A stretch of DNA of 64,000 nucleotides, from positions 8,363 to 72,362 of the forward strand of contig JAGAYH010000021.1 of assembly GCA_017940565.1 (NCBI GenBank). Reading direction: 5' to 3'. Below the pieces are notes generated by a model that had not been told where the DNA came from, did no database searches, and was given only the letters and a program-made list of their open reading frames with translations. The number at the start of each line of letters is the position of its first letter. Within the stretch, counting starts at the first letter, position 1. Origin of the DNA: Bacteroidaceae bacterium (GTDB lineage: Bacteria; Bacteroidota; Bacteroidia; Bacteroidales; Bacteroidaceae). Below are positions 1 to 64,000 of the stretch, piece after piece. Position numbers and translations under genes: made by a program.

Positions 1-163
1 CTATCTCCTCCACATAGCGCATCTCACCGCTTTCGTGAGCGCATTGCCCGAGGAAATGCGCCATGCGCAGGGGTGTCGTCACCCCGAACTTCGGTGCCCA
101 TGCGTTCAGCACGCGCAGGTCATCCTCCAACCGCGCACTCGGCCAATTCGGGGCTATCATCAT
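1..163 (-). CDS. endolysin, GH19 (chitinase-like) family; N-terminal fragment that runs off the left edge
   Basis: Manual minus-strand translation from the ATG at 163 gives MMIAPNWPSARLEDDLRVLNAWAPKFGVTTPLRMAHFLGQCAHESGEMRYVEEI. AHFLxQxxHESG is the hallmark catalytic-Glu motif of GH19 lysins. The ORF starts 21 nt after the holin-like gene. Confidence 0.6.
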   Translation of the reverse strand, partial: MMIAPNWPSARLEDDLRVLNAWAPKFGVTTPLRMAHFLGQCAHESGEMRYVEEI

Positions 164-183
164 GCATTGTGCTTTCGTTACGA

Positions 184-714
184 TCATGGTTCCTCTTTTT
201 TCAAGTTATTCCCTTTAATCACATCGTCCAAGCTGTCTTCCAACGCTTCGCCAACATCGGCGTTCTTCTTCTTCACCAGAGATATAATGAAGCGCAGAAT
301 ATATTTGAATACTACCTTCCAAGAAAATCGGACATGGAATTGAATGTAGGCTATGTGCTTTACCAGGCTGTCAAGTTCGCAAAAAGCACCGATGCCGAGA
401 CCTATTAGCACGCCGACTTGGCCACTTACACACCAACCGAGACGTACACCGATGGCACTGGCAAGGAAATAGCCAATTAAGGCATAGGTGAAATAATCTC
501 CGAATTTATTGGCGGTCCGCCGTATCGCCTTGCTGTCGCTGAAGTGCTTGCCATCAAGTTTCGCTTCGCGTACCCCCCACCAAAAATCGGCTATCATCAA
601 CACACCCAATGCAGCCAATACAAGCCGCAAATCAAAAACATATTGTCCGAGCTCCGCCGTCCACAAAGCCGGCGCAACATATCTTGCATTTGTCATCTCT
701 ACGTTGTTTAGCAT
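184..714 (-). CDS. holin-like membrane protein
   Basis: 176 aa with several hydrophobic helices (LVLAALGVLMIADFWWG, YALIGYFLASAIG, VLIGLGIGAF). The segment ADFWWGVREAKLDGKHFSDSKAIRRTANKF resembles the holin 4_1-type motif. It lies directly upstream of the lysin fragment. Confidence 0.5.
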   Translation of the reverse strand: MLNNVEMTNARYVAPALWTAELGQYVFDLRLVLAALGVLMIADFWWGVREAKLDGKHFSDSKAIRRTANKFGDYFTYALIGYFLASAIGVRLGWCVSGQVGVLIGLGIGAFCELDSLVKHIAYIQFHVRFSWKVVFKYILRFIISLVKKKNADVGEALEDSLDDVIKGNNLKKEEP

Positions 715-843
715 TTAACTATATAGTGTATAGGACCTAATCCTTAAATAGTGGGGTGTCTCTATATTACGAATTGTCTTCGGCTCAGGAGCGCGGGGCT
801 GTCAACTCCCGCCACTCCTTTCGCCTACATGCTTATGAGAAAG

Positions 844-2397
844 TTAGCTGATTCCAAGAATCTCGTTCAATTCCGTCTGCGTGACGGCAAAGTAATCGCC
901 GTTGAGCAGTACGAACTCCGTACCGTCATACACATATACCAGATTGGTAATGGCATCCTTGTATTCCTTGTCCGTCTCGCCTGCCACGAGAGAAGTCTTG
1001 CCGCTGTCAGAGTAGAACTCGCCCTTACTTGTGGACGTGTTGTACTGATAGTAACCCACAATAATGTCCTTAATGGAATTGGGCAGTTGGCTTGAAGGCA
1101 CTTTGCCTGTGGCATCCAACGTGGCAACACCACTGGCTGCACCCATTTCCGTGCGCTTCACCTGTGCATCGTTGGTTACATTCCCAAGACCCACGTCACC
1201 TTTGGCAAGCGCCATGTCCGTTTTCAGCTTGGCCACGGTCACAACATCGCTGGTCGTGCCGTCTATCGTCTTGGTAATTTTCTTGTTGGTCGTGTCGTAG
1301 TTGACATCGGCATTATTGGCATTGTTGCTTATCGTGGCCAACTTGTCAGCCAAAGCCTTACCCTTGTCACCGGCATAAGCCGTGCTGCTCGTTTCGCCCA
1401 AAGCAAGTGACGGACTGATTTCGACATAGGCACTGCCGCTCCAACGGTAGGTCAAGTTGGTGTCTAATGCAACATATATCTTGCCACTCTCTCCTACCGT
1501 AGGGAATGCGTCTTGGTTGTTATATTCCAACACGTCATCCACGTAACTCGGTAATTGACTTTCGGGCACTTTACCGCTGGCGTCAAGGGAAGCCACACCG
1601 CCGTTAACACCGCGACCTACCAAATCATGGGCAGCATCCCTATCCATCACTGTACCAGCCGTTCCGTTCTTCGTCTGTTCAAGACGATGGTTTGAATTGT
1701 TATAAGCCACATCGGTTACCGCACCTCCGGCTGAAACAATCGTGGCGGCGGTAACAATGTCCGTGGTTGTTCCCTCAACAGTTTTAGTGAGTTTATTGTT
1801 GGTGGTATCATAGTTCACATCGATGTCGCGGCCTGCCAACTTCACCGTGGCTTGGTCGTTGGCTACATAGATTTTACCGGTGGCCGCATCAACATAGATT
1901 TTGGTCGTGGAAGGAACAATCGGGTCGCCTGTAAAACTGCTGTTGGTGTAGAACTTGCTGTCTGCGGAATTGTAATAGCCGCTGACCGCTTCATCTTCGG
2001 CTTCTCCATAGTCGCGGAAGAACCATACCCAGTTGCTCCCGTCATAGTAGTAGAATTGCACCAACTTCGTACCGGCCATGTCCTTGTTCGTACTTGCAAT
2101 CAAAGCACCATTGTACTTCACGCGCTTTGCTCCCGTTCCGTTCACATTAAAGGTCGGGTTGTTGGCCGTGTTCGTGCCGGTGGTGAAGCTAACGGCAATG
2201 ATTGCACCGCTTTTCAACGTCCAATCCGATACACCTTGGAGTGTAATTACCTTTGCCGCCGTTCCTACTGCGGTACTGCTCACGCCATAAGCGAATGTGC
2301 TCACTTTGCCAACATCGGTTTTAGTGGCAAACGTGGTTTCCGCCTGCTGCCATAGTGCGGCAAGCGATTGTTTCAGAGTTAATTTCTGTTCTGCCAT
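844..2397 (-). CDS. tail fibre / receptor-binding protein
   Basis: 517 aa. It contains the common phage-fibre motif twice (SLDASGKVPESQLPSYVDDVLEY...GKIYVALDTNLTYRWSGSAYVEI and TLDATGKVPSSQLPNSI). It also has a duplicated DVNYDTTNxKxTKTxxGTTxDxVT module. Confidence 0.7.
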   Translation of the reverse strand: MAEQKLTLKQSLAALWQQAETTFATKTDVGKVSTFAYGVSSTAVGTAAKVITLQGVSDWTLKSGAIIAVSFTTGTNTANNPTFNVNGTGAKRVKYNGALIASTNKDMAGTKLVQFYYYDGSNWVWFFRDYGEAEDEAVSGYYNSADSKFYTNSSFTGDPIVPSTTKIYVDAATGKIYVANDQATVKLAGRDIDVNYDTTNNKLTKTVEGTTTDIVTAATIVSAGGAVTDVAYNNSNHRLEQTKNGTAGTVMDRDAAHDLVGRGVNGGVASLDASGKVPESQLPSYVDDVLEYNNQDAFPTVGESGKIYVALDTNLTYRWSGSAYVEISPSLALGETSSTAYAGDKGKALADKLATISNNANNADVNYDTTNKKITKTIDGTTSDVVTVAKLKTDMALAKGDVGLGNVTNDAQVKRTEMGAASGVATLDATGKVPSSQLPNSIKDIIVGYYQYNTSTSKGEFYSDSGKTSLVAGETDKEYKDAITNLVYVYDGTEFVLLNGDYFAVTQTELNEILGIS

Positions 2398-2411
2398 GTC
2401 AATCTATCTTT

Positions 2412-3611
2412 TTATATTTTACCTGTTATCTCGTCTATGTCGGCCTGCGTCACCTCCCATGCCACACCATCGGGCATGAACTGCCGGTCCAAACGCTTCA
2501 CATCGCTGTCGTACAACGTCACCTCGGCACTCACGTTCTGCAGGAACGAGAAGCCTACATACACCGTGTTATCAACGTTCCAGATATAGAAGCTGTCGTC
2601 TCCCGTGGGGTTCTGCGGGCTCGCGGTGATGTCCCACCGCTCCGACACATAGTAATGCCCCTCGTCATCCGTCTTGGGAAGCAGTGCCGTGTAGGAATAC
2701 AGCTGGTTACCAACGCGCACCTCCACGTCATAGCGTTTCCCGATGGTGATACCGGTCACGCCGGTCACCGTGCCGTAGTTACCCGAGAGCGACACATTGG
2801 CCGTCCACTCCGCCTCTCTGCCTCTCACGTAGTGCGTCCGGTTCCGTATATACGACGGACTGGTGGGGTCATTCTCCTCCCAGTCAGCCTGTACAGCCTG
2901 CACGGTAATCTCATCGATGCGCTCGTTCACATCGGCAAGACCATCTGCCAACGCCTGTTGCAGCGCCTCAAACTGCGCCCGCGTCGGTGCATCCTGACCC
3001 AAGAAGGTCACGCTGCCTAACGATACAGCTTGATAATCATAACCGGTCTGTCCGGCAAAGGATGACTCGAAAGACGATTCTACAATCTCGAAACAGTCTT
3101 CAATCACGCCACGGTAACGCTGGCCGTTCTGCTCGTCGGTCAACTCAAAATGATACAACCCCAACGGCAATGTGCCAGGGATTGTCAGTGATAGGATATG
3201 GTTGTTTACTTGCCAATCGGTAATCTCATAACGCCAGGGTAACGGCGCACCACAACCGCAGGGAGGAGGAGGCAGGAAGGGGCGGTCTTCTTCACAAGGC
3301 GGTAAGATGCACGGACCGTCATCATCACAGTCCATCCCGCCGGGGACAAACGGAAACGGCGAACAGCCGAAAGCGTCGTCTGACAATTCGTGACAGTCTG
3401 CAAGGACTCTCGGAGGCGGTGGAGGAAACGGCACATGCTCAGAGAGGTCAGGCAACGACGGGGAACCGTTGACAACATAGACGTGCATGTTTTCCGTCGG
3501 GGTATAATGTTCCCGACGGACACTGCCGTCCTGCGTATAGATGAACTGATACAATGGAAGGGCGACCGGTACGCTGTTTCCGCGGACAATCTTCAATCTT
3601 TCCATGGTCAT
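2412..3611 (-). CDS. second tail-fibre-associated structural protein with a Cys/Pro-rich hinge
   Basis: 399 aa. The ADWEENDPTSPSYIRNRTH motif resembles the DWnxxD..P.yIKNKP linker common in phage fibre proteins. Its start overlaps the upstream stop (TGATG), suggesting translational coupling. Confidence 0.5.
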   Translation of the reverse strand: MTMERLKIVRGNSVPVALPLYQFIYTQDGSVRREHYTPTENMHVYVVNGSPSLPDLSEHVPFPPPPPRVLADCHELSDDAFGCSPFPFVPGGMDCDDDGPCILPPCEEDRPFLPPPPCGCGAPLPWRYEITDWQVNNHILSLTIPGTLPLGLYHFELTDEQNGQRYRGVIEDCFEIVESSFESSFAGQTGYDYQAVSLGSVTFLGQDAPTRAQFEALQQALADGLADVNERIDEITVQAVQADWEENDPTSPSYIRNRTHYVRGREAEWTANVSLSGNYGTVTGVTGITIGKRYDVEVRVGNQLYSYTALLPKTDDEGHYYVSERWDITASPQNPTGDDSFYIWNVDNTVYVGFSFLQNVSAEVTLYDSDVKRLDRQFMPDGVAWEVTQADIDEITGKI

Positions 3612-4291
3612 CAGGCTTCTTTGACGTCAACTACCCGACTTAAAGCATACATCCGCTCGGCAACGGCGCCTTCTTTGCGGCCTTCAAGGAATAACCCGCA
3701 GGCGCGATAGACCAATAGCATCTCGGCCTCGGCTCGTAAGGAACTCTGCAGCACATCGGCTCCCGAGGAGGAAGACAGGGATGGCCGGGGAATATACAGA
3801 CACTTCTCTACGCTATCTGATTTGCTCGCGGCGGTCCAATACATCAATACATCTTGACCGAAACGGTTTTTCTCTACGATGGCCACGGGTTTCTCTGGTG
3901 TACCCCAACCCCAGGGCGTTGCCTGACGCTTGAACTCATCGGTATCAACGGCAGTAAGTGCATTCAGTGACAACGGCCAAGAGGATAATTTCAGACTTAA
4001 TAAACGTAAATAGTCTTCGGGCAGCACAATATAGCCGCGTCCAAGGTCGTCTTTATAGTGCTGACCAGCGGCCGGACGTGTACTGGGGATGCTGGACACC
4101 TCACTTATTGTAACGGCAGACGGAAGCAACCAGTCTTCTGGCAAACTCATACTCAACTGCACGGCGGCGTATTCCAACGCTTGTGCCAACTCGGCATCAA
4201 CACCCTGCACAAATACATCTACCGACGAAGCGATGTCATCAATCGCCTTGCGACATTTACCTATCAAAATCGATAATGACCAATCTGCCAT
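3611..4291 (-). CDS. hypothetical phage structural-module protein
   Basis: 226-aa ORF in the same-strand structural operon between the capsid and fibre genes. No motif recognised. Confidence 0.55.
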   Translation of the reverse strand: MADWSLSILIGKCRKAIDDIASSVDVFVQGVDAELAQALEYAAVQLSMSLPEDWLLPSAVTISEVSSIPSTRPAAGQHYKDDLGRGYIVLPEDYLRLLSLKLSSWPLSLNALTAVDTDEFKRQATPWGWGTPEKPVAIVEKNRFGQDVLMYWTAASKSDSVEKCLYIPRPSLSSSSGADVLQSSLRAEAEMLLVYRACGLFLEGRKEGAVAERMYALSRVVDVKEA

Positions 4292-4356
4292 GACTTATTT
4301 GCTTTCTTGTTATACCTCCCTGTCGTGTTCCCTATCGCTTAATTATGAATTAAGTG

Positions 4357-4761
4357 TTAAGAATTAACCACCTCATACACCACGCCGACACGCTTGGCAA
4401 AGGCTTCCACCTGAGCCGGCGTTTTTAAGGCTTTGGCTTCGGCACCATACGTCTTCTTGAAGTGCGCTTTCACCTGAGAGAAGTTGCTAAACCGAAGTAC
4501 GTCTTTCTCTTCCGGCGCCGATTGAGGGGTATTCGTTGTGGATGGTGCAGCAGCAACAGCCTCGGCGGGCTCGCTGCCGTATTCTCTTATCTTTCCTTGC
4601 TTGTAAAAACGGTGACGACGGATGGCGGCTATCACCGATGCGTCATGAGTGACAAAGGTGCTCGGGTCGCCTGGATGGCTCTCGCCAAACACCACCAGAC
4701 GCTCGGCGCCTTCACCGATGCTGACCTTAAATATCAACTGCTTCTCACTCGAAAATATCAT
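4357..4761 (-). CDS. hypothetical phage protein
   Basis: 134-aa ORF downstream of the capsid terminator, in the same orientation. No motif recognised. Confidence 0.5.
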   Translation of the reverse strand: MIFSSEKQLIFKVSIGEGAERLVVFGESHPGDPSTFVTHDASVIAAIRRHRFYKQGKIREYGSEPAEAVAAAPSTTNTPQSAPEEKDVLRFSNFSQVKAHFKKTYGAEAKALKTPAQVEAFAKRVGVVYEVVNS

Positions 4762-4827
4762 GTTTCCTGCTTTTTGTTATTACTATCTCACTATAGACTC
4801 TATAGGAACTGTTTTTGATTTTGTATT

Positions 4828-4866
4828 AAAAAAGCCCGGGGCACCGGGAAAACCCGATAACCCCGG
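4828..4866 (-). terminator. rho-independent terminator after the capsid candidate
   Basis: CCGGGG (4836-4841) pairs with CCCCGG (4861-4866), plus an inner CGGG/CCCG pair. On the minus strand a T6 run follows (plus-strand A-run 4828-4833). Confidence 0.6.
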
Positions 4867-4896
4867 ACCAAAACTTCAAGCAATGAAAAGGTATCT

Positions 4897-6645
4897 TTAG
4901 GCGGCCAACAGTTCGTCAGTCACACCGAGTGAGGTGTCAAACTCCGGACGGCCCACACGGGCGTGGGCGTTCGGGAACTGAAGCGTCCAGGCACTGTACT
5001 CGGTCATTACTACGGCGTCAGAATTGCGGACGAACAGGTTACGAAGGTCATATTCCTTGCGGTCCCAGTCACCGAATACCCACTTCTCCAGATAGCGCGG
5101 GTCAAGGCAGAAGCCCATACCGTCCATCTTCATGTAGTTGAAGGCGTCATGACGGTAGATAAGTATCTTCGTGCCCATGCTCGAGAAGCTCTCGAAATCG
5201 AGATTCCAGTTGCGGTAGTTCGACTCGCTCTGAAGGATAATGCGGTGGTCCGTATTGATATTGGCAAGAGCCTGATATATCAGATTGTCCACAAAGAATA
5301 TCTTCGTGCGGCTGCCATTACCGGCGTCCTGAATGACAGCGTTCACGAAACGCGTCAGTTCTTTCTGGTCGATAACATATTCATATACGGTCTTAGTTAC
5401 CATCTTGGCAGTTGGTGTAGTGCCGGTGTCGGGAGTAACGGAAGTACCGTCGGAAGCAGCCTTCCAAGCCGTGCCGTCCTTGTAAACAACAACGGTGGCA
5501 GCCGTGCCGTCTGTGGTAACAGTGGCATTATATAACAGATGACCGCTATCGTCGGCGTCCTGAACGGAGGTGGTTACGGGAACTTTGTCACCATTGGCGT
5601 CAGATGTCATCTTCTTCTCCCAATGACCGATTTCAAGGTCCTTACCGGCCTCCCAATAGATACCGCCGGTGGTGTAAATCTCACCGCTCTCGCTCCAGCT
5701 GATGCGACCCTTGATGCCGAACAGACCGCTGCGCTCGATACCGCCGCGCATGTCGTCAACGGCAATACGCTCCTGCTTGATGAAGTCCCAGTCAACGACG
5801 GTCTTCAACATCTGCTCAATCTTACTCTGCTCGACCTGCATGATGTAGCGCTGGCAGTATTGCTCGCTCGGGGCGGGCATCGTGTAGTAACTGCCGGTCT
5901 TCACGTCACGCTCACCGGCGGCACGGCCCAGACGAAGCATCACAGCACCTTCGGGAATGACTGGTAGGTCGTAATTGTTACCGGCGCTGGCATTGAGCTT
6001 ACCGTTAATGGCAATTACAATAGGAGCACCAGCGGCAGTGCGGCCAACCACGCGGACCATCAGAGGATGATACGGGTCTTCAGTTGTACCGTCGGCCTTG
6101 TAACCTTTAACTTTTGGGAAAAGGATAGTGTCCATATTGTCAAAGCACTTGGGATTGACAGGAGCAATCTCATTACCCAAACCATTGTTTGTGCCGGTAA
6201 CGGCAGTCTGCAATGTGGTGTAAACCGGACGCTGGCCAACTCGGTAGTATTTGATAATCATACTGTCGGCATGATTGCTACGGTTAGCACTGCGCAGGAT
6301 TTGGTCAATAGGACAACTCTCCAACTTCATCTCGCAGATACGCTTGTTAATCTGCTTCTGATAATAGTCAAAGTCTTTGTTCGTTTCCTCGGCAATCTTG
6401 CGGCTATCTTCATGCCACTGACCACCGCGGTCATCAGGACCACTGGCAACAACACCGCCTCCGGGAATTTCGTCCACACGATTCTCCAGGGTCGGATTGT
6501 CCGGGTCGTTTGCAAGCGGAGCCGTTGCTGCTGCAGCATAAGCACCGCCACCACTCAGGATCATGGCAACCATTGCTGCCACAAATCCCAACCAATTCTT
6601 AAACTTCTTCATACAATTCTCGTTTTTTGTTATTACTGTTTTCAA
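4897..6645 (-). CDS. putative major capsid protein with an N-terminal signal/TM-like segment
   Basis: 582 aa. It lies immediately after the scaffold-like gene and before a strong terminator. The central segment QYCQRYIMQVEQSKIEQMLKTVVDWDFIKQERIAVDDMRGGIERSGLFGIKG looks like an HK97-fold capsid signature region. The N-terminus reads KKFKNWLGFVAAMVAMILSGGGAYAAAATAP. The call is positional and motif-level only. Confidence 0.5.
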   Translation of the reverse strand: MKTVITKNENCMKKFKNWLGFVAAMVAMILSGGGAYAAAATAPLANDPDNPTLENRVDEIPGGGVVASGPDDRGGQWHEDSRKIAEETNKDFDYYQKQINKRICEMKLESCPIDQILRSANRSNHADSMIIKYYRVGQRPVYTTLQTAVTGTNNGLGNEIAPVNPKCFDNMDTILFPKVKGYKADGTTEDPYHPLMVRVVGRTAAGAPIVIAINGKLNASAGNNYDLPVIPEGAVMLRLGRAAGERDVKTGSYYTMPAPSEQYCQRYIMQVEQSKIEQMLKTVVDWDFIKQERIAVDDMRGGIERSGLFGIKGRISWSESGEIYTTGGIYWEAGKDLEIGHWEKKMTSDANGDKVPVTTSVQDADDSGHLLYNATVTTDGTAATVVVYKDGTAWKAASDGTSVTPDTGTTPTAKMVTKTVYEYVIDQKELTRFVNAVIQDAGNGSRTKIFFVDNLIYQALANINTDHRIILQSESNYRNWNLDFESFSSMGTKILIYRHDAFNYMKMDGMGFCLDPRYLEKWVFGDWDRKEYDLRNLFVRNSDAVVMTEYSAWTLQFPNAHARVGRPEFDTSLGVTDELLAA

Positions 6646-6663
6646 CTCTCTGTCTCTTTCTGA

Positions 6664-7431
6664 TTAGTAAACGCTTCCCATCCGCTCCAGATTGGTCAGA
6701 TACGGGTCTTCATCGCGCTCTTCAGGCTGGCCGCCGCCATTGCCCAAAACAGGCACGCGCTCGCTGCGGGTGCGGCGATGCGCCGTCATGTCTATCTTCT
6801 CATTACGGCCACGCACATAGCCTTTATCCTCGGCCTCGGCCATGCGCTGGTCATAATCCTTCAACTTAAACAGACGCAGGAAGTCGTCTTTGGTCAACTC
6901 AAAACGGGCGGCTCGACGCAACAGGCCGGTCTCGCTGTTGTATATCCAATCCACCAGGTCTTTGATTTCACCGAGCTTGTAACCGGCTTCCTTGGCGGCT
7001 GCCTCCAGTTCACTGTCCTCGGCGGCAACTAAAGCATCGGCCTCGGCACTCATCTGCTCGGAGGCTTCTTTGGCCTGACGACGCGCTTCACGGCCGGCTT
7101 CATAACGGGCCATGTTCACTTCATTACCCTCAATGAGGTCTTCTACAATCTCGGGAGCTTCTTCCAACAGATAGGCGCCCAGGTCAAAGGCACTGCCATC
7201 GGCGTTCTTGCCCGTCGATAAACCGGCCAATAATACGGCGTTCTCAGGGTATTCCGCCATACGCTGATTGAAGGCGTCTCGCTCGGCGTTACGAGCGTCA
7301 AGGGCATCGTAATCGTCGGCTATCTGACCGGACAGTGCTTCGTCATCATCCATATTGAGGTCGGGATAACGGCTGTGCAGACGCTCACGGAGGGCATCGC
7401 GACGCGATAGTTTTTTCTCTTCTTCTGCCAT
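6664..7431 (-). CDS. putative scaffolding protein
   Basis: 255 aa, very acidic and helical (runs rich in E, D and A). It sits directly upstream of the capsid candidate. Confidence 0.4.
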   Translation of the reverse strand: MAEEEKKLSRRDALRERLHSRYPDLNMDDDEALSGQIADDYDALDARNAERDAFNQRMAEYPENAVLLAGLSTGKNADGSAFDLGAYLLEEAPEIVEDLIEGNEVNMARYEAGREARRQAKEASEQMSAEADALVAAEDSELEAAAKEAGYKLGEIKDLVDWIYNSETGLLRRAARFELTKDDFLRLFKLKDYDQRMAEAEDKGYVRGRNEKIDMTAHRRTRSERVPVLGNGGGQPEERDEDPYLTNLERMGSVY

Positions 7432-7458
7432 AACAGGATTTTTTTTGGATTTTCAGGC

Positions 7459-7466
7459 CAAAATTA
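7459..7466 (-). promoter_or_regulatory. -7 box TAATTTTG for the scaffold/capsid operon
   Basis: Exact match to the Bacteroidota TAnnTTTG consensus, 27 nt upstream of the ATG at 7431. ATTGTA lies exactly 32 nt further upstream (7499-7504). Confidence 0.5.
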
Positions 7467-7511
7467 TCCACTTGGGGGAATATACTCCTGATATTTCCTA
7501 CAATTACACCA

Positions 7512-7519
7512 TACTTTTG
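7512..7519 (+). promoter_or_regulatory. -7 box TACTTTTG for the plus-strand packaging block
   Basis: Exact TAnnTTTG match 25 nt upstream of the ATG at 7545. Confidence 0.5.
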
Positions 7520-7544
7520 TAGCAATTTCTTTTCTCGGCCTGCC

Positions 7545-7994
7545 ATGCGACACAAAAACGCCATCTCACAAATCAACCGCGAACGCAAACAAGAATTGCA
7601 CAGCCTGTTCCGACAAGCTCTGGCGATAGCACAAGATAGGGCGTCCATCTTCGCTACTGTGGACACCGTTTGCCATATCTGTGCCGACCTGCCGGCATCA
7701 CGTTTCTTTATCTCAGATTATTGGGCGGGGCGCTACATCAAACTCCGGCTCGCTGGAAAACAAAAACACTTCCGAAATCCCCGCAAGGACAAACTCTATA
7801 AAGCACTGTTCGACCAGTTTCAGAAAGTGGCCGCAGAGGACAAATATAGAAACCGCTCTTTCGATTCACTCGTCGATATCGCACTGCGGCAACCCGCTCC
7901 CTGCATAGGGCTGTCACCTACCTATCTCAAACTCGTCTTCCGCCAAGAACTCAACATCTACCAGTATAACGTCAACAAAGATAAACCCTGTTAA
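7545..7994 (+). CDS. hypothetical phage protein
   Basis: 149-aa basic protein, first gene of the plus-strand block that ends with TerL. No motif recognised. Confidence 0.5.
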   Translation: MRHKNAISQINRERKQELHSLFRQALAIAQDRASIFATVDTVCHICADLPASRFFISDYWAGRYIKLRLAGKQKHFRNPRKDKLYKALFDQFQKVAAEDKYRNRSFDSLVDIALRQPAPCIGLSPTYLKLVFRQELNIYQYNVNKDKPC

Positions 7995-8016
7995 ACCCAT
8001 CATCCCCTATCACACA

Positions 8017-8499
8017 ATGCCCCTCTACCCGACAATGATTGCTGCCCTGATTATGCTGTGCCTGCTGCCACTTGCGCCGCTCATGGCTACAGCAGCAGCG
8101 GCACCTCTTTACACACACTTCACTTATATGCTCGCCCATGCCAATCTATGGCACTGGGCTATCAACGCATGGGGACTCTTGCTTCTTAACCCTCTTTTTA
8201 CTTTACCACGGGTGACGGCCGCTTATCTCATCTCCGCCGGCATCTCGTTCATCCCAATAAATGAAGGACGCCCGCTCCTCGGCGCATCTGTCGTCGTGTG
8301 CTTCTTCATCGGCTTGACGCTACCGGCACTCCACCGCCGTAAACCGCTCATAGCGGCGCAGACGGTTATCCTTATTATAATAGGATGTCTCATACCTGGC
8401 ATTGCCGCTCTCCATCATATCGTCATGCTCCTCGCCGGTATTATATACCGACCTTTAGAGAGAATCACACGCGATGCCTTAAACTTCATTTCCCACTAA
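8017..8499 (+). CDS. rhomboid-family intramembrane serine protease homologue
   Basis: 160 aa with six hydrophobic segments. FTYMLAHANLWHWAIN aligns with the E. coli GlpG TM2 motif FTHALMHFSLMHILFN, conserving H, H and N. LLGASVVV corresponds to the GxSG catalytic-Ser motif in TM4. ALHHIVMLLAG corresponds to the AHxxGxxxG catalytic-His motif in TM6. Confidence 0.6.
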   Translation: MPLYPTMIAALIMLCLLPLAPLMATAAAAPLYTHFTYMLAHANLWHWAINAWGLLLLNPLFTLPRVTAAYLISAGISFIPINEGRPLLGASVVVCFFIGLTLPALHRRKPLIAAQTVILIIIGCLIPGIAALHHIVMLLAGIIYRPLERITRDALNFISH

Positions 8500-8510
8500 C
8501 ACTACCTTCC

Positions 8511-10634
8511 ATGAACACCGACGAGCTTGAAATTATCCTCGCTGAAAATCAGAAACGACTGGACGTCCTGCAACGCAAATACAATCCAGTTACAGGACAA
8601 GACGCTCCCGGTATGCGCTTCGAGACGTTTATTGCTGATTTCCTCGGAGGAGAAAAATTGTTCTTGCCGGTGGAGATGCTCATGGAACCGTTCATCGTGG
8701 CTCTCCTCAACTGCGGGTCGTTTCAACAGTACATCCATAGATTCCTGCCTAAGGACGGCGACTACAACACACAACGTGAAGCGGTCCTGCGCAATTTCAT
8801 ACGCCTACGCTGCAAATACGATTTCTATTTCTTTGCATACGCCTACGCACGCATCAAGAACAAGGACGGCGGACCGGATATTCCTTTCTACCTCCGACCG
8901 GCGCAAGTCAAACTGGTGAAGGTGTTTGAACGCTTGCGTAAAAAAGACCTGGCTATTCTCGTCATCCTGCTGAAGTGCCGGCAGTGGGGCGGCTCAACCG
9001 CGACGGATATCTATATGGGATGGATTCAACTGTTCTGGAAAACCAACTGGAACAGCAACATCGTCGGCCACATGTCCACCTCGGCGGCCAACGTCTTCGC
9101 CATGTACGAAAAACTGATTGACAACATTCCAATCTGGTTGTTCTACGACCTTGGAGAAGAATATCCCACCGACATCAAGAAGTTTGCCGGCGTCGGCACA
9201 ACACAGAACATCAAGGAGATGGTACCGCGTCACTGCAAGATTCAGACGGGGTCGGCACGCAACCCGGAGTCCACGCGCTCGGCTGACGCGGCAATGGTAC
9301 ATCTCACCGAAGAGGCGTTTTTCCCTTCGACAACACAGTGGACACCGCAACAAGTAGTCAATGCTGCCATCTCCTCTGTCAACGTGGAAACACCACTGAC
9401 GTTCATCGTCCGCGAATCAACGCCGAACGGAAAGAATGAATTTTATGACGAATGGCAAAAGACCAAACAGCAGGACGACGAAACGGGCGAACCGCTGTCG
9501 GCTTACACCGCCGTCTTCGTGGCCTGGTTTGAAATCGAGAAGTATCTGTCGCCAATGACGGAGGAGGAACGGGCAAACTTTGCTATCGAACTCTACCGCC
9601 GACGTAACGACACAAAAAACCATGGGGACTATTTCTGGTGGCTTTGGAAGAAGGGAGCAACACTCGAGGGCATAAAGTGGTACAAAAATAAGCTCAAATC
9701 CATGTCGTCGCTGGAGAACATGCAGCAAGAATATCCTTCCGACGACATCGAGGCATTCCGCTTCGGCGGAAACATCGTATTCGACGCCTACCAACTTGAA
9801 GAACTGGTCAAGGACTGCGCTATTCCGGAGTTTATCGGTGACATCGAGGGCGATTCTGTGCTGCCGGAAAACAAAACCTGCATGAACAATATACGCCTCG
9901 TAGCTAAAGCGGGCGGTCCTCTCTCTATCTGGGAATACCCCGATACTTCAGAAAAAGTCAACAACCGCTACCTCGTGGCGGTGGATATCGGAGGCGCACG
10001 ACAAACGTCCGACTACCACGATATTGTCGTCATTGACCGGTACGACCTCATGTTCGGAGGCGTGCCTGCCATTGTCGCAGAATGGCACGGGCACGCACCG
10101 GCTGACCAACTGGCCATGCGCTGCGCACAAATTGCGGCGTTCTATAACAACGCTTTCCTCGCCGTCGAAAATAATACGGCTTACTCAAAAATGAACAAAA
10201 CGGAAGGCGAAATATCCGAACTCTTCTTTCCTATCCTTGTTGAACTGTACACCAATCTCTATAGCGGCAACCAATCTAAAACACTGAAACGCCGCCAAAA
10301 AGAAACGAAATGGGGCTTCCATACGGGCAGAAACAATAAACCGGCCATTATCCAAAATTATCAGCATATACTGAGGGAACACGGTTACATCGAAAGGGAA
10401 GTGGAAGCTACCATCGAGATGTCCTACTATATCTTCTATCCGGAAAAGGGAGAATACGGCGGGGCTCCCGGCTACCACGACGATCGCGTCATGGCACGGG
10501 CCATTGGTCTCTGGATTTCTACCTTCGACATGGACGCACCGTCTATCGTAACACAGAAGTCACCGGAACAACTGAGACAAGAGGAAGTCAGCAAACTCTC
10601 CTCGTCAACATCACCCGTCATCGGCAATCTATAA
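8511..10634 (+). CDS. terL: terminase large subunit
   Basis: CRQWGGST is a Walker-A-like motif, followed by VHLTEEAFF and RESTPNGKNEFY (the STPxGxNxFY coupling motif). The nuclease half has VAVDIGG...SDYHDIVVIDR and GYHDDRVMARAI. The start was moved from 8385 to the ATG at 8511, just after the stop of the upstream gene. Confidence 0.85.
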   Translation: MNTDELEIILAENQKRLDVLQRKYNPVTGQDAPGMRFETFIADFLGGEKLFLPVEMLMEPFIVALLNCGSFQQYIHRFLPKDGDYNTQREAVLRNFIRLRCKYDFYFFAYAYARIKNKDGGPDIPFYLRPAQVKLVKVFERLRKKDLAILVILLKCRQWGGSTATDIYMGWIQLFWKTNWNSNIVGHMSTSAANVFAMYEKLIDNIPIWLFYDLGEEYPTDIKKFAGVGTTQNIKEMVPRHCKIQTGSARNPESTRSADAAMVHLTEEAFFPSTTQWTPQQVVNAAISSVNVETPLTFIVRESTPNGKNEFYDEWQKTKQQDDETGEPLSAYTAVFVAWFEIEKYLSPMTEEERANFAIELYRRRNDTKNHGDYFWWLWKKGATLEGIKWYKNKLKSMSSLENMQQEYPSDDIEAFRFGGNIVFDAYQLEELVKDCAIPEFIGDIEGDSVLPENKTCMNNIRLVAKAGGPLSIWEYPDTSEKVNNRYLVAVDIGGARQTSDYHDIVVIDRYDLMFGGVPAIVAEWHGHAPADQLAMRCAQIAAFYNNAFLAVENNTAYSKMNKTEGEISELFFPILVELYTNLYSGNQSKTLKRRQKETKWGFHTGRNNKPAIIQNYQHILREHGYIEREVEATIEMSYYIFYPEKGEYGGAPGYHDDRVMARAIGLWISTFDMDAPSIVTQKSPEQLRQEEVSKLSSSTSPVIGNL

Positions 10635-10669
10635 CTTTTATCATACTAACTACCCCATCATCCCCTATT

Positions 10670-11140
10670 ATGAAACCAACAATCAAAAACAATCTCACAA
10701 ACCTGTTCATCAAAGTCTATGAACCTGTCATCATCCGAGTAGAAAAATTCCGCGCAACACAGGCATGGAGACGCGGCGTCAAAGAGTGCGAGCGACGTGC
10801 CAAAGAAATCAACGGACCACGTTTCTATATGTGGTACGACCGGCCCACACGCCAGTTCGTCCCGCTGGTGTACGACCGGCGACCCAAAGGAGACGCGACA
10901 TCCATGCGCGGTCTGCAAATCATGGGGAAAATCAAAGCCAAACGCTCCATGAAGGTGGAGGACATGAAACGGGAATCTTTTTACTACACAGCTTCCAAAC
11001 ACGGGGCCCACGGTTGTGCCGGCAACAATCCGCTACGCACGCAAAAACTACAAGAATGGCTCGACTATTATCTGACATATATCTCCGAGCCAATCATTAA
11101 ACTCCGACGATACAAAGCCCAAAAGACTGAACAAGAATAA
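10670..11140 (+). CDS. hypothetical phage protein
   Basis: 156-aa basic ORF following TerL. No motif recognised. Confidence 0.5.
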   Translation: MKPTIKNNLTNLFIKVYEPVIIRVEKFRATQAWRRGVKECERRAKEINGPRFYMWYDRPTRQFVPLVYDRRPKGDATSMRGLQIMGKIKAKRSMKVEDMKRESFYYTASKHGAHGCAGNNPLRTQKLQEWLDYYLTYISEPIIKLRRYKAQKTEQE

Positions 11141-11143
11141 CAC

Positions 11144-11171
11144 GAAGGTGGCCGAACATCCGACCACCTTC
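11144..11171. terminator. hairpin between convergent genes (possible bidirectional terminator)
   Basis: GAAGGTGG (11144-11151) pairs with CCACCTTC (11164-11171) around a 12-nt loop. It lies between the plus-strand block and the portal gene. The T-tracts are weak. Confidence 0.4.
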
Positions 11172-11197
11172 TATTGTCATACCGTTAAATACATTAC

Positions 11198-13267
11198 CTA
11201 CACCTGCGCCCCAACAACGCCTTTGGTGTCTCCGGGCGACATCGGCGTCACAACCGCTGGTTCACTCCCATTACCTCCGTTAGAACCGGGCGACGGCTGA
11301 CTTCCGTTGGCGGCGTTCTGACCACTGGCTGCGACACCGGCCTGAGCCTCGGCCATGCGCTGCTGCAACTCCAAATAGGCTTTCTTCAGACGGGCGGTGT
11401 TCGTCCAAGCGCCACAGTCAAGCATCGTTATCAAATCGATTTTGTTCTGCAACATCAGCTGCCACAACATGTCGTTATTGGCTTCGCGCATGACGGCACT
11501 GTTGACATCCATTTCCAAGGACACCTCTACGCCGATATCTGACATCGTGTCACGATTGAAATAACGTCGCACATCTTCACCGGTCAACTGCACACTACGA
11601 TGGCTGTCATAAAATTCCTGTATCAGCCACAGCTGCTTCATGGCTATCTGCTTACGGAAACTGTAGAACACACCGAAGTAGTCGGCCACCGTGGTACTGG
11701 CACTCTGCTTCTCTATCTGATATTGACGGCCGCTGGTACTGCGGTGGACGCCTTGCAACGCTCCCTGAACACCGCTCTGCGTGACGACAAGACCTTGATT
11801 CTGCTGTATCATCCACTCCAGACCGCTGGGCACTTGACCTGTTGCCAGGGGCTTCGGCGCATCGCCGCCTTTGCGGCTGTCGTAAATCACAACACCATTG
11901 GGCTTCGTGCTCTGATAGACCATCTCTTCTATCGTCTGATACTCGCTCAACGAAGCCGCATCATAAGCCATGCCTTTCAACGAGTGACCTAAGATGGAGT
12001 CTAACATCAACATGTAATGGTTGGTGGCGTTCTGCTTGTCCTCGGTGCGGTCAATGAAGCTCCGCGTTTCCTTGCCCGGGTAGGCTCGGAATACATACGG
12101 ATGGATATAGAAACCGTAGCCGTTACGCATCACACGATAAGGCGATACGCCTTCTTTCAGAAGATAACCGTTGGGACTCAAAAAACGGTAATACCAGAAC
12201 TGCTCGATACGTTCCTGGTAATCGATTAGCTGCACCTCCCCCGGAGCTATATAGTATTGCTGCTGACCGGCGGCATCAAGCACGGGCACACCGGCTTCGT
12301 CTTTGATAATGTTGTCGGCTAAACGGCGGGCGTTCTCGGCATCTATCAGAGGTTTGTCGCTCAACGGACGGAAACCGGGCTCACCCGTGGCACGGTCGTG
12401 GCACCACAGCGCACGGTTGCGTTCCAATTTCCATATCTCAATGACACGGTACTTGCCGACAACCGTACTGTGATAGAAGTCGTCACTGTCACGCGAGGCA
12501 TCCATGCCAGTGTCGTGGTGAGACTGCTCGTGGTCGCTCTGGCGGGCGTAGATGTCTTTCAACGCTTCCTCGGCACGGCGGCTGGCGTTGCCGTCCTCGT
12601 CATAACAGAATGATTCCAACAGGTCGGGCCAACTCATATCATGCGCCTCGGCAATGAAACGGATATCGCTCAGGTTACTCTTCTCCCAGGCGGGAACGGC
12701 CAGCTTGTAGATGTCGGGCATGTCCACATACACATCCTCATGGCCGTCTCTATAGGTATAGCTGACCTTGGCACACAGAAACGCGTACTTACAGAAGTTC
12801 TCAAACAATTCGGCACTCTGCTCCGCCATGTCGTTCAACTGGTCGTTCTTGCGTAGAAACTCGCTGAACAGCGCAACATACATGTCCTCGTTGGCATCCG
12901 TGGCCTTGCACGTCGGAGCCATGTCTTCCTGACGCAAAAGACCTTTCAGCGTCATGACCTTGTCACTGATAATGTCGTTCTGGAACTCGGGCAGACCGCG
13001 CAACTTCAAAACATCGGCCACACGCATCTCACGACCCTGCCAAGTCACTTTGTCGTTCAGTTGACGACCCATGAAGAAGTCATTGGCACGCGTCCACTTC
13101 TTGCGAAGTGAAGACATCTGATCATAGTAATGTGCCGCTTCACGCAACAGCCGGCGATAGTAACCGTCATTGCTGAACACCACATGTTCCTGGTACTGCA
13201 AGGAGTCCATGCCCTCCTCATAAGCTCCGGCGACACTGTTCTCTAATCCGTTGTTCTCGTATATCAT
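11198..13267 (-). CDS. putative portal protein
   Basis: 689 aa, a typical portal size, lying between TerL and the giant internal-protein gene. It has a low-complexity Gly/Ser/Ala/Gln C-terminal tail. The call is positional. Confidence 0.5.
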   Translation of the reverse strand: MIYENNGLENSVAGAYEEGMDSLQYQEHVVFSNDGYYRRLLREAAHYYDQMSSLRKKWTRANDFFMGRQLNDKVTWQGREMRVADVLKLRGLPEFQNDIISDKVMTLKGLLRQEDMAPTCKATDANEDMYVALFSEFLRKNDQLNDMAEQSAELFENFCKYAFLCAKVSYTYRDGHEDVYVDMPDIYKLAVPAWEKSNLSDIRFIAEAHDMSWPDLLESFCYDEDGNASRRAEEALKDIYARQSDHEQSHHDTGMDASRDSDDFYHSTVVGKYRVIEIWKLERNRALWCHDRATGEPGFRPLSDKPLIDAENARRLADNIIKDEAGVPVLDAAGQQQYYIAPGEVQLIDYQERIEQFWYYRFLSPNGYLLKEGVSPYRVMRNGYGFYIHPYVFRAYPGKETRSFIDRTEDKQNATNHYMLMLDSILGHSLKGMAYDAASLSEYQTIEEMVYQSTKPNGVVIYDSRKGGDAPKPLATGQVPSGLEWMIQQNQGLVVTQSGVQGALQGVHRSTSGRQYQIEKQSASTTVADYFGVFYSFRKQIAMKQLWLIQEFYDSHRSVQLTGEDVRRYFNRDTMSDIGVEVSLEMDVNSAVMREANNDMLWQLMLQNKIDLITMLDCGAWTNTARLKKAYLELQQRMAEAQAGVAASGQNAANGSQPSPGSNGGNGSEPAVVTPMSPGDTKGVVGAQV

Positions 13268-13298
13268 GTCTCAACTATGAATTATTCTCACCTTCCGC

Positions 13299-13306
13299 CA
13301 AAATTA
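13299..13306 (-). promoter_or_regulatory. -7 box TAATTTTG for the portal gene
   Basis: Exact TAnnTTTG match 31 nt upstream of the ATG at 13267. ATTGTA lies exactly 32 nt further upstream. Confidence 0.5.
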
Positions 13307-13326
13307 AAACCTCTGTCTCACCTCTT

Positions 13327-13382
13327 TCGGATAAATTGTACAATCTATCACGCGCCACCGCGGCTGCTTCAATTACCTTTGC
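13327..13382. repeat. 56-bp regulatory module, copy 1
   Basis: 53 of 56 positions are identical to 32057-32112, and the first 36 bp are perfect. It contains the 10-bp palindrome ATTGTACAAT (13335-13344) and a plus-strand TACCTTTG -7 box (13374-13381). Confidence 0.85.
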
Positions 13383-13425
13383 ACCGTAATTTTTTCATAG
13401 TTATAAAAATTTTCTTGATTGTTAA

Positions 13426-13463
13426 AGCGGAGCTGTCGTGATGACAACTCCGCTTCTCTTTTG
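13426..13463. terminator. hairpin terminator between the giant gene and the portal promoter
   Basis: AGCGGAGcTGTC - gtgat - GACAaCTCCGCT, followed on the plus strand by TCTCTTTTG. It lies 28 nt downstream of the giant ORF stop on the minus strand. The T-tract is better on the plus strand. Confidence 0.55.
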
Positions 13464-13490
13464 TGTATTACTCAACCACAGCAACGCACA

Positions 13491-16400
13491 TTACTGCCCA
13501 GTCAGCCCAATCTCCAACGAATCTATCCGTGCCATCGTCTCCTGACGCATCTTCCGAATCTGCGCCATCGTCTCAGCGTCGTCATTACCGATTGTACCAA
13601 GTTTCTTCTTTAACGCTTTTATCCCGACAACACCATACTCTTTACTACCATTGTTCATTCGGTTAATGAGTCCTCTCGCAACCAGCCAATCACGATTGGC
13701 TTCATTCCACGCCGCCTTTTCTTTACCGCTCAGCGTAGGGTCTGTAGCAACTTCTTCCTGCTTAACATAAACCTCTGTAGTTTTCTTATATAGTTTACTG
13801 ATTCGATAATCATCACGCACGTCATCAAAGGTGCTGTACATAAGATAGCGCTCGTTGTCCTCCGCGGTCTGACGCACATCCTCGCCCTTGATGAAGGCCT
13901 CGGCTTGTTTGCGGGCTTCGGCCAGTGTAAACGCTTTATATTCACTTTCGGCAAGATATTTTATAATTTTGTTTTTAGCCGTAGCTTTATCTTTTGCCAA
14001 CCGGGCATTGTCAAACGCCTCTTTAGCTGACGCCAAATCAACTACACCGTCAGAAAACGCTTCACGTTCTTTTTTGGTAAACGAACTTTTTACGCTCTTC
14101 AAAACATCTTCGGCGTCAATACCGTTCAGAACACAGGCTTTATAGGCTTTTTCTACCGCATCCATATCGCCTCTCTCAATAGCGGCGGTAAAGTCACGCT
14201 TGGCCTTCCAAATACTATATCCCTTGGAGCTTGGCATAGCCAAATCCAAGAAATGAAAATCTTGCTTCGCCTCTGTAGAGTTTGATATAAACAGACCTGA
14301 CACGTCAACCGCAGAATAAGGCATGAAACGGTTGACGGTAAGATAAGCAAGAGCCATCCAAGCACCGTGACGTTTCTTTATCTCCTGCGCAGTGCGGTCG
14401 TTGCCGTTAAAACCTCTAACACCAAGAGAACCTAAAAAGTCAATACTAAAATTCGTACCTGCAGAACCTTTAGTTAAGGCACGGTTAAGCAGCGGACGTG
14501 GGAATCCCCAGCCTTCAGCATCCTCAAACAGTTCCGGAAACTCTCTGAACTGCTTACCCCAGCGCAGATAGCGCTCACGACCATCAGAATAGCGGCCAAG
14601 AAACAACAATGATTGTTTGCCAGGTGCATTACCTAACATGGTGTAGTCATACCATTTCATGCCGTTCGGATAGGCCAATTCATACGGCGACTTATAGTCG
14701 GGATTCGTTTTACGTTCTTCTTCGGCTTTCTTCTTTTCTTTATCTTCATCTATCATGCGCTCTATTATGTTAGCCGCGTTCATTGCCAATAGTATCATCA
14801 AAACGCCTATTGCATAACATTTAACCGCTGTCATGGAGCGCAAACGCTTAAACTCGTCGGTTTTGAAGAATCCCTCAGAGTATAATGTGCCTATACCAAA
14901 GTTGGCCAAGAAATGGCGCATTGTAGAGAAAGTCCAGTCTGGGCTCAATATGCCACGACGAAGCCACTTCAAGGTTTTAGGGCTGATGCCTAATAATTCC
15001 CAATACTGACCACCGAACGTGTCATTGACAAGCTGACCATACTCGTCCAACATACGGTCGCGCATCTGGTCTCTTGTTAAGCCGTTTACCGTGGCATTAT
15101 CTGTCTTGTACAACTTGTCCAGACGTTTATCCGTTTGTTCGACAAAACGATTGAAAAGACTCAACTTCAAACCGTCATGCAACTGACGCCACAACAAATC
15201 ATCCCATTCCTTACCGACAGCACCCAACATCTTTCGTAGGGCGTCAACGCTGGTTATAACCTTATTCGGATGTTTCTGCGAATAGACGTACAGAGCACGG
15301 CTTATTTTATTGCTAATGGCTGTAGTGTCGGCGGCAGCAAAGTCCGAAGTGGCACCTAACTGCACCAAATGTCTGGCGGCCAACTTGAAATCTTCGGGAT
15401 GAGCAAATGCTGGAGATTCACCACGCAACAATGGGTCTACTACATATTTCATAAAGCCCTTGTTGGCAGAAGCCTTCACGCCAGCGCGGTAGGTATCAAA
15501 AAAGATATATTTGAACAAGGCCTTTGCAAGCCCAAATGGACCTCTCTGTGCCAACATGACTTCATTCAACGCCAAGTGATGAAATAATGAAACTGACAAA
15601 TTCATTCGCTTGGCAAATCGGTTAATAATATCATATATACGGCCAATTTCATGAGCCACATCTCCCACATCACTGCGTAAAACGCCAAAGGCAGCCCGGA
15701 AATACGGCACCGCAGCCCGATGAACATAAACCGTACCAAGCCCAGGGATTCTATAGCCTGGGTTGTGATAATACTCTTCATCAATGGGGCGAACATGGGT
15801 TGTGATAATAGGTATACGAGCCACTACCTCACCAGAGCTGTTCTTCTCTACAACCGTAACGGACGACATATCTTCCAACATAGCCTTGTTAGCCAAGGCT
15901 TCGTTGTTTTGGCGGCTATAATGAGCCATAATATCAAGCAACGATTTATATTTTGGCACCAATCCGAGAGCCTCACCATTCAAATAAGTATCTACACTGC
16001 GGAGGTGCATATTAGGGCTTTGCGTGCGCTGCCGGTTCTCCGGTAAAGGACCTTTCAAATATGCAGACAGTTTCTTTGGTGTGGATAGTGCCTCCAGAAC
16101 TTGTGGGTCACTCTTACCGGCATCCCACACATGATTGATGTACCCTTCGGCAATATAACCGGCATCACGGCGAAGGCCTGCAGCATCCAACATATGATAC
16201 ATGCGGTCGTACCATTCTTTGATGTCCGACAACAGCTGTTTCACCTCGGCACTGTCCATCAACGCACGCATCGCGGGAGACATATCGGGCAATGTCCGGG
16301 CGGTAATCAGGTCATAAACAGCCAATACGTCTCCGGACGTGATATACCCTCTGTCACTATTATTGCTATTGGCGCTATCGGTTCTATCCTCACCGTTCAA

Positions 16401-19400
16401 AACCTTGGCAACTTCCCTGGCGGCGTCAATCACCTCCGGCGTGGCGGCGGCCTCATCCGGATTGTAATTCAAGTCGCGCAACTTGGCAATGGCAGCCTCG
16501 GCACGCAATAGATCAGCCGGCGTGACTCGTAACCGATTTAGAGCAAAGGTAAGAGTAGCATTTAACTGTCTGGCTATGATTTGGCGGGCACGCGGAGCCT
16601 CCATCATATAAGGCAAAGTCTCCAATACTTTCTTAACCGTTATGTTGGCACCTGCTTCTCGTGCAGATTTAACCAGTGCTTTTACACGGTTCTCTATACC
16701 GTGAATAAACAAAGTGTCTTCTGCATTAGAGCCTTCTAATTGTTTACGTCTGGCGATGACCGAGAACTTCATTTCAAGGTTAGCGCGGCTTTCTTCTATA
16801 TCCAAACCGACATTTAGGCCGATTGCTTCGGCTTCCAAAATTTCGGCTTCGGCTTTCGTCATACCATCCATAGCGCCATTGACAGCAGCTTCTACATCAT
16901 ACTCATACAACTGCTGCCACGAGCGCCCGCGGTCGGCCTTATCTCGCTCTGTTCGCCACGCCCGATAGGCGTCACGCCAACGGGCTGTCAGTTCTTCATC
17001 AAAAGACTCTGGTTCTAAAGGACGGGGATGCTTATCCAAAAAGTCACGCATCTGGTTCCATCCACGCAAGCGCATGACATAAGCCATTTGCGATTCATTC
17101 TTCTTACGCTTTGGTTGGTGGCGCAGACTCGGTGCCTTTTCATAACGGATGCCATCCTCTCCGACAAAAGTACCTTCATTCGCTTCATTTTCGGAACTAT
17201 TGGAACTATCAGTGCCATTGTCACTACTTCCACCTTCCCCTGCCAACTGATAACGGGGTACACCGTCAGAAGACGAGGTTAATCGATTATTACGTTGTCC
17301 TTGAAGTATTTTACCATCTTCTTGACTACCTCTGGACGTATCTTCTTCTGTTCTTCTTGCGCCTTCTCCTCTTGCGGCTGTTTCTTCTCCTCTGTCATAA
17401 CCTAAACTATGTTCTATTGATTCAATTCTTGATTTATCACCACTGTCCTGAAGCAGGTTGGTTACCTCGTCAACAGAACCGTGAGCCATGGCGCGACCCA
17501 GCCACGTGACGAAAAACTCTTCTTTCCACTTCTCCGGCGTGTCGCGGTATTTCTTCTCAATATACGACTTGGAAACCTCACCGCCTTCGTCAGGAGCCAA
17601 ATCCCAAAATGCTTCGGCAATACGCCGCGGAGCGGGACTTGCGCCGTACCAGCTGCGCAAGATAGCGTGAATATTCTCGTGGAAGAACGTTTCCTCTTCC
17701 CTGTCTGACGGGATGCGCTCTGCAAAGATAATGATTTTGTCACTCGGCGGGAAATAAAAGGCATAACTTTTCTCAGTAAATTGCTTTATTTCCTCAACAA
17801 AAGCAATCTTTTCTTCTTGGGTTGGCATGTCGCCTTCAAATATTTCTTCCGGAATGTCCAGCAAATCAAACACCTCTAACCCGTCCATTTTGTCGTTCAG
17901 GAAAACAAGCTGCTTGGAGTTGTATTTATCGGCCATGCGTCGTATGCGCTGCTCGGCCAATTCTCCCGTCCGCGGATAAAACCCGTGTACCAGGTCGGCC
18001 ATCATCGCGTCGGCAAAGTCCTCGGCCTTCATCGTCTTCAGACGGGCGTTGTTCCCGGCGAAGAGGTCGCGGGCCATCGTCCAGAAGCGTTTCAAGGCAC
18101 GGCGCAAGCGGTAGAACATCCGGGCCACACGGGCCTTGCCCATCAGGTCGGGCTCTTCGTTCATCATACGGCGGCGTTCCTCTTCCATGCGCTCCCGTCC
18201 ACGGCGGCCGCTGAAATGCGTGAACACTTCTTCCCACAATTCGTCTCCTTCCAAGTCGGGATAACGCCCTTTCACGTAGTTCACCAGGTCGGCGTCCTGT
18301 TCCAGTTCGCCTTTCAGGTGTTCCCATGCTTCGGGATTGGCCTCGGCAAGGGCTTCCACCCACAGGTGACCGTACTCGTGTATCGGCGTCTCGGCCGTGG
18401 CAATGCGCGGGTCAAGGTAGATTTTGCCGTTAAGCGTAAAACCGTAAGCCTGTCCGTCCGGCGTGCGGAAGAACATCGGTTGCCCCTGCATGACGTCACG
18501 CTTCATCTCCGGAGTGACGTCAACGCTCCACATCTTTTGGGCGGCTTCTTCGAGTACCGGCAACGCCACTTCGCCCACTTTGGCACCCCATTTCTTGACG
18601 TACTTGTTCACGAAACTGGGCAGCATCCGGTCGTAAAAGCCCTTCATGCCTTCGCCACCGATGCGGAGATTGTCACCTTCCCAAGTTTTCATATTTTCCG
18701 TACCTTTGCCTTGTACAGACAGAGCACCTGCGGCTATTTCCTTGCCGACAATCTCACTGATATTCTTTACACCTGACAGGTATTGTTGACCTACACGGTT
18801 TGTCTCGGTAATATTACCTTCATCGTCAAAACCAATATCCATCGTTGGGCCGCCTTGCAGATGAATAAGCAAAGCGCGTTTCCCTTCCTGGTCTATTGCG
18901 GCATCAATACGCCTTACAGACTGGCCGATATTGTATCGCTCCGCCTGTTGCTCGCCCGGGGTCCATGCCACTTTGTCGTAACCGTTCTCGGCGGCATAAC
19001 GCAACATACGCTTCATGGCCAGTTCGTGCCAGTTCTTCTCAAACGGGGCATCGGGAATATCTGAAATGCCGTGATTCTGGAAGCGCTCGCTGGCAGCGTA
19101 CACTTCCTGTTCCAAACGGTCGGCTTCTGTGCGTTCGGCGTCTGTCATGTCGGCATAGATGTCTTCGTAAGCACCGTTATACTTCTCACCCATCCTGCGG
19201 GTGTAAGCATCGTAGGCTTCCTGGGCTTTATTTACGGCATCGCCCAATCTTTCTTCTTCGGCAACGGCTTCGGTTGTCCTATACCCCTTCTCCCGGCCTT
19301 CCTGATGACGTTTGCTCTGTATCTCGTCGATAACCAACACACGGACGTCTCTCTTGACCACGGTTTTTTCGCCTGTTATAGGATGGTTGATTTCTACGGG

Positions 19401-22400
19401 TTCTCTTCCCCATGAATCGCCAAACCTTATCCATGCCACGGCACGGCCGCCTCCGGCATCGCCGAAGTGGATGTCATCGTCATCGTTCCACGACTCAATG
19501 GTCGGCACGGTCAAAGCAATTTCGCGCTTATTCTCCAGCCCTTCGGTGGTGTAGGCGAGACGGGTGGTGTTTATCTTCTTGTTATCATCGCCAGCTATAT
19601 TTGAGTTATAGGCGTCTTCATCTACATCCCACTCGCCAATAGCGTAACTGATGGTTCCGTCGGAGATAGAATAACCCACCTCAAAGTCGTCACCATAGCG
19701 GTCTTTCATCTGTTCGGTCAGCCACTCGTCACGCTCGGAAGCATCCATGCCGTCAAGTTCATCGCCTGCAAGTCTGATTTCCGTATCTATCTGCTCCTGC
19801 AATTCTTCGAGACTGTGACCGCGGGCAATGTTTTCTTGAATCTCTCTCTCCGTTGCAGAGAGTATATCTACATTCTCGCTATAGTTCACCTCCTCAATCT
19901 GAATCTGGTTTTGGTCGATGAAGTCGAGCACTTCCTGCTTGGTGAGGCTCTTTTTGTCCTGACCCTTCAGCCAGTCGGACAGACCGAGCCACTTGTCCTC
20001 ACCGGCCTTCAGGCCGCCCTGCTTCTGCAACATGGCCAGCCATTGTTCCGGCGTGGCTTTCTCCTGTCTGATACCCTCCACGGCACGGCGGGCATTGCTC
20101 ACAAAGACGGCCTGAGATACGTTGGCTTTCTGATATTTCGCATTTTTTTCGTCGTTTTCTATCGCTATCTCGGCATCTCTTCGTATCTTTGCAGCGTCGA
20201 AGGACGAGATAACGGTTACTGCATTTGCTCTTGCGGCTTCTGTTCCGTTCGTAACATTTGCAGGTTTAGACGTGGTATGCAGGGGGCGTTCATTAGAACG
20301 AGCATCTGCACCTCGTGAAGACAAAGTAGCCCACATGGTTATGGTATCCATATCATCAGGGCTATTTTTTTGCTCTTTTTCAACGACAAGAACAACACCA
20401 TTTTGAAGGCGTTTTTCAAAACGTATAGATTCCCTGCCATCGCTACTTGCACTACCTGGAATCACATTATCCGGAGCGGTCATAATATACGGGGCGAGTT
20501 TGAAATCTTCATCACGAAGAGGGATGCTGTTCTGGTCAATTTTCATGCCGCCGACACCATGGTTGTTCTTACTGTGTATTATACCGTTGGCATAGATGTT
20601 ATGGGTGTCAAAATCTCTACCCATTGCACGGCGCACCTTTCTTTGTGTTGACAGAGGCAATTCTATCTCCACGCGTTGGTCATTGTGCTTACCAGAGAGA
20701 CTCTCTTCAATAAATCGCTCTGCCTCTTGCAGGGCGTTCAGTCGCTTTTGCAGGCGCACACCTTCTCCATTCGCCATGTCCAGCACGCGCTGGCCTTCCT
20801 CCCAGTCGGTGGAGGTGGGAATACCGATGGCATTGAAGTGGTCGGCCATATACGCCGTCTCCTCACGCTCTTCCTGAGTGGCAGGACGGACGTCTTCGGA
20901 ACTGGTGAGTTGGTACTGGGGTTCATTCACCGCATTATAGTCCACCTCCGGCTCACCAAGCAAACCGCTCTCGGAGGCGCTGTGACCGATGTGCATCACT
21001 TCCAGGAACGGAGCTTGCAGCTGTTTCATACGCAGTGACAACCGCGACAAGCGCTTGTCATCCTCCTTCGTGTAGTCATAGTTCCCGTATAAGATGCCGC
21101 GTACGCCACCGCACTGGTGCACGTAACCGGCCAACAATTCGCCGGCCTCCGCGTACGATTTTATCTCGCTGAGTTTCGTCCACGGCAGGAAGACGTTGGC
21201 CACCACGCGCATGTCCTGCGTAACGACCAACAGACTCATCTTCTTGTGCTCACCCAAGCGGTGACTGCTGACAAACTGCGCCACTTTCAGGCTGCTGTCG
21301 ACCTTGAACGCCTCGGCGGGGTTCCAGTCGGGAGCGAACACCTGCTTGCTGAACTGATATACCTTGATGGGTATTTCGTTACCGGTTGCTTGCGGCATCT
21401 CTTCTTCGACACTATAGGTCTCATACGACGTTTCTATACTCTCAAACTCGCCGTAGTTGCCACTGGTGGTGTCGATGATGATTCCCTGTTGCACGACATC
21501 CTCGCCGAAGGCTCGCTTGATATGGTTGAGCACTTCCTGGTCTTGGCGGGACGCTTTTAAGTTACCGCTCGGATGGTTGTGTACGAAATAGACGGTATCG
21601 GGTTTTAGCGCCTGATAGGCCACAAACGCGGTCTCGAAGGGTGCCGCCGTCTTATTGTAACTGCCCATGCCCAGATGCACTATCGTGGGACGGCCGTCCT
21701 TCAACAACACGAGGAAGGCGTTTTCTACCGAGGCGGTCTCCAGTTGCTTGAAGATAAAGGCCACGTCTTCGGCACTTTCTATCTTCTCCTTGCCGGTGAA
21801 GTTAAACTGCCCGGTCTCTTCATAGACGCGCTCCACACGGCACGTCTCACCGGGCTCCAGCTTGCGCAGGCGCAGCGTGGTCGGGTCGAAAGCCTCCACG
21901 GCGTTCTTCTGCTCTTCGTACTGCTGCTTGGCAGCTTCACGCTCGGCTTCACGCTGGGCTTCCATCTCCTCGTCGTAACGCTCGGTTTCCAAGAAGTCGA
22001 TGTACGGCGTCAGGGCATCCATCTGCGCCCGCAGGGCGGTGCGCTCGTCCGTGGCATAGCCGCCGTTCAACCAGCGGCGCGACACATCGCCATACATACC
22101 GTAGGCATCGTCCAGACTGGTATTGCTCTGCTCCAACTGCTGGGCATAGGCCAACTGGGCATCGTCGTATTCCTGCTCGTGACGGCGGTCATATTCGTCG
22201 GCGTAGAAGTCGCGGTCATTGGCACCGCTCTCACCGATACGGTCTAACAACTGCGCGTCGCTCATCCCGCCGATTTCATCCGCCAACGCCTGCCCGCTGG
22301 CACGGTTGGCACTGTTGTTGCCGTTGCCTCTCTCACTCTCGAACAAACTCTGATAAACGACTTGTTGCCCGTCCAGCGTATTGTATATTGTCTGCGGTTC

Positions 22401-25400
22401 TTGCAGCATGACATTGCCTTCCGGCTTGATGCCCTCCTCAAAGTAGCGGTCAATGTCGGCCAATACTCTTTGCGGACGGACACCTTCATATTCCACATAG
22501 TGGTCGCTGTCCCAACCGTCACCGAAGTCCACGGACACATCGCCGTCGTTTCTCTGAATGAGGCGGCGCAAAACCTCGCGCTGTTCCGGGGTCGGCTTGA
22601 CGGCAAGGTTGATGGTGCCGGCATTGTCGTCTATACGTATGCCTCCACGCTTTATAAAGTCGGGCATGTCTGTTTCTATGCCTGTTTCTATTTCATTGCC
22701 GTCATTATCGTATTTATAGGCTATTGTGCTTATCACGCGGTGGTCGGTAGCCCTGCTACCTCGGATAGCGGAGTCATCAGCGCCAAATAATTCATGCCTG
22801 CCGCTAAAGTCCAGCATCGTGCCGTCGGGTAATACATAGCCGGCTTCCCGGATATCGTATGTGCGACCGAACTTCTCCTTGGCGGCGTTGAATATTTCTT
22901 CGCTCTCTGCATTAAAGGCTATTTCCGGCTCGCCCGAGAATAAATTTCGCTCCGGAAGTTTGGGGTTTTCAAAACTTTCTATTACCTTTGCAGCAGATTG
23001 AAGCTCTTGGTTAGATTGAGCCCCTGCAATTGGAGCAGGAACGCTGATGTAATCAAGGGCTTTTTCTTTGTTTGCATAAAGTAATTTTTGGCTGTTTATC
23101 CAACGGACTACGTTATTGTTGTCCTTCCCGTAAACCGATGTGATGATATTAAAATCAACATCATGTCCGCCCTTGCCGACGGTTAAAGTGGCAAGTACGT
23201 TGTTTCCGTTTATCTGAAGTTCCGTGAGGATGGCGAAGCTGCCTTTTTGCGAGCCTTCAAAAACGGCTATGGGGTTACTGATGGCCTGCGGAAGATTCTT
23301 TATGTCGTGATAATCGTAGCCATGTTTTTTTGCTTTCGATATTAACTTGGCACCGTAGAGGCGGATAGGCTTGTTCTCTATGCCACACGACAAAAGAATA
23401 TCATTCGGTCTGCCGCAGTCCAACTGAACTTCCCGCGCGTTTTCCTCTGTCAGACTTTCCAATTCCTCATTAAACCGTTCATTGGCTGTGTTTTTATTAT
23501 AAGCCATATCCGGTTCTCCAACCATGTCCGAGCCGGACATGTCGTAATAATAAGAGGTGGCTTCGTCGGGTATGCGGTTCATGGGCATAACCAGGGCGGT
23601 GCCGTTGGCGTTGGCGGAGACGACGGCACGGTCGTTGCCTTTATACTGGAACTCCGTCGTGCCAAGATAAGTGCCGGCGGCGGCCATGCGCTCCAGACGG
23701 CTCAGGTCAAACAGCGCTATCTCGCCGTTCGGCAGGCGTACCTGTACGGTGGCATTCGCCGTGTACGCACGGAAGGAGGTTTTGTCCAAGTCGCCGCGCT
23801 CACGCAGTTCGTCATATTCCACCTTCATCTTGGCACGCACGCCGGCGATGAAGCCGAGCAGGTCGTTCCAATCTACTGAGACACGCTGGCCGCCCGTGGG
23901 AATGACGGCTTTCCAGTTGGGGTACGGCACGTTTATCTCCATACCCTTGCCGGCCACCGTGGGGATATTGCGTTCGGCGATGACCTTACCTTCTTTCGTA
24001 GGATCGTAACGCTGCTTGTCGGCTATCAATACAAAACCGTCCGTGGTGACGGCATAACCGTCGGGGTCGTAATAAGTACCGCCAAGTGCGGCGTGCGTGC
24101 TGTCTTTCGAGGCGAAATCGCTGGCCTTGAACTTGGCCACGGCCTTGCCATGGGGGATGCTGCCTTGCGCCTCCAAACCTTCGGCGAAGCGGTCGGCTTC
24201 GGTCTTGGCAACTTTACGGCGGCGTTCCTCGTCCTCGACGAAGATAGGGAGTTCTACCAACTGATGCTCTTCACCGTAAGCGGAAATCGCATTGAGCTCT
24301 TCCTGTGACAACGACGACAACAAGGGTATTATTCGGCGGCGCAGCTCGGACATTTGCTCGTCCAATGCACGCAACCGCTGCCGGTTCTCGCTGTCGTCAA
24401 TTTCGTTGGATAACCACGCCTGATGAAGAGCATCCCGCTCGTCGGACTGCCGCTCCAGGTCGGCCACCAAGGGCGCCACAGAGGCAGGCAGGTTGCCGGA
24501 TTGGGCACGGCCTACTTCTCGCCCTTCACCTGTTCCCGTGCCCAGAGACCCATCACTATCGATGCGATTTCCACGTTCCGCGTTGTGTGGTGACGGGCCA
24601 TCTGCTGTTGTATCACGCTCTCCGGCGGGAGATTCCTGTTCGCCTTGCACCACTGCAGGGCCTTCGCCAGTTCTTCCCGGTACTGCTCCTTCGTCAGACT
24701 GCGCTGCCACGCGATGGCTTTCTGTAATTCTTCTCTCATTGTCTTCTTGTTCGTATTGTTCTGCAAATATACTAATAACTTCGTCATAATACCGGCTGTC
24801 TTCCTCGGCTTTTTGATAGCAATAATCGCTATAGTCCTGCCATTCGTCGATATCCTCGAAACCCTGACCTATTGCCCAGTTGTTGGCCTGGTCGCGTTCA
24901 GCCTCGTCATATTGGCGCTGCATGTCGCTGTGACGCTCTTCGGCTTCGCGCATCATACTCTCCTTACGGTTGTGCGAACGCAACACGTCCAACACCACGC
25001 CAAAGGCGTCGGAAGCCTGCTCGCTGCCGATGTCGTCAATGGGCAGGCCGTTGTCGTTACGCTCCTCACGGTAGCCCTGCCACAGTTCCTCGGCCAGCTG
25101 CTCGGGATAGAACGCGCCGTTCTTCTTCGTACCTAACAGCCAGATATACTGACGACGCTCCGACTCGCTCTGACCGGTCAGGTGAGCACCGAGACCACGG
25201 GTACCGGTAACGGGGTCGTCGCCCCATATCACCTTCAAACCCCTGCCGGAGGCGGCAAGCGTGCGCTCCACGTAATCGTAGAAGTCCAGGTAATCACCCA
25301 GCGCACGCTCACGCTGCTGCATCGGTGTCAGCGACGCCTTGCGCCGGTTGGACCGCGGGCGACCGTCAATTACCGTACCGCTATTGCCATTACCTCCCTC

Positions 25401-28400
25401 ATTTTCTTGCCCGTTTATTTGGCCGGTATCGGGAGTATTTGTAATTTTGCTTTCAGAAGAGATGCTTTGAGGAGTTATTCCCGAGCCCTCTGTCGCAGTC
25501 TCGGCTTTTAATGGCTGCACATAGTCCAAACCTTGCCCCTCAGCCGAAGAGGTAGTCGCATCTTTCGGAGTGCGCCAAATGACATCTCCTTCAGTTAAAA
25601 GCCGCAGCAGTTTGTTGCGGTTTTTTTCTTGATTAGACACAACAACTTCACGGCCGTCCTTACTTACTGTTACCGATGTGAAATAGTAATAACGGGAGCC
25701 GTCGGCTTTGGTAAACGCTTTTACAAAAATGTATGAAGAATTACGCTCTGTAATCTGCCCCTCGTTGGCTTCACTCGGCGTTTCTATAACCACATCAGGA
25801 TTTTCAAGTGTAGGCTTAATCATCCCAAGTTTGCCTTCGCGGCCCTTACGCATAAGTTTGGTGAACTGGTTTTCACCCATCTTCACTTCACCTATAGGTG
25901 TATTCACGATACCGTCTTCTCCGAACAAAGCATCCCAATTCTCTATAGTTAATTCTACTTCGGGCGCTTCCGCTGCACGATTTTCCATTTCAGAGACAAA
26001 AGAAATAGCATCGTTTGGACTTAATTTTTCTTGCCGCTGCTCTGGCTCTTCGTTGGGATTAGCCCCATTAACCCCAGTTTGCCCATCCGAGGAAACAAGC
26101 GGTTGCCCGCCCTCGCCATTGGCACTATCGGCACTATTGATACTATTGATACTATCCTCTACCGCCTTTGTCTCTTCTTCGCGGAGGTAACCTCTCACTT
26201 CATCAGCTGACAAACTGAAGGTTTCTTCGGGATTGTCGGCGGAGCGCACAATGACATCATTTCCTTCCACACGGTCAATCACGGCTCGCGCTTCCTCGCC
26301 GGCGGCGGAAATTGTAAATTCACGCCCAGGCGTAAGCGCCGTGTTATCTATCCAGTCATTGACACGCTGGGAATATTCATCCACGGCCTGATTAAAGGCG
26401 GCGGCCAACAGGTCATCCACTGGTTGCACCTCTCCGATGGTCTTGATGTCACGCGTCGATACTTGACGGTTCTGACCGGCGGCGTCGGTCACCATTACTG
26501 TACCGTATTCATTCTCGGGGTCTCCACTGCGCAGATAGACACGCGAACCGTCAGCCAGTTCCATTTCCACAACGGTATTCTCCTCCGTGGCACGGCTCGC
26601 TATCTCGGCCCTTATCTGGTCTCGCTGTGGTCCCATCTCCGTCACGGCCGACTCGATGCCCCGCATACGCTCGTTGGCAGCAGACAAGGCTTCCACGGCC
26701 GAACGCTGCTCGGCAGTCAGCTCATTCTCGTGCGAAGCAATAAAGGCGTCCAAGTCAGCGTCACTATTGACGGCCGCCGTCAACTCATCCGCCAAAACAC
26801 TGTCACCGAAGGCACGCGCCACACGGGCCTCGGCAATACGGCTCTCACGACCGGCAAGAGCCACGGCCTGCCCATCATCGTTAGCCAAGGCATCACGCAT
26901 CAACGCAACACCTTCTCCACGATAGTCTGGCCGCTCTGGGGCTTCACTCGGCACTTCAGGGGCACCGCCATCAATAATCCTATTATTACCTTCCAATCCC
27001 GTTTCTTCCTGAGATGGACCTTCAATCTGTTTGCGGGTGAACTGCTCCGGACGGACGCGTTCGCGACCGAGGATGTTGTCTTGGAGGGTGGCTACATAAT
27101 CTTCTACCAACGCTTGCTCGTCGGTGCTGCGCTCACGTTTTTCAAGAATGGTTTTTAATTTACCATGCTCCAACCCGTGACGGCTTTCAAAATCCATGAC
27201 GATATCTTGCAGCGCACCGCTCTCGCCCGCCATTTTACCAAGCAGTTTCATGGTAGCATCTACAGATTGCTGCTCGTCTTTAGACAACGATTCGCCACGA
27301 GACATTTTCTCGAGGCCGGAACGGAAGGATTCATTGTTTTTGAGTACCCACTGCTCTTCCTCTGTCAACGCTTCGCCTCGGCTTTCTTTGTCCCTTAGCG
27401 CACTGATATATTCTTCTGACATGCCGGCTGCCCAACCGTCCTTTAACGCGGCAGCATCCCAACGGTTGGTGATATCGTCGGCAACCACTCGTTTCTCCAA
27501 GGCATCTATTTGGTTTAGCTGAACCTGCCACGTTTCACGTTGAACGGTGGCGGAGGCATCTTCTGAAGATTTGGCAGCTTGACGGTCTATTACACGGCCA
27601 TCTCTGTCTAACCATTCTACATAATGTTTCCCGTCGGTTTCAACGGCGCGGACAGCGGTCGCAGTGTTCAATCCGCGGCGGTAGTCACCGGTCAACAGGG
27701 CATACCACTTGCGAGCCTCCTTTTCAGTGATAGCACCCTCATCATAAAGTAGGTCTAACTGATGCAGACCGTTGGTGACATCCCTGTCTTCTGGCTTCAA
27801 GGCATTCACATCCGTAACATCAGAGCGTGACGGACGGCCGGCAAGTTCTTGGCTTGGGTCGGCTAACTTCACGGCAATATCGGTCAAGCGATCACCAAAA
27901 CCTAAATCACGCATCTTTGCTACATCACTTGGCGTGATTTCATAATTTTCCCGGAAATATTGGTTTTTCTTGGCGGCATTACGACTGGCGATAAAACCTG
28001 GTACGTCTAAGGTGGCAAACATGGCCACATTCTTCAGGTAGTTTTGCCCTAACTCGGACCACGACATCGGTTTGCCGTTCTCATCGTAGTATTCCAGAGC
28101 GCCGACTCCCGTCATACCGGCAGCATTGGTGGCGATGCTTGCTCCTTTACCGGCTAAAGAGGATGCAAGACCATGACCGAACCTGTTCGTGATATAATGC
28201 TCGGGGATGGCTCCGGCGCCAAACAGCGCACCGCCTGCAGCTCCCCAACCCATGTCCGTAAACATACGGCCAATAATATCTGTGGGACCAACCGTCGGTT
28301 CTTGGTGCTCTGTTCCGCTCATGGCATCCAAGGAGCGGGTACTCTCGGCACCAGTTGGCTGTGTTAATGTGTTGACGGGTGATGTGGCAAAACCGTGCAG

Positions 28401-30266
28401 GCCAAAGGTTGTCGCACCGCTGATGGCGTGACTGCCTACTTTAGTCTTTAATGACTGACTGGCTATCTGCTCGGCAATACGACCGGCCTGGCGTTTGCCA
28501 AGACCGCGGGCGACCAAGTCTTTACTTATCTTATTCACGGCACTTTTGACAGCCCCTCTGGCAGCAAGACCGCCTACAGCCTGAGGACCGAGGAACGTCC
28601 AGAAATCAAAGAGGAAGGAACCGACTTCGCTGGCTACCTCGGTCATAAAACTGGGGTCATAGGCTTTCGCGGCCAACTGGTCAAGGTAGTTCTCGTAATC
28701 TGTTTGAACGGCACCAACGGTCATCTTACCGGTGACGCTGTTCAAAAAGGCGCTCTTGAATATCTGTTCTATGGTGCTGTTCGCTTTCCTCTCGTTAACC
28801 AACCGGCCCTGGAGCTGTTGGTACATCTGTGCTCCGAATAAGGCTCGTTGTTCTTCCGACATTCCTTTGGTAAGTTCGTCTAACCGACCGATGGCGGCGT
28901 TAATGGCGTTCTCTGGAGCAGAAAGCTGATTGGCTTCGCGCATCTTTCCGAAGTTGACAACGGTACCCTGAGCTCCCTGGCCACCGTAGTCTGTTACCAT
29001 AATGTCCTTGGCCTTGGATTGTGCGGCTTCCTTTCCAACAGCCAACTGTTCTTCAAAGGTCTTCATGACATCGGCCTCTATAGCCTCGCGCTGCTTCTTC
29101 CGCTCTATGCGCTGAATAGCCATAGGGTTGACACGACCCGTGGGCATCGGACGGCCATATTCATCTATATAGGGATTGTAAGCGTCGCGTTCGGCTTGTA
29201 ATTGCTCGGCAACGCCCATAGGATTCCATGGCGCATTCATCCCGATAGCATCGCGCAGGTTGGGAAGTATGAATTGATTCCAATACTCTTCCGGAGTTAC
29301 ACCCAGCCACGAGGCTTCTTGTTGTAATCTGGCGGCATCTTTAGATTTTTTCCCCATTACCGCGCGGGTGACAATATTCAGGGCGTTTTCACGCTGTTTG
29401 ACGGTGGCTTCTTCAGGCATGAGGGCCAACGCTTCCTTTGAGAGGCTGTTGACGTAGTCTCGCATATTTTCAGTGGCCACAGACGTATGGTAACGCTGCA
29501 TCTCTTCGGCATCACTGCCTTCAGGGATATCGTGGGCGCGGTTATAACGCTTCACTTCTTCCAGCGGCGTCACCAGCTCGTTATTAACGACAATGCCTTC
29601 CTGATAGAATTGAGGCACATTCTGCCCATCTGTTTGTGCGGTCTCATTGGATGCCGAGACTTCTTCACTGCCGGACGTAACTCCCAATTTATGCCAAGGA
29701 CCTACAAGATAGTCGCCTTGCAGTTCACCCGCACCCGCAATCTCTTTCTTTTCCTCGGGCACGGCGGCTTCCTGCGCCTGGCTACTATTGGAACTATTGT
29801 TGCCGCTCTCCTCTTCGCGCTTCGCCTGAAGCACCTCGGCCAAAGTGCCGCCCAACTGACCGCCGGCGGACACACTGCGAGAAACGGCTTCGTCCACGAC
29901 TACATTGTTCTCGCTGGCACCGGTCGGCACTGCCGGCTGCTGTGCGGGAACATTCTCTTCTGGTACACGACCACGGCTATCATCAACCGCCGGTTGCGTC
30001 ACACCGCCAGCTTCTGGCACGGCGGCTTGCTGGTCCTGACCACTATTGTAACTATCGGCACTATTACTACTATTGACACCTATCCAACTCAAAAATTCAT
30101 CTTCCGAACCCACATCGTCATAACCGTCGTTAAGCAATAATTGATGAACTTTTTTGGCGTTACTCTTCTCCGAGACAAACGCGCGGAACTCGTCTTCCGT
30201 ACCCACATCGTCATAACCGTCGTTAAGCAATAATTGATGAACTTTTGTGATATTATCTTGTGCCAT
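13491..30266 (-). CDS. giant polyvalent protein (5,591 aa); probable packaged or injected multi-domain virion protein
   Basis: One uninterrupted 16,776-nt ORF next to the portal gene. Motifs read directly: HNHPSGNLKASRQD (RadC/JAB), HEYGH and HENIH (zincin-like), TTDGFVLIA...YPNWKAVIP...ALVMPMN (DnaN-like), and WHELAMKRMLRYAAENGYDKVAWTPGEQQAERY...GGEGMKGFYDRMLP. There are also hydrophobic and Gly-zipper segments and seven Ser/Asn-rich linkers. Confidence 0.8.
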   Translation of the reverse strand: MAQDNITKVHQLLLNDGYDDVGTEDEFRAFVSEKSNAKKVHQLLLNDGYDDVGSEDEFLSWIGVNSSNSADSYNSGQDQQAAVPEAGGVTQPAVDDSRGRVPEENVPAQQPAVPTGASENNVVVDEAVSRSVSAGGQLGGTLAEVLQAKREEESGNNSSNSSQAQEAAVPEEKKEIAGAGELQGDYLVGPWHKLGVTSGSEEVSASNETAQTDGQNVPQFYQEGIVVNNELVTPLEEVKRYNRAHDIPEGSDAEEMQRYHTSVATENMRDYVNSLSKEALALMPEEATVKQRENALNIVTRAVMGKKSKDAARLQQEASWLGVTPEEYWNQFILPNLRDAIGMNAPWNPMGVAEQLQAERDAYNPYIDEYGRPMPTGRVNPMAIQRIERKKQREAIEADVMKTFEEQLAVGKEAAQSKAKDIMVTDYGGQGAQGTVVNFGKMREANQLSAPENAINAAIGRLDELTKGMSEEQRALFGAQMYQQLQGRLVNERKANSTIEQIFKSAFLNSVTGKMTVGAVQTDYENYLDQLAAKAYDPSFMTEVASEVGSFLFDFWTFLGPQAVGGLAARGAVKSAVNKISKDLVARGLGKRQAGRIAEQIASQSLKTKVGSHAISGATTFGLHGFATSPVNTLTQPTGAESTRSLDAMSGTEHQEPTVGPTDIIGRMFTDMGWGAAGGALFGAGAIPEHYITNRFGHGLASSLAGKGASIATNAAGMTGVGALEYYDENGKPMSWSELGQNYLKNVAMFATLDVPGFIASRNAAKKNQYFRENYEITPSDVAKMRDLGFGDRLTDIAVKLADPSQELAGRPSRSDVTDVNALKPEDRDVTNGLHQLDLLYDEGAITEKEARKWYALLTGDYRRGLNTATAVRAVETDGKHYVEWLDRDGRVIDRQAAKSSEDASATVQRETWQVQLNQIDALEKRVVADDITNRWDAAALKDGWAAGMSEEYISALRDKESRGEALTEEEQWVLKNNESFRSGLEKMSRGESLSKDEQQSVDATMKLLGKMAGESGALQDIVMDFESRHGLEHGKLKTILEKRERSTDEQALVEDYVATLQDNILGRERVRPEQFTRKQIEGPSQEETGLEGNNRIIDGGAPEVPSEAPERPDYRGEGVALMRDALANDDGQAVALAGRESRIAEARVARAFGDSVLADELTAAVNSDADLDAFIASHENELTAEQRSAVEALSAANERMRGIESAVTEMGPQRDQIRAEIASRATEENTVVEMELADGSRVYLRSGDPENEYGTVMVTDAAGQNRQVSTRDIKTIGEVQPVDDLLAAAFNQAVDEYSQRVNDWIDNTALTPGREFTISAAGEEARAVIDRVEGNDVIVRSADNPEETFSLSADEVRGYLREEETKAVEDSINSINSADSANGEGGQPLVSSDGQTGVNGANPNEEPEQRQEKLSPNDAISFVSEMENRAAEAPEVELTIENWDALFGEDGIVNTPIGEVKMGENQFTKLMRKGREGKLGMIKPTLENPDVVIETPSEANEGQITERNSSYIFVKAFTKADGSRYYYFTSVTVSKDGREVVVSNQEKNRNKLLRLLTEGDVIWRTPKDATTSSAEGQGLDYVQPLKAETATEGSGITPQSISSESKITNTPDTGQINGQENEGGNGNSGTVIDGRPRSNRRKASLTPMQQRERALGDYLDFYDYVERTLAASGRGLKVIWGDDPVTGTRGLGAHLTGQSESERRQYIWLLGTKKNGAFYPEQLAEELWQGYREERNDNGLPIDDIGSEQASDAFGVVLDVLRSHNRKESMMREAEERHSDMQRQYDEAERDQANNWAIGQGFEDIDEWQDYSDYCYQKAEEDSRYYDEVISIFAEQYEQEDNERRITESHRVAAQSDEGAVPGRTGEGPAVVQGEQESPAGERDTTADGPSPHNAERGNRIDSDGSLGTGTGEGREVGRAQSGNLPASVAPLVADLERQSDERDALHQAWLSNEIDDSENRQRLRALDEQMSELRRRIIPLLSSLSQEELNAISAYGEEHQLVELPIFVEDEERRRKVAKTEADRFAEGLEAQGSIPHGKAVAKFKASDFASKDSTHAALGGTYYDPDGYAVTTDGFVLIADKQRYDPTKEGKVIAERNIPTVAGKGMEINVPYPNWKAVIPTGGQRVSVDWNDLLGFIAGVRAKMKVEYDELRERGDLDKTSFRAYTANATVQVRLPNGEIALFDLSRLERMAAAGTYLGTTEFQYKGNDRAVVSANANGTALVMPMNRIPDEATSYYYDMSGSDMVGEPDMAYNKNTANERFNEELESLTEENAREVQLDCGRPNDILLSCGIENKPIRLYGAKLISKAKKHGYDYHDIKNLPQAISNPIAVFEGSQKGSFAILTELQINGNNVLATLTVGKGGHDVDFNIITSVYGKDNNNVVRWINSQKLLYANKEKALDYISVPAPIAGAQSNQELQSAAKVIESFENPKLPERNLFSGEPEIAFNAESEEIFNAAKEKFGRTYDIREAGYVLPDGTMLDFSGRHELFGADDSAIRGSRATDHRVISTIAYKYDNDGNEIETGIETDMPDFIKRGGIRIDDNAGTINLAVKPTPEQREVLRRLIQRNDGDVSVDFGDGWDSDHYVEYEGVRPQRVLADIDRYFEEGIKPEGNVMLQEPQTIYNTLDGQQVVYQSLFESERGNGNNSANRASGQALADEIGGMSDAQLLDRIGESGANDRDFYADEYDRRHEQEYDDAQLAYAQQLEQSNTSLDDAYGMYGDVSRRWLNGGYATDERTALRAQMDALTPYIDFLETERYDEEMEAQREAEREAAKQQYEEQKNAVEAFDPTTLRLRKLEPGETCRVERVYEETGQFNFTGKEKIESAEDVAFIFKQLETASVENAFLVLLKDGRPTIVHLGMGSYNKTAAPFETAFVAYQALKPDTVYFVHNHPSGNLKASRQDQEVLNHIKRAFGEDVVQQGIIIDTTSGNYGEFESIETSYETYSVEEEMPQATGNEIPIKVYQFSKQVFAPDWNPAEAFKVDSSLKVAQFVSSHRLGEHKKMSLLVVTQDMRVVANVFLPWTKLSEIKSYAEAGELLAGYVHQCGGVRGILYGNYDYTKEDDKRLSRLSLRMKQLQAPFLEVMHIGHSASESGLLGEPEVDYNAVNEPQYQLTSSEDVRPATQEEREETAYMADHFNAIGIPTSTDWEEGQRVLDMANGEGVRLQKRLNALQEAERFIEESLSGKHNDQRVEIELPLSTQRKVRRAMGRDFDTHNIYANGIIHSKNNHGVGGMKIDQNSIPLRDEDFKLAPYIMTAPDNVIPGSASSDGRESIRFEKRLQNGVVLVVEKEQKNSPDDMDTITMWATLSSRGADARSNERPLHTTSKPANVTNGTEAARANAVTVISSFDAAKIRRDAEIAIENDEKNAKYQKANVSQAVFVSNARRAVEGIRQEKATPEQWLAMLQKQGGLKAGEDKWLGLSDWLKGQDKKSLTKQEVLDFIDQNQIQIEEVNYSENVDILSATEREIQENIARGHSLEELQEQIDTEIRLAGDELDGMDASERDEWLTEQMKDRYGDDFEVGYSISDGTISYAIGEWDVDEDAYNSNIAGDDNKKINTTRLAYTTEGLENKREIALTVPTIESWNDDDDIHFGDAGGGRAVAWIRFGDSWGREPVEINHPITGEKTVVKRDVRVLVIDEIQSKRHQEGREKGYRTTEAVAEEERLGDAVNKAQEAYDAYTRRMGEKYNGAYEDIYADMTDAERTEADRLEQEVYAASERFQNHGISDIPDAPFEKNWHELAMKRMLRYAAENGYDKVAWTPGEQQAERYNIGQSVRRIDAAIDQEGKRALLIHLQGGPTMDIGFDDEGNITETNRVGQQYLSGVKNISEIVGKEIAAGALSVQGKGTENMKTWEGDNLRIGGEGMKGFYDRMLPSFVNKYVKKWGAKVGEVALPVLEEAAQKMWSVDVTPEMKRDVMQGQPMFFRTPDGQAYGFTLNGKIYLDPRIATAETPIHEYGHLWVEALAEANPEAWEHLKGELEQDADLVNYVKGRYPDLEGDELWEEVFTHFSGRRGRERMEEERRRMMNEEPDLMGKARVARMFYRLRRALKRFWTMARDLFAGNNARLKTMKAEDFADAMMADLVHGFYPRTGELAEQRIRRMADKYNSKQLVFLNDKMDGLEVFDLLDIPEEIFEGDMPTQEEKIAFVEEIKQFTEKSYAFYFPPSDKIIIFAERIPSDREEETFFHENIHAILRSWYGASPAPRRIAEAFWDLAPDEGGEVSKSYIEKKYRDTPEKWKEEFFVTWLGRAMAHGSVDEVTNLLQDSGDKSRIESIEHSLGYDRGEETAARGEGARRTEEDTSRGSQEDGKILQGQRNNRLTSSSDGVPRYQLAGEGGSSDNGTDSSNSSENEANEGTFVGEDGIRYEKAPSLRHQPKRKKNESQMAYVMRLRGWNQMRDFLDKHPRPLEPESFDEELTARWRDAYRAWRTERDKADRGRSWQQLYEYDVEAAVNGAMDGMTKAEAEILEAEAIGLNVGLDIEESRANLEMKFSVIARRKQLEGSNAEDTLFIHGIENRVKALVKSAREAGANITVKKVLETLPYMMEAPRARQIIARQLNATLTFALNRLRVTPADLLRAEAAIAKLRDLNYNPDEAAATPEVIDAAREVAKVLNGEDRTDSANSNNSDRGYITSGDVLAVYDLITARTLPDMSPAMRALMDSAEVKQLLSDIKEWYDRMYHMLDAAGLRRDAGYIAEGYINHVWDAGKSDPQVLEALSTPKKLSAYLKGPLPENRQRTQSPNMHLRSVDTYLNGEALGLVPKYKSLLDIMAHYSRQNNEALANKAMLEDMSSVTVVEKNSSGEVVARIPIITTHVRPIDEEYYHNPGYRIPGLGTVYVHRAAVPYFRAAFGVLRSDVGDVAHEIGRIYDIINRFAKRMNLSVSLFHHLALNEVMLAQRGPFGLAKALFKYIFFDTYRAGVKASANKGFMKYVVDPLLRGESPAFAHPEDFKLAARHLVQLGATSDFAAADTTAISNKISRALYVYSQKHPNKVITSVDALRKMLGAVGKEWDDLLWRQLHDGLKLSLFNRFVEQTDKRLDKLYKTDNATVNGLTRDQMRDRMLDEYGQLVNDTFGGQYWELLGISPKTLKWLRRGILSPDWTFSTMRHFLANFGIGTLYSEGFFKTDEFKRLRSMTAVKCYAIGVLMILLAMNAANIIERMIDEDKEKKKAEEERKTNPDYKSPYELAYPNGMKWYDYTMLGNAPGKQSLLFLGRYSDGRERYLRWGKQFREFPELFEDAEGWGFPRPLLNRALTKGSAGTNFSIDFLGSLGVRGFNGNDRTAQEIKKRHGAWMALAYLTVNRFMPYSAVDVSGLFISNSTEAKQDFHFLDLAMPSSKGYSIWKAKRDFTAAIERGDMDAVEKAYKACVLNGIDAEDVLKSVKSSFTKKEREAFSDGVVDLASAKEAFDNARLAKDKATAKNKIIKYLAESEYKAFTLAEARKQAEAFIKGEDVRQTAEDNERYLMYSTFDDVRDDYRISKLYKKTTEVYVKQEEVATDPTLSGKEKAAWNEANRDWLVARGLINRMNNGSKEYGVVGIKALKKKLGTIGNDDAETMAQIRKMRQETMARIDSLEIGLTGQ
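30109..30246 (-). repeat. in-frame tandem duplication at the 5' end of the giant gene (93-bp period)
   Basis: A perfect 45-bp match (30109-30153 and 30202-30246) encodes KVHQLLLNDGYDDVG(T/S)EDEF twice, at aa 8-27 and 39-58. Confidence 0.9.
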
Positions 30267-30289
30267 TTTTGCTTTGTTTTTTATTAGTG

Positions 30290-31459
30290 TTATTTTGAAG
30301 GACCTATATTAAGTCCAGATGACCTTCTATTTTTTCCGCTGCCAACGCCCAAGCCAGACGACCTTCCCCCGCTGTTTGGCTTCGTCACCACTGTAGTCTT
30401 GGTCTCTTGCCCGGTCAACGGGTCAACCTTCGTCGTGGTTTTCGTCGTGCCCAGCGCCTTCAGTTCGTTCAAGGCGTCCTGAGCTTCGTAATGACTGATC
30501 TGACCTTTCGCCACCATATCGCGGATGCGGTTCTGCTCCCTGGCAATGTCTAAGCGACCTTCATCATATTGCTTCTTCCAGTCCAACTTGGCACTGTCCA
30601 ACGCTTGTTTGCCGGCCAACCTCTCTTCTTGCTGCTTGCGCCACTGCCACAACTGCTGACGGTCTTGCTCGCGGGCTTTGGCAATATCGGCGGCACGCTG
30701 CTCCTGAGCGCGGCGGGCATACGCCTGGAGATATTGGTTCGACAACTGCTGGCGGAACTGACGGGTGACATCGCGCAGACGTTGCTGACGCTGTGACAAC
30801 GCTGGGCCACTCTCCAACGGGGCGGAAGGCGCACCTTGCGTCGTGCCATAGAAGTTACCCAAGTGGCTCAACAGGTTCGTCAACTGCTCCCAACGCTCAC
30901 GACGGCGCTGACGCTTCTCTTCTTTCTGCTGCTCCGTTGACGACAAGCGCGGGTCGCCGGCCTGCAACACCTGCATCATCGACACATAGTCTGGCGTTCT
31001 TCCCTGCGACTGCTCATAATTGGCATAGTCCGACAACAACTGGTGCACGGGCACATCCGCACGGCGCATACTCTCGTCCATCGCGCCGTCTTCACCACGT
31101 CGTCCGTAAACGACATCGCCCAAGGAATAATGGCCCCAGTCGGCCAAGTACGGATTCGGCGTGTCACCGCTGGTCCCGGGAGCCTGCTCCCACGTCATAC
31201 CGGCACGCTTCGCCTCGGCACGCGCCATGTCGCTCGGCCAAGATACTGCAGGGCCAACCGGAGCAACAGCCTCATTAGGCTCAACCGCTACGTTTGCCTC
31301 AGGCTGCACGGCCGACGGGGCAGGCGAAAGCATGTCTGCACCATTGGCTCCGCCTTCACTATAGTTACTGTTGTCCCCAAGCCCTCGCACCGCGTTCAAG
31401 GCGGCTTCAACGGCGGACCGCGGATTATATCTGTTCTGAAATGTTCCCATGGCTACCAA
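30290..31459 (-). CDS. hypothetical phage protein, Gln/Arg-rich coiled coil
   Basis: 389-aa ORF immediately upstream of the giant gene. It has a long Q/R/E-rich helical region and a basic Gly/Ser tail. It overlaps the upstream gene by 7 nt. Confidence 0.55.
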   Translation of the reverse strand: MVAMGTFQNRYNPRSAVEAALNAVRGLGDNSNYSEGGANGADMLSPAPSAVQPEANVAVEPNEAVAPVGPAVSWPSDMARAEAKRAGMTWEQAPGTSGDTPNPYLADWGHYSLGDVVYGRRGEDGAMDESMRRADVPVHQLLSDYANYEQSQGRTPDYVSMMQVLQAGDPRLSSTEQQKEEKRQRRRERWEQLTNLLSHLGNFYGTTQGAPSAPLESGPALSQRQQRLRDVTRQFRQQLSNQYLQAYARRAQEQRAADIAKAREQDRQQLWQWRKQQEERLAGKQALDSAKLDWKKQYDEGRLDIAREQNRIRDMVAKGQISHYEAQDALNELKALGTTKTTTKVDPLTGQETKTTVVTKPNSGGRSSGLGVGSGKNRRSSGLNIGPSK

Positions 31460-31998
31460 TCAACTTCAAAACCTTTCTTTCCTATCTTCGTCGTACCGAA
31501 GTGCATCCCGCCGGCGGCACCGGCAACTCCGGCTGCCGCCTGCTGGATAGCCTGAGCTTGGCTCAAACCTTTTTGCAGTTTCGTCGAAGCGATGTAATTG
31601 TTCATCGCGTCCAGCTGATTGTCGGCCCGGTTCCATATCTGCTCGCGACGGCCGGCCCCCTGAACCGCCTGCTGCTGCATCATCTCACCGACAGCCTCCG
31701 AAGCGGCCTGTTTCTGCATCGCAAGACTCGCATCGGTACCTCCCGTCACCACATTCGAGGCCGCCTCACGCTTCGACTGTTCGTCCAATACCTTCTGCGC
31801 CTGCGTCACCGCGGCTTGACTCTCCGCACTCTGCGTCGGGTCTTGATAATACAGCGCATCACGGTGCGCACGCACATCGGCCATGCGGTCTTCCATGGCC
31901 GAAATGGCATCATTATAACCTCTGTTCGCTTTCTTCGCAGCCAAGGCACCGCCCAGAAGGGAGGCACCGGCACCAACAAGACCACCTATAAGTCCCAT
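31453..31998 (-). CDS. hypothetical phage protein with an N-terminal glycine-zipper helix
   Basis: 181 aa. The N-terminus is MGLIGGLVGAGASLLGGALAAKK. It is the first gene of the leftward operon. Confidence 0.55.
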   Translation of the reverse strand: MGLIGGLVGAGASLLGGALAAKKANRGYNDAISAMEDRMADVRAHRDALYYQDPTQSAESQAAVTQAQKVLDEQSKREAASNVVTGGTDASLAMQKQAASEAVGEMMQQQAVQGAGRREQIWNRADNQLDAMNNYIASTKLQKGLSQAQAIQQAAAGVAGAAGGMHFGTTKIGKKGFEVDW

Positions 31999-32028
31999 AA
32001 TAGATAAGTTTAATGTTTATAAACACTA

Positions 32029-32036
32029 CAAAAATA
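32029..32036 (-). promoter_or_regulatory. -7 box TATTTTTG for the leftward operon
   Basis: Exact TAnnTTTG match 30 nt upstream of the ATG at 31998. ATTGTA lies exactly 32 nt further upstream. Confidence 0.5.
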
Positions 32037-32056
32037 CGAGACCGCTGCCACCGCAA

Positions 32057-32112
32057 TCGGATAAATTGTACAATCTATCACGCGCCACCGCGTCAGCATC
32101 AATTACCTTTGC
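32057..32112. repeat. 56-bp regulatory module, copy 2
   Basis: Direct repeat of 13327-13382. It contains the palindrome ATTGTACAAT (32065-32074) and a plus-strand TACCTTTG -7 box (32104-32111), 16 nt upstream of the ATG at 32128. Confidence 0.85.
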
Positions 32113-32127
32113 CAAAAAATTATTCCC

Positions 32128-32499
32128 ATGGCAAAAAAAATCAAAACGGAAAGCAACAAAGGACAGTTCCAAGACGGACACAAAAAAAAGGGAGGGCGCA
32201 CCAAAGGTACACCCAACAAAACCACACGCAACCTCCGACGCGTCCTCGAAGAACAACTCTCTCCCCACCTCGAAGAAATAGGTACTACCATCGAACGTAT
32301 CAAAGACCCCGCACAGAAGTCCGCCGCTCTCGCCCAGTGGACCAGCTACCTGCTGCCAAAATATTCCAATACAACCATCACCAACGACACCGCACGCGAC
32401 ATCGCCACAGAAGAATATATCAGCCAACTCAACCAACAATACTCCGCACAGGACATACATATCGACATCAACACCCTGCGCATCGTCGATAACGAATAA
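32128..32499 (+). CDS. small basic phage protein, possibly terminase-small-subunit-like or DNA-binding
   Basis: 123 aa. The N-terminal KGQFQDGHKKKGGRTKGTPNKTT resembles the F.kG.sGNP.GRPKG motif seen at the N-terminus of many small-terminase-like phage proteins (recalled as DUF5681). This is weak evidence. Confidence 0.35.
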   Translation: MAKKIKTESNKGQFQDGHKKKGGRTKGTPNKTTRNLRRVLEEQLSPHLEEIGTTIERIKDPAQKSAALAQWTSYLLPKYSNTTITNDTARDIATEEYISQLNQQYSAQDIHIDINTLRIVDNE

Positions 32500-32525
32500 C
32501 AAACCCCATCAAACCCATCAAACCC

Positions 32526-32645
32526 ATGTCCTACATCGACCAAAAACGCCAATGGCTCAAAGACCATCCCAACGCCACGGCCGACGAAGCCTACTCCGCC
32601 GGCTACTGGCAATCATGTGACAACTGGTGCAAGAAGACAAAATAA
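32526..32645 (+). CDS. possible 39-aa small ORF
   Basis: Manual translation gives MSYIDQKRQWLKDHPNATADEAYSAGYWQSCDNWCKKTK. A hairpin follows it. It is too short for the supplied ORF track. Confidence 0.3.
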   Translation: MSYIDQKRQWLKDHPNATADEAYSAGYWQSCDNWCKKTK

Positions 32646-32653
32646 CCGTCTCC

Positions 32654-32692
32654 GAACTGGTGACAAAAAGACACCAGTTCACCACTATTTTT
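32654..32692 (+). terminator. hairpin terminator after the rightward phage operon
   Basis: A perfect 9-bp stem, GAACTGGTG (32654-32662) with CACCAGTTC (32672-32680), followed by a T5 run at 32688-32692. Confidence 0.5.
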
Positions 32693-32734
32693 CCACTACT
32701 TTAGTGGCTATTCCCACTAAAACCACTATCTTTG
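32682..32734 (+). promoter_or_regulatory. phased CCACTA hexamer array ending in an exact TATCTTTG -7 box
   Basis: CCACTA occurs at 32682, 32693, 32714 and 32723, with an inverted TAGTGG at 32702. Spacing is 9-12 bp. TATCTTTG lies at 32727-32734. Confidence 0.5.
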
Positions 32735-32740
32735 TACCAA

Positions 32741-32890
32741 CAAAAGGAAGCGCGACCCACATTCCAATACAATTTGGCATAAATTTGGTACAAACCAATT
32801 AAAATAGCAACTAAAAATTTGATTGTCAACCTCTCTCAAAACCCCTGAGGGCGTACAGAGAGAGCGAGACATTCGCTCTCTTTCTTTTTA
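32741..32890 (+). ncRNA. candidate small non-coding RNA (about 150 nt) at the phage-host junction
   Basis: It is bounded by the -7 box at 32727-32734 and an intrinsic terminator at 32858-32890. No ATG occurs between 32741 and 32856. The only TTG-initiated frames I read out give peptides of 9 aa or fewer. Confidence 0.3.
32858..32890 (+). terminator. rho-independent terminator
   Basis: GAGAGAGCGA (32858-32867) pairs with TCGCTCTCTt (32873-32882) around the loop GACAT. It is followed by TTTCTTTTT. Confidence 0.65.
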
Positions 32891-32954
32891 TATGTCAGAA
32901 CCTGTATTTTGACAAAAAAGCACTATCTTTACACACGTTTTACTGCACTTCACG

Positions 32955-33395
32955 ATGAAAAAAATTCTACTCGCCCTATTGGCTGCCGCAGCGCTTCCGG
33001 GATGCACAGAGAGCGCCCCGGAAGGCACAGACACGCCCGAAGCATGTGCCACCGGCTTTGTCACGGCGTTTTACAACTTTGATTTCAAGCGCTCTCTGGC
33101 CCTGTGCGCCGACAGCAGCGACCAATGGCTGCGCCTGTTTGCGGCCAATCTGAGCGAAGACGACGTGGAAGACATCAGAGCCCTCACGTCGGTTCCCGCG
33201 ATTGACCGTTGCAAGGTGACAAGGCAGGCCGGCGACTCGGCCACCGTGGTGTGTGAACTGAGCCATGTCTTCCTGCTCGACACCATCGGCAGCCGGGGCC
33301 ACATGGCCGACGAAGCCACGGTGACCCTGCATCTGGTCAAGTCCGAAGGGCTCTGGAAGGTCAGAATGGCAGACCTACCGCGAAGTGGAACGTAA
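32955..33395 (+). CDS. hypothetical lipoprotein
   Basis: 146 aa. The signal peptide has a lipobox-like LPGC (MKKILLALLAAAALPGCTES). Confidence 0.6.
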   Translation: MKKILLALLAAAALPGCTESAPEGTDTPEACATGFVTAFYNFDFKRSLALCADSSDQWLRLFAANLSEDDVEDIRALTSVPAIDRCKVTRQAGDSATVVCELSHVFLLDTIGSRGHMADEATVTLHLVKSEGLWKVRMADLPRSGT

Positions 33396-35727
33396 GGTCG
33401 CGGCTCAAGCGCGGATGTAGCAAGGGGTAGTGTTCGCGTCCGCTGGAATAGGCGGGATCTACGGCGCGCATGCCGAAATCAAAGCGGAGAATGAAGTAAT
33501 CAAGGTTCAGCCGCAGTCCCATACCGTAGGAAGCAGCTATCTGCTTGTAGAACGTATCGAAGCGGAACTGTCCGCCGGGTTGGGCCTCGTAGTCGCGAGT
33601 GTTCCACACGTTGCCGGCATCTATGAACAGGGCGCCGTGAAGTTTCCAGAAGAGGAAAGAGCGCCACTCCATGTTGACCAGCAGTTTGAGGTTACCCGTC
33701 TGATTGATGAAGTCCACCTTGCCGTCTTTACCGGTGTAGCGTCCGGGGCCGAGCTGTCGCACCGACCATCCGCGTATGCTGTTGGGACCTCCGGCAAAGT
33801 AGCGTTTTTCAAAGGGGATGATGGAGGCATTGCCGTAGGGGACGGCCAGTCCGAAGGCTGTGTGGAAAGCGAAAGAGTTCCTGTTGTCAACCAGGATGTT
33901 TCTGGAATAATCAAAGTCCAACTTGGCGTACTGCGCAAACGCCACGTTGAAGAAGTTGTAGGCTCCGTTGTCATCTTTCTTGGCGTTGGTGGCCTGCGCC
34001 AGGGCGTAGAGCAGGTTTCCGGCCGACTCGACGCTGAAGTGGAACTGATAGGCGTTCTTCTGATACATGCTGGCATTGGAGAGGTTGCCCGTCGAGTTGT
34101 ACATGAAGGAGTATGCCGAGTTGACAATGAACAGGTTTTCGTAGCTGTAGCGTATGATGGCAGAGCGTCTGCTGTCGTCATCGAGATAGTCACGGCGGAA
34201 GGTGGACGAAATCCAAGGCATGAAGACGTAGTTCAGACTGACGGCGTCCACTTTCTGCTGTATGCGGTTGTGATTGTTATGCCAGCGGTAGCTCCAGGCA
34301 CCTGTGAGCACGCGGCGGTGGAATTCGGGGCGGTCCTGCGAATTAAATTGCAGCGAGAGTTCAGACATGCCGTTAAGCCCCTGGCGTTTGCTCTCCGAGA
34401 GGAAAGGCAGAATGATGCGGGGGAAACTCAGATGTGTTTCAGCCGAAATTTCAAAATAGTTCTGGTCGTTATATCCCTCCAGACCCGTGATGGCCTCGAA
34501 AGCGCCTTTGAGTTTGGTGGTCCACACCTCCGAGCCGCGGAAGAGATTGCGGTTGGTAAAGGAAACCGAAGAGGCCACGCCCAGGTCGCCCGACGTGTTG
34601 GTGCCTTCCAGCTCGGCCGAAATGCTGTTCACCTTGTTCGTCTGCAGCGTCACGTGGCAGTCCAGCCGCCCGCTGTCGGCCTGCTCCATGCGTATGATGG
34701 CATAGCGCAGGGCCTGGAGGTTACTGAAATTGCGGTAGCTCGAACGCACGTTGTCCTCATTATAGCGGTCGCCGGGCAGGAGTTTCATTTGGGAATAGAT
34801 GACGTTGGGACGCAGCTGTCGTGAGCCGTGGTAGCGCAGTTCCATTCCGCGGTAGCTCACGGTGTCGCAATGCTGCTGCGCCTCCTGTTCGAGATTGACG
34901 TCAACCACCACGTTGCGAATGGAATAACGCGTGTATATGCCCGTGGTGTCGGCAGCCACGGTTTTGCCCTCCACAAACATGGTCAGCGCGATGTCGTCGG
35001 GGCCGCGCAGGGTGTCCACCTCGAACGACACGAAGTTTTTCAGCACGCGGTAGTATCCCTCGCGGTGGAGCAACGACACCACGCGGTCGCGCTCCTTGTC
35101 GAGCAGACCGGCGTCGCAGGGCATATTTATTTTAAGGTAACTGTCGCTTTCGTAGTGGCGGAGCACCGAGTCAACCTCGCTGTCGTCCACCACGGTGCGG
35201 TAGGTTCGGATGTAGTAGCGCCGGCCGGGCTTCATGAGGTATTTCAGTTTGACCTTGTGCTCGTATTCTTCCATGAAACGCTCCGTTTCCGCCTGCAGGT
35301 AGCCCTTGTTGCGCATGGCCATCGTCAGATTGTCGCGCGAGAGCTCGGCAAGCGAGGGTTCGTAGATGACGGGTGCCTCGCCGATGCGGCGGAAAAACTT
35401 GTTGATGCCCTTGGTGCTGTCACGCCCCGACACACAGTAGAGCCCCAGCGGCACTTTCACGAGACTGAACCAGCGGGCGTTGGCTTCCTGACGCACATAG
35501 CCGCGGTAGGCCGACGCATCCACCTTGCGGTCGTTGCTCTTCAGCGTGACCGACGAGAGCACCTGCTGCCCCTCGGAGAGAAACTTGCCCGAAGAACAGC
35601 CCTGGAGCACCATGGCCAGAGCCAGAACCAATGCCGGAATTAAAAAATGACGCTTCAAACGCAGAATTTTGGCACAAAGGTAACACTTTATCAAAAATTC
35701 TTTCGTATTTTCGCCGCACAAAATCAT
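33361..35727 (-). CDS. Omp85-superfamily (BamA/TamA-like) outer-membrane protein
   Basis: 788 aa after the start was moved to the ATG at 35727; the longer ORF would overlap the divergent trmH-like gene. It has a signal peptide, POTRA-like repeats, and a C-terminal beta-barrel with alternating aromatic residues that ends in GLPF. Confidence 0.7.
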   Translation of the reverse strand: MILCGENTKEFLIKCYLCAKILRLKRHFLIPALVLALAMVLQGCSSGKFLSEGQQVLSSVTLKSNDRKVDASAYRGYVRQEANARWFSLVKVPLGLYCVSGRDSTKGINKFFRRIGEAPVIYEPSLAELSRDNLTMAMRNKGYLQAETERFMEEYEHKVKLKYLMKPGRRYYIRTYRTVVDDSEVDSVLRHYESDSYLKINMPCDAGLLDKERDRVVSLLHREGYYRVLKNFVSFEVDTLRGPDDIALTMFVEGKTVAADTTGIYTRYSIRNVVVDVNLEQEAQQHCDTVSYRGMELRYHGSRQLRPNVIYSQMKLLPGDRYNEDNVRSSYRNFSNLQALRYAIIRMEQADSGRLDCHVTLQTNKVNSISAELEGTNTSGDLGVASSVSFTNRNLFRGSEVWTTKLKGAFEAITGLEGYNDQNYFEISAETHLSFPRIILPFLSESKRQGLNGMSELSLQFNSQDRPEFHRRVLTGAWSYRWHNNHNRIQQKVDAVSLNYVFMPWISSTFRRDYLDDDSRRSAIIRYSYENLFIVNSAYSFMYNSTGNLSNASMYQKNAYQFHFSVESAGNLLYALAQATNAKKDDNGAYNFFNVAFAQYAKLDFDYSRNILVDNRNSFAFHTAFGLAVPYGNASIIPFEKRYFAGGPNSIRGWSVRQLGPGRYTGKDGKVDFINQTGNLKLLVNMEWRSFLFWKLHGALFIDAGNVWNTRDYEAQPGGQFRFDTFYKQIAASYGMGLRLNLDYFILRFDFGMRAVDPAYSSGREHYPLLHPRLSRDLTFHFAVGLPF

Positions 35728-35736
35728 CTGTCGCCC

Positions 35737-36504
35737 ATGATTAGCAAAAACCGACTGAAACAGATCCAAAGCCTTGCCTACAAGAAATACCGCGACCGCG
35801 GAGGGCTCTTCCTGGCTGAAGGTCCCAAGGTGGTGGAAGAGCTGTTGGCCGCCTACCCTCCCGCCTACGTGGCCGCCACGGAGGAATGGCTTGACGCCCA
35901 TCCCCTGCCCGGCGTTGAAACCGAAGTGGTCACGCCCGAAGAACTGCGGCGCGCCAGCCTGATGCAAACACCACAGCACGTGCTTGCCCTGCTGCGCAAG
36001 CCACAGGGCGACACCGACACACTGCCCTCAGGCAACGACGTGAGCAAAAACCTCGTGCTCGCCCTCGACAACATCCAAGACCCGGGCAACCTGGGCACCA
36101 TCGTGCGCATATGCAACTGGTTTGGCATCGGCCACATCGTGTGCTCGCCCGACACCGCCGACGTCTATGCCCCAAAGGTCATCCAGGCCACCATGGGCGC
36201 CCTGGCCAAGGTCAAAGTCCACTACACCCCCCTCGCCGGCTACCTCCGCCAGCTGCCGGCCGACACACCCGTTTACGGCACCTTTCTCGAGGGGAGCAAC
36301 ATCTACACCGAAGCGCTCACACCCGGCGGCATCGTCGTCATGGGCAACGAAGGCAAGGGCGTATCGCCCGAAGTGGCCGCCTGCATCAACCGGCGGCTGT
36401 TCATCCCCCCCTTCCCCACCACGGCAAGCCACGTGGAGAGCCTCAATGTGGCCATCGCCACGGCCATTACCGTGTCGGAATTCCGTCACCGCCTTCACCT
36501 TTAG
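35737..36504 (+). CDS. TrmH/SpoU-family RNA 2'-O-methyltransferase
   Basis: Motifs LDNIQDPGNLGTIVRICNWFG, VMGNEGKGV and ESLNVAIATAI. The start was moved to the ATG at 35737. Confidence 0.8.
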   Translation: MISKNRLKQIQSLAYKKYRDRGGLFLAEGPKVVEELLAAYPPAYVAATEEWLDAHPLPGVETEVVTPEELRRASLMQTPQHVLALLRKPQGDTDTLPSGNDVSKNLVLALDNIQDPGNLGTIVRICNWFGIGHIVCSPDTADVYAPKVIQATMGALAKVKVHYTPLAGYLRQLPADTPVYGTFLEGSNIYTEALTPGGIVVMGNEGKGVSPEVAACINRRLFIPPFPTTASHVESLNVAIATAITVSEFRHRLHL

Positions 36505-36585
36505 CCATATACGCGGCCCGGCGGGCGCCCTGCCCCGCAGACCACAACGGCAGCCCCATCCTTCAAGAAGAAAATTTCATCGAGT

Positions 36586-36602
36586 GGTCGGTCCGACCGA
36601 CC
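36586..36602. repeat. (GGTC)2-C-(GACC)2 palindrome, copy 1
   Basis: GGTCGGTC C GACCGACC, with perfect 8-bp arms. Confidence 0.8.
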
Positions 36603-36750
36603 AACCGCACTAAAGATGCAATATTAAGGAACACAGGCTGATTGCTGACAATTTCATCAAAATTGAAGCGGTCAGTCCCGACCACTTGCCACCCGACGGC
36701 TGCGGCCTGCCTGTCACGCCAGAAAATATCACGGCGCATAAACGTCACGT

Positions 36751-36777
36751 TGTGGCCGGTCCGACCGACCGACCAAC
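36751..36777. repeat. palindromic element, copy 2
   Basis: tgtGGCCGGTCCGACCGACCGACCaac. It is almost identical to the reverse complement of copy 3. Confidence 0.8.
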
Positions 36778-37085
36778 TTGCCGATACGTTACAGATGACT
36801 ACATCATCCATAAGCACACATGCGCAATCGATTGTGCATAGTAGTAAGGTGACAAGGAAACACCCATACTGCTCCAATACGCCGCCACACGTTTCCCCGT
36901 AACCAGGCAACGGGAACTGGGAGGCCACGGGGCGGCCACCGGCGGCATTATGTCTGATTAAGGAGAAAAAACAGGGTACATTGCCAAAACTTAAAAAGAC
37001 AGCCGACCACCCCGACGGTTGCCACATAAAAGCAGAACCCGTTAACAGTAAGCCAACTACAACCGTCAAAGAGGTCAAAACGGGG

Positions 37086-37112
37086 GTGGTCGGTCGGTCG
37101 GACCGACCACAC
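37086..37112. repeat. palindromic element, copy 3 (inverted relative to copy 2)
   Basis: gtGGTCGGTCGGTCGGACCGACCacac. A plus-strand T6 run follows, and the element lies 40 nt downstream of the glgB stop. Confidence 0.8.
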
Positions 37113-37151
37113 GATGTATTTTTTGTTCCGTAGGGGGAGCAGGTGGCGCGG

Positions 37152-39176
37152 TCAGTCCTCGCGGCGCAATACCATGGCTGTGCGGGCGGGCAAATAGAGC
37201 ATCAGACGGCCGTCGGAGGCCGCGTGGTCCGCCCCGTCGCCGTCCAGAGGCACCGTGAAGTGGTCCACCGAGTCGTCTGCCCGTGAGAATCCCCCGTATT
37301 GGGCGGCGTCGCTGTCGAGTTGCACGGTGTATTTGCCAGCCGGCACCACGAGCCCATAGTCGGTGAAACTGCGTGTGGGACTGAAGTTGAACACAAAGAG
37401 CAGGTCGCCGCGCATGAAGGCCAGCACTTGGTCGCCATCGTGCTGGCAGACGCCTGCGACGGGAGTCTTGTCAATCTGACGGACAGAGGTGAGCTGCGAC
37501 AACATGGCGCGGTCGAAGTCGGCAAGCCACTGGTAGCAGAGCGAAGGGTCGTCAGCCAAGTGCCATTGGCGGCGTGCGTAGTGGTAGCTCCATCCGTTGC
37601 CCTCGCGGGGGAAGTCTATCCACTCGGGATGTCCGAACTCGTTGCCCATGAAATTAAGGTATGCGCCGTTGAGCGTGGCGCAGGTGACCAGACGTATCAT
37701 CTTGTGCAGGGCCAATCCGCGACGGACGGTATCGTTCTCGTCGCCGCGGCGCAGATGCCAGTACATGTCGGCATCCATCAGGCGGAAGGCAATGGTCTTG
37801 TCGCCCACGAGGGCCTGGTCGTGGCTCTCGCAGTAGGTCACGGTGTGCTCGTCGGAGCGCCGGTTGGTGAGTTCGTAGAGGATAGACGAAGGATGCCAGT
37901 CCTCATCACGCTGCTCCTTGATGAGTTTAATCCAGTAGTCGGGCACGTTCATGGCCATGCGGTAGTCGAAGCCGTAGCCGCCGTCCTTCAACGGCGAGGC
38001 CAGGCCGGGCATGCCCGACACCTCTTCGGCGATGGTGATGGCCTGGGGATTGACCTCGTGGACCAGGTCGTTGGCCAGCGCGAGATAGCAGAGGGCTTCG
38101 TCGTCCTGATGGCCGTTGAAATAGTCATCGTAGCTGGTGAAAGCCTCACCCAGCCCGTGGCTGTAGTATATCATCGAGGTGACACCGTCGAAGCGGAAGC
38201 CGTCGAACCGATATTCCTCCAGCCAATACTTGCAGTTGGAGAGCAGGAAGTGGATGACCTCGTCCTTACCGTAGTCGAAGCAGAGACTGTCCCACTGGTT
38301 GTGGAGACGGCGCGGCCCGGAGAGGAAGTATTGCGAAGGGTCGCCGGCCAGATTGCCCAGCCCCTCGTTCTCGTTTTTGACAGCGTGGCTGTGGACCAGG
38401 TCCATGATGACGGCAAGGCCCATGCGGTGGGCGTCGTCGATGAGATGCTTCAGCTCGTCGGGGGTGCCGAAACGGCTGGACGGGGCGAAGAAGTTGGACA
38501 CGTGGTAGCCGAAACTGCCATAGTAGGGATGCTCCTGGATGGCCATGATCTGGATGGCATTGTATCCGGCCCGCACCACACGCGGCAGCACAGCGGTGCG
38601 GAATTCTTCGTACGTGCCCACGCGCTCTGCGTCCTGGGCCATGCCAATGTGGCATTCGTAGATGAGCAGCGGGTGACGCTTGGGGCGGAATGCGCCGGCG
38701 GTGAATCGGTAAGGCTCGTCGGGCTGCCACACTTGGGCGGAAAAGACGGCCGTCTGCTCGTCCTGCACGGCACGCCGGCACCACGCCGGCATACGCTCGC
38801 CGCAGCCGCCGTCCCAATAGACTTTCATCTTGTACAGATCGCCGTGCTTCATGCCCGAAAGGGGCAACTGCAGCTCCCACACGCCGTTTTCCAGGCGCTG
38901 CAGGCGGTATATGGCGAGTTCCTGCCAACCGTTGAAGTCGCCGACAAGATATATCTCCGTGGCATTGGGAGCCCACTCGCGGAATACCCATCCCGACGCC
39001 GTGCGGTGCAGACCAAAGTAGAGGTAACCGTCGGCAAACTGCGACAGCGAGCCGCCTGCCGACGCCGCAAGCGCCGCACGCCGGCCGACATAATGGGCAT
39101 GACGCCCGACGATGGCAGCTTCGTAAGGTTTCAGCCAAGGGTCGCGGCGGACGATTCCAAGTGTCTTCTGTCGCAT
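37152..39176 (-). CDS. glgB: 1,4-alpha-glucan branching enzyme (GH13)
   Basis: 674 aa with the GH13 conserved regions DLVHSH, GFRFDGVTSM, AEEVSGMP and YCESHDQALVGDK. Confidence 0.85.
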   Translation of the reverse strand: MRQKTLGIVRRDPWLKPYEAAIVGRHAHYVGRRAALAASAGGSLSQFADGYLYFGLHRTASGWVFREWAPNATEIYLVGDFNGWQELAIYRLQRLENGVWELQLPLSGMKHGDLYKMKVYWDGGCGERMPAWCRRAVQDEQTAVFSAQVWQPDEPYRFTAGAFRPKRHPLLIYECHIGMAQDAERVGTYEEFRTAVLPRVVRAGYNAIQIMAIQEHPYYGSFGYHVSNFFAPSSRFGTPDELKHLIDDAHRMGLAVIMDLVHSHAVKNENEGLGNLAGDPSQYFLSGPRRLHNQWDSLCFDYGKDEVIHFLLSNCKYWLEEYRFDGFRFDGVTSMIYYSHGLGEAFTSYDDYFNGHQDDEALCYLALANDLVHEVNPQAITIAEEVSGMPGLASPLKDGGYGFDYRMAMNVPDYWIKLIKEQRDEDWHPSSILYELTNRRSDEHTVTYCESHDQALVGDKTIAFRLMDADMYWHLRRGDENDTVRRGLALHKMIRLVTCATLNGAYLNFMGNEFGHPEWIDFPREGNGWSYHYARRQWHLADDPSLCYQWLADFDRAMLSQLTSVRQIDKTPVAGVCQHDGDQVLAFMRGDLLFVFNFSPTRSFTDYGLVVPAGKYTVQLDSDAAQYGGFSRADDSVDHFTVPLDGDGADHAASDGRLMLYLPARTAMVLRRED

Positions 39177-39177
39177 A

Positions 39178-40299
39178 TCATTCCACTTGGGCCACGCCCT
39201 TCACATAGGTGCCGCGGCGTATGACCGTGCCGTTGCGGTCTTTCTCCACAAACGGGCCTTCACGCAGTCCGTCCATGTAAGTGCCCTCAAAGCGCACACC
39301 ATTTTTGTCTTCTTCAATACACTTGCCGTGCTTGACTCCTCCCATGAACTGGCCTTTGAATTTTGTACCGTCGGCCATGCGGAGTATGCCTTCACCTTCC
39401 ATCTTGTCTTTTGCCCATCCGCCTTCGTAAACGTCGCCATTGCGCCAGGTATATTTGCCATGGCCATGGCGCATGTCGTCTTTCCACTGGCCCTGATACT
39501 GCGGTCCGTTCTTCCATATCATGGTGCCTTCGCCACTTTTTTCGCCATTGAGGAAATTGCCCACATATTTGTCGCCGTTCTTGAAGGTAAAGACGCCGGC
39601 TCCGGTACGTTCGCCGTGGGCATACTGGCCTTCATAGACATTACCGTTTTTGAAGCGGTAGATGCCTTTGCCGTGCTGGTTGTCATCTTTCCACTCGCCG
39701 TCGTAAACATCGCCGTCGGCGTAGTGATAGGTGCCACGGCCGTTACGTAGATTGTTGGCCCACTCGCCGTCATAGGTAGAGCCGTCGGGCCATAGGAACT
39801 TGCCCTTGCCACTCTTCTTGTCGTCTTTCCACTCGCCGCTGTAGGAGGCGCCGTTGGCATACTGGTAGGTGCCTTTTCCCTGACGCTTGTCCTGAGACCA
39901 GTTGCCCTGGTAGACGTCGCCGTTGTAGTAGTACATCTTGCCCTCACCCTGCTGATAATCACGATACCAAAGGCCGTCGTAGCGGTTGTTGTTCATGAAG
40001 TAATAGACACCGCGGCCGTGCTGCTGGTCCTGCAGCCACTCGCCTTCGTACTTTTCGCCGTCGGTGAAGGTATAAGTGCCCTTGCCCTGGCGTTTGCCCT
40101 TGACATAGTGGCCTTCGTACACGTCACCGCTTTTGAACATCGTTTTACCTTCGCCATGGGGCCTGCCTGCCATCATTTCGCCGGTATATATGGCGCCGTC
40201 TTTGAATGTATAGGTGCCTATACGCAATTTTTGGGCCTGCGCCGGTGCTGCGGAGAGCACGAGTGAGCACAGCAACAGAAGGATTCCTTTACGTTTCAT
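39178..40299 (-). CDS. MORN-repeat protein with a signal peptide
   Basis: 373 aa with more than 12 tandem YxGxWxxxxxxGxG MORN-type repeats. The N-terminal signal is MKRKGILLLLCSLVLSAAPAQA. Confidence 0.8.
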   Translation of the reverse strand: MKRKGILLLLCSLVLSAAPAQAQKLRIGTYTFKDGAIYTGEMMAGRPHGEGKTMFKSGDVYEGHYVKGKRQGKGTYTFTDGEKYEGEWLQDQQHGRGVYYFMNNNRYDGLWYRDYQQGEGKMYYYNGDVYQGNWSQDKRQGKGTYQYANGASYSGEWKDDKKSGKGKFLWPDGSTYDGEWANNLRNGRGTYHYADGDVYDGEWKDDNQHGKGIYRFKNGNVYEGQYAHGERTGAGVFTFKNGDKYVGNFLNGEKSGEGTMIWKNGPQYQGQWKDDMRHGHGKYTWRNGDVYEGGWAKDKMEGEGILRMADGTKFKGQFMGGVKHGKCIEEDKNGVRFEGTYMDGLREGPFVEKDRNGTVIRRGTYVKGVAQVE

Positions 40300-41069
40300 G
40301 ATTTTTCGTCGTTACGAGTTAAATATGCCTCGGCGCGTGCCAAATCGGCGGGGGTGTCAATGCCTATGGTTTCGCGTCGGGTGATACCTACTTTTATATT
40401 ATAGCCGTTTTCGAGCCACCGCAACTGTTCCAGCGACTCCGCCAGTTCAAGCGGCGAGGGCTTGAGCCGGGTTATCTCGGCCAGTGTGGCGGCGGTGTAG
40501 CCGTAGAGGCCGATGTGCTTGTAGAACACATGGTTTGCGAGCCACTCTTCCTTCGGGCAGTTGCGCAGATAGGGAATGACGGAACGGCTGAAGTAGAGGG
40601 CACGCATCGCGGGACTGACCACCACTTTGGGAGAGTTGGGGTTTTCGAGCCGTTCGAGGCCGTCGGCCGGCTCAAAGGGCTTCACCAGCGTGGCAATCTG
40701 GGTGTCGGGGGCGTCAAAGCAGCGTTTCAGCGCTTCCAGTTGTTCTCCATGGATGAAGGGTTCGTCACCCTGCACGTTGACCACGACATCGTAGCCGCCT
40801 CCCACCTTCGTCAGCGCCTCCATACAGCGGTCGGTGCCGCTGCGGTGGTGGGTGCCCGTCATCACGACGTTGCCGCCGAAGCCTGCCACGCATTCGCCGA
40901 TGCGCTCGTCGTCGGTGGCCACGACCGTGTAGTCGAACGATGCCTTCACGCGCTCATAGACCCGCTGCACGATGGGTTTGCCGCCGAGCAAGGCCAGGGG
41001 CTTGCCGGGAAAACGCGTGGAAGCGTAGCGCGCAGGTATGATAGCTATATATCTATGTTTCATTTTCAT
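40296..41069 (-). CDS. kdsB: 3-deoxy-manno-octulosonate cytidylyltransferase
   Basis: IAIIPARYASTRFPGKPL and VVNVQGDEPF motifs. It has 4-nt overlaps with both neighbouring genes. Confidence 0.85.
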   Translation of the reverse strand: MKMKHRYIAIIPARYASTRFPGKPLALLGGKPIVQRVYERVKASFDYTVVATDDERIGECVAGFGGNVVMTGTHHRSGTDRCMEALTKVGGGYDVVVNVQGDEPFIHGEQLEALKRCFDAPDTQIATLVKPFEPADGLERLENPNSPKVVVSPAMRALYFSRSVIPYLRNCPKEEWLANHVFYKHIGLYGYTAATLAEITRLKPSPLELAESLEQLRWLENGYNIKVGITRRETIGIDTPADLARAEAYLTRNDEKS

Positions 41070-43381
41070 TGGAATATCTCGTCTATACCGTTTTCTACAA
41101 TCGTGTCGTTGGGCATGGTGGTGGCGCAGAACTCGAAGTCGGGCGGGATGTTGAACTTGTCGTTCTGAGAATAGCCCAGCGATTTGTCGGCATAGACTTT
41201 CGTCATAAACTTTGCCCAGATGGGAAGGGCCATTGAGGCGCCCTGGCCTTGGGCCATGTTGTCGAAATGTATGTCGCGGTTTTCTCCGCCTACCCAGCAG
41301 CCGGCCACCAGAGCGGGCACCATGCCGATGAACCAGCCGTCGGAGTTGTTGTTCGTCGTACCTGTCTTGCCGGCTATCTCGCCCGTGAAGTTGTATCTGC
41401 TGCGCAGGCGGCGTCCGGTGCCTTGGTCGATGACGGCTTTCAGCATATCGAGCATCTTGTAGGAGCTCTCGGCGCTGATGACCTCGTTGGTGCGGGCGTG
41501 GAAATTGGCCACGGTTTCACCGTTGTTGTCCTCAATCTTTGTCACGAACAGGGGAGCCACGCGTATGCCGCTGCCCACGAAGGCGGTGTAGGCACTCACC
41601 ATTTCGCCCACCGAGATGTCGCAGGGACCGAGGCACAGGGACATGGACGGGTGGATGTCGAGACTGTTTATGCCGAAGTTACGCAGCAGTTCCAGCAGGG
41701 CATGGGGATTGAGTTTGCTCATCAGGTAGGCCGATATCCAGTTGTTCGACTGCGAGAGTCCCCACTTCAGCGTCACCTGTTGGCCATAGCGCGCCTTGTT
41801 GGCATTGCGAGGCGTCCAAGGTTTGCCGGCCACGATGTAAGTGCGCTGCACGTTGGGCGCCACGTCGCAGGGCGAGTAGCCATTCTCCATGGCCAGCGAA
41901 TACAGGTATGGCTTAATGGTAGAGCCTATCTGACGTCGGCCCGACATGCACATGTCATATTGGAAACTGGCATAGTCTATGCCGCCCACATAGGCCTTCA
42001 CGCCGCCCGTTTCAGGGTCTATGGCCATGAAACCGGTGCGCAAGAATGATTTGTAGTAGAGGATGGAGTCGAGCGGGCTCATCAGCGTGTCGATGTCACC
42101 GCGGTATGAGAACAGGCTCATGCGCACTTTTTGGCGGAACACTTTGTCTATCTCGCTTTCGCTCATACCGGCTTTCTTCAACAGGCGGTAACGGTCGCTC
42201 TGGGCTATGTTGCGGTGAACGATTTCCTTAATCTGCTGCGGCGACAGTGAGGACGAGAAGGGGAACGACGCCTTGTGGCCCTTGGCTTTTTCGAATTCGG
42301 GCTGCAGATATCCCGCCATATGCTCGCGGACGGCGTCTTCGGCATAGCGTTGCATGCGGGAGTCGATGGAAGTATAGATTCTCAGGCCGTCGGTATAGAT
42401 ATTGTAGGGCGTACCGTCCTTTTTGAAGTTTTTATTGCACCAGCCGTAGAGCGGATCGCTTTCCCAGGCAATGGAATCGTCGTGATACTGCTGCGCTTGC
42501 CACTCGAAATACTGGCTCTTGACAGGTTTCTTGGCCATCATGATGCGGCGGAGATATTCGCGGAGGTAAGTGGCCAGGCCTTCCTTGTGAGAAACACGCT
42601 GGAAGTGGACGCCCAGCGGCTGTTGCTGCAAGGTGTCACACTCTGCCGACGAGATGTAGCCGGCGTCGCGCATCAGGCCGAGCACCACGTTGCGCCTGTC
42701 GCGCACGCGCTCGGGCTCGCGTATGGGATTGTAGAACGAGGGATTCTTGCACATGCCCACAAGCATGGCCGACTCGGCCACGCTGAGCTCCTTCGGCGTC
42801 TTGTTGAAATATATCTTTGCCGCCGACTTGATGCCAACGGCGTGATGGAGGAAGTCGAAGTAGTTAAGGTAAAGCGTCAGGATTTCGTCTTTCGAATAGT
42901 AGCGCTCCAGCTTCACCGCTATCACCCATTCTATCGTCTTCTGCAGCAGTCGCTCCGTCGTGCTGCCGGCTGAGGCGGTGTAGAGCTGTTTGGCCAGCTG
43001 CTGAGTGATGGTACTGCCGCCGCCGGCGCCTTTGTGGCCCAGCAGTCCGCGTTTCACGATGGCTCGGCCCAAAGAACGGAAGTCGATACCGTTGTGTTCA
43101 TAAAAACGTTTGTCTTCAGTGGCAATCAGAGCCTGCATCATAGAGGGCGCAATTTCGTCATGGGGCACAAAGACACGGTTTTCGTTGAGCGACCAAGTGC
43201 CCAAGAGCACATTATCCGCCGTCAGCACCTGAGAAGCATAGCGGCTGATGGGATTTTCAAGCTCTTCGATGGGCGGCACATAGCCTATCCATCCGTTGGC
43301 AATGGCCGTAAAGAACAGCACCACTGCGCCAACGAGGCCTAAGAGCGAGCCCCAGAGGACTTTAACGATTTTACTTTTCAT
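41066..43381 (-). CDS. mrcA: class A penicillin-binding protein (PBP1A: glycosyltransferase plus transpeptidase)
   Basis: The GT51 motif is EDKRFYEHNGID. The transpeptidase motifs are STIKP, SQSNN and KTGTT. There is an N-terminal membrane anchor. Confidence 0.85.
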   Translation of the reverse strand: MKSKIVKVLWGSLLGLVGAVVLFFTAIANGWIGYVPPIEELENPISRYASQVLTADNVLLGTWSLNENRVFVPHDEIAPSMMQALIATEDKRFYEHNGIDFRSLGRAIVKRGLLGHKGAGGGSTITQQLAKQLYTASAGSTTERLLQKTIEWVIAVKLERYYSKDEILTLYLNYFDFLHHAVGIKSAAKIYFNKTPKELSVAESAMLVGMCKNPSFYNPIREPERVRDRRNVVLGLMRDAGYISSAECDTLQQQPLGVHFQRVSHKEGLATYLREYLRRIMMAKKPVKSQYFEWQAQQYHDDSIAWESDPLYGWCNKNFKKDGTPYNIYTDGLRIYTSIDSRMQRYAEDAVREHMAGYLQPEFEKAKGHKASFPFSSSLSPQQIKEIVHRNIAQSDRYRLLKKAGMSESEIDKVFRQKVRMSLFSYRGDIDTLMSPLDSILYYKSFLRTGFMAIDPETGGVKAYVGGIDYASFQYDMCMSGRRQIGSTIKPYLYSLAMENGYSPCDVAPNVQRTYIVAGKPWTPRNANKARYGQQVTLKWGLSQSNNWISAYLMSKLNPHALLELLRNFGINSLDIHPSMSLCLGPCDISVGEMVSAYTAFVGSGIRVAPLFVTKIEDNNGETVANFHARTNEVISAESSYKMLDMLKAVIDQGTGRRLRSRYNFTGEIAGKTGTTNNNSDGWFIGMVPALVAGCWVGGENRDIHFDNMAQGQGASMALPIWAKFMTKVYADKSLGYSQNDKFNIPPDFEFCATTMPNDTIVENGIDEIFQ

Positions 43382-43661
43382 CTATACAACATTTCTTTTC
43401 GCCATAAGGCAGCACCGCATCTGCAAACGGTGTTCTGCAAAGTTACAAATACTTTTCGGACTATTCGGCCTACAAAGCATAAAATAAGGTTATACGCCAC
43501 CCGAGAAAATCAGGCAGACACCCGCGGCACCATGTCTGACCTCTGAAAAACAAAGCGGAACAACCGGAAAACAATGCCCCTCCCCGGCTGCCTGCAAGGG
43601 GTTTTCAGCCGCCCGGCCGACTTTTTTCGCCCAAGAACTTCCGTATCTCGGCTTTTTTATA

Positions 43662-43669
43662 TAGTTTTG
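43662..43669 (+). promoter_or_regulatory. -7 box TAGTTTTG upstream of pheS
   Basis: Exact TAnnTTTG match 35 nt upstream of the ATG at 43705. Confidence 0.4.
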
Positions 43670-43704
43670 CACTCTCAATCGAACAAAACAAAACAAGTAC
43701 TCAC

Positions 43705-44736
43705 ATGGACTTGAAATCAAAAATAGAAGACCTCCTGAATGAAGTGGCAGAGCTGAAAGCCAGTAACGACAAGGAACTGGAAGCCCTGCGCATCAAGTAT
43801 CTCAGCAAGAAAGGCGTGGTCAGCGAACTGATGAACGAGTTCCGCACCGTAGCCCCCGAAGCAAAGAAAGAAATAGGCATCCGCATCAACAAGCTCAAGA
43901 CCGAAGCCCTGGAAAAGATCAACGGCCTCAGAGAGCAGTTGCTGGCCTCTGCCGTGACGGAATCGGCCGAGAACCTCGACCTCACCCGCACGGCCTACCC
44001 CGTTCCCCTGGGCACACGTCACCCCATCAGCCTCGTCAAGAACGAAATTATCGACATCTTCTCGCGACTTGGCTTCTGTCTGGCCGACGGTCCCGAAATC
44101 GAAGACGACTGGCATGTGTTCTCATCCATGAACTTTCCCGCCGACCATCCGGCACGCGACATGCAAGACACCTTCTTCATCGAGGCCCACCCCGACATCA
44201 TCCTGCGCACACACACCAGTTCTGTACAGTCGCGCGTCATGGAAAAACAGCAACCGCCCATCCGCGTCATCTGTCCCGGACGTGTTTACCGCAATGAGAC
44301 CATCAGCGCCCGCGCCCACTGCTTCTTCCATCAGGTGGAAGGGCTCTACGTGGACGAAAAAGTGTCGTTTGCCGATTTGAAGCAAGTACTGCTGCTTTTT
44401 GCCCAGGAAATGTTCGGCAAAGACACCAAGATACGCCTCCGCCCCTCCTACTTCCCCTTCACAGAGCCCTCGGCCGAGATGGACATCAGCTGTAACATCT
44501 GCGGCGGCAAGGGATGCAGTTTCTGCAAACACACCGGTTGGGTGGAAATTCTCGGCTGCGGCATGGTCGACCCCGCAGTGCTCGATGCCTGCGGCATAGA
44601 CAGTTCAAAATACATGGGCTACGCCTTCGGCTTGGGCGTGGAGCGCATCACTAACCTCAAATACCAGATCAAAGACCTGCGCATGTTCTCGGAGAACGAC
44701 AAACGTTTCCTTGAGGAATTCACGGCTGCCAACTGA
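43705..44736 (+). CDS. pheS: phenylalanine--tRNA ligase alpha subunit
   Basis: 343 aa with class II aaRS motifs (HPARDMQDTFF, FRNE-like YRNETISARAH, GFAFGLGVERI). Confidence 0.9.
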   Translation: MDLKSKIEDLLNEVAELKASNDKELEALRIKYLSKKGVVSELMNEFRTVAPEAKKEIGIRINKLKTEALEKINGLREQLLASAVTESAENLDLTRTAYPVPLGTRHPISLVKNEIIDIFSRLGFCLADGPEIEDDWHVFSSMNFPADHPARDMQDTFFIEAHPDIILRTHTSSVQSRVMEKQQPPIRVICPGRVYRNETISARAHCFFHQVEGLYVDEKVSFADLKQVLLLFAQEMFGKDTKIRLRPSYFPFTEPSAEMDISCNICGGKGCSFCKHTGWVEILGCGMVDPAVLDACGIDSSKYMGYAFGLGVERITNLKYQIKDLRMFSENDKRFLEEFTAAN

Positions 44737-44760
44737 CACGTTTGGCAACAACCATACAAA

Positions 44761-44790
44761 GAGGGCCGCAAACTTTTGTTTGCGGCCCTC
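44761..44790. terminator. perfect 13-bp hairpin between convergent genes
   Basis: GAGGGCCGCAAAC - tttt - GTTTGCGGCCCTC. Confidence 0.6.
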
Positions 44791-44799
44791 TGCCATGGG

Positions 44800-45375
44800 T
44801 TATACCGGCAGTTCTTTCGGTTTTACATTGCCTAAATAAACAAAGGAGAAATTACGTCCTTTGGCTGAGGGGAACTGGCTGCGCATGTCCACATCCTGGC
44901 GGTTGCGCAGATGCTCCACGATGCGCTCATAGCAGTCCATGGGGCTGTTGGCCTTGCACATGGCGCGGAAACGGGTGTCCTTGTACTGGAATTTATTGGT
45001 TCCGGGAATGGCAATGACCCGTTTGAAATTGAGCGTACCGTCATACCATCCGGGTATCTCCTCGCTCAGCATGTTGGTGCGCAGCTTCTTCGAGTCCACA
45101 CCCTGGAAATCGCCGTCCGGCTCCATCCTGCTGCGGTTCAACTTGAACTCTTCGAGCGTGTTGGCTTCAGTTTTTATCACGATAAAGTAAACATGGGAAT
45201 GCACTTTATAGCGTTTCGGATAAGAAATCGGGGACTGGGCGAACATGGAGAGGTCGTCGATGAAGTCATCGTCGATGACAAAGTCGGTAAGTTCAAGACT
45301 GCGCAGGAAATCGAGGGCTTCGTCCAAATTGTGAGCCACCGTTTCATCGTTGAAATAGCGAATGTACAGATTCAT
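44800..45375 (-). CDS. hypothetical protein
   Basis: 191 aa after the start was moved to the ATG at 45375 (MNLYIRYFNDE...). The longer ORF would run into tRNA-Gly. Confidence 0.55.
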   Translation of the reverse strand: MNLYIRYFNDETVAHNLDEALDFLRSLELTDFVIDDDFIDDLSMFAQSPISYPKRYKVHSHVYFIVIKTEANTLEEFKLNRSRMEPDGDFQGVDSKKLRTNMLSEEIPGWYDGTLNFKRVIAIPGTNKFQYKDTRFRAMCKANSPMDCYERIVEHLRNRQDVDMRSQFPSAKGRNFSFVYLGNVKPKELPV

Positions 45376-45459
45376 AAAAATCCAACCGTTTTTGTTTTCA
45401 TTTATAATTATACATATACCCTTATTGCTTTTGTCCGTTCGCAATAAGACATAAAAAAG

Positions 45460-45532
<73 letters not shown>

Positions 45533-45551
45533 ATTGCTCTTATGATTTTAG

Positions 45552-45635
45552 TGAAGAGAAGGAGACTCGAACTCCCACGTCACAATTGACACTACCCCCT
45601 CAAAGTAGCGCGTCTACCAATTCCGCCATCTCTCC
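45552..45635 (-). tRNA. tRNA-Leu (GAG)
   Basis: Manual fold: acceptor GGAGAGA, anticodon loop TTGAGGG, long variable arm, T-loop TTCGAGT. Confidence 0.8.
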
Positions 45636-45651
45636 AAACTATCAAAGAGTG

Positions 45652-45733
45652 TGCCCAGAACAGGACTCGAACCTGCATGCCTTTCGACACACGCACCTGA
45701 AACGTGCGCGTCTACCAATTCCGCCACCTGGGC
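45652..45733 (-). tRNA. tRNA-Leu (CAG)
   Basis: Manual fold: acceptor GCCCAGG, anticodon loop TTCAGGT, long variable arm, T-loop TTCGAGT. Confidence 0.8.
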
Positions 45734-45747
45734 TCCAATAAGACAAG

Positions 45748-45820
<73 letters not shown>

Positions 45821-45850
45821 ATTGCTACCGGCGTTCCTCTAAACGCAGTG

Positions 45851-45858
45851 CAAAAGTA
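45851..45858 (-). promoter_or_regulatory. -7 box TACTTTTG for the tRNA cluster
   Basis: Exact TAnnTTTG match 30 nt upstream of the first tRNA 5' end (45820). Confidence 0.5.
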
Positions 45859-45955
45859 CAACATTATTTTATTCCGACAAAAAAAATAGATGTTTTTTTC
45901 TGTCTGATGTCATTTTTATTCTGTCAAAGATGCCTCAGGCGATGTCCCACACGCG

Positions 45956-47155
45956 TCAGCACATGCGGTCACGGTAGTCTTCGTAAGAGAACCGGCGCAG
46001 GAGCAACTTGCTGCCATCGGCACGCAACAGCGCGATCGAGGGATGGGCCACGCCGTTGAACATGTTGGTCTTCACCGTCGTGTAGTGTATCATGTCCTCA
46101 AAGACAACCGTCTCTCCCACCCGCAGCTCGTGGTCAAACTGCCACAGGCCCATGTAGTCGCCGCTCAGACAACTGTTTCCTCCCAGCCGGTACACATACG
46201 GCCCCCGGCGCACAGCCTCGGGACAGGTCTCTTCGGGCAACGTCATGGCTCCGCGCACGGCGGGATGATAGGGCATTTCCAAACAATCGGGCATGTGGCA
46301 GGTGAAGCTTACGTTAAGTATAGCCGTCCTGATGCCATGGTTTTCCACCACATCCACCACGGTGGACCGCAGGTAGCCGGTTTGCCAAAGGAAGGCGGAG
46401 CCCGGTTCCAGGAACAGCGTCAAGTTGGGATGGCGCTGGCGGAAACGGCGCAGGGTGTCGATGAGCAGTTCCACATGATAGCCCTCGCGGGTCATCAGAT
46501 GGCCGCCGCCCATGTTGAGCCATTTCAGACGGGGAAGCCACCGGCCGAAGCGCTGCTCAACGTTGTCAAGCACTTTGACCAGCGATGTGGCATCGTTCTC
46601 GCACAGACAGTGGAAATGGAACCCTTCAAGTCCTTCGGGCAACTGGTCTGGCATATCCTGAGCCAGCACTCCGAAACGCGAACCGGGAGCACAGGGGTTG
46701 TAGAGTTCCGTCTCTATCTCGGAATATTCGGGATTGATGCGCAAACCCAGCGACACGGGGTGACCGGCTGCCTTGACGTAGGGAGCGAACCGCACCAGCT
46801 GTGAAAGAGAATTCATGGTCACGTGGCCGCTGCAAGCCAGGATTTCACCAAACGTAGCTTCGTCGTAGGCGGGTGAATACGTGTGGGTGAGACACCCGAA
46901 TTCTTCAGCCGAAAGACGGGCTTCGTAGAGCGAACTGGCGGTGGTGTGGCTGATATATTCCTTGAATATAGGAAAACTCTTCCACAAGGCGAATGCTTTT
47001 AGGGCCAGAATGATTTCAACTCCGCTCTCGCGCGCCACACGGGAGATGAAGTCCAGATTATGGCGCAAGCGGGTTTCTTCCATCACGTAGCAGGGTGACG
47101 GAAATGTTTCTACAATTTGACCTTTCAGCATTATTTTCAGACGGTGGTTATACAA
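45956..47155 (-). CDS. nspC: carboxynorspermidine/carboxyspermidine decarboxylase-like PLP enzyme
   Basis: 399 aa. The N-terminal PSPCYVMEETRLRHNL and the overall length match NspC-type group IV decarboxylases as I recall them. An alternative start is the ATG at 47131. Confidence 0.6.
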   Translation of the reverse strand: MYNHRLKIMLKGQIVETFPSPCYVMEETRLRHNLDFISRVARESGVEIILALKAFALWKSFPIFKEYISHTTASSLYEARLSAEEFGCLTHTYSPAYDEATFGEILACSGHVTMNSLSQLVRFAPYVKAAGHPVSLGLRINPEYSEIETELYNPCAPGSRFGVLAQDMPDQLPEGLEGFHFHCLCENDATSLVKVLDNVEQRFGRWLPRLKWLNMGGGHLMTREGYHVELLIDTLRRFRQRHPNLTLFLEPGSAFLWQTGYLRSTVVDVVENHGIRTAILNVSFTCHMPDCLEMPYHPAVRGAMTLPEETCPEAVRRGPYVYRLGGNSCLSGDYMGLWQFDHELRVGETVVFEDMIHYTTVKTNMFNGVAHPSIALLRADGSKLLLRRFSYEDYRDRMC

Positions 47156-47211
47156 TGTGGCCGGATGCCGCCGCCTGCTGACGGCAACATCCGGCTACTG
47201 AGCTTTTATAA

Positions 47212-48252
47212 TTACATTACACCGCGGCGGCGCAATTCTTCCTGCCATTTCCAGGCACTCAACAGGGCTTCGGCCAGCGTATGTTCGGCTTTCCATCCGA
47301 GCACCTTGTTGGCTTTGTCCACATTGCCCCACACCTGTTCGATATCGCCGGCGCGGCGTCCCACTATCTTGTAGGGCAGCTTCACGCCGGTGCATTCTTC
47401 AAACGTGTTGATCAGTTCCAGAACGGAGTTTCCCTTGCCTGTGCCCACATTGAACACATCGACAGCCTGTTCCATCTTGCCGTCCAAAATATGTGCCATG
47501 GCGCAGACGTGGGCTTTGGCCAAATCGACCACATATATGAAGTCGCGTATGCAGGAACCGTCGGGCGTGTCATAGTCATCGCCGAAGACACTCAGTTCCT
47601 TGCGGATGCCAATGGCGGTCTGCGTCAGATAAGGGATGAGATTGGCCGGCACGCCGTTGGGCATTTCTCCGATGATGGCCGAGGGATGGGCGCCGATGGG
47701 GTTGAAGTAACGCAGCAGAATGGCTTTGACGGGAGCGCCGCTCTTGATGTAATCCTGTATGATTTCTTCACAAATCTGTTTCGTGTTGCCATAGGGACTT
47801 TCGGCCTTCTTGATGGGAGCCTGCTCGGTTACGGGCAGATTCTCCTTGTCCGGTTGTCCGTACACGGTGCACGAGCTGGAGAAGATGATGCCTTTTACGT
47901 CGTACTTGGGCATGAGTTCCAGCAGATTCATCAGGGAATTCAGGTTGTTGCGGTAATATAGCAACGGCTTGAACACACTTTCGCCCACCGCCTTGCTGGC
48001 TGCGAAGTGGATAATGCCTTCTATACCCTTGTATTTCTGGAACACGGCTTCCAGGGCGGGCACATCGTTGCAATCGACTTTCTCGAAAGCGGGCCGGACG
48101 CCCGTAATCTGTTCTATACCGTCCACTACATCTGCATTAGAGTTGGACAAATTGTCTACAATGACGACATCATAGCCGGCATTTATCAATTCCACGGTCG
48201 TATGTGAGCCAATGAAGCCCGTACCACCGGTTACCAATATTGTACGATTCAT
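47212..48252 (-). CDS. galE: UDP-glucose 4-epimerase
   Basis: The Rossmann motif is ILVTGGTGFIGSH, with a YGNTK catalytic motif. 346 aa. Confidence 0.9.
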   Translation of the reverse strand: MNRTILVTGGTGFIGSHTTVELINAGYDVVIVDNLSNSNADVVDGIEQITGVRPAFEKVDCNDVPALEAVFQKYKGIEGIIHFAASKAVGESVFKPLLYYRNNLNSLMNLLELMPKYDVKGIIFSSSCTVYGQPDKENLPVTEQAPIKKAESPYGNTKQICEEIIQDYIKSGAPVKAILLRYFNPIGAHPSAIIGEMPNGVPANLIPYLTQTAIGIRKELSVFGDDYDTPDGSCIRDFIYVVDLAKAHVCAMAHILDGKMEQAVDVFNVGTGKGNSVLELINTFEECTGVKLPYKIVGRRAGDIEQVWGNVDKANKVLGWKAEHTLAEALLSAWKWQEELRRRGVM

Positions 48253-48275
48253 ATTATAATTATTAAGTTTCTTTA

Positions 48276-49610
48276 CTAAAAGTCTATGTTAAACCCGAGG
48301 GTGAAGCTTTCCTGATATTCTATCTTCCGTTTGCCGTCCCTGTCGCGCCGGCTGTAGTCGAAGCGCGGATAAAGGTAGAGGGTCGTGTTCAGATATTTGT
48401 TGATGGAGAACCGGAGCGTGTTTTCAAATTCCCAACGATAGAAGCTGTAATCGGTAAAATAGTCCAGACGCGATGTCCAGCTGAGGTCTTTGAGAATATT
48501 CATACTGAAGTTCACCGAAATGTTGGAACCGTAGTATTCCTTGAAGTGATGGTGGGGCTTCAGTCCGTGGCGCGTTTCCAGATTTGCCCTTGCCACGTAG
48601 CGGTAGTCGAAGGAGAGAGGGGCCAGATGGACTTTCAGCGAGAATTTTTTGTTCAGGTTATAGTCCATACCGATTGAAAGGTTGGTGCTGAAGGGCGAGA
48701 AAATGTCTGAAATGGCCGTATGGCTGTTCATGTTGTATTTGGGCAGGATTTGCGTCACGCTGTTCAGCTGCAAAGAGTATGACCATTTTCCTATGGCCTT
48801 TATGTTAAGGTTGTTCACCATACGCATTTCGTTCGATGTGGGCGTCCACTTGTGTATGGTGTCACCTTTGACGGTCTGCATGCCCAGTCGGGCCGCAAAG
48901 GTGGTTACGAAGACGATCTTGCGCTGGTCGTTGTAGGTCAGGTTATAGTTTGCCGTGCCCAGGAACGAATTGTAGTTGTTGCCACCCTTGTACCAGTTGT
49001 CGGAGAAATGGAATTGCTGCAGGTTAACCCCGTAACTGTGCTTCAGTGTCCAGAAGTTCGGCCGCCGGTTGACAATCTGCACTGGCTCCACTACCTCTTC
49101 GGGCGCTTTAGGTTTGAGTTTGTCCGAAAGAGATACTTCCGAGTCTATTTTATCATTGACATCGGTGCGCAGGCCCGAGGTTTCGGCCAACAGTTTTTCA
49201 TCCTGGCTGATGTATTGCGGGTTGGAAATGTAGAATTGAGCCAACATGTCGTTCATGGCACTGTCTCTTTTCAGTTGCAGGTCGCCTTGCAGCAGGCCGG
49301 AGGAGAATGTGCGGGCCGGCGTGCCGTATTTGCTCTGCCAGATGTTGTCCATCGTCTGGTTGATGGGCGAATAATAGAATGTCGGTTTCAGAAACAGGCG
49401 GTAGTAGTAGGGATTTTTCAGCAAATCGTTTCCGCGATAGGTCCACGTGGAGTCGTAATAGGTCTTCAGTTGAGCCAGCGAATCGGAGTAACGCTGCACT
49501 ATTTCATCGGCGAAAGTCGTTGGATTGACTTTCACCCGCCGCATACGCTGGGCTGAGGCTATGCTAAGGCTGAGCACGGCCAACATGAACAACAGGAGAC
49601 TTTTCTTCAT
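48276..49610 (-). CDS. predicted outer-membrane beta-barrel protein of unknown function
   Basis: 444 aa with a signal peptide (MKKSLLLFMLAVLSLSIASAQ). The C-terminal half has alternating hydrophobic residues and ends in a terminal F. Confidence 0.55.
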   Translation of the reverse strand: MKKSLLLFMLAVLSLSIASAQRMRRVKVNPTTFADEIVQRYSDSLAQLKTYYDSTWTYRGNDLLKNPYYYRLFLKPTFYYSPINQTMDNIWQSKYGTPARTFSSGLLQGDLQLKRDSAMNDMLAQFYISNPQYISQDEKLLAETSGLRTDVNDKIDSEVSLSDKLKPKAPEEVVEPVQIVNRRPNFWTLKHSYGVNLQQFHFSDNWYKGGNNYNSFLGTANYNLTYNDQRKIVFVTTFAARLGMQTVKGDTIHKWTPTSNEMRMVNNLNIKAIGKWSYSLQLNSVTQILPKYNMNSHTAISDIFSPFSTNLSIGMDYNLNKKFSLKVHLAPLSFDYRYVARANLETRHGLKPHHHFKEYYGSNISVNFSMNILKDLSWTSRLDYFTDYSFYRWEFENTLRFSINKYLNTTLYLYPRFDYSRRDRDGKRKIEYQESFTLGFNIDF

Positions 49611-49681
49611 GCGTTATTCTATGCTTACACCTGCAAAGGTAAGCATTTATTGCGAGAATGTGACGGATTTGACAAAGATTA

Positions 49682-50623
49682 TCACAACCACGATTTCCTG
49701 CGGAACAGGAAATAGCCCACGCCTGCCACAGCCAGTGAGAAGCCTGCCACGAGTGGGAAGCCCCACCATTTATTTTCCATGCCGTTGATGAGGTTCATGC
49801 CATACAAGCTGGCAATCAGCGTGGGGAACATCAGAATGATGGAGATGGAGGTCATGGTTTTCATCACGCCGCTCATATTGTTGTTGATGATACTGGCGTA
49901 TGTTTCCATCGTCGAGTCGAGAATGTTCGTGTAAATATTGGTTGTTTCGCGCGCCTGATTCATTTCGATGGTCACGTCTTCGATCAGGTCGGCGTCAAGT
50001 TCATCGACGGGCAGCTTGAACTTCAGTTTCGACAGCAGAGTTTCGTTGCCGCGGATCGATGTGACGAAATAGGTCAGGCTGTCTTGAAGCCGTGACAGGC
50101 CAATCAGGTCTTCGTTGCTGATTTTATGGTCCAGTTTGTGTTTATATTCGTCAATGAGCGAACTGATTTGCTTCAGGCGCTTCAGATACCAGACGGAGGA
50201 GGAAAGGAACAGGCGGAAGACCAAATCGACTGCATCGGTGAAGCCCTGGTTGCGCTTTTGCTGATACGAAACAAAGTCTATCATCATGTTGGTTTCGTAG
50301 TTGCACACCGTGACACAGATATCCTTGTTCAGTATTATGCCCAAGGGCACCGTAGTATGGGGCGTGCGGCTACGGACTTCCTTCACGTAGGGAATACGCA
50401 GGATAATGAGCACCCACCCGTCGTCAAACTCGTAACGGGAGCGCTCGTCTTTGTCTCGGATGTCGTCAAGAAAGTAGTCAGGTACCTTCAACTCTTCCAT
50501 TAAGAACTTTTCGTCGTCCTCATTTGGGCAGGTCACCTGAGCCCAACAGTTGGGCTCCCACTCTTGAAGCGTACGCAGCGTACGGTCGTAATTCCAAAAT
50601 GTTCGCATCTTCAGTTCCTCCAA
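49682..50623 (-). CDS. corA: CorA-family magnesium/cobalt transporter
   Basis: YGMN signature (ASLYGMNLING) followed by two C-terminal TM helices. Confidence 0.8.
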   Translation of the reverse strand: MEELKMRTFWNYDRTLRTLQEWEPNCWAQVTCPNEDDEKFLMEELKVPDYFLDDIRDKDERSRYEFDDGWVLIILRIPYVKEVRSRTPHTTVPLGIILNKDICVTVCNYETNMMIDFVSYQQKRNQGFTDAVDLVFRLFLSSSVWYLKRLKQISSLIDEYKHKLDHKISNEDLIGLSRLQDSLTYFVTSIRGNETLLSKLKFKLPVDELDADLIEDVTIEMNQARETTNIYTNILDSTMETYASIINNNMSGVMKTMTSISIILMFPTLIASLYGMNLINGMENKWWGFPLVAGFSLAVAGVGYFLFRRKSWL

Positions 50624-50761
50624 CGTTTCTCAGGGACGGGAGGCAAGCACTCCGATGCGGGTGCGAACATCCTGTCCTTCTACCGTTTATTTTCCGCGAA
50701 ATAGTCGTCCATTATTCGTTTAAGAATGGTTTCCGTGTGCAAATTTACGAAAAATCCCCAA

Positions 50762-51799
50762 CTACAAGCCCTCCGGAGCCGAAAAAATCGGTCTTTTCTT
50801 ATGATACCCGACCAAATAAGTGCCTATTGGCAATAGAGACAAGACATAGGAGATAACAAAAGACAGGAACAAAGTTAAAATTATGGTTATAACAATTTGA
50901 AAGAAACCACCGTGTGAAGTAACAAAGGAGATGTGCCATATAAAATGGCGCATCACTAATATATGAATTAAATATACACCAAACGAAAGATTACTAAATA
51001 AGACAATCCACGATTTTATATTTCTACGTTCAAATATTCGACGAATGATATCAAACCAAGCGATGCACATCATAGCCACAAAAAGACTCAAATACCAAAA
51101 AACCGAATAAAAGTCCACTACTAGCCCTTTTATCTTGCACACAATAGCAACTATAATGGGTACAACCAACAGTAACAGACTCACAGGTAACGGCCAACGA
51201 GGTTTGAAACGTTGCATATAGTAGCCCAGAATGAAATAACCACCATATCCGGCAAAATAATACAACATGGAGTTATTACCTTCCTGCACTGTTAGAAAGA
51301 GTTTCAGCATGGGCCAGCACAAAGTACACCCCCATAATGCCAAAAGCAACTCCACGTCGCGGCAGGAAGCCTGTTTCAACCACGGGGAAACTACTACGGC
51401 CATCAAATACAAGCCACAGAGTACGTACATAAACCATGTAACACCATAGGCTTGCGATGAGAAAGGAATTGAAAGAATCGTGTGAGGTAATTCATCTATT
51501 CTTATGCGCCCTTCGATAATACATACAAACATATATACAAAGGTCCATATCAATGTAGGCCATACCACTTTTCCCAAACGGCGTTTTAGGAATTGCCAAC
51601 TAGTTACCTGTACAGGCAAAAGCAATGCACCGCTCACCATGAAGAACAAGCCGATACACGGCGCAGTCAGGAAAGACACGGTACTCAGTAACATACCACT
51701 CGTACCCATACCAGGCATTGGGGCATGCATCACTATGACCATCACACACGCTAAGAGCCGCACAAGGTCCAAATAATAAATTCGATTTTTCGCTGTCAT
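50762..51799 (-). CDS. acyltransferase family 3 membrane protein
   Basis: 345 aa with about 10 TM helices. The N-terminal YYLDLVRLLACVMVIVMH is typical of the acyltransferase_3 family. Confidence 0.7.
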   Translation of the reverse strand: MTAKNRIYYLDLVRLLACVMVIVMHAPMPGMGTSGMLLSTVSFLTAPCIGLFFMVSGALLLPVQVTSWQFLKRRLGKVVWPTLIWTFVYMFVCIIEGRIRIDELPHTILSIPFSSQAYGVTWFMYVLCGLYLMAVVVSPWLKQASCRDVELLLALWGCTLCWPMLKLFLTVQEGNNSMLYYFAGYGGYFILGYYMQRFKPRWPLPVSLLLLVVPIIVAIVCKIKGLVVDFYSVFWYLSLFVAMMCIAWFDIIRRIFERRNIKSWIVLFSNLSFGVYLIHILVMRHFIWHISFVTSHGGFFQIVITIILTLFLSFVISYVLSLLPIGTYLVGYHKKRPIFSAPEGL

Positions 51800-51881
51800 T
51801 GGTCGGACATTTAAAATCAGATACTAAAGAACAGACACAAGAAAGCGTACACCTCTCCGATTGCATTGCTGTGCTAAGGCT

Positions 51882-51980
51882 GTCCGACCAAAGATTGCCC
51901 TGTTACTACATAACAAGGAGAGAGTACGCCTATTTAGGCGTATCCACTTCCTCAGAGTCAGTAACATAGTTTGGTCGGAC
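51882..51980. other. 99-nt nested inverted repeat (candidate structured RNA or palindromic element)
   Basis: The outer stem is GTCCGACCAAA (51882-51892) with TTTGGTCGGAC (51970-51980). The middle stem is TGTTACT (51901-51907) with AGTAACA (51960-51966). The inner stem is TACGCCTA (51925-51932) with TAGGCGTA (51935-51942). Confidence 0.6.
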
Positions 51981-52276
51981 TATTTCAGCACATCACTCCT
52001 TGGATTAGATACGTAATCTATTGTCCATCAAAATCGCACCCTTTCGGATACGACAACAAAGTTAACACTATTTTTCGACATATCCTCACGCAAAAGCCAT
52101 GAAAATTCTCTCCCCACTTGCAGAAAAGAAATAGGAACAAGTTTGCGACAAATAAACAGGCGCATCTCGGACTTAAAGCAAATGATAACGGATATAATAA
52201 AAAGTATGTTTCACATACGTAAAACACCTAGTCAACGAAAAGGGAAAAGATTGTAGTTTGTTGATATGAGTTGCAT

Positions 52277-53113
52277 TCAAGGGCGGCATTCCGCGTCGAT
52301 GGCGTTTGTCAGGTCCACGAAGTCTTGCACACTGAGGCGTTCAGGGCGTTGGGTGAGCACTGTACCGCCGAAAAAGCCGGCGTGACGTTCGGGAGAAGCG
52401 GAGATGCCGCGCTCGGTGTCAAGGGCCGTCAGCAGGGGTTTCAGACTGCCGCGCATCATCTTGCGGCGCTGGTTGAAGGCTGTCTTCACTACACGGCGGA
52501 ACAGGGTTTCATCGCAGCCCAATGCGGTCACCGCGTTGCGCGTGAAGCGGACGACGGCGCTGTCTACCTTAGGCGGGGGATTGAATACCGAAGGCGGCAC
52601 GGTGAACAGGTATTCTGTGTCATACCACGCCTGGAGCAGCACGCTCAGGATGCCGTAATGCTTCGTGCCAGGCCCGCTGCAGAGACGCTCAGCCACCTCT
52701 TTCTGTATCATACCCGTGCAACAGGGGATGCGGTCGCGGTTGTCTATGAGTTTGAAGAAAATCTGGCTGCTGATATTGTAGGGATAGTTGCCTGTCAAGA
52801 CAAACGGCCGGCCGCCGAAAAGGCGTGTCAGGTCCATTTTGAGGAAGTCGCCCTCCACGATGTGGTCGCGCAGCATGGGGAAATGGGCATTGAGGTATCC
52901 GATGCTCTCCGTATCGAGTTCTACCACCTCCAAAGGTCGGCGCTTGCCCAAGAGGTGCTCTGTCAGAGCCCCCGTGCCGGGGCCAATCTCGAGCACGGGG
53001 ATGTCGGGGCACGTGTCAATCGTGTCGGCAATGCGCATGGCCGTAGCGACGTCGGTCAGAAAATGCTGGCCAAGGCTTTTTTTGGCCCGTACATTCATAT
53101 ATTTATAATTCAT
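52277..53113 (-). CDS. rsmA: 16S rRNA (adenine1518/1519-N6)-dimethyltransferase
   Basis: KKSLGQHFLTD and VLEIGPGTGALT motifs. An alternative start is the ATG at 53098. Confidence 0.85.
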   Translation of the reverse strand: MNYKYMNVRAKKSLGQHFLTDVATAMRIADTIDTCPDIPVLEIGPGTGALTEHLLGKRRPLEVVELDTESIGYLNAHFPMLRDHIVEGDFLKMDLTRLFGGRPFVLTGNYPYNISSQIFFKLIDNRDRIPCCTGMIQKEVAERLCSGPGTKHYGILSVLLQAWYDTEYLFTVPPSVFNPPPKVDSAVVRFTRNAVTALGCDETLFRRVVKTAFNQRRKMMRGSLKPLLTALDTERGISASPERHAGFFGGTVLTQRPERLSVQDFVDLTNAIDAECRP

Positions 53114-53157
53114 TGCAAATTCTCAACGCTCAGTTCTCAATTATCAATTAAAATATG

Positions 53158-53165
53158 TATCTTTG
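53158..53165 (+). promoter_or_regulatory. -7 box TATCTTTG
   Basis: Exact TAnnTTTG match upstream of the membrane-protein gene. Confidence 0.45.
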
Positions 53166-53206
53166 CTGACTACAAAAGTACGGAAAAGTTTTTGGCAAAC
53201 GAAGTT

Positions 53207-54205
53207 TTGAAACATATAATTCAGAAAACGCTTAAAATCATCTTCCCCTTCGTGCTGGGCGGAGGCATCCTGTATTGGATGTACAGGGACATGGACTTCA
53301 ACGAAATCCGTGATGTAATGCTCCACCAGATGCGATGGGAATGGATGATTCTGTCATTCGTTCCGGGAGTATTGGCCCAAGTGTTCCGTGCTCTGCGCTG
53401 GCGGCAGTCACTCGAGCCATTGGGCGAACGACCCCGCGTGAGCAGTTGCATACACGCCATTTTCCTGTCGTACGCATCGAGCCTGGTCGTTCCACGTTCG
53501 GGCGAATTTCTGCGGTGCGGCGTGTTGACGCGCGAAGACGGCACCCCCTTCTCCAAGGCTCTGGGAACAGTGGTTACCGAGCGCGCCGTTGACATAGTGA
53601 TGATGCTCCTGCTGTTCCTCGTGGTCTTCATGCTGCAAATTCCCGTGTTCAAAGAATTCTTCAGCACCACGGGAGTCAGTTTCCAAAGCGTCATGGCGCG
53701 CTACACAAGCACCGGCATCTTCGTCACGTTGCTCTGCGGCGTGTGCGCACTTGTCCTGATGGCCGTCTTGTGGCACCGCCTGGCTTTTTCCCACAAGGTG
53801 CGCGACGTGATGCACGGCCTGGCCGAAGGATTGCTCTCCATAAAGAAGATTAGAAACATACCTTTATATATTATATACTCCGTGGGCATCTGGGTAGCCT
53901 ACTTCTTCCATTACTACCTCACGTTCTTCTGCTTCAACTTCACGGAAAACCTCGGCATGATGGCCGCGCTCGTCTCTTTCTGCGTAGGCACGGTGGCCGT
54001 CATCGTACCAACACCCAACGGAGCCGGCCCCTGGCATTTCGCAGTGAAGACTATTCTGACCAAATCATACGGACTGGCCGAAACGAGCGCCAACATCTTT
54101 GCGCTCATCGTGCACACCGTCCAGACATTGTTGCTTGTAGTGCTCGGCATGTACAGCATGCTTGCACTTATGTGGCACAAAAGAAACAAGAGAAAAGACT
54201 TCTGA
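53207..54205 (+). CDS. lysylphosphatidylglycerol-synthase-TM-region / flippase-like membrane protein (start uncertain)
   Basis: Multi-TM protein with the segment FRALRWRQSLEPLG. The upstream part of the 644-aa ORF is antisense to rsmA. There is no in-frame ATG before the first TM helix. In-frame TTG codons lie at 53192 and 53207, downstream of the -7 box. Confidence 0.55.
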   Translation: MKHIIQKTLKIIFPFVLGGGILYWMYRDMDFNEIRDVMLHQMRWEWMILSFVPGVLAQVFRALRWRQSLEPLGERPRVSSCIHAIFLSYASSLVVPRSGEFLRCGVLTREDGTPFSKALGTVVTERAVDIVMMLLLFLVVFMLQIPVFKEFFSTTGVSFQSVMARYTSTGIFVTLLCGVCALVLMAVLWHRLAFSHKVRDVMHGLAEGLLSIKKIRNIPLYIIYSVGIWVAYFFHYYLTFFCFNFTENLGMMAALVSFCVGTVAVIVPTPNGAGPWHFAVKTILTKSYGLAETSANIFALIVHTVQTLLLVVLGMYSMLALMWHKRNKRKDF

Positions 54206-54225
54206 AACAATAAAACTTATAAATT

Positions 54226-55686
54226 ATGGCAAACATTCAAGACTTACAACCGCAGGGCATTTGGAAGAGTTTCTATGCCCTGACACGCGTGCCCAGACCT
54301 TCGGGCCATTTGGAGAAAATCCAGCAGTTCCTGCTCGACTGGGCAAAAGAGCGCCATATCGAAGCGTTCAAGGACAATGCAGGCAACATTGTGATGACCA
54401 AACCGGCCACTCCGGGCTACGAAAACCGCGCCATCGTGACGATGGAAGCCCACATGGACATGGTTCCGCAGAAGACAGCCGAGAGCACCCACAACTTCGA
54501 GACCGACCCTATCGAGACTTACATCGACGGCGACTGGCTTAAAGCCAAGGGAACCACACTCGGCTCCGACGACGGCATAGGTGTGGCCACGGCAATGGCC
54601 GTTTTCGAAGACAACAGTTTGGAACACGGCCCGCTGGAAGCCATCTTCACCGTCGATGAAGAGACATGCATGTACGGAGTAAACAATCTGAAGCCCGAAA
54701 CTCTGAAAGGACGCATCCTCTTGAACCTCGACAACGAGACCGAAGGCGAGATAATCATCGGCAGCGCCGGCGGCGAAGACGTGGCAGCCGAGTTGGAATA
54801 TCAGGAAGAGGACACCGACAGCGGCGACGTGGCTCTGAAAATTACGCTGAAAGGATTGAAGGGCGGCCACTCCGGACTTGAAATCAACGAAGGCCGCGCC
54901 AACGCCAACAAACTCATGGCCCGCGTGCTGACCGATGCAGTTGAGGCCTTCGACGCCCAACTGGTGTGCTGGGTAGGCGGCAATATGCGCAACGCTATCC
55001 CAAGCAGCAGCACCGCAGTCGTAACTGTGGCCCCGGATGACAAGGATGCCCTCATCGAAAGCGTGGCCGATTGGGCCGATGTCTTCAAGACGGAGTACAA
55101 GGCCACGGAAGATGCACTGCAAATGGTGGCTGAGCCGGTGGAACTCCCAGCCAAGCAAGTGCCGGAAGAAATTAGAGACAACCTTATCAACGCCGTCATG
55201 GCCTGTCCCGCAGGTGTGAACCGCATGATTCCGGAATCACCTGAAATAGTCGAGACTTCGTGCAACCTCGGCATAGTAAACATCGAGAAAGGCAAAGCCG
55301 AAACGGACGTTCTCGTACGCAGTTCCTGCGAAACCCAACTCGACGCGCTCGAAGGCAGCATCAAGGCCGTCTTTTCCATGGCTGGCATGGCAGTCAAGTT
55401 TGTAGGCCGCTACGGTTCATGGCAGCCGGACTTCGACTCCCCTATTGTGAAAATCATCAAGGACGTTTACCGCAACCTTAACGGCGAGGACTGTCGCGTC
55501 CAGGTGGTTCACGCCGGACTGGAATGCAGCATCATCAAGGGCGTGTACCCTGACATGGACCCCGTAAGCTTTGGTCCTACGCTCAGGTCGCCCCACACGC
55601 CTAACGAGCGGTGCTACATACCCAGTGTGGCAAAGTACTGGGACTTTGTCGTGGAGTTGCTGAAACATATCCCCGACAAAAAATAA
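54226..55686 (+). CDS. pepD: aminoacyl-histidine dipeptidase (M20C)
   Basis: 486 aa with the motifs HMDMV, LGSDDGIGVA, NLDNETEGEIIIGSAGG and HAGLECS. Confidence 0.85.
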   Translation: MANIQDLQPQGIWKSFYALTRVPRPSGHLEKIQQFLLDWAKERHIEAFKDNAGNIVMTKPATPGYENRAIVTMEAHMDMVPQKTAESTHNFETDPIETYIDGDWLKAKGTTLGSDDGIGVATAMAVFEDNSLEHGPLEAIFTVDEETCMYGVNNLKPETLKGRILLNLDNETEGEIIIGSAGGEDVAAELEYQEEDTDSGDVALKITLKGLKGGHSGLEINEGRANANKLMARVLTDAVEAFDAQLVCWVGGNMRNAIPSSSTAVVTVAPDDKDALIESVADWADVFKTEYKATEDALQMVAEPVELPAKQVPEEIRDNLINAVMACPAGVNRMIPESPEIVETSCNLGIVNIEKGKAETDVLVRSSCETQLDALEGSIKAVFSMAGMAVKFVGRYGSWQPDFDSPIVKIIKDVYRNLNGEDCRVQVVHAGLECSIIKGVYPDMDPVSFGPTLRSPHTPNERCYIPSVAKYWDFVVELLKHIPDKK

Positions 55687-55706
55687 TCTATACCGCATAT
55701 AATCTG

Positions 55707-55739
55707 AACCGGCTCAAACCTGTTGGGCCGGTTTTTTTG
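55707..55739 (+). terminator. rho-independent terminator after pepD
   Basis: AACCGGC (55707-55713) pairs with GCCGGTT (55727-55733), running into a T7 tract. Confidence 0.6.
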
Positions 55740-55802
55740 TTGCGTTCAGAAAAAAAGCAGAAAAAAGTCAGGGAAAAAGTTGGTGGGAATTGCAGAACAT
55801 TG

Positions 55803-55810
55803 TACCTTTG
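55803..55810 (+). promoter_or_regulatory. -7 box TACCTTTG for tRNA-Gln
   Basis: Exact TAnnTTTG match 22 nt upstream of the tRNA 5' end. Confidence 0.5.
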
Positions 55811-55832
55811 CACCCGAAAAGTAAATCCCGAT

Positions 55833-55903
55833 TGGGGTATGGTGTAATGGTAACACTGCAGATTCTGGTCCTGCCTTTCCTGGTTCGAGTCCGGGTACCC
55901 CAA
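55833..55903 (+). tRNA. tRNA-Gln (CTG)
   Basis: Manual fold: acceptor TGGGGTA/TACCCCA (U1-A72), anticodon loop TTCTGGT, T-loop TTCGAGT, no encoded CCA. Confidence 0.8.
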
Positions 55904-55910
55904 CACCGCA

Positions 55911-55956
55911 AGCCGCTAAGTTTCTAAAAGAGTTGGAACTTAGCGGCTCTTATTTT
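55911..55956 (+). terminator. terminator after tRNA-Gln
   Basis: A 12-bp stem, AGCCGCTAAGTT (55911-55922) with AACTTAGCGGCT (55937-55948), followed by CTTATTTT. Confidence 0.6.
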
Positions 55957-56074
55957 GCCCGGACCACGTCCCGGGACAAAGGTCCGGCCTTGACTACACG
56001 AGACGGCGCCCCGAATGTTCGAGACGCCGTCTTGACTTTTTAACCTAAAAATATCCGGTACCGAAATGGCACAA

Positions 56075-58693
56075 TTACAGATTGGCCAAGTCAACGACCT
56101 TTTCGATGGCGGCATTGAGGCCATCGGGGTTCTTGCCTCCTGCCGTGGCAAAATGAGGTGCACCGCCGCCACCGCCCTGAATGAGTTTGGCGGCTTCACG
56201 AACCATCTGTCCGGCGTTGAGACCGTGGTCGGTCACGAGATCTTTCGTCAGCATGACGGTAAGCATGGGTTTGCCTTCGCTGACACTGCCAATGACAACA
56301 AGCAGGCTCTCTTGGGCGTCATTAGCCATTTTGAAGGCCATGTCCTTAACGACATCGGCCGGCATTTCTGTGTTTGCCGTAACAACTTTTACGCCATTGA
56401 TCACTTTAGCACTCTCAAGAACCTTACCGATGAGCATGTCGGCCTTTTCCTTCATGTAGTTTTCCACCTGTTTCTTGAGCTCGGCATTGTCTTCAAGGGC
56501 TTTGTTAACGGCTGCAGGCAAGTCTTTGGCATTATTCATGAGTTCTTTCAGCGCCGCAAGCGAATCTTGCATCACATAAACCGTCTCTTCAGCCATCTGA
56601 CCGGTAACTGCTTCGATACGGCGTACACCTGCGGCAACACTGCTCTCGGAAATGATGCGGAAAAGACCGATGCGGCCGGTGCTACGCGCATGACAGCCGC
56701 CGCAGAGCTCGACACTTTCACCGAAACGGACCACACGGACGCGGTCACCATACTTTTCGCCGAAAAGAGCTATGGCTCCCATCTGACGGGCTTCGTCGAT
56801 GGGCATGTCACGATGTTCATCCAACGGCAAATCCTCACGAATGCGTGCATTGACAAGGCGCTCGACCTGACGGAGTTCTTCTGCCGTGGTCTTTTGAAAG
56901 TGAGAAAAGTCAAAACGCAGGTAATCGGGTGTGACAAGCGAGCCTTTCTGCTCCACATGAGTGCCAAGCACCTGGCGCAAAGCCTGGTCGAGCAAGTGGG
57001 TAGCCGTATGGTTGGCTTCACTGCCGCGACGCTTCTCAAGATCTACACGGGCTACAAACTCAGCTTCGGGATGTTCCGGTAGTTCGTTGCAGATATGAAT
57101 AGCAAGATTGTTCTCACTTTTGGTATCAATAATCTTAATGGTCTCGTTGGCGCTCTGAAGCACGCCACAGTCGCCCACCTGTCCACCCTTCTCGGCGTAG
57201 AACGGACTGACATCAAGTACCAGTTCATAGAAGGCCTTCTTCTTTTGCTCCACACGGCGGTAGCGCAGAATGTGAGTGGTAGATTCAGTCTGGTCCCAAC
57301 CGACAAACTTTGTCTCACCTTCGCGCAAAGTCTGCCAGTCACCGGCCGTAACTTGAGCAGCATTGCGTGCACGCTCTTTCTGCTTCTGCATTTCTTGATT
57401 AAACACGGCCAAATCGACACTCAAACCGTGCTCGGCACAAATCAGCTCAGTCAAATCGAGCGGGAAACCGAATGTGTCGAAAAGCGTGAACGCCTGACGT
57501 CCGTCTATGACGGTCTGCCCTTTGTCTTTCGCTTCTGCCATGACACCTTCAAGCAGGTTGATACCAGTAGCAAGCGTGCGGAGGAAAGCTTCCTCCTCTT
57601 CTTTCATCACTTTTGCAATCAAAACCTTTTGAGCCTCAAGCTCCGGATAGGCTTCACCCATTTCGGCAATAAGTATCGGAAGGAGTTTATACATGAAAGC
57701 CTCTTGGAATCCAAGGAACGTGTATCCATAACGCACAGCACGGCGTAAGATGCGACGTATGACATAACCAGCCTTGGCGTTGCCGGGCAACTGGCCATCT
57801 GCAATGGAGAAAGCAATGGCTCTTACGTGGTCTGCTATGACGCGCATGGCCACATCGGTGGGCTCACTTTGGCCATACGCTTTACCAGACAGGCGTTCAA
57901 TTTCGTGAATTAGCGGTTGGAATACATCAGTATCGTAATTGGAGTGCTTACCTTGGAGGGCGCGAACCAGACGTTCGAAGCCCATACCGGTATCTATGAC
58001 CTGCATGCCCAGTTTTTCGAGAGAGCCGTCGGCTTTTCGGTTAAACTGCATGAATACTATGTTCCAAATTTCTATGACTTGGGGGTCGTCTTTATTTACT
58101 AAGTCGCGCCCGGGTACTTTTGCCTTTTCTTCAGGTGTACGACTGTCGAGATGTATTTCGGAACAGGGACCGCAGGGACCGGTATCGCCCATTTCCCAAA
58201 AGTTATCGTGTTTATTACCATTTATTATATGGTCAGCAGGTACATGTTTGGCCCAATAGGAAGCCGCTTCGTCGTCACGACCTAAATTTTCTTCGGGCGA
58301 ACCTTCGAAAACGGTTACATACAGGTCGGCTGGATTCAGTTTCAATATGTCTACAAGATATTCCCATGCCATATCTATGGCGCCTTCTTTGAAGTAGTCG
58401 CCGAACGACCAGTTACCTAGCATTTCGAACATGGTATGATGGTAGGTGTCATGCCCTACTTCTTCCAGGTCGTTGTGTTTGCCGCTGACGCGAAGACATT
58501 TCTGGCTATCGGCACGTCGGCGTGGCTCGGGAGCACGTGTCCCGAGAATGATGTCTTTCCACTGGTTCATGCCGGCGTTGGTAAACATAAGCGTCGGGTC
58601 GTCCTTGATAACCATCGGAGCAGACGGGACAATCACATGATTCTTGCTCTCAAAGTACTTTTTGAATGACTCACGTATTTCTTTTGCTGTCAT
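56075..58693 (-). CDS. alaS: alanine--tRNA ligase
   Basis: 872 aa. It has the N-terminal [10 protein letters not shown], an editing-domain HxxxH...CGGxH motif (HTATHLL...CGGCHA), and a C-terminal DHHA1-like [13 protein letters not shown]. Confidence 0.9.
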
Positions 58694-58812
58694 ATCGGTA
58701 TCTTTTTTAATGAAAAACGCTGCAAAGTTAAAGTTTTTTCCGTATATTTGCAGAACATTCCCGAAGGAATTGAAAGATACGAACTATTTTTATTGATATA
58801 TTTCATGAGTTC

Positions 58813-59178
58813 ATGGCACTGAACACAAACAAAAATTTGAAACAATACTTCTCCATCCATGAAGTGGCAGAACAGTTCGGCGTTGCCGAATCGCTGCTGC
58901 GATATTGGGAGCAGCAGTTTCCGCTGTTGAAGCCTCATAAAGCGGGACGCAACGTGCGGCAATACTCGAAAGAAGATATTGAGACCATCAAGGTTATCTA
59001 CAACCTGGTCAAGGTGCGCGGCATGAAGATTGCCGCTGCCCGCGAGATGCTCAAGAAAAACAAGAATGGCGAGCAAAGCACGGCTTCAGCCATAGAAAAA
59101 CTCAAGGAGATACGGCAACAGCTGGTTGAGTTGCGTTCTGCATTGAACACGCTTTATCCGGAAACCATGGAGGACTGA
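58813..59178 (+). CDS. MerR-family transcriptional regulator
   Basis: The N-terminal HTH is YFSIHEVAEQFGVAESLLRYWEQQF, followed by a coiled-coil tail. Confidence 0.75.
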   Translation: MALNTNKNLKQYFSIHEVAEQFGVAESLLRYWEQQFPLLKPHKAGRNVRQYSKEDIETIKVIYNLVKVRGMKIAAAREMLKKNKNGEQSTASAIEKLKEIRQQLVELRSALNTLYPETMED

Positions 59179-59239
59179 TTCTAACGGTTGTATCCCTGAA
59201 AAAGGACATCGCATCTGCTTTGCGGTGTCCTTTCTTCCG

Positions 59240-60685
59240 TTAGAAAAGCGGAGAAAATATGCGTACGAACGACTCAAGTATGCGCCGGCGCAGATTACGC
59301 CCGTTCCACATATCCAAATCTATCTTAATGCAGTCCTGACGTGCTTCAATGAACAGTTGCTTGACCCTTGTGGTCATGTCGGTGTCGTAGATGAAGGCAC
59401 TGTCCTCAAATGTCTGGCCCAGACTGCGGAAATCAAGGTTGGCCGAACCCACTGAACAGAAATCGTCGTCCACTATTATCGTCTTCGCGTGAAGCATGCC
59501 GGGCTTATAGGCAAAGATCTCGGCCCCGGCCTTAAGCACGTCGCCGTAATATGACTCGTTGGCCCACGTCATCCAGAACCCGCCAGGTTTCAGAGGCACC
59601 ATCACCTGCACCTTCACGCCGCTCAGGGCCGCCGTCTGCAAGGATTCGAGCACCGTTTCCGTAGGCATGAAATAGGGTGTCTGGATATAGATGTGCTTGC
59701 GCGCGTTTTGGATGACGCGGTTGAAGCCCATCATGATGGTAGGCCACTTTCCGAAAGGCGCTGTGCTGACTATTTGCACCAGTGCCCCAGGTGCGACGGC
59801 AGGCACTGCTTCCGGAAAATACTCTGCCGCGGATATCAGTTCCTTGACCGCATAATACCAGTCCGTAATAAAGAGTTGCTGAATGCCATATACCGTTGGA
59901 CCGGTGACACGCATGTGCATGTCGCGCCAAACACCGCCTTTCTCGCCGTAAACATAGCGGTCGGCCAGATTCATTCCGCCGATGTAGCCTATATGCCCGT
60001 CAATCACCGCCAGTTTGCGGTGGTTGCGGTAATTAACCCTGTGCGACAGCCGGCGGAAATGTACAGGACCGAAAGCAGCCACACGGATGCCCATCTCTTC
60101 CATGCGACGGAAGAAACGCTTCTTGACAGTCCAGCAACCGACGTCGTCATAGAGAAAACGCACCTGCACACCGCGCCCGGCAGCTTCGGCCAGGGCCCAG
60201 CTTACCCTGCGCCCCACGCCGTCATCTTCGACAATGTAAAATTCAAGATGGACATGGTGGCGCGCATGTCCGATATCGTCCACCAGAGCATCGACAAAGT
60301 CACGCCCGGCCGTATAGAAGTCTGCCGCATTGCCCGAAAAGGGCAACGCAATGGCGTTCATCTTGAAAAAACGAATGAGAGAAACGTATTTTTCGGGATA
60401 ATCGATAGTCGACTGGCGCACATACTGCATCATGGGCTTATGAGTCAGCTCGCCGAAACTCTTTTTGTTGAACCGACGTTCACGACGGATGTTCTGACCG
60501 AAGAAATAGTAGAACACCAATCCCACCACTGGCACCAGAAAAAGGAACAATATCCACGCAATCGTCTTCACAGGCTGACGATTGTCCAGCATCACCGCCA
60601 TGAAGGCGTTGATGACAAGGAAAATGTAGAGCAACAGCAGCAGAATGTTCAGATAAATCACGTCATTACATTTGTTTCGTTGCAA
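59240..60685 (-). CDS. cls: cardiolipin synthase
   Basis: Two N-terminal TM helices and two HKD motifs (HRKLAVIDG and LHAKTIIVDD). Confidence 0.85.
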   Translation of the reverse strand: MQRNKCNDVIYLNILLLLLYIFLVINAFMAVMLDNRQPVKTIAWILFLFLVPVVGLVFYYFFGQNIRRERRFNKKSFGELTHKPMMQYVRQSTIDYPEKYVSLIRFFKMNAIALPFSGNAADFYTAGRDFVDALVDDIGHARHHVHLEFYIVEDDGVGRRVSWALAEAAGRGVQVRFLYDDVGCWTVKKRFFRRMEEMGIRVAAFGPVHFRRLSHRVNYRNHRKLAVIDGHIGYIGGMNLADRYVYGEKGGVWRDMHMRVTGPTVYGIQQLFITDWYYAVKELISAAEYFPEAVPAVAPGALVQIVSTAPFGKWPTIMMGFNRVIQNARKHIYIQTPYFMPTETVLESLQTAALSGVKVQVMVPLKPGGFWMTWANESYYGDVLKAGAEIFAYKPGMLHAKTIIVDDDFCSVGSANLDFRSLGQTFEDSAFIYDTDMTTRVKQLFIEARQDCIKIDLDMWNGRNLRRRILESFVRIFSPLF

Positions 60686-60832
60686 ATATAGCCAAACTTC
60701 TGCACATAATCACCCTTTTGGCAGAGTTTTTCCATGTCATGGCCACATAAAAAAACGACAGTGGCGTCTCACGACGGCACTGCCAAACAAACACTTATGA
60801 TATGAATAAATTTTCTGAGCAATAGGGTGGAC

Positions 60833-63769
60833 TTAACGTCCGCCACCGCCTCCCTGACCTCCGCGCTCGCCACGCTGGCCTCCGCGCTCACCGCGCTGAC
60901 CTCCGCGGTCGCCGCCGCCACCGTTCATCTTCATGCGTCCTTGACCTCCGCCGAAGAGATTGAAACGGTAGCTGAAACGCAACATGATGTAGCTGTGAAT
61001 ACCGTTCGACCAGTTGTCACTGCGTGAGAGGGCACTGATGTTGCGGCTGATGTTACTCTGCTCGTGCAGGATGTCGTAACATTCGAGACTGAGGGTTGCA
61101 GCATTATTTTTAAGGAAGCTCTGGGTCAGTTGGGCGTTCCAAATAAGTTCATTGGTGTTCATCGAAGCGTCGTCGTAGCCTCTGCGGCTGTTCATGGCGA
61201 TGTTGGTGGAAAGAGACATGTTCCATGTCGTGTTCCATTGCAAACTGCCGCCGTAGGCAAACCGCCATGTGTCGAGGTTTGACTGGCTTCGCAACTGCGA
61301 ACGCGAATGATTATAATCCAACGTTCCGTTCAGGCCCACTTCAATAAAGTCGTTGCGGTAGCTGACACGCATACGCTCGCCCAGTTCAAGCGACTTGACA
61401 AGATTCTTCTCGCTCGATGTTTTTTCTGTTCTTAAGAAACCTACCTGATGACGGTAGTTGGCATCGCTCATGCACCAGAAGTTAAACTGCTTGTCTGAGC
61501 CGAAAGCAGTACTGAACATCACGTTGCCCCGCGTGTTCCAGTTACCGTTGATATTCTCGGGACGTGTTGTCGTCACACCGGTTTCCTGGTCATACGTCAT
61601 CGCATTGCTGATGCTGTTTGACGTTTGTGAATAGCTCAAATCCACGGATATATTGGTTTGGGATTCGGTCCAGTTCTTATTGAAATAGGCATTCACGTTG
61701 TTAGTCCAGGACGGTTTCAGGCCGGGATTGCCCATGGTGATGTGAAGCGGGTTACTCGTATCCGTAATATCGAGCAGGTCGGTCATAGAAGGCTGCGAGG
61801 AAGAACCACGATAGCGGAATTCCAGACGACTATAGCGGGAAATGTTGTAACGCAGGCGCAAGTTTGGCGCTACATTGAACACGTTGCGCGTAACAACGGT
61901 ATCGAGCAGGTCTTTCTTGTAATCCAACTTCGTACGTTGCGGTTGCAACCGGATACCTACGTTGAAGTTCAAATCAGATGTGACATAGCGTATGCCAAGA
62001 TTGATATTGTGGGTATAGTTGTTGTAGGTGGCATAACGGCTGTTGACTGTATTGATGGCCAAAGCCAACGAGTCTTCACTGGGAAGGGTACCTATGAGAT
62101 GCCGTCCCGGAATTCGCCAATCGGCCAATGAATCCAACTGATACAACGTGCGGTCTCGGTCCTGGTAACTGTATCGGTAGTTGTAGCTACCTTCGAAGAA
62201 GAGGTTCTTGACAATGGGTTCAGAATAGCTGAGTCGGGTATTGAAGCCCCAATTCTTGGTCGGTGACGTGGAATACTGGTTATTGTAGGTCTGTGAGCCG
62301 CGTTGATAATAATAGATGTCGGAGATGCTGTAGCTGTGGCTCTTTCCTTTATTATAATTCAAGCCACCGTCGAAAGAGATGCTGCGGCCTTTGGAGTTCA
62401 AGCGTCGGGTTACGCCGGCATCAAATTCGGTTCTGAACGTCGAACCGTCGGAGAGCGACTGGCGGTCGTTGCGATTGACGGCGATAGAGGCCAGTGTGGG
62501 CGCGGGACTGAAGATATCGTCCAGCGGGTTGTCCACCTGCTCGTAGGGATCTGCGTTGAACGTGGCCGAACGGCTTTGGCTGCGGCTGTCATTTTCAGAA
62601 TAGGAGAATTCGGGACGCACATAGATGCTCGTCATCGTGTCCGGGCGCCAACGGAGATTGAACTCGCCGCTCCAACCCCAGCTGTGGCCGTAACTTTGGC
62701 TTCTGCTGTTCGAGAAAGAGCTGGAACCGCGGTCATTAAGGAAGGTTTCAGAGTTGCCGCGCGAGGCATTGTCGCTGTTGTTATGGTTGTAGCGCACGTT
62801 ACCGTTCAGTTGCAGATAACCGGCTTCGTTGTCTTTCTTACCATTGTTCCAGTAACGGTTTATTCCCACGTTCTTCGAAGCGTTCAAACCGCTGCCTCCG
62901 CCACGGAATCCCGGACCTCCGCCGCGCATTCCGCCGCGATCGTTCGTGTTATTCAGGTTTGCGAAAACTGAAAAGCTCTGGTTGTCGGTAAAATAGTTGC
63001 CGAACATACGGGCATTGTAGCGGTCGTGATTGCCTATGCCCAAGTTGGCGTTAGAGAATATGGCACCTTTCAGTTTCTGTTTCAGTTGCAGGTCGAGCAC
63101 GGTCTTTTCATTGCCGTCGTCAATGCCTGTTTCGCGGGTATAGTCGCTTTTCTTGTCGTAGGCTTTCACTTTGTCGATGAGCGTAACGGGGAGATTTTTC
63201 ATCGCCACTTTGGTGTCGCCTTTGAAAAAGTCCTTTCCCTCCACGAGTATTTCGCTTACGGCCTTGCCATTCAGCGTAATGTTGCCGTCATCATCGACTA
63301 TGGCGCCGGGAAGTTGCTCCACCAGCGCTTCAAGCGTAGCTCCCTCGGGCACACGATAGGCAGCCACATTATATATAAAGGTATCCTTCACTATTTGTAC
63401 CTTGGCCGCGCGCGCTTTCACGGTTGCTTCCTTCAGAAGGCGGTCGTTGGCCGAGAGAGTGACGTTTCCCAAGCTGGCAGATGCCTTTTCCTTGGTTAGG
63501 GTCACGTTGCGGAACTGCGTATTGTAGCCCAGGAACGAAAACTTCAGTATATAGCTGCCGGCTTTCTTGGCGTCGATTGAGAAAGAGCCGTTGTCCATAG
63601 TCATAGCTCCGGTTACAAACGAGCTGTCGGCCTTCATCAGTCTCACAGTGACCATTTCCATGGGGGCATTTCCCTGTGCGTCGAGCACATGACCACTAAT
63701 GATGTAGTCTTCGGCCCACACAGCCTGCGCCATGACCAGCAATATGATAAAAAGGATTTGTCTTCGCAT
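60833..63769 (-). CDS. large outer-membrane beta-barrel protein with an N-terminal carboxypeptidase-regulatory-like domain
   Basis: The start was moved to MRRQILFIILLVMAQAVWA. ISGHVLDAQGNAPMEMVTVRL is typical of a CarboxypepD_reg fold. A long barrel region follows, then a beta-signal-like FSYRFNLF and a Gly/Arg-rich tail. Confidence 0.65.
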   Translation of the reverse strand: MRRQILFIILLVMAQAVWAEDYIISGHVLDAQGNAPMEMVTVRLMKADSSFVTGAMTMDNGSFSIDAKKAGSYILKFSFLGYNTQFRNVTLTKEKASASLGNVTLSANDRLLKEATVKARAAKVQIVKDTFIYNVAAYRVPEGATLEALVEQLPGAIVDDDGNITLNGKAVSEILVEGKDFFKGDTKVAMKNLPVTLIDKVKAYDKKSDYTRETGIDDGNEKTVLDLQLKQKLKGAIFSNANLGIGNHDRYNARMFGNYFTDNQSFSVFANLNNTNDRGGMRGGGPGFRGGGSGLNASKNVGINRYWNNGKKDNEAGYLQLNGNVRYNHNNSDNASRGNSETFLNDRGSSSFSNSRSQSYGHSWGWSGEFNLRWRPDTMTSIYVRPEFSYSENDSRSQSRSATFNADPYEQVDNPLDDIFSPAPTLASIAVNRNDRQSLSDGSTFRTEFDAGVTRRLNSKGRSISFDGGLNYNKGKSHSYSISDIYYYQRGSQTYNNQYSTSPTKNWGFNTRLSYSEPIVKNLFFEGSYNYRYSYQDRDRTLYQLDSLADWRIPGRHLIGTLPSEDSLALAINTVNSRYATYNNYTHNINLGIRYVTSDLNFNVGIRLQPQRTKLDYKKDLLDTVVTRNVFNVAPNLRLRYNISRYSRLEFRYRGSSSQPSMTDLLDITDTSNPLHITMGNPGLKPSWTNNVNAYFNKNWTESQTNISVDLSYSQTSNSISNAMTYDQETGVTTTRPENINGNWNTRGNVMFSTAFGSDKQFNFWCMSDANYRHQVGFLRTEKTSSEKNLVKSLELGERMRVSYRNDFIEVGLNGTLDYNHSRSQLRSQSNLDTWRFAYGGSLQWNTTWNMSLSTNIAMNSRRGYDDASMNTNELIWNAQLTQSFLKNNAATLSLECYDILHEQSNISRNISALSRSDNWSNGIHSYIMLRFSYRFNLFGGGQGRMKMNGGGGDRGGQRGERGGQRGERGGQGGGGGR
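60856..60918 (-). repeat. three in-frame 21-bp tandem repeats at the 3' end of the OMP gene
   Basis: gacctccgcgctcgccacgct / ggcctccgcgctcaccgcgct / gacctccgcggtcgccgccgc, encoding (GGQRGER)n. Confidence 0.8.
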
Positions 63770-64000
63770 TCTGACTATTGTATTACGGCCCTGCAACGGG
63801 CGGTTTCATTGATAAGACGCCGGCTACCGGTGAAAGTTTAATCGGGGAGGTAAAAAAAGCATTTCCTTTTCCTGCCCCAGCCTACTTTTTTGCGCTGCCC
63901 ATATCCGGTTTCGTCCGGTCTATATCCCATTTGGAAACTACTATGTCCGTTTTCGTTCATTATAACACAAAACAAGTTACGCCCGTTTGGCAGAGCGCGA

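Follow-up and report, generated by a model that had tools for sequence, protein, structure and literature searches.

Organisation of the prophage and of the rhomboid locus

As a correction to the earlier note, the 64,000-nt stretch of DNA analysed here (the window) carries an integrated prophage, and the part from 33.3 to 64 kb is bacterial chromosome. The host of the prophage is a Prevotella-like gut bacterium. The features of the phage arm around the gene of interest are as follows.

184..714, minus strand: holin-like protein of 176 aa; three segments are hydrophobic and the C-terminal tail is highly charged (from hydropathy and sequence)
4897..6612, minus strand: candidate major capsid protein (MCP) of the SU10/DUF5309 type with HK97 fold, PHROG 26635; the open reading frame (ORF) spans 4897-6645 and the start is the methionine of MKKFKNW
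6664..7431, minus strand: acidic 255-aa scaffold-like protein, between the MCP gene and the divergent promoter region, PHROG 22323 (category 'unknown function')
7512..7519, plus strand: -7 promoter motif of the Bacteroidetes type, TACTTTTG, 26 nt 5' of the 149-aa gene
7545..7994, plus strand: conserved 149-aa gene adjoining the rhomboid gene on its 5' side, also upstream of it in relatives, PHROG 27246 (category 'unknown function')
8017..8499, plus strand: gene of a minimal rhomboid-family intramembrane serine protease, 160 aa, ATG start (from ORF, profile and fold)
8511..10634, plus strand: terL, large terminase, in PHROG terminase families, 37-68% identical to TerL of relatives
10670..11140, plus strand: conserved 156-aa gene at the operon end, syntenic in relatives, PHROG 22658 (category 'unknown function')
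11144..11171, minus strand: strong, terminator-like hairpin with a 12-bp stem, lying where the 156-aa and portal genes converge
11198-13267, minus strand: portal

The position of the rhomboid ORF between a small gene, which encodes the 149-aa protein, and terL was confirmed. The real start of terL is the ATG at 8511, versus 8385 in the mechanically called ORF, and 11 nt separate it from the rhomboid stop codon. Since profile searches with the 149-aa protein gave no Pfam or PDB signal, it is a candidate small terminase by position only. The TAnnTTTG motif is enriched in the window (53 observed versus 27.6 expected), and no plus-strand copy was found within 7545-10634; TACTTTTG likely marks the start of a 149aa-rhomboid-terL-156aa transcription unit, for which it would serve as the promoter. 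The MCP operon diverges from the intergenic region that it shares with the rhomboid operon. The 255-aa gene is syntenic in all relatives, and the position and composition of its product suggest a scaffold role. A family assignment of a 389-aa protein found no support in Pfam or PHROG. Searches of the morphogenesis module with PHROG and Pfam detected no protease family, which verified the earlier observation that the module has no recognisable prohead protease.

Assignment to the rhomboid family

The ORF agrees with its first description as a 160-aa rhomboid homologue with six hydrophobic segments, which form six transmembrane (TM) helices in the AlphaFold model. Taken alone, the window protein scored 18.4 bits (E = 0.0026) against the Pfam profile Rhomboid (PF01694), below the gathering threshold of 22.6 bits, in a near full-length match of residues 31-144 to profile positions 4-136 of 143. 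The profile match is present at the family level: PF01694 was matched by 104 of 130 homologues, with a best E-value of 5.4e-33, and is on record as a precomputed assignment for most relatives. The PHROGs contain no family for this protein. PDB searches with one or four sequences returned only chance matches to ribosomal uS19, and the AlphaFold model based on four sequences was poor (pLDDT 56.6); both obstacles were overcome by an alignment of 130 sequences with identities down to about 20%. The profile of this family matched GlpG crystal structures in the PDB with an E-value of 8.3e-13, as against 4e-5 for iRhoms. The AF2 model (pLDDT 96.2, pTM 0.90) has helices at residues 4-23, 44-56, 63-76, 91-108, 110-124 and 131-159, plus a short L1 helix. 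In a Foldseek search with this model, the best 36 PDB matches were all rhomboids, with TM-scores of 0.63-0.71 for GlpG, and the BFVD entry A0A8S5TE03 matched at 0.75; model and search together verified the minimal six-TM rhomboid core. Sequence profiles and the predicted fold confirm the product of 8017..8499 (plus strand) as a member of the rhomboid intramembrane serine protease family (PF01694 / MEROPS S54).

Active site, topology and selection

Three motifs correspond to catalytic landmarks of GlpG.

8137..8166, plus strand: TM2 motif H41-x4-H46-x3-N50, equivalent to GlpG H145/H150/N154 (HxxxxHxxxN), oxyanion-hole region
8281..8289, plus strand: G89-A-S91, the catalytic serine motif at the TM4 N-terminus, counterpart of GlpG G199-L-S201 (GLSG)
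8416..8439, plus strand: catalytic H134 and, downstream, G141 in TM6, equivalent to GlpG H254 and G261 (AHIAGLAVG)

The mapping of these residues to GlpG H145/H150/N154, G199-x-S201 and H254, proposed from the single sequence, was reproduced by the profile alignment. The landmarks H41/H46/N50, G89, S91 and H134 are real, far beyond chance, each being invariant or at least 90% conserved: no columns of the 130-sequence alignment are invariant other than H46, N50, G89, S91 and H134, and for H41, G99 and G141 conservation is 90% or more. All of these positions are invariant in the 90 distinct rhomboid sequences of L001-L170, the 170 related loci retrieved first.

GlpG of Escherichia coli and Haemophilus influenzae shares with the phage protein the six-TM core, HxxxxHxxxN, GxS on TM4, the His and Gly of TM6, and the N-in/C-in arrangement with a periplasmic-face active site, at a sequence identity of 17-21%. 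The phage protein differs in having no cytoplasmic N-terminal domain and about 27 fewer core residues, and its gene lies in a late operon. Its L1 loop is roughly 13 residues shorter (17 residues from the end of TM1 to H41, versus about 30 in GlpG), and the WR motif of this loop is lost, GlpG W136-R137 corresponding to Y32-T33 in the profile alignment. The TM4 helix begins at residue 91 in the AF2 model, and Ser91 is followed by Val, versus Gly in GlpG, so that GASV replaces GLSG. The AHxxGxxxG motif keeps only its second Gly (G141), the first (GlpG G257) being Met137 in the window protein. Because the L1 WR motif is common yet not universal among rhomboids, its loss marks a variant and does not exclude the protein from the family.

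For Lys plus Arg the value is 8.3 on one side of the membrane (N-terminus, L2, L4, C-terminus) and 0.24 on the other (L1, L3, L5). From this charge distribution the protein is predicted to be N-in/C-in, with Ser91 and His134 at the periplasmic face; the earlier note had named a topology that keeps the two residues from facing each other as grounds for refutation, and their placement at this one membrane face does not provide such grounds. The rhomboid gene is under purifying selection, with a median dN/dS of 0.127, and given this value and the invariant catalytic residues the protein is likely to be proteolytically active.

A pseudoprotease of the iRhom or derlin type, in which the catalytic dyad has been lost, was rejected, since Ser91 and His134 are invariant; iRhoms also matched far more weakly than GlpG. 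The wider idea of a non-catalytic rhomboid-like protein, whether a pseudoprotease, a factor for membrane thinning or dislocation, or a passenger gene in decay, could draw on the sub-threshold Pfam score of the window protein alone and on the shortened L1 loop without its WR motif. Against it stand the invariance of all catalytic and oxyanion residues, the dN/dS of about 0.13 and the universal retention of the gene, and we consider it extremely improbable.

Conservation of the rhomboid gene in Bacteroidales phages

The rhomboid gene lies directly 5' of terL in 169 of the 170 related loci retrieved first, the remaining contig ending at terL. The same module was present in all 85 loci selected by their rhomboid and in each of the 78 TerL-selected IMG/VR loci with upstream sequence. 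The module also occurs in members merely 25-27% identical to the query, and the rhomboid-terL order holds across TerL identities down to 37%. Conservation next to terL, which had been named as a check on the initial reading, is universal and not sporadic. In several relatives the two genes overlap by 4-32 nt; we propose that the rhomboid gene is transcribed with terL and, as such overlaps suggest, often translationally coupled to it. Judged from its position and distribution, the rhomboid gene belongs to the core late genes of temperate Bacteroidales phages that form a large clade. Its divergence outpaces that of the structural genes, with 37-48% identity versus 56-66% for TerL.

Three isolated Bacteroides phages, BF1-TP2, BS-TP4 and BKO1-TP3, carry an orthologue in the same module. 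They were reached via TerL; a tblastn search of isolated phages with the window protein and a megablast search with the region gave no match. For the divergent members P0061 and P0078, single-sequence queries found no IMG/VR relatives, and the gene context of P0061 was taken from its encoding contigs. In the search for an outgroup, GTDB genomes scanned with TerL gave no match, and tblastn with the MCP matched only the three in-clade isolates. The next TerL relative, at 28% identity, belongs to a different module without a rhomboid gene and, because of this difference, is uninformative on the co-occurrence of the rhomboid with the MCP helix described below.

That a phage rhomboid had not been described before holds for the literature searched, where no functional description was found, and fails for the databases: GenBank (BF1-TP2 and BS-TP4), UniProt/BFVD and IMG label relatives automatically as rhomboid or GlpG-like. 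The phage protein is a variant of a known family whose identification is already in databases and is undiscussed in the literature searched. The auto-annotated rhomboids BF1-TP2 gp59 and BS-TP4 gp8 are orthologous and lie in the same module. Both of these, as well as the 'GlpG-like protein' of Podoviridae sp. ctzXp5, gp93 of the Stenotrophomonas phages DLP3/DLP5 and the rhomboids of giant viruses, are database labels or table entries without functional analysis. The rhomboids of DLP3/DLP5 (gp93) and of the P0138 type are found among accessory genes, not beside terL. Labels on relatives vary between 'hypothetical', 'glycoside hydrolase' and 'rhomboid', and these conflicting names warrant consistent labelling of the family.

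Comparison with other rhomboids and with prohead proteases

AarA of Providencia stuartii, a rhomboid with a seventh TM helix, trims the short periplasmic N-terminus of TatA, which has an N-out/C-in Gly/Ala-rich helix and basic residues; a 181-aa Gly-zipper protein of the prophage resembles TatA in architecture and is not homologous to it.

Rhombosortases (TIGR03902) resemble the phage protein as small stand-alone six-TM proteins and serve a Gly-rich sorting signal, GlyGly-CTERM. TIGR03902 was the most frequent specific NCBIfam match, found in 30 of the 130 family members (best E = 5.2e-10). Membership was rejected, the window protein scoring 13.3 bits versus the equivalog cutoff of 84 bits and no member coming near it. 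Inspection of the C-termini of all phage-arm proteins, covering the portion of the prophage that the window contains, found none with the arrangement of GlyGly, TM helix and basic tail; GlyGly-CTERM signals are C-terminal, whereas the candidate signals in the phage are N-terminal.

Prohead proteases of the HK97 gp4 / T4 gp21 type and the ClpP-like type are, like the phage rhomboid, encoded in the head-morphogenesis and packaging module, and here too the MCP has an N-terminal extension. However, they are soluble proteins packaged in the prohead, with an unrelated fold and catalytic environment, while the rhomboid is membrane-embedded, and their gene lies between portal and scaffold/MCP rather than between the 149-aa gene and terL. 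Homology to them was rejected on the basis of the rhomboid fold and the lack of any PHROG head-protease match, and a role of the rhomboid in MCP processing is put forward here as a hypothesis.

Candidate substrates

Two phage proteins carry N-terminal helices of the kind cut by rhomboids, both co-conserved with the protease.

6526..6612, minus strand: MCP residues 1-29 (MKKFKNWLGFVAAMVAMILSGGGAYAAAA), with a basic n-region, a hydrophobic core and a Gly/Ser/Ala stretch with A-x-A
31453..31998, minus strand: 181-aa Gly-zipper protein, residues 1-23 of which (MGLIGGLVGAGASLLGGALAAKK, 31930-31998) are the second candidate

The MCP profile matches the solved phage MCP 9in6 (E = 3.4e-6), and the MCPs of relatives carry PF17236 (SU10_MCP). 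An equivalent of the N-terminal segment was present in all 165 loci with an MCP match. In all sub-clades it combines an n-region of charge +3/+4, a core of 12-14 residues and A-x-A followed by an acidic residue (Glu/Asp). An acidic linker of 29-48 aa follows, with 45% Gly+Pro and no second hydrophobic segment, and the whole N-terminal extension of about 70 residues lies outside the capsid fold. The MCP helix is the leading candidate for the rhomboid substrate, though by our estimate at well below even odds.

Several properties of the segment complicate this assignment. Its design is that of a Sec signal peptide, which predicts an N-in/C-out orientation, with host signal peptidase I as the cleaving enzyme. 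Classical rhomboid substrates are oriented N-out/C-in, and the predicted type-II, signal-peptide-like orientation of the MCP helix is awkward for a canonical rhomboid. At the MCP site, P2' is a non-hydrophobic residue, whereas the published rhomboid recognition motif has a hydrophobic P2'. As the linker contains no second hydrophobic segment, a helix that crosses the membrane would leave the capsid domain on its wrong side. MCP helix and rhomboid occur together across the whole clade, which therefore counts as a single evolutionary event, and with a separate scaffold-like protein already encoded, a maturation protease is not strictly required. It is rather unlikely, in our estimate, that the rhomboid is an MCP-processing enzyme in the full sense, acting on a membrane-targeted precursor with the Gly/Pro-rich linker as spacer and freeing it for head assembly in time with the terminase.

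Alternatively, the MCP segment may be a plain Sec signal peptide, or a device for membrane targeting, that is handled by host signal peptidase I, with the rhomboid only clearing the remnants or being unrelated. The n-h-c layout with A-x-A and then Glu/Asp in all sub-clades fits this account, and the hundreds of MCP copies per virion would presumably leave many hydrophobic peptides accumulating in the membrane. Export of a capsid protein is, however, hard to square with capsid assembly and DNA packaging in the cytoplasm, and bacteria have signal-peptide peptidases of their own; we regard this account as very unlikely.

The second candidate, the Gly-zipper protein, gave no family match in Pfam or PHROG. 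Its N-terminal helix and basic cluster are shared by gp57 of BKO1-TP3 and by relatives encoded on 31 IMG/VR contigs, and its N-terminus is predicted to be N-out/C-in, a TatA-like arrangement canonical for rhomboid substrates. That it is the substrate nevertheless seems unlikely to us. The rhomboid gene adjoins neither candidate gene in the manner of a dedicated protease-substrate pair.

Proposed role and alternatives

The best explanation as a whole, to which we give slightly less than an even chance, is that an active minimal rhomboid, encoded by a core late phage gene, cuts the helix of a phage morphogenesis protein. Its activity, expression timing and substrate would, as we infer them, be as follows. 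The protein has a shortened L1 loop, and its Ser91-His134 dyad is predicted to open to the periplasmic leaflet of the host's inner membrane. Its target late in the lytic cycle would be a membrane helix rich in Gly, Ala and Ser, in a morphogenesis protein that the phage itself encodes. If this protein is the MCP, the protease would release or trim a capsid precursor targeted to the membrane, in a module without a conventional prohead protease. For a phage-encoded substrate of any kind the chances are even or marginally better.

The substrate could instead be a host inner-membrane protein, such as a single-pass envelope, divisome, Tol/TonB, Sec/Tat or defence component, whose late cleavage would aid takeover, envelope disruption or the exclusion of other phages. 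The identity and topology of the enzyme fit such a role, and bacterial rhomboids with cellular membrane-protein targets provide a precedent, the known ones acting on TatA, MgtE and orphan respiratory subunits. The faster divergence of the rhomboid relative to TerL would be expected of a protein tracking varying hosts, and in the unrelated phages mentioned above (DLP3/DLP5 gp93, P0138 type) rhomboids are accessory genes. Host-interaction genes are normally variable, however, and universal presence at a fixed position in the packaging operon is unusual for them; nor can a host target be named. On balance a host substrate appears doubtful.

A role in lysis, as a timing or accessory factor that processes a holin, an antiholin or a membrane-tethered endolysin, or as an ActH-like partner of a phage peptidoglycan hydrolase, is quite unlikely. 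With its promoter motif and hairpin, the rhomboid resembles a late membrane protein; the holin-like 3-TM protein at 184-714 is encoded in the same arm, and no spanin was recognised in the window. ActH, a membrane rhomboid-domain protein with extra TPR domains that is tied to cell-wall hydrolysis, offers a possible model, although the phage gene has no adjacent amidase partner gene. In the source cited, Staphylococcus aureus ActH is described as a rhomboid-domain protein partnering and activating the cell-wall amidase LytH (PMC9245657). On the other side, the rhomboid gene is found in the packaging operon of every relative and never in a lysis cassette, the annotated endolysin of BF1-TP2 is encoded about 14 kb from the rhomboid gene, the holin assignment of 184-714 has no family support in Pfam or PHROG, and the invariant catalytic residues favour proteolysis over a purely structural partnership.

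Implications

Only for a few prokaryotic rhomboids, to our knowledge, have a natural substrate and a physiological role been established. The genomes of the three isolated phages are about 60-68 kb long, and a universal rhomboid in phages of this size limits the search for its substrate to some dozens of proteins, and two of them bear conserved rhomboid-style helices. The substrate question is directly testable, since BF1-TP2, BS-TP4 and BKO1-TP3 can be cultured on Bacteroides. Should the capsid protein be the target, head assembly would be shown to take a membrane-linked route not recognised so far; with MCP processing as set out above, tailed-phage capsid assembly would include a membrane-tethered step, and the protein would be the first rhomboid acting as a virion-maturation protease. 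A host target would mean a new takeover mechanism. Whichever the target, a compact natural rhomboid of about 160 aa would be useful for structural and mechanistic work. In a survey of Chinese gut viromes, one of the isolated members, BS-TP4, was detected in 31% of them (PMC12694917).

Identification of the rhomboid

The window ORF at 8017–8499 translates to the same 160-aa protein that the earlier note had quoted and read as a rhomboid protease homologue lying between a small unknown gene and terL, a placement borne out by its neighbours:

4897–6645, minus strand: 582-aa ORF of the major capsid protein (MCP; start taken at 6612)
7545–7994, plus strand: 149-aa gene, ending 22 nt before the rhomboid gene
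8017–8499, plus strand: rhomboid gene, ATG start, 160 aa
From 8511, plus strand: terL, with its real ATG start 11 nt past the rhomboid gene; PHROG match
11198–13267, minus strand: portal, confirmed by PHROG search

A mechanically called terL ORF from 8385 overlaps the rhomboid gene solely via an upstream in-frame start. A profile of the window capsid protein and its relatives matched the solved phage MCP 9in6 (E = 3.4e-6), and PF17236 (SU10_MCP) is present on relatives.

As a single sequence, the protein scored 18.4 bits against Pfam Rhomboid, under the 22.6-bit gathering score, with the match covering residues 31–144 (profile positions 4–136 of 143); a word-indexed search returned three relatives only, and GlpG was not found in the PDB by the single sequence or a four-sequence profile. 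An exhaustive HMMER search yielded 478 cluster representatives at E ≤ 1e-3, with lengths of 130–200 aa for nearly all of the best 150, and the family alignment was built from 130 representatives, the most distant of which share about 20% identity with the query. At this level the relationship is clear: PF01694 was matched by 104 of the 130 members (best E = 5.4e-33), and the family profile matched GlpG crystal structures across the entire core at E = 8.3e-13, with iRhoms following at about 4e-5. Invariance is limited to the columns H46, N50, G89, S91, and H134; besides these, conservation of 90% or more was seen only at H41, G99, and G141. The profile alignment pairs H41/H46/N50 with GlpG H145/H150/N154, G89-A-S91 with G199-L-S201, G99 with G209, and H134 and G141 with H254 and G261, which reproduces the residue mapping made earlier. 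The window protein belongs to the rhomboid superfamily. No specific NCBIfam equivalog could be assigned; rhombosortase, the most frequent weak match, was found for 30 of the 130 members (best E = 5e-10), far under its 84-bit cutoff.

Compared to GlpG, the window rhomboid lacks the N-terminal cytoplasmic domain and has an L1 loop shortened by about 13 residues, in which Y32-T33 replaces the WR motif. Its serine motif is GASV instead of GLSG, and of the two Gly residues in AHxxGxxxG it retains the second alone. Its group is a distinct, very small, phage-specific rhomboid subfamily with a trimmed L1 loop.

Fold, topology, and predicted activity

AlphaFold modelling with a four-sequence alignment gave a poor model; with a deep alignment, pLDDT reached 96.2 and pTM 0.90, and the six hydrophobic segments recognised earlier appeared as six TM helices, accompanied by a short L1 helix. 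The best 36 Foldseek matches in the PDB were all rhomboids, led by GlpG (TM 0.63–0.71) and then iRhom1, with derlin far behind. In 90 distinct family sequences, the mean number of Lys and Arg residues was 8.3 in the N-terminus, L2, L4, and C-terminus versus 0.24 in L1, L3, and L5. This charge distribution predicts an N-in/C-in topology like that of GlpG, in which Ser91, where TM4 starts, and His134, where TM6 starts, would both lie on the periplasmic side.

Both residues of the Ser-His dyad, previously taken to be retained, are invariant in the 130-sequence alignment and in the 90 family sequences. Because the latter show no variation at any of the eight landmark residues and the median dN/dS is 0.127 over 150 pairs, the product is almost certainly an active protease, and its reading as a pseudoprotease was rejected.

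Gene order in related phages

By TerL, the nearest isolated phages, at 37–39% identity, are three temperate phages of Bacteroides: BF1-TP2, BS-TP4, and BKO1-TP3. All three share the order MCP (minus), scaffold-like gene (minus), a gene of about 145 aa (plus), rhomboid (plus), and terL (plus), in a module also comprising the portal and a giant protein of more than 5,000 aa. The order 149-aa gene, rhomboid, terL was found in 80/80 IMG/VR contigs fetched out of 128 encoding relatives, as well as in two ENA contigs and the three isolates. In the reverse direction, starting from TerL proteins 45–68% identical, the rhomboid gene lay directly upstream in 78 of 79 IMG/VR loci, the contig ending at terL in the single exception; the position next to terL is thus conserved in related phages, as the earlier note had proposed to check. 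The same module surrounds rhomboids just 25–27% identical to the query, in several of which the rhomboid gene overlaps terL by 4–32 nt, suggesting translational coupling in these members. The most divergent sub-clade (L174/L175, 6387–6629) carries an extra 80-aa gene, placed after the upstream ~141-aa gene and overlapping the rhomboid gene that follows it.

Two copies of the Bacteroidetes-type −7 promoter motif TAnnTTTG stand back-to-back in the intergenic region between the scaffold/MCP and rhomboid/terL operons:

7459–7466, minus strand: TAnnTTTG, facing the scaffold/MCP operon
7512–7519, plus strand: TAnnTTTG, 26 nt 5' of the 149-aa gene

The motif occurs 53 times in the window against 27.6 expected, about twice; no plus-strand copy lies within the rhomboid/terL unit. 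A hairpin with a 12-bp stem is located 3' of the 156-aa gene (10670–11140, plus strand). The clade-wide linkage, the promoter motif, and the hairpin point to a core late gene of the phage clade and not to a moron.

P0138 is a different rhomboid subtype (192 aa; L176/L177, 8001–8579) on an unrelated large-phage-like contig, which suggests independent acquisition by another phage lineage. Its accessory neighbours encode RNA ligase, SIR2, NADAR, GmrSD_C, and glycosyltransferase. A 'rhomboid membrane protein' is also listed among accessory genes of Stenotrophomonas phages DLP3/DLP5; therefore, rhomboids have entered phages more than once.

Existing annotation

The rhomboid call is already present in databases. 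In the GenBank notes of the three isolates, structural matches to rhomboids are given for the gene preceding terL, and its product names disagree: 'rhomboid family intramembrane serine protease', 'rhomboid domain-containing protein', and, in BKO1-TP3, 'glycoside hydrolase'. Their TerL is named 'tail spike protein' (PQ571263, PQ571277, PQ571269) despite a noted terminase structural match; this name and 'glycoside hydrolase' are probably annotation errors. Within the window protein's own 90% cluster, one member is a 'membrane associated rhomboid family serine protease' in IMG and another a 'hypothetical protein' at NCBI, while BFVD/UniProt holds 'GlpG-like protein' entries from uncultured podoviruses. 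The earlier note knew of no description of rhomboids as phage morphogenesis or lysis components; relatives are already labelled in these databases, but nothing turned up in the literature searched: the paper describing the three isolates does not mention the gene, and full-text searches yielded no functional account of phage rhomboids. We believe that two points have been undescribed so far: the standing of this rhomboid as a core gene, universal and coupled to terL, in an abundant clade of gut phages, and its co-conservation with the signal-peptide-like helix of the MCP. A phage rhomboid is no surprise in kind; this one is unusually well suited to tracking down a natural rhomboid substrate, and it may also lead to a membrane-linked stage of phage assembly that has gone unrecognised.

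Candidate substrates

Two clade-conserved helices of the kind favoured by rhomboids are candidate substrates:

6402–6612, minus strand: MCP signal-peptide-like N-terminus and linker, clade-wide (all related loci)
31453–31998, minus strand: 181-aa Gly-zipper protein, beginning MGLIGGLVGAGASLLGGALAAKK

The MCP N-terminus follows one design in 165/165 loci with an MCP match, across sub-clades with MCPs only about 30% identical: a basic n-region (e.g., MKKFKKW), 12–14 hydrophobic residues, a Gly/Ser/Ala stretch, A-x-A, and then Glu/Asp. An acidic linker of 29–48 aa (45% Gly+Pro), in which no second hydrophobic segment was found, leads to the conserved capsid core. In favour of the MCP as substrate are the promoter region common to the MCP and rhomboid operons and the lack of a conventional prohead protease detectable in the phage module by family searches, as remarked earlier. 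Against it speaks the segment's Sec signal peptide design, for which cleavage by host signal peptidase I is predicted. The positive-inside rule orients the helix N-in/C-out, opposite to the way the chain runs in classical rhomboid substrates; a spanning helix would put the capsid domain outside the cytoplasm. The MCP helix is tentatively proposed as the foremost candidate. Such an N-terminus is odd for a protein needing cytoplasmic assembly, rhomboid-cleaved or not.

In the 181-aa protein, an uncharged Gly-zipper N-terminus precedes a basic cluster, an arrangement shared by BKO1-TP3 gp57 and by relatives from 31 IMG/VR contigs. Its predicted N-out/C-in orientation is also that of TatA, which the Providencia rhomboid AarA trims at the N-terminus; we nevertheless regard the 181-aa protein as an unlikely substrate. 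No GlyGly-CTERM-type tail was found in the phage arm proteins. A host membrane protein as the target is rated slightly below the MCP helix and above the Gly-zipper protein, and a lysis-related role is improbable; some other substrate or role takes the remainder.

Prophage setting and other genes

The window spans a prophage/host junction (region 32500–64000). Since chromosomal genes (Omp85, GlgB-like, MORN, KdsB, PBP1A, PheS, AlaRS, CorA, cardiolipin synthase, a TonB-dependent receptor) begin at about 33.3 kb, the element is an integrated prophage with its structural arm within the window. The host part also contains tRNA-Gly/Leu/Leu/Gly and tRNA-Gln genes. With an AlaRS sharing no more than 75% identity with those of Prevotella and Prevotellamassilia MAGs, the host is a Prevotellaceae-like member of Bacteroidales. 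The other genes considered are:

184–714, minus strand: 176-aa protein, three hydrophobic segments, C-terminal tail strongly charged
13491–30266, minus strand: giant ORF, 5,591 aa, one hydrophobic segment near residue 5,150
30290–31998, minus strand: 389-aa and Gly-zipper genes after the giant ORF, a position kept in BKO1-TP3 (gp56/gp57); L172 339–1950
32955–33395, plus strand: 146-aa lipoprotein, LPAM_1 lipobox, MKKILLALLAAAALPGC, at the prophage/host boundary

The 176-aa protein, with no Pfam or annotated PHROG family match, looks like a class-I holin. The giant ORF looks like a giant polyvalent protein, probably injected; ddrB-ParB, InPase, AAA_34, Helicase_C_4, RadC, MuF_C, and LPD38 domains occur in its relatives (3,000–5,800 aa), one of which bears the annotation 'DarB-like antirestriction'. 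The 389-aa protein is low-complexity and coiled-coil-like; a family assignment was found for neither it nor the Gly-zipper protein, and both may be internal or ejection proteins. The lipoprotein belongs either to the phage, possibly as an exclusion lipoprotein, or to the host.

Follow-up and report, generated by a model that had tools for sequence, protein, structure and literature searches.

Two copies of a predicted promoter and operator module bracket the giant-gene operon of a Bacteroidales prophage

Why do two nearly identical copies of a 56-bp module bracket exactly the giant-gene cassette of a prophage? We addressed this question in a window of 64,000 nucleotides (the whole stretch of DNA that was analysed) from a Bacteroidaceae bacterium. 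A first-pass annotation of this window had proposed that the cassette was acquired as a unit by promoter duplication, or can be lost as one by recombination between the two copies. Our analysis leads to another answer: the module is most probably a regulatory repeat of an ordinary kind, found in a group of gut Bacteroidales prophages that has not been described before. Caution is warranted for similar loci, as a cassette may be bracketed precisely by direct repeats that are simply duplicate promoter and operator sequences, kept alike by selection and occasional gene conversion.

The repeat pair and the genes around it

The two modules are found in direct orientation, 18,730 bp apart:

13327..13382, + strand: module copy A, flanked by the start codon of the portal gene and by the giant-operon terminator
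32057..32112, + strand: module copy B, intergenic, with the 181-aa gene (- strand) and the 123-aa gene (+ strand) diverging from it

The copies are identical at 53 of 56 positions, with mismatches at module positions 37, 39 and 42 and a perfect run of 36 bp at module positions 1-36 (13327-13362 and 32057-32092). Sequence comparison therefore confirmed the match, the perfect run, the common orientation and the 18.7-kb distance given in the first-pass annotation. In a repeat search of the window, the pair was recovered as 91 nt at 79% identity. Searching for the 34-nt core with up to three mismatches yielded exactly two sites in the window (0 expected; 100 dinucleotide-preserving shuffles). Within the 64-kb window and the adjoining 10 kb of prophage on its left, we found no third copy of the 20-bp palindrome contained in the module, with up to five mismatches allowed, and the copy number is two across ~43 kb of prophage. 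A repeat common throughout the genome, which the first-pass annotation had named as evidence against its reading, was thus not seen in the window and these 10 kb. An exact search for the core in IMG/VR returned 0 matches, and blastn with the portal/module region returned no match among GenBank phages. Scanning GTDB genomes with the 20-mer dyad gave five unrelated single matches in other phyla (Lentimicrobiaceae, Woesearchaeota, Ferruginibacter and others), which are uninformative.

The genes and the terminator around the modules are the following:

11198..13267, - strand: P22-type portal gene, 689 aa (PF16510, E = 1.4e-26; phrog_156)
13425..13455, - strand: hairpin terminator after the giant gene (14-bp stem in the - strand RNA; z = -5.2); the hairpin is kept in relative L133
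13491..30266, - strand: giant gene, 5591 aa, polyvalent virion protein (Pfam: MuF_C, PBECR2, PBECR3-like, RadC/JAB)
30290..31459, - strand: 389-aa ORF, operon gene 2, charged and Q/R-rich (386 aa as called in other contigs)
31453..31998, - strand: 181-aa gene, operon gene 1, with a glycine-rich hydrophobic N-terminus
32128..32499, + strand: gene of a 123-aa basic protein, divergent from the operon, with the motif GGRxKGTPNK (phrog_8771)

The portal start codon is located 60 nt from copy A. As annotated in the first pass, and as the ORF list and the hairpin confirm, the interval between the modules holds only the terminator, the giant gene and its two upstream genes. The giant protein matches MuF_C (E = 1.4e-21), PBECR2 (1.7e-14) and RadC (8.4e-7), with a further PBECR3 match that is below the Pfam cutoff (2.2e-6). 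Several unrelated effector domains are thus combined in a single protein encoded beside the portal and TerL genes, as in the class of polyvalent proteins defined previously, and the domain content is likewise shuffled between relatives (PMC5512222). With 5591 aa, the protein ranks among the large members of this class; it differs further in the two conserved small genes that precede it and in a predicted promoter of its own under operator control. This likeness concerns the cargo, not the repeat. In relatives, the homologous giant proteins are 5534-6547 aa long and carry other effector domains. The 389-aa ORF has no family match, and syntenic genes of 373-465 aa occupy its place in relatives.

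A palindrome midway between divergent -7 boxes

Both copies share the same anatomy. The 20-bp palindrome GATAAATTGTACAATCTATC is located midway between two divergent TAnnTTTG -7 boxes that are 67 bp apart, and 9 of the 10 arm positions of its dyad (GATAAATTGT/ACAATCTATC) are complementary:

13330..13349, no strand: palindrome GATAAATTGTACAATCTATC, proposed operator of the portal site; dyads at the equivalent position before the portal in L001, L003, L004, L122, L132, L133 and L138
32060..32079, no strand: palindrome GATAAATTGTACAATCTATC, proposed operator of the giant-operon site; dyads before the 181-aa homologue in L035, L036, L103, L139 and 40+ unique IMG/VR sequences
13374..13381, + strand: -7 box TACCTTTG of copy A, facing the terminator, with no gene after it in this genome
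32104..32111, + strand: -7 box TACCTTTG of copy B; the ATG of the 123-aa gene follows 16 nt downstream
13299..13306, - strand: -7 box TAATTTTG of the portal gene, 20 nt outside module A, with the portal ATG 31 nt downstream
32029..32036, - strand: -7 box TATTTTTG of the 181-aa/389-aa/giant operon, 20 nt outside module B, with the ATG 30 nt downstream

All four boxes are exact matches, on the correct, transcribed strand, to TAnnTTTG, which is known as the -7 consensus for the primary sigma factor in Bacteroidota (PMC7366714); three of them stand 16-31 nt before a start codon and the fourth is an orphan. A sigma-70 promoter scan, whose model is not applicable to this phylum, gave one weak match, at or below the chance expectation. 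The canonical distance from the -33 TTTG to the -7 box is 19-21 nt, and neither copy presents a clear TTTG at that spacing, the nearest TTTA, within the operator, being 25 nt off. The predicted promoters differ in this respect from sigma-ABfr promoters (-7 TAnnTTTG, -33 TTTG), but the -33 element has been reported to be weak or absent in some Bacteroidota (PMC7366714). Judging from the boxes and the palindrome, each module is a predicted half of a symmetric bidirectional promoter of the Bacteroidota type, and the first-pass view of the repeat as promoter DNA holds at this level of prediction. Because the boxes are placed symmetrically, the operator would be centred ~47 bp upstream of both inferred transcription starts. 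The operator is absent from the promoter region of the other structural operon (7431-7545), so the proposed element would not be a general late promoter. We also considered a host LexA box and rejected it: the LexA motifs of Bacteroidetes are different (GGA-N5-TCC and CTAA-N5-TTAG; PMC8565304) and the dyad varies with the phage, not with the host.

We then compared this anatomy with related loci. The 181-aa protein alone retrieved nothing, and an alignment was needed as query; the homologues numbered 407 at E ≤ 0.001, and the family was found at 156 IMG/VR loci with the alignment query. Relatives with portals 62-83% identical to that of the window present the same layout before the portal and before the 181-aa/390-aa/giant operon. 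Across 40+ unique regions preceding 181-aa homologues, the -7 boxes are 66-67 bp apart (68-69 in two) around a central TTGCGCAA- or TTGTACAA-type dyad, and the box GCAAA[G/T][A/G]TA (reverse strand) is kept in nearly all relatives. The equivalent layout is found on the portal side of L001, L003, L004, L132, L133 and L138, and L122 presents the dyad and the portal-sense box only. Since the portal alignment scan of IMG/VR recovered only five loci, the group of gut UViGs could not be paired with portal-side sites. Two further comparisons come from two genomes of different samples, L133 (portal 83% identical) and L035 (181-aa homologue 81% identical): both share with the window the -7 box GCAAAGGTA and 22-24 bp of operator, whereas both spacers are unalignable or only weakly alike (9-16 of 22-23 positions). 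The difference between the spacers of the two sites in this 82% relative is accordingly one between two genomes, not within one. The relatives thus carry dyads, or longer inverted repeats, at a fixed position relative to the promoter elements within diverged flanks. On the portal side of L001-L004, L132 and L138, the + strand box corresponding to that of copy A faces a gene of ~145 aa (gene X), which is absent from the window.

This fixed geometry also bears on whether the palindromes could be core sites of a site-specific recombinase, whose direct sites would excise the cassette as a programmed circle. The core sites of tyrosine recombinases have a geometry like a 7-6-7 or 8-4-8 dyad, which the dyad of the module resembles, and an integrase gene lies ~0.5-4 kb from copy B in many relatives. 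The dyad, however, is framed on either side by -7 boxes at a constant distance of 66-67 bp from each other, an arrangement that fits transcription and not strand exchange. In addition, the interval encodes no recombinase domain (only MuF_C, PBECR and RadC domains and two proteins without matches), and the excised or deleted form was not seen in the contigs read (the k=31 contigs of eight runs being blind to a 36-bp repeat). The actual prophage attachment junction is located elsewhere, at ~32841 in the 3' end of a tRNA-Lys. We therefore regard programmed excision as extremely improbable. The location of this junction also led us to reject the modules as att sites. An Rfam scan identified tRNAs only.

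The cassette in relatives and metagenomes

Homologous recombination is another process that could connect the two modules. They might be substrates that delete, or once inserted, the 18.7-kb cassette, which would make the giant gene an accessory module subject to gain or loss. RecA-type recombination requires a minimum of roughly 25 bp, which the 36-bp perfect direct identity exceeds, and deletions between short direct repeats are a general phenomenon in phage genomes, for which such a core is a plausible substrate. The crossover geometry described in the first-pass annotation is correct: it would leave the 123-aa gene, one module and the portal gene, whose start is at the distance from copy A given above. 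Such a product, with a small gene, a module and the portal, would resemble the layout of gene X, operator and portal in L001-L003. Finally, contig L025 carries a much smaller cassette, and the patchy homogenisation of the two sites in the window and in L002/L103 (see below) implies that the sites occasionally interact physically.

The distribution of the cassette argues against this scenario. The three-gene unit (181-aa/~390-aa/giant polyvalent) is present upstream of the portal in every relative examined, and the breakpoints of the smaller cassette of L025 fall inside genes, at ~13.6 kb and ~31.4 kb, not at the modules. Copy A is kept with its own diagnostic bases GGCTGCTTC in L025 and L032-L034, and copy B with its own (GTCAGCATC or GTCAACATC) in L023-L031 and L131. 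We read 33 contigs listed for the exact 123-aa protein (23 contigs) or the exact portal (10 contigs): all presented normal neighbours, with neither a single-module junction nor hybrid diagnostic bases. A scan of JGI metagenomes added one short contig with a normal copy-B context.

We further inspected Logan contigs from eight DNA runs, which contain no joint from 13.3k to 32.1k. These contigs end at 13356/13333 and 32086/32063, the inevitable outcome for a k=31 graph, which cannot resolve a repeat of 36 bp; a deletion junction would have no unique k-mer, and a deletion is therefore neither seen nor excludable at this k-mer length. Word depth over the cassette is similar to the portal-side depth in runs X1, X3 and X4, which also speaks against this scenario. 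Both sites are present in relatives whose portals are only 62-65% identical, indicating that the two-site arrangement is old and predates the divergence of these portals. The predicted promoter and operator copies are thus conserved independently of any deletion, unlike the repeats of known short-repeat deletions, and no deletion product was found in the contigs read. Taken together, acquisition or loss of the cassette as a unit is not supported: an origin of the cassette by promoter duplication, as first proposed, does not fit the presence of both cassette and sites in these distant relatives, and the proposed loss as a unit has no counterpart in any relative or contig read. The annotation had also named an observation that would speak against its reading, namely that relatives always carry the cassette without the flanking repeats. 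The relatives examined do always carry the cassette, but they lack only the extended 56-bp identity, as the operator and the -7 boxes are kept. Overall, we consider recombination of the cassette between the modules to be unlikely.

Covariation of the operators and the homogenised spacer

The variant of the palindrome changes from one genome to another, but within a genome the two sites share the same variant. For four phage types both sites are known, and in every case the portal and operon sites use a variant particular to that type:

Window: AAATTGTACAAT, both sites
L002/L103: GATTGGGAAATTTATCA, both sites
L132/L036: 31-bp inverted repeat, both sites
L138/L139: AATTATATAATTTAA, both sites

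This match within genomes is as expected if one putative phage-encoded regulator recognised both operators. Regulator binding alone might then account for the similarity of the modules, the two binding sites having converged for functional reasons and without recent copying between them. Indeed, the operator and the -7 boxes are constrained at both sites in all relatives. However, the 23-bp spacer is not kept in the relatives at 81-83% identity, yet 20 of its 23 positions are identical between copies A and B of the window. Because the spacer is unconserved in these relatives, constraint alone does not predict its likeness, and convergence without copying appears very improbable. The window spacer is nearer to that of the operon site of L035 (15/23) than to that of the portal site of L133 (9/23), and the genome of L002/L103 presents extra within-genome identity on the other side of the operator. 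The additional likeness of the spacers is lineage-specific and most likely results from recent gene conversion.

We therefore return to the modules as copies of a putative promoter and regulator-binding site, not as recombination scars, which we consider quite probable together with the mechanism that follows. Each copy combines the palindrome, as proposed operator of 20 bp, with the -7 box TACCTTTG belonging to one of the two predicted divergent promoters, the second TAnnTTTG box standing 20 nt outside the other edge of the module. Copy A would drive the portal gene, and copy B the operon of the 181-aa, 389-aa and 5591-aa polyvalent proteins and, in the opposite direction, the 123-aa gene; the operon products are presumably internal or ejected virion proteins. 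One dimeric DNA-binding protein, probably encoded by the phage, would bind both operators and switch these units jointly, in all likelihood within the control of late genes that follows induction. Both sites are ancestral to the phage group, and a short stretch comprising operator, 23-bp spacer and -7 box would have been copied between them, by gene conversion or a short recombination patch and probably from B to A. The identity of 53/56 would result from this patch in the lineage of the window.

By its position, the conserved divergent 123-aa protein is the only candidate for this putative regulator. Searches of Pfam (E ≤ 1), a per-member Pfam scan and PDB profile searches returned only noise, and no DNA-binding domain was recognisable in the family in the Pfam and PDB profile searches. 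A word-index protein search recovered three close relatives, and the AlphaFold2 model is of low confidence (pLDDT 50).

Comparable designs exist in temperate phages, such as the repeated operators OL/OR of lambda and P22, and the dyads of the C protein of Mu are activator sites of late promoters. As in these cases, a ~20-bp dyad recurs at more than one promoter of the same phage, its distance to the promoter elements is fixed, and its sequence covaries with the phage lineage in the manner of immunity or specificity types. Unlike these, it has a single central dyad ~47 bp from two divergent inferred starts, TAnnTTTG boxes of the sigma-ABfr type instead of -10/-35 elements, and two sites in ~43 kb.

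A more specific version of this reading is tentative and, in our judgement, somewhat doubtful. The palindrome and its divergent promoters may form an undescribed switch in a large uncultured family of Bacteroidales/Prevotella temperate phages with P22-type portals and polyvalent proteins of 5,000-6,500 aa. Expression of the portal gene and of the operon for injected proteins would be activated jointly by a lineage-specific regulator, possibly the conserved basic 123-aa protein as founder of a new family of DNA-binding proteins, and recurrent gene conversion would keep the sites alike. If so, specificity types would be the proper analogy for the operator variants, and a small antisense RNA might arise from the orphan promoter of copy A.

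Very little is known about how temperate Bacteroidales phages are regulated, and giant polyvalent proteins are regarded as cargo that counters host defences at the front line. A conserved predicted operator that couples expression of the cargo to the portal gene would offer a handle on when and how this cargo is made, as it provides a target for mutation and a bait for the regulator. In metagenomes, the operator is in addition a marker of this phage family.

The orphan box of copy A could have a role of its own, which would be compatible with the promoter and operator reading. Its + strand promoter would yield an antisense RNA of ~50-70 nt that runs to the shared hairpin and overlaps the 3' end of the giant-operon transcript, and this RNA may modulate termination or read-through into the portal gene. 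We judge this addition to be rather unlikely: the sequence from box to hairpin is not conserved between the window and L133, the Rfam scan gave no match here, the sparse assembled metatranscriptome contigs show no sign of such an RNA, and the box may persist only because of the conversion patch or of a recent loss of gene X. Nonetheless, both the window and L133 retain the -7 box (13374-13381 in the window) in the absence of gene X, and a T-rich tract follows the hairpin on the + strand.

Two copies of a module around the giant-gene cassette

The 56-bp modules, copy A (13327-13382) and copy B (32057-32112), lie in direct orientation 18,730 bp apart and agree at 53 of 56 positions, with perfect identity over their initial 36 bp. 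This re-comparison confirms the pair described in the first-pass annotation (53/56, 36 bp perfect, direct, 18.7 kb), whose account of the interval as holding only a terminator, the giant gene and two small genes also agrees with the ORFs and the hairpin that we found:

8385-10634: large terminase gene
11198-13267, - strand: P22-type portal gene, immediately left of copy A
13425-13455: strong hairpin, between the repeats
13491-30266, - strand: 5591-aa ORF (giant gene), between the repeats
30290-31459, - strand: 389-aa ORF, between the repeats
31453-31998, - strand: 181-aa ORF, between the repeats

A check for further copies found that the repeat is not common: the module, like the palindrome it contains, has only two copies in about 43 kb of prophage. 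A 34-nt core searched with up to three mismatches matched at copies A and B alone (0 matches in 100 shuffles), and the repeat finder reported no other comparable repeat family involving either module. The pair is a genuine, non-random repeat.

The giant gene encodes MuF_C, PBECR2, PBECR3-like and RadC/JAB domains, and its product belongs to the polyvalent proteins, which are packaged and injected by phages (PMC5512222). The gene contains internal repeats (e.g., 30094-30249, 29755-30055, 26109-26161 and 17190-17233), 9-nt periodic ACTATTGGC-type runs and, near its 5' end, two 63-nt copies (94% identical) encoding a repeated KVHQLLLNDGYDDVG.EDEF segment. Many skips and rearrangements were observed in this region in other strains.

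A putative promoter-operator region

Positions 4-23 of the module (+ strand) form the palindrome GATAAATTGTACAATCTATC, which is separated by a G+C-rich spacer of about 23-24 nt from TACCTTTG at positions 48-55 (+ strand), an exact fit to the Bacteroidota -7 promoter consensus TAnnTTTG (PMC7366714). Each copy also has a second TAnnTTTG on the opposite strand, 20 nt outside the module. At A this is TAATTTTG, with the start codon of the portal gene 31 nt downstream; at B it is TATTTTTG, with that of the 181-aa gene 30 nt downstream. A distance of 67 bp separates the two divergent boxes, and the palindrome lies halfway between them, its centre about 47 bp from each inferred transcription start. 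The + strand box of copy B stands 16 nt ahead of a divergent 123-aa gene (32128-32499, +), and that of copy A faces the terminator with no gene downstream. The putative operator of copy B is also flanked on both sides (32037-32056 and 32080-32103) by GCGGTGGC-like G+C-rich motifs, which read on the - strand CGCGGTGGCGCG on the left and TTGCGGTGGCAGCGG on the right; similar GGTGGCG/GGTGCG motifs occur at both operator flanks of the related prophage L035.

The same layout is found in relatives. Upstream of the 181-aa homologues, more than 40 unique sequences present GCAAA[G/T][A/G]TA, then 66-67 bp, then TAnnTTT[G/A], with a TTGCGCAA- or TTGTACAA-type dyad at the centre of the interval; the box-to-box interval is 68-69 bp in loci L103 and L036. 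Upstream of the portal gene, the box-dyad-box layout is present in L001, L003, L004, L132, L133 and L138, with a longer inverted repeat and an 85-bp spacing in L003 and L004, and in L122 only the dyad and the portal-sense box are present. The away-facing box serves a gene of about 145 aa (MAKKIK...), divergent from the portal gene, in L001-L004, L132 and L138. This gene is absent from the window (13383-13424), L133 and L122; its -7 box is still kept in L133 and in the window (13374-13381), where it faces the terminator. At the other structural promoter region of the window (7431-7545), the arrangement differs and the dyad layout is absent.

On the portal side of L133 and the operon side of L035, the window's -7 box and 22-24 bp of its dyad recur unchanged, and both spacers have diverged (9-16 of 22-23 positions alike). 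Across the four phage types for which both sites are known, the dyad differs from type to type and agrees between the two sites of one type.

Dyads of the four phage types with both sites known
Window, both sites: AAATTGTACAAT
L002/L103 (one IMG/VR contig): GATTGGGAAATTTATCA
L132/L036-L037 (same sample): 31-bp inverted repeat
L138/L139 (same 6547-aa giant gene): AATTATATAATTTAA

We infer from these patterns, together with the occurrence of just two copies in the prophage and the different arrangement at 7431-7545, that the palindrome is a putative operator of a phage-encoded regulator. A conserved host factor was also considered as the binder, but such a factor does not predict type-by-type variation of the dyad. 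A LexA-type site was rejected as well, since the motifs reported in Bacteroidetes (PMC8565304) do not fit the palindrome. The preferred explanation of the repeat is a putative bidirectional promoter-operator region of the phage family, present in two copies, one of which would serve the portal gene and the other the injected-protein operon.

Conservation of the cassette and similarity of the two copies

The direct repeats had been taken as a sign that the cassette was gained, or can be lost, as a unit. This proposal is unsupported and is contradicted by the universal presence of the cassette in the relatives inspected. We compared portal homologues from L001-L004, L132 and L138 (62-65% identity), L133 (83%) and L122 (a short contig). 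All those with enough upstream sequence have the portal gene preceded by a giant polyvalent gene, except L122, whose upstream gene has no match to the C-terminus of the giant protein. Homologues of the 181-aa protein are numerous (407 proteins, 156 IMG/VR loci), and the comparison of synteny found the cassette in every locus inspected: the 181-aa homologue is followed by a gene of about 370-470 aa and then by a polyvalent gene of 5,500-6,500 aa, with a divergent 123-aa homologue ahead in nearly all cases. Because it is present across the inspected loci, the cassette is a conserved part of the phage group and was not added in this genome.

Deletion by recombination between the modules is geometrically possible, but no single-module junction was found among the contigs read for the 123-aa and portal proteins. 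Contigs with the exact 123-aa protein (23 read; 10 places among the matches listed) or the exact portal protein (10 read; 3 places among the matches listed) all present the full arrangement or a break within the cassette, and each module retains its own flanks and diagnostic bases. Several long-k-mer assemblies span both copies (e.g., contigs of 53, 63 and 156 kb). In the sequencing runs X1-X4, Logan contigs terminate at 13356 and 32086 and start at 13333 and 32063; these breaks are forced for a k=31 graph at a 36-bp repeat and have no bearing on the junction either way. Word depth is about equal in the cassette (10-12) and on the portal side (8-13), and this is evidence against a deletion form being abundant. 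Four further runs showed heavy mosaicism within the giant gene and no joint between the modules.

One contig, L025, contains both modules with only a 1167-aa gene in between (2967-6470, corresponding to window 13491-31450). Its product opens with the first 20 residues of the 389-aa protein and from there on aligns at 53% identity with the C-terminal ~1165 residues of the giant protein. L025 thus lacks the 389-aa gene together with about 4400 residues from the N-terminal part of the giant protein, while its flanks share 96-99% identity with the window. It may represent either a genuine short allele or a chimeric assembly. If real, it would indicate that the cassette interior is replaceable, with breakpoints within genes and not at the modules.

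The 53/56 identity is not explained by constraint alone, because constraint covers the dyad and boxes but not the spacer: copies A and B share 20 of 23 spacer positions, yet the spacer differs in the 82% relatives. A conversion patch that arose recently between the two sites, specific to this lineage, is the simplest account of the extra identity and would have made the copies unusually similar. The window spacer matches the operon side of L035 at 15/23 positions and the portal side of L133 at 9/23, a weak sign that the copying went from B to A (L133 and L035 are different genomes). In the L002/L103 genome, a similar patch of extra identity spans the -7 box and leader, on the opposite side of the dyad from that in the window; conversion patches thus seemingly arise sporadically.

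Prophage setting and host locus

The window comprises a prophage joined to the chromosome of its host, a MAG labelled 'Bacteroidaceae bacterium', and the source samples are gut and ruminant metagenomes. Cellular genes (lipoprotein, Omp85, GlgB-like enzyme, MORN-repeat protein, PBP, tRNAs) begin at about 33 kb, where G+C climbs from about 52% to 57-61%. Prophage-free strains (L142, L143, L146-L150) possess an intact tRNA-Lys(CTT) at the right-end site (window 32647-32955), and their identity to the window starts at 32842, within the 3' end of this tRNA (junction 32841/32842). This places copy B within the phage, about 730 bp from its right end. Since the site is empty in 7 of the 10 places among the matches listed, the prophage is polymorphic, and the element is a polymorphic tRNA-integrated temperate phage.

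No integrase gene is found at the right end of the prophage in the window, unlike in L036, L038 and L139, where one adjoins the 123-aa homologue. Just within the prophage end (32680-32740), at least four copies of CCACTA/TAGTGG are clustered in both orientations; these may be candidate arm-type integrase or excisionase binding sites. L035 (1117-6166, against window 36483-31390) carries a related prophage at the same host locus, with proteins about 81% identical and flanking host genes of only about 69% DNA identity. Either this tRNA target is also used in a related species, or host and prophage have diverged jointly.

Several observations concern host DNA. The Omp85-family ORF (33361-35979) is 872 aa long in the window vs 750-788 aa as called in L024, L025 and L142, where a SpoU-type methylase gene is called beside it on the opposite strand; the 5' region of this gene seems variable among strains. 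Three direct and inverted copies of a GTGGTCGGTCCGACCGACC-type palindromic element (36571-36606, 36731-36775 and 37087-37131) occupy intergenic DNA and resemble REP or other small repeat elements. The tRNA array Gly(GCC)-Leu(GAG)-Leu(CAG)-Gly(GCC) (45457-45826, -) contains an exact 82-nt duplication covering its two Gly genes and their flanks. Finally, three tandem 21-nt units of TCCGCCACCGCCTCCCTGACC type (60839-60913) are located at the 3' end of a 987-aa ORF (-).

Follow-up and report, generated by a model that had tools for sequence, protein, structure and literature searches.

Of all phage weapons, polyvalent proteins are predicted to arrive first in the host cytoplasm, and very few of them have been studied experimentally. 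Members of the class reach 12,242 aa, about 40% of those known are encoded by conjugative elements, and the RadC-JAB domain is given as specific to the conjugative-element proteins (Iyer, Burroughs, Anand, de Souza and Aravind, 2017; PMC5512222). The polyvalent protein of phi24B, gp47/vb_24B_48 (2,807-2,811 aa; LPD5, LPD1, LPD38 and MuF-C), is abundant in virions and has been proposed to be an ejection protein, and that of PTXU04 is essential. In phage N4, injection of the vRNAP gp50 depends on a helical region at its N-terminus; a functional middle follows, and a C-terminal region of ~1,400 aa is needed for encapsidation, together with a zincin domain. Orthologues of the Helicobacter prophage protein jhp1044 have become diverse because PBECR and other domains are duplicated and rearranged, with up to 50 combinations. 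Our literature search found no study of a polyvalent protein in Bacteroidales phages, and nothing on the phage family described below or on its isolated relative, Bacteroides phage BF1-TP2.

A 16.8-kb reading frame beside a phage portal gene

The window, the whole stretch of 64,000 nucleotides of Bacteroidaceae DNA that was analysed, carries phage genes from position 1 to ~32-33 kb, after which host genes begin (Omp85, GlgB and a MORN protein). A giant ORF lies at this prophage end, near host DNA, in the following setting.

4897..6645, minus strand: probable major capsid protein gene (phrog_26635; BF1-TP2 homologue annotated DUF5309 family)
8385..10634, plus strand: large terminase (TerL) gene (phrog_2, E 1.5e-18)
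11198..13267, minus strand: P22-like portal gene (Pfam P22_portal E 1.4e-26; PHROG portal E 2e-34), directly downstream of the giant gene, same strand
13319..13409, unstranded: copy 1 of a 91-nt direct repeat, in the giant-portal spacer; holds the palindrome ATTGTACAAT
13491..30266, minus strand: giant ORF, ATG to stop, 5,591 aa plus stop; phage-type polyvalent protein, identical to NCBI MBP3764566.1
30290..31450, minus strand: p389, 386 aa from a conserved ATG at 31450; rich in Q, R and E and of low complexity; BF1-TP2 gp69 is a weak match, and the related locus L009 has a homologue
31453..31998, minus strand: p181, 181 aa, the gene that opens the triad; ends hydrophobic and rich in Gly; 37% identity with BF1-TP2 gp70
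32049..32139, unstranded: copy 2 of the same 91-nt repeat, upstream of p181

Translation of the giant ORF yields one stop, the terminal one, and there is no N anywhere in the window; the other two frames along the same stretch contain 17-52 stops per 500 codons. GC content at the three codon positions (0.59/0.40/0.56) is similar to that of the portal and TerL genes and uniform along the whole length, and 5,591 codons without a stop would be expected by chance, at the composition of the ORF, with a probability of ~1e-112. The exact 5,591-aa sequence is public as MBP3764566.1 (a "hypothetical protein" of a Bacteroidaceae bacterium MAG) and is found on 6 contigs, and its 90% cluster includes a second 5,591-aa member on a 155.9-kb contig. 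The original prediction of a single unbroken 16.8-kb frame encoding 5,591 aa is thus borne out by the ORF list, by retranslation and by the public duplicate. The same prediction had the ORF filling more than half of the visible phage module, but because the phage part ends at ~32-33 kb, with host genes after it, the share is about half. The size, proposed to be far outside that of ordinary phage genes, lies within the range of the known class, which extends to 12,242 aa (Iyer et al., 2017), and of the protein's own family, which extends to 7,483 aa.

The giant gene had also been placed between a portal candidate and two small virion-like genes. The portal is confirmed by Pfam and PHROG, and two small genes do lie upstream at the expected place; these two, p181 and p389, have no match in Pfam, PHROG or NCBIfam. 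With the giant gene they form a triad (181 aa, ~390 aa, giant) that shares one strand, and a predicted operon, with the portal gene and has short internal gaps, the stop of p389 falling 23 nt ahead of the giant's ATG. A reading of p389 and the giant as one interrupted ORF was rejected, because the two are in different frames and an in-frame stop lies 15 codons upstream of the giant's ATG. The 91-nt repeat is probably a regulatory element shared by the triad and the portal; in the giant-portal spacer, a scan for sigma-70 promoters and terminators, with a sigma-70 model that is unsuited to Bacteroidota, gave nothing above shuffle expectation.

Tail-like genes are also present among the giant's phage neighbours. 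No tail tube, sheath or tape-measure gene was recognisable in the window, and none is annotated in BF1-TP2. Together with the P22-type portal and fold matches to uncultured 'Podoviridae sp.' proteins, this annotation of BF1-TP2 suggests a podovirus morphology. The phage is read as temperate and integrated in a Bacteroidaceae chromosome, and is probably short-tailed. Megablast of window positions 8000-32500 against phage and plasmid collections returned no match.

Enzyme-like modules in the middle of the protein

The middle of the giant protein (aa ~1400-4380) consists of independent modules in series, with Asn/Ser-rich linkers between them. Three of these are BECR-fold RNase-like domains (PBECR2, MuF_C and PBECR3), one is a RadC-type JAB metallopeptidase and two are zincin-like modules with HExxH; at least five more are unannotated. 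The following lie in this order along the chain.

25572..25922, minus strand: PBECR2 RNase-like domain, aa 1449-1565 (Pfam E 4.9e-15, 56.2 bits, cut-off 27.1; also phrog_13543)
24549..25343, minus strand: unannotated module, aa 1642-1906, common to the related loci L004 and L006
23058..23336, minus strand: MuF_C (PBECR-type) domain, aa 2311-2403 (Pfam E 8.2e-22, 77.7 bits)
22410..22940, minus strand: unannotated module, aa 2443-2619, common to L005 and a Rhodobacteraceae phage ORF annotated as methyltransferase
21507..21779, minus strand: RadC-like JAB metallopeptidase domain, aa 2830-2920 (Pfam E 4e-7, 30.4 bits, cut-off 22.1)
20331..20639, minus strand: PBECR3 RNase-like domain, aa 3210-3312 (Pfam E 1.2e-6, 28.9 bits against a cut-off of 30, just below the gathering score); module common to L010
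18465..20132, minus strand: unannotated conserved module, aa 3379-3934, in ~9 giants as well as in ORFs of cyanophages and pelagiphages; aligns with a portion of phrog_7348 (2,564 positions)
17865..18488, minus strand: zincin-like module 1, aa 3927-4134; HEYGH at aa 3963, HExxH kept in 28/28 aligned homologues
17307..17957, minus strand: zincin-like module 2, aa 4104-4320; HENIH at aa 4196, HExxH kept in 5/5 homologues

In the tiled Pfam scan, which the original prediction had proposed as a check for independent domains, PBECR2, MuF_C and RadC-JAB pass the gathering score and PBECR3 narrowly falls short of it; all four are hallmark families of Iyer et al. (2017). In the RadC-like JAB domain the HNHPS..S..D motif is intact (at aa 2896), and HxHPS is kept in 12 of 14 homologues. 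The best Pfam match to the zincin modules is a weak SprT-like one (module 2, E 0.11), yet their HExxH is invariant in homologues. Taken together, the Pfam matches, motif conservation and linker analysis agree with the expectation of several enzymatic motifs parted by low-complexity linkers. A short-tile Pfam scan of ten unannotated stretches gave only noise at E<=1, the NCBIfam scan of the protein found RadC and nothing else, and Pfam, NCBIfam and PDB sequence searches found no RNAP family. Pfam annotates less than 20% of the chain; because more than 80% is without annotation, the term 'effector' is unproven for most modules. The Asn/Ser linker motif was also considered as a family-wide feature (for example, a conserved protease site) and was rejected, as it is absent from 13 other family members.

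Based upon these results, we assign the protein to the polyvalent class of Iyer et al. (2017), as first suggested; PBECR2, MuF_C, RadC-JAB, PBECR3 and the two invariant HExxH motifs, the portal/terminase context and the shuffled relatives all support this. First, the class joins at least two unrelated activities in one large polypeptide, and here four Pfam domains and two conserved HExxH modules share a chain of 5,591 aa. Second, its members belong to portal-terminase phages or prophages, or to conjugative elements, and here a P22_portal gene, TerL and a capsid-like gene lie nearby and relatives are found in IMG/VR. Third, architecture varies among relatives, seen here as shuffled modules and mosaic alleles. 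The argument from a MuF/gp7-type position is looser. MuF genes are usually found downstream of the portal. The giant gene does adjoin the portal, but it is immediately upstream on the same strand rather than directly downstream as for MuF/SPP1 gp7. Moreover, MuF_C corresponds to the C-terminal domain of Mu F, which is of PBECR type and distinct from the MuF/gp7 head domain, and no match to the head domain (Phage_Mu_F, for head morphogenesis) was detected at E<=0.1 in 1,500-aa tiles or at E<=1 in short tiles.

Conserved ends, related loci and natural alleles

What is new here is a conserved helical C-module of ~1,200 aa, an N-terminal motif and N-region, and a shuffled middle. The conserved ends comprise the following features.

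30078..30245, minus strand: tandem N-terminal motif KVHQLLLNDGYDDVG(T/S)EDEF, aa 8-32 and 39-63; repeat copies 94% nt identical
26247..29189, minus strand: conserved N-region, aa ~360-1340; about 10-21 of the 44 full-length giants are collinear across it
13494..17114, minus strand: conserved C-terminal module, aa 4385-5591 (~1,200 aa), all-helical, AF2 pLDDT 81.6
14748..14843, minus strand: TM-like helix, aa 5142-5173, within the C-module; the only strongly hydrophobic helix of the protein

The N-terminal motif (~30 aa), duplicated in the giant protein, has look-alikes at the extreme N-terminus of the other giants P0004, P0015, P0017 and P0030 and of BF1-TP2 gp68, and is a candidate targeting signal. 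The N-region is Gly/Ala-rich and mildly hydrophobic at aa ~540-770, and its AF2 model is poor (pLDDT 58.7). Its BFVD matches were disregarded beyond the two N-terminal pieces of other giant proteins.

The C-module occurs in 473 cluster representatives (50% identity clusters), C-terminal every time, in proteins of up to 7,483 aa. It has no match in Pfam, PHROG, NCBIfam or PDB, and in a PHROGs scan of 48 family members no family covered it. Neither the C-module nor the N-region matched Pfam LPD or other models; LPD38 in particular was matched neither by the giant protein at E<=0.1 nor by any of the 48 scanned family members that bear the C-module. Using the confident C-module model, the best hit of a PDB fold search had E 0.56, and a PDB sequence search by profile found nothing. 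Two single-sequence PDB matches (a type I R-M methyltransferase, E 2e-4; a spike S2' construct, E 4.5e-4) were set aside as marginal, short and not reproduced by the profile search. In BFVD, the best fold matches, with E to 2e-17, are to pieces from the C-terminus of further phage polyvalent proteins; there is also a match to a protein named LPD38 of 'Podoviridae sp. ctsfx1' (E 1.4e-6). Weak matches at TM ~0.2, in a fold space where long helical proteins match readily, include 'Internal virion protein D' (E 0.016), a PAO1_Ab05 core protein (E 0.021, probability 0.96) and LKA1 (E 0.034); tape-measure fold matches are weak, at probability <=0.25. Profile comparison by hhalign was negative with phi24B vb_24B_48, T7 gp16 (probability 2%) and T7 gp15 (0.2%), and tblastn of the C-module against isolate phages gave no match. 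A word-indexed homologue search, with the C-module alone or a 22-sequence profile, returned only P0001 and evidently missed the giant relatives found by exhaustive search.

The search of phage catalogues that had been proposed placed relatives on IMG/VR viral contigs, besides the 473 C-module representatives, and relatives are also found in isolated Bacteroides phages. At 31 of 33 related loci the frame is open through all fetched upstream DNA (at least 1,900 aa; at the 28 loci where 7 kb or more of upstream DNA was fetched, at least 3,400 aa); the remaining two are complete, with ORFs of ~4,000 aa (L009) and 1,167 aa (L001). The giant-then-portal order is conserved in most related loci. The triad is also present in the contig of P0015, where it adjoins an integrase, and has a counterpart in the isolate BF1-TP2 (gp70-gp69-gp68). 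A member of the wider family, P0060 (1,411 aa), lies within a capsid-to-tail structural block, after the capsid gene and genes of 157, 192, 824, 154 and 478 aa. Middle modules are patchily distributed among relatives and differ in order: InPase was found in 10 of 11 related giants scanned, and SNF2, MTase, ART-PolyVal, PBECR1/2/3 and LPD1/3/5/13 also occur, in shuffled order. One family member carries peptidoglycan-binding/endolysin domains. Among phages ~97% identical elsewhere, the giant alleles are mosaic, with the middle swapped, inserted or deleted, and natural lengths of 5,591, 5,185 and 1,167 aa. The shortest is an in-frame deletion with microhomology that leaves exactly the C-module, and may come from a defective prophage.

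Proposed delivery, its alternatives and comparison with described systems

We favor, with a probability of roughly 0.7, the reading that the giant protein is of the phage polyvalent type, belongs to a temperate Bacteroidaceae prophage that is probably short-tailed, and is packaged by way of the conserved ends so as to leave the virion with the DNA and deliver enzymes. On this reading it would be made late, loaded into the procapsid via the conserved ends and ejected together with the DNA, possibly helping p181, with its hydrophobic ends, to build a trans-envelope conduit. The delivered RNases and peptidases could then act ahead of any phage gene expression, and the zincin and JAB domains may cleave the chain into separate effectors. 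Related phages would exchange and delete cassettes in the middle, a mode of evolution expected of counter-defence cargo. An ejection or channel role, raised in the original prediction, is consistent with the synteny, with the weak fold matches to podovirus internal virion proteins and with phi24B proteomics.

A bolder and less likely version of this reading is that the conserved ends form a dedicated and previously undescribed protein-delivery chassis of Bacteroidales podovirus-like phages, so that any cassettes between them are co-injected and the C-module represents a new ejection/encapsidation domain family. The ends might dock to the portal or core and carry the protein through tail and envelope, and the Asn/Ser-rich linker joints might double as recombination breakpoints. 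The giant gene would then be a plug-and-play effector locus, analogous to polymorphic toxins.

Alternatively, the polyvalent protein may stay unpackaged and act inside the infected or lysogenic cell, for example in anti-defence or superinfection exclusion, with the conserved ends serving folding or regulation. The RadC-JAB domain, listed by Iyer et al. as conjugative-element-specific, and the prophage-end position near host DNA, a frequent site of moron-like and lysogeny genes, would fit. We consider this unlikely, given that the gene lies just upstream of the portal on the same strand, an adjacency kept in most related loci, and that the 91-nt element is common to the upstream regions of triad and portal. 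Likewise, further phage polyvalent proteins end in the C-module fold, which has a weak resemblance to internal virion proteins, P0060 sits in a structural block, and the phi24B polyvalent protein is present in virions. Less probable still is a mainly structural virion component (tape-measure-like, needle or core) whose enzyme-like domains are decayed or purely structural. The long helical N- and C-regions, the weak tape-measure matches in BFVD and the lack of a recognisable tube, sheath or tape-measure gene in the window or BF1-TP2 point in this direction, but the catalytic motifs are conserved (HExxH in 28/28 and 5/5, JAB HxHPS in 12/14) and the tape-measure matches stay at probability <=0.25. 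In addition, the middle is freely exchanged among phages ~97% identical elsewhere, a change that a length-determining structural protein would not tolerate.

The genomic context already contradicts a host integrative conjugative element or polymorphic-toxin system, which the RadC domain and the ~40% share of conjugative elements among known polyvalent proteins might suggest: TerL, P22-like portal, capsid-like and tail-like genes flank the gene, relatives occur in isolated Bacteroides phages as well as on viral contigs of IMG/VR, the plasmid collection gave no match, and no T4SS, relaxase or toxin-trafficking domain was found in the giant (Pfam, NCBIfam) or in scanned neighbours (Pfam). An artefact, in which a chimeric join or collapsed frameshifts hide several ordinary genes, is effectively refuted even though contigs of close phages frequently break off within the giant gene and one has just a 1,167-aa gene at this position, since the identical protein on 6 contigs rules out an assembly artefact, the second 5,591-aa cluster member, the 31 of 33 independent open loci, the 44 cluster representatives of 3,000-7,483 aa and the even coding signature agree, and a clean microhomology deletion accounts for the short allele.

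Returning to delivery by packaging and ejection, the family is well delimited, its 473 representatives sharing one uncharacterised C-module that is confidently folded and unlike any solved structure. The alleles of 5,591, 5,185 and 1,167 aa are a ready-made deletion series for questions of packaging and infectivity, and the culturable relatives BF1-TP2, BS-TP4 and BKO1-TP3 are material for virion proteomics. If the conserved ends are packaging/ejection signals, they could be used for loading foreign proteins into gut phages.

BF1-TP2 (PQ571263.1), BS-TP4 and BKO1-TP3 are isolated temperate Bacteroides phages with portals 27-32% identical to that of the window and a related capsid-like protein. 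The BF1-TP2 triad consists of proteins of 182 aa (gp70, 37% identical to p181), 441 aa (gp69) and 3,633 aa (gp68), and gp68 has the same doubled N-terminal motif, but neither blastp nor an HMM search matched it to the giant or the C-module. All three are annotated as hypothetical. Similarly, the temperate podovirus phi24B has a giant polyvalent protein, gp47, whose gene stands at the end of the genome and follows small genes and one of ~420 aa, yet gp47 is half as large, comes from a phage of another host phylum and shows no sequence or profile similarity to the C-module (hhalign, tblastn). The three-part plan of N4 gp50 recalls that of the giant protein, with its variable middle between a conserved N-region and C-module, by analogy only; no RNA polymerase domain was detected in the giant protein. 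T7 gp16, of the gp14-gp15-gp16 core, is a large helical protein with smaller partner genes that is ejected to bridge the envelope and has an enzymatic domain fused at its N-terminus. It follows genes 10-15, and P0060 occupies an equivalent position; in the window itself the triad precedes the portal; profile comparison with gp16 and gp15 was negative and the PDB fold search empty. The allele mosaicism is comparable to that of jhp1044, which has another domain set and host and for which no such conserved C-terminal anchor is described. Finally, the protein resembles those of Iyer et al. (2017) in its very long chain, PBECR RNases, MuF-C, zincin-like HExxH modules and JAB, its portal/terminase phage, and an architecture that differs between orthologues; it departs from them in having RadC-JAB, listed there as conjugative-element-specific, and a ~1,200-aa C-module and N-region that match no Pfam LPD or other model. 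There are precedents for both its size and its domain shuffling. The giant protein is typical, and of middling size, both for its known class and for the large, unnamed family to which it belongs in Bacteroidales phages of the gut and rumen, and the finding extends the polyvalent class rather than revealing a new one.

The reading frame and its prophage setting

The 5,591-aa protein (hereafter the giant) is encoded on the minus strand by one reading frame with an ATG start (13491..30266 in the ORF listing of the window). Independent translation confirmed the single uninterrupted frame of the original prediction, giving one stop, at the end, and there are no N bases in the window. Both alternative frames are interrupted over the full length of the ORF, with 17-52 stops in each 500 codons, codon-position GC (0.59/0.40/0.56) resembles that of the adjoining portal and terminase genes, and the chance of 5,591 codons without a stop at this base composition is ~1e-112. 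The giant is identical to MBP3764566.1 ('MAG: hypothetical protein J6H19_02145 [Bacteroidaceae bacterium]'). The same protein was called on six contigs (up to 146.7 kb long), and its 90% cluster includes another sequence of 5,591 aa, from a contig of 155.9 kb; an assembly artefact is therefore excluded for practical purposes.

Over its first ~32-33 kb the window holds phage genes, and bacterial genes (Omp85/BamA, GlgB-like, a MORN-repeat protein) follow from ~33.4 kb on; thus, the element is a prophage, with its right end a short way past the giant gene. Its main features are:

844..2397: tail-fibre-like matches
4897..6645, minus: capsid-like gene; homologue in the isolate Bacteroides phage BF1-TP2 annotated DUF5309
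8385..10634, plus: TerL (phrog_2)
11198..13267, minus: P22-like portal (Pfam E 1.4e-26; PHROG E 2e-34)
13319-13409: 91-nt direct repeat, first copy, in the giant-portal spacer
13491..30266, minus: giant
30290..31450, minus: p389 (386 aa counted from the conserved ATG)
31453..31998, minus: p181
32049-32139: 91-nt direct repeat, second copy, upstream of p181

The minus-strand order is p181, p389, giant, portal, and the first three form a conserved triad on the portal strand, immediately upstream of the portal. The p181 stop and the p389 ATG are 2 nt apart, and p389, which is in a different frame from the giant, stops 23 nt ahead of the giant ATG. The N-terminus of p181 is hydrophobic (KD 1.76). 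The repeat copies are 79% identical overall, with a core of ~64 nt at ~90%, and contain a 10-bp palindrome, ATTGTACAAT; they are probably a regulatory element (operator or promoter) shared by the triad and the portal. An ORF at 32013..32492 (+) that overlaps one copy may not be a real gene.

Two start codons are uncertain: TerL is called at 707 aa on related contigs against a 749-aa maximal ORF here (8385-10634), and BamA/Omp85 (33361-35979) at 750-788 aa against 872 aa. The related contig L001 has a conserved copy of the MORN protein (39178-40299; 10 repeats, Pfam E 4.9e-82). The host part carries tRNAs at 45.4-45.8 kb (45459-45820: Gly-GCC, Leu-GAG, Leu-CAG, Gly-GCC) and a tRNA-Gln at 55833-55904, which are unlikely to be the prophage att site because they are not adjacent to its end.

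Domains, linkers and the C-terminal module

A Pfam search of the giant in overlapping 1,500-aa tiles identified four domains:

aa 1449-1565: PBECR2 (E 4.9e-15)
aa 2311-2403: MuF_C (E 8.2e-22)
aa 2830-2920: RadC-like JAB (E 4e-7)
aa 3210-3312: PBECR3 (E 1.2e-6; 28.9 bits vs a gathering score of 30)

Of 14 aligned homologues, 12 retain the JAB motif HNHPS..S..D, which is intact in the giant at aa 2896. The giant also has two HExxH motifs, HEYGH (aa 3963) and HENIH (aa 4196); the first is retained in all 28 and the second in all 5 of the homologous modules aligned. Shorter tiles at E<=1, NCBIfam and PDB sequences yielded no further significant domain. The tiled Pfam search originally advised recovered these four families and left more than 80% of the chain without annotation.

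Asn/Ser-rich linkers (e.g. NSINSADSANG, DSANSNNSD) lie at aa 65, 157, 1371, 4353 and 4630 and, in a weaker form, at ~2647; a linker regex matched five sites, against 0.19 expected by shuffling. They also appear in the DNA as a family of 35-nt repeats, 63-86% identical, which lie where modules of the giant meet and within p389 (window 16359-16402, 17190-17233, 22296-22330, 26109-26161, 30036-30088 and 31343-31377). The linker motif is lineage-specific: L001 has it, and 13 other family members lack it. The giant has one strongly hydrophobic helix (aa 5142-5173), and near its start a ~30-aa motif, LYxxLxxxGYDxG(T/S)xxEF, occurs twice (aa 8-32 and 39-63). This is a tandem duplication of ~31 aa at 94% nt identity (window 30094-30156 and 30187-30249); BF1-TP2 gp68 (3,633 aa) likewise has two copies, and several other giants have one, at the extreme N-terminus.

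Relatives were found through the last ~1,200 aa (aa 4385-5591, the C-module) by back-translated pattern scans and an exhaustive phmmer search. The scans found 33 related loci, L001 counted in: 6 in Bacteroidales MAGs (Prevotellaceae, Prevotella, Bacteroides, Paludibacteraceae) and 27 on IMG/VR viral contigs. In 31 of the 33, the C-module frame is open throughout the fetched upstream DNA, for at least 1,900 aa, and for at least 3,400 aa in the 28 loci whose fetched upstream DNA reaches 7 kb; one locus (L009) has a complete ORF of ~4,000 aa, and L001 alone has a short C-module gene. Over 1.84 billion cluster representatives, phmmer gave 473 matches at E<=1e-3 (143 at E<=1e-30), in every one of which the module is at the extreme C-terminus. 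Among the matching proteins fetched, 44 have at least 3,000 aa and the longest has 7,483; a shorter core, giant aa ~4870-5440, is likewise the C-terminal part of proteins of 1,300-2,400 aa.

By blastp, the C-module is common to all relatives compared and the N-motif with a collinear N-region (aa ~360-1340) to many full-length giants, while the middle is shared patchily and in varying order: the ends are conserved and the middle is shuffled. Pfam domains in 11 related partial giants are the classic polyvalent repertoire, with InPase (10 of 11), SNF2/Helicase_C, ResIII, RadC, MuF_C, Eco57I and N6 methylases, LPD1/3/5/13, ART-PolyVal, PBECR1/2/3 and nucleotidyltransferases; a few scanned family members have ART-PolyVal, RadC, LPD23 or peptidoglycan-binding/endolysin domains. 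Synteny of giant, portal, TerL block and capsid block is kept among relatives, and in the contig of another giant, P0015, the triad (small gene, ~390-aa gene, giant) adjoins an integrase.

An AlphaFold2 model of the C-module (48-sequence alignment) is confident and nearly all-helical (pLDDT 81.6, pTM 0.73). It has no Foldseek match in the PDB (best E 0.56), nor does its profile match PDB sequences. The model's BFVD matches (E 2e-17 to 1e-4, TM 0.25-0.5) are C-terminal parts of uncultured-phage proteins titled 'Large polyvalent protein associated domain-containing', one of them named LPD38. Weaker matches are a Flavobacterium podovirus 'structural protein' (E 8e-3), an 'Internal virion protein D' (E 0.016), the Pseudomonas phage PAO1_Ab05 core protein (E 0.021, prob 0.96) and the LKA1 internal virion protein (E 0.034). 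Profile comparison with T7 gp16, T7 gp15 and the giant of phage phi24B was negative. For the N-region the model has low confidence (pLDDT 58.7), and its only credible fold matches are N-terminal pieces of 'Podoviridae sp.' giant proteins.

Allelic mosaicism of the giant gene

Contigs from other samples whose portal proteins fall in the 90%-identity cluster of the window portal are 95.6-97.4% identical in nucleotides to the window across up to 11.8 kb of structural genes, yet their giant alleles are mosaic. Unrelated DNA or insertions lie between patches of near identity (aa 3869-3932, 98.4%; aa 3931-4344, 98.0%; aa 3378-3463, 97%; aa 3102-3167, 94%; aa 2571-2621, 92%), and the 98.0% patch ends, at aa 4344, exactly at an Asn/Ser linker. 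The middle of the giant is turned over by recombination. The C-module allele differs in all of these contigs (66-81% nt identity over alignable segments). They have one sharp right recombination breakpoint in common, at window 13591 (aa 5559; five related contigs): to its left, from the portal onward, identity is 96-97%, and on the other side the C-module is only 66-81% identical (nt). A single phage population therefore contains two C-module alleles that have diverged deeply. GC falls to 0.455 in window 14001-16000.

L001 shares the window's host flank (98.9% across 10 kb) and its portal (96%), but has a single gene between p181 and the portal, encoding the 1,167-aa P0001, whose C-module is 53% identical (aa) to that of the giant. 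This gene derives, by an in-frame deletion, from an allele like the 5,185-aa one of L044, to which L001 is 97.6% identical from its position 10041 on. An 11-nt microhomology, TTGAAGCCGCC, between p389 (codons ~14-17) and the giant holds the junction (L001 10001-10060 vs window 31400-31450 and L044 ~6300-6400); roughly 13 kb is lost, p389 codons ~1-17 are fused in frame to the C-module, and the part of the giant retained is exactly the C-module.

Several short-read contigs of close relatives (L041, L043, L044, L046) stop inside the giant gene, as expected if population-level mosaicism breaks assemblies. Giants of this kind are probably under-counted in gene catalogues.

Proposed delivery and comparison with known systems

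We consider it very likely that the giant is a polyvalent protein, as originally predicted: it has PBECR2, MuF_C, RadC-like JAB and PBECR3 domains, two conserved HExxH motifs, and every testable defining feature of the class, a formally significant zincin profile match excepted. By analogy, we lean towards the giant also being packaged and ejected; for the explanation as a whole, we put the probability at about 0.7. The mechanism is drawn from precedents. Phage-type polyvalent proteins have been argued to be virion-packaged and MPTase-processed (Iyer et al., 2017; PMC5512222). In N4 vRNAP, the N-terminal region serves injection and the C-terminal region encapsidation; the 2,811-aa phi24B polyvalent protein is abundant in virions, invisible in reconstructions, and proposed by its authors to be an ejection protein; and the PTXU04 polyvalent protein is essential. 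In addition, one member of the wider family occupies the T7 gp16 position. By these precedents, the giant would be made late, loaded into the procapsid via its conserved ends and ejected with the DNA, possibly building or extending a conduit together with p181, whose N-terminus is hydrophobic, and the TM-like helix. The RNase-like and peptidase domains would then act early, and the zincin and JAB domains may self-process the giant. More tentatively, and rather doubtfully, the conserved ends could be a dedicated delivery chassis, with linker joints serving cassette exchange.

The position beside the portal had suggested a MuF/gp7-type protein, a reading we reject: the giant lies on the opposite side of the portal and has no MuF head domain. 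An N4-type vRNAP is likewise rejected, and homology to T7 gp16 is not demonstrable. Nor is the size outside the ordinary range, as had been supposed; polyvalent proteins reach 12,242 aa (Iyer et al., 2017; PMC5512222), so the giant is unremarkable in its class and mid-range in its own family.

BF1-TP2 gp70-gp69-gp68 is the same triad, with gp70 37% identical to p181; no similarity of gp68 to the giant or C-module was detected. In phi24B (HM208303, 27853-37572), genome-end small genes, a 421-aa gene and a 2,807-aa giant resemble the triad arrangement, with no sequence similarity detected to the window triad, and the layout may be a recurrent organisation in temperate podoviruses. The polyvalent class, giant sizes and shuffling of architecture among orthologues (as in Helicobacter jhp1044) were already known. 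The conserved ends (C-module and N-region), the p181-p389-giant triad, the allele series, and a RadC-JAB domain in a phage-type polyvalent protein were not found in Pfam, PHROGs, NCBIfam, PDB or the searchable literature, and the last runs against the 2017 partition of Iyer et al. (PMC5512222).
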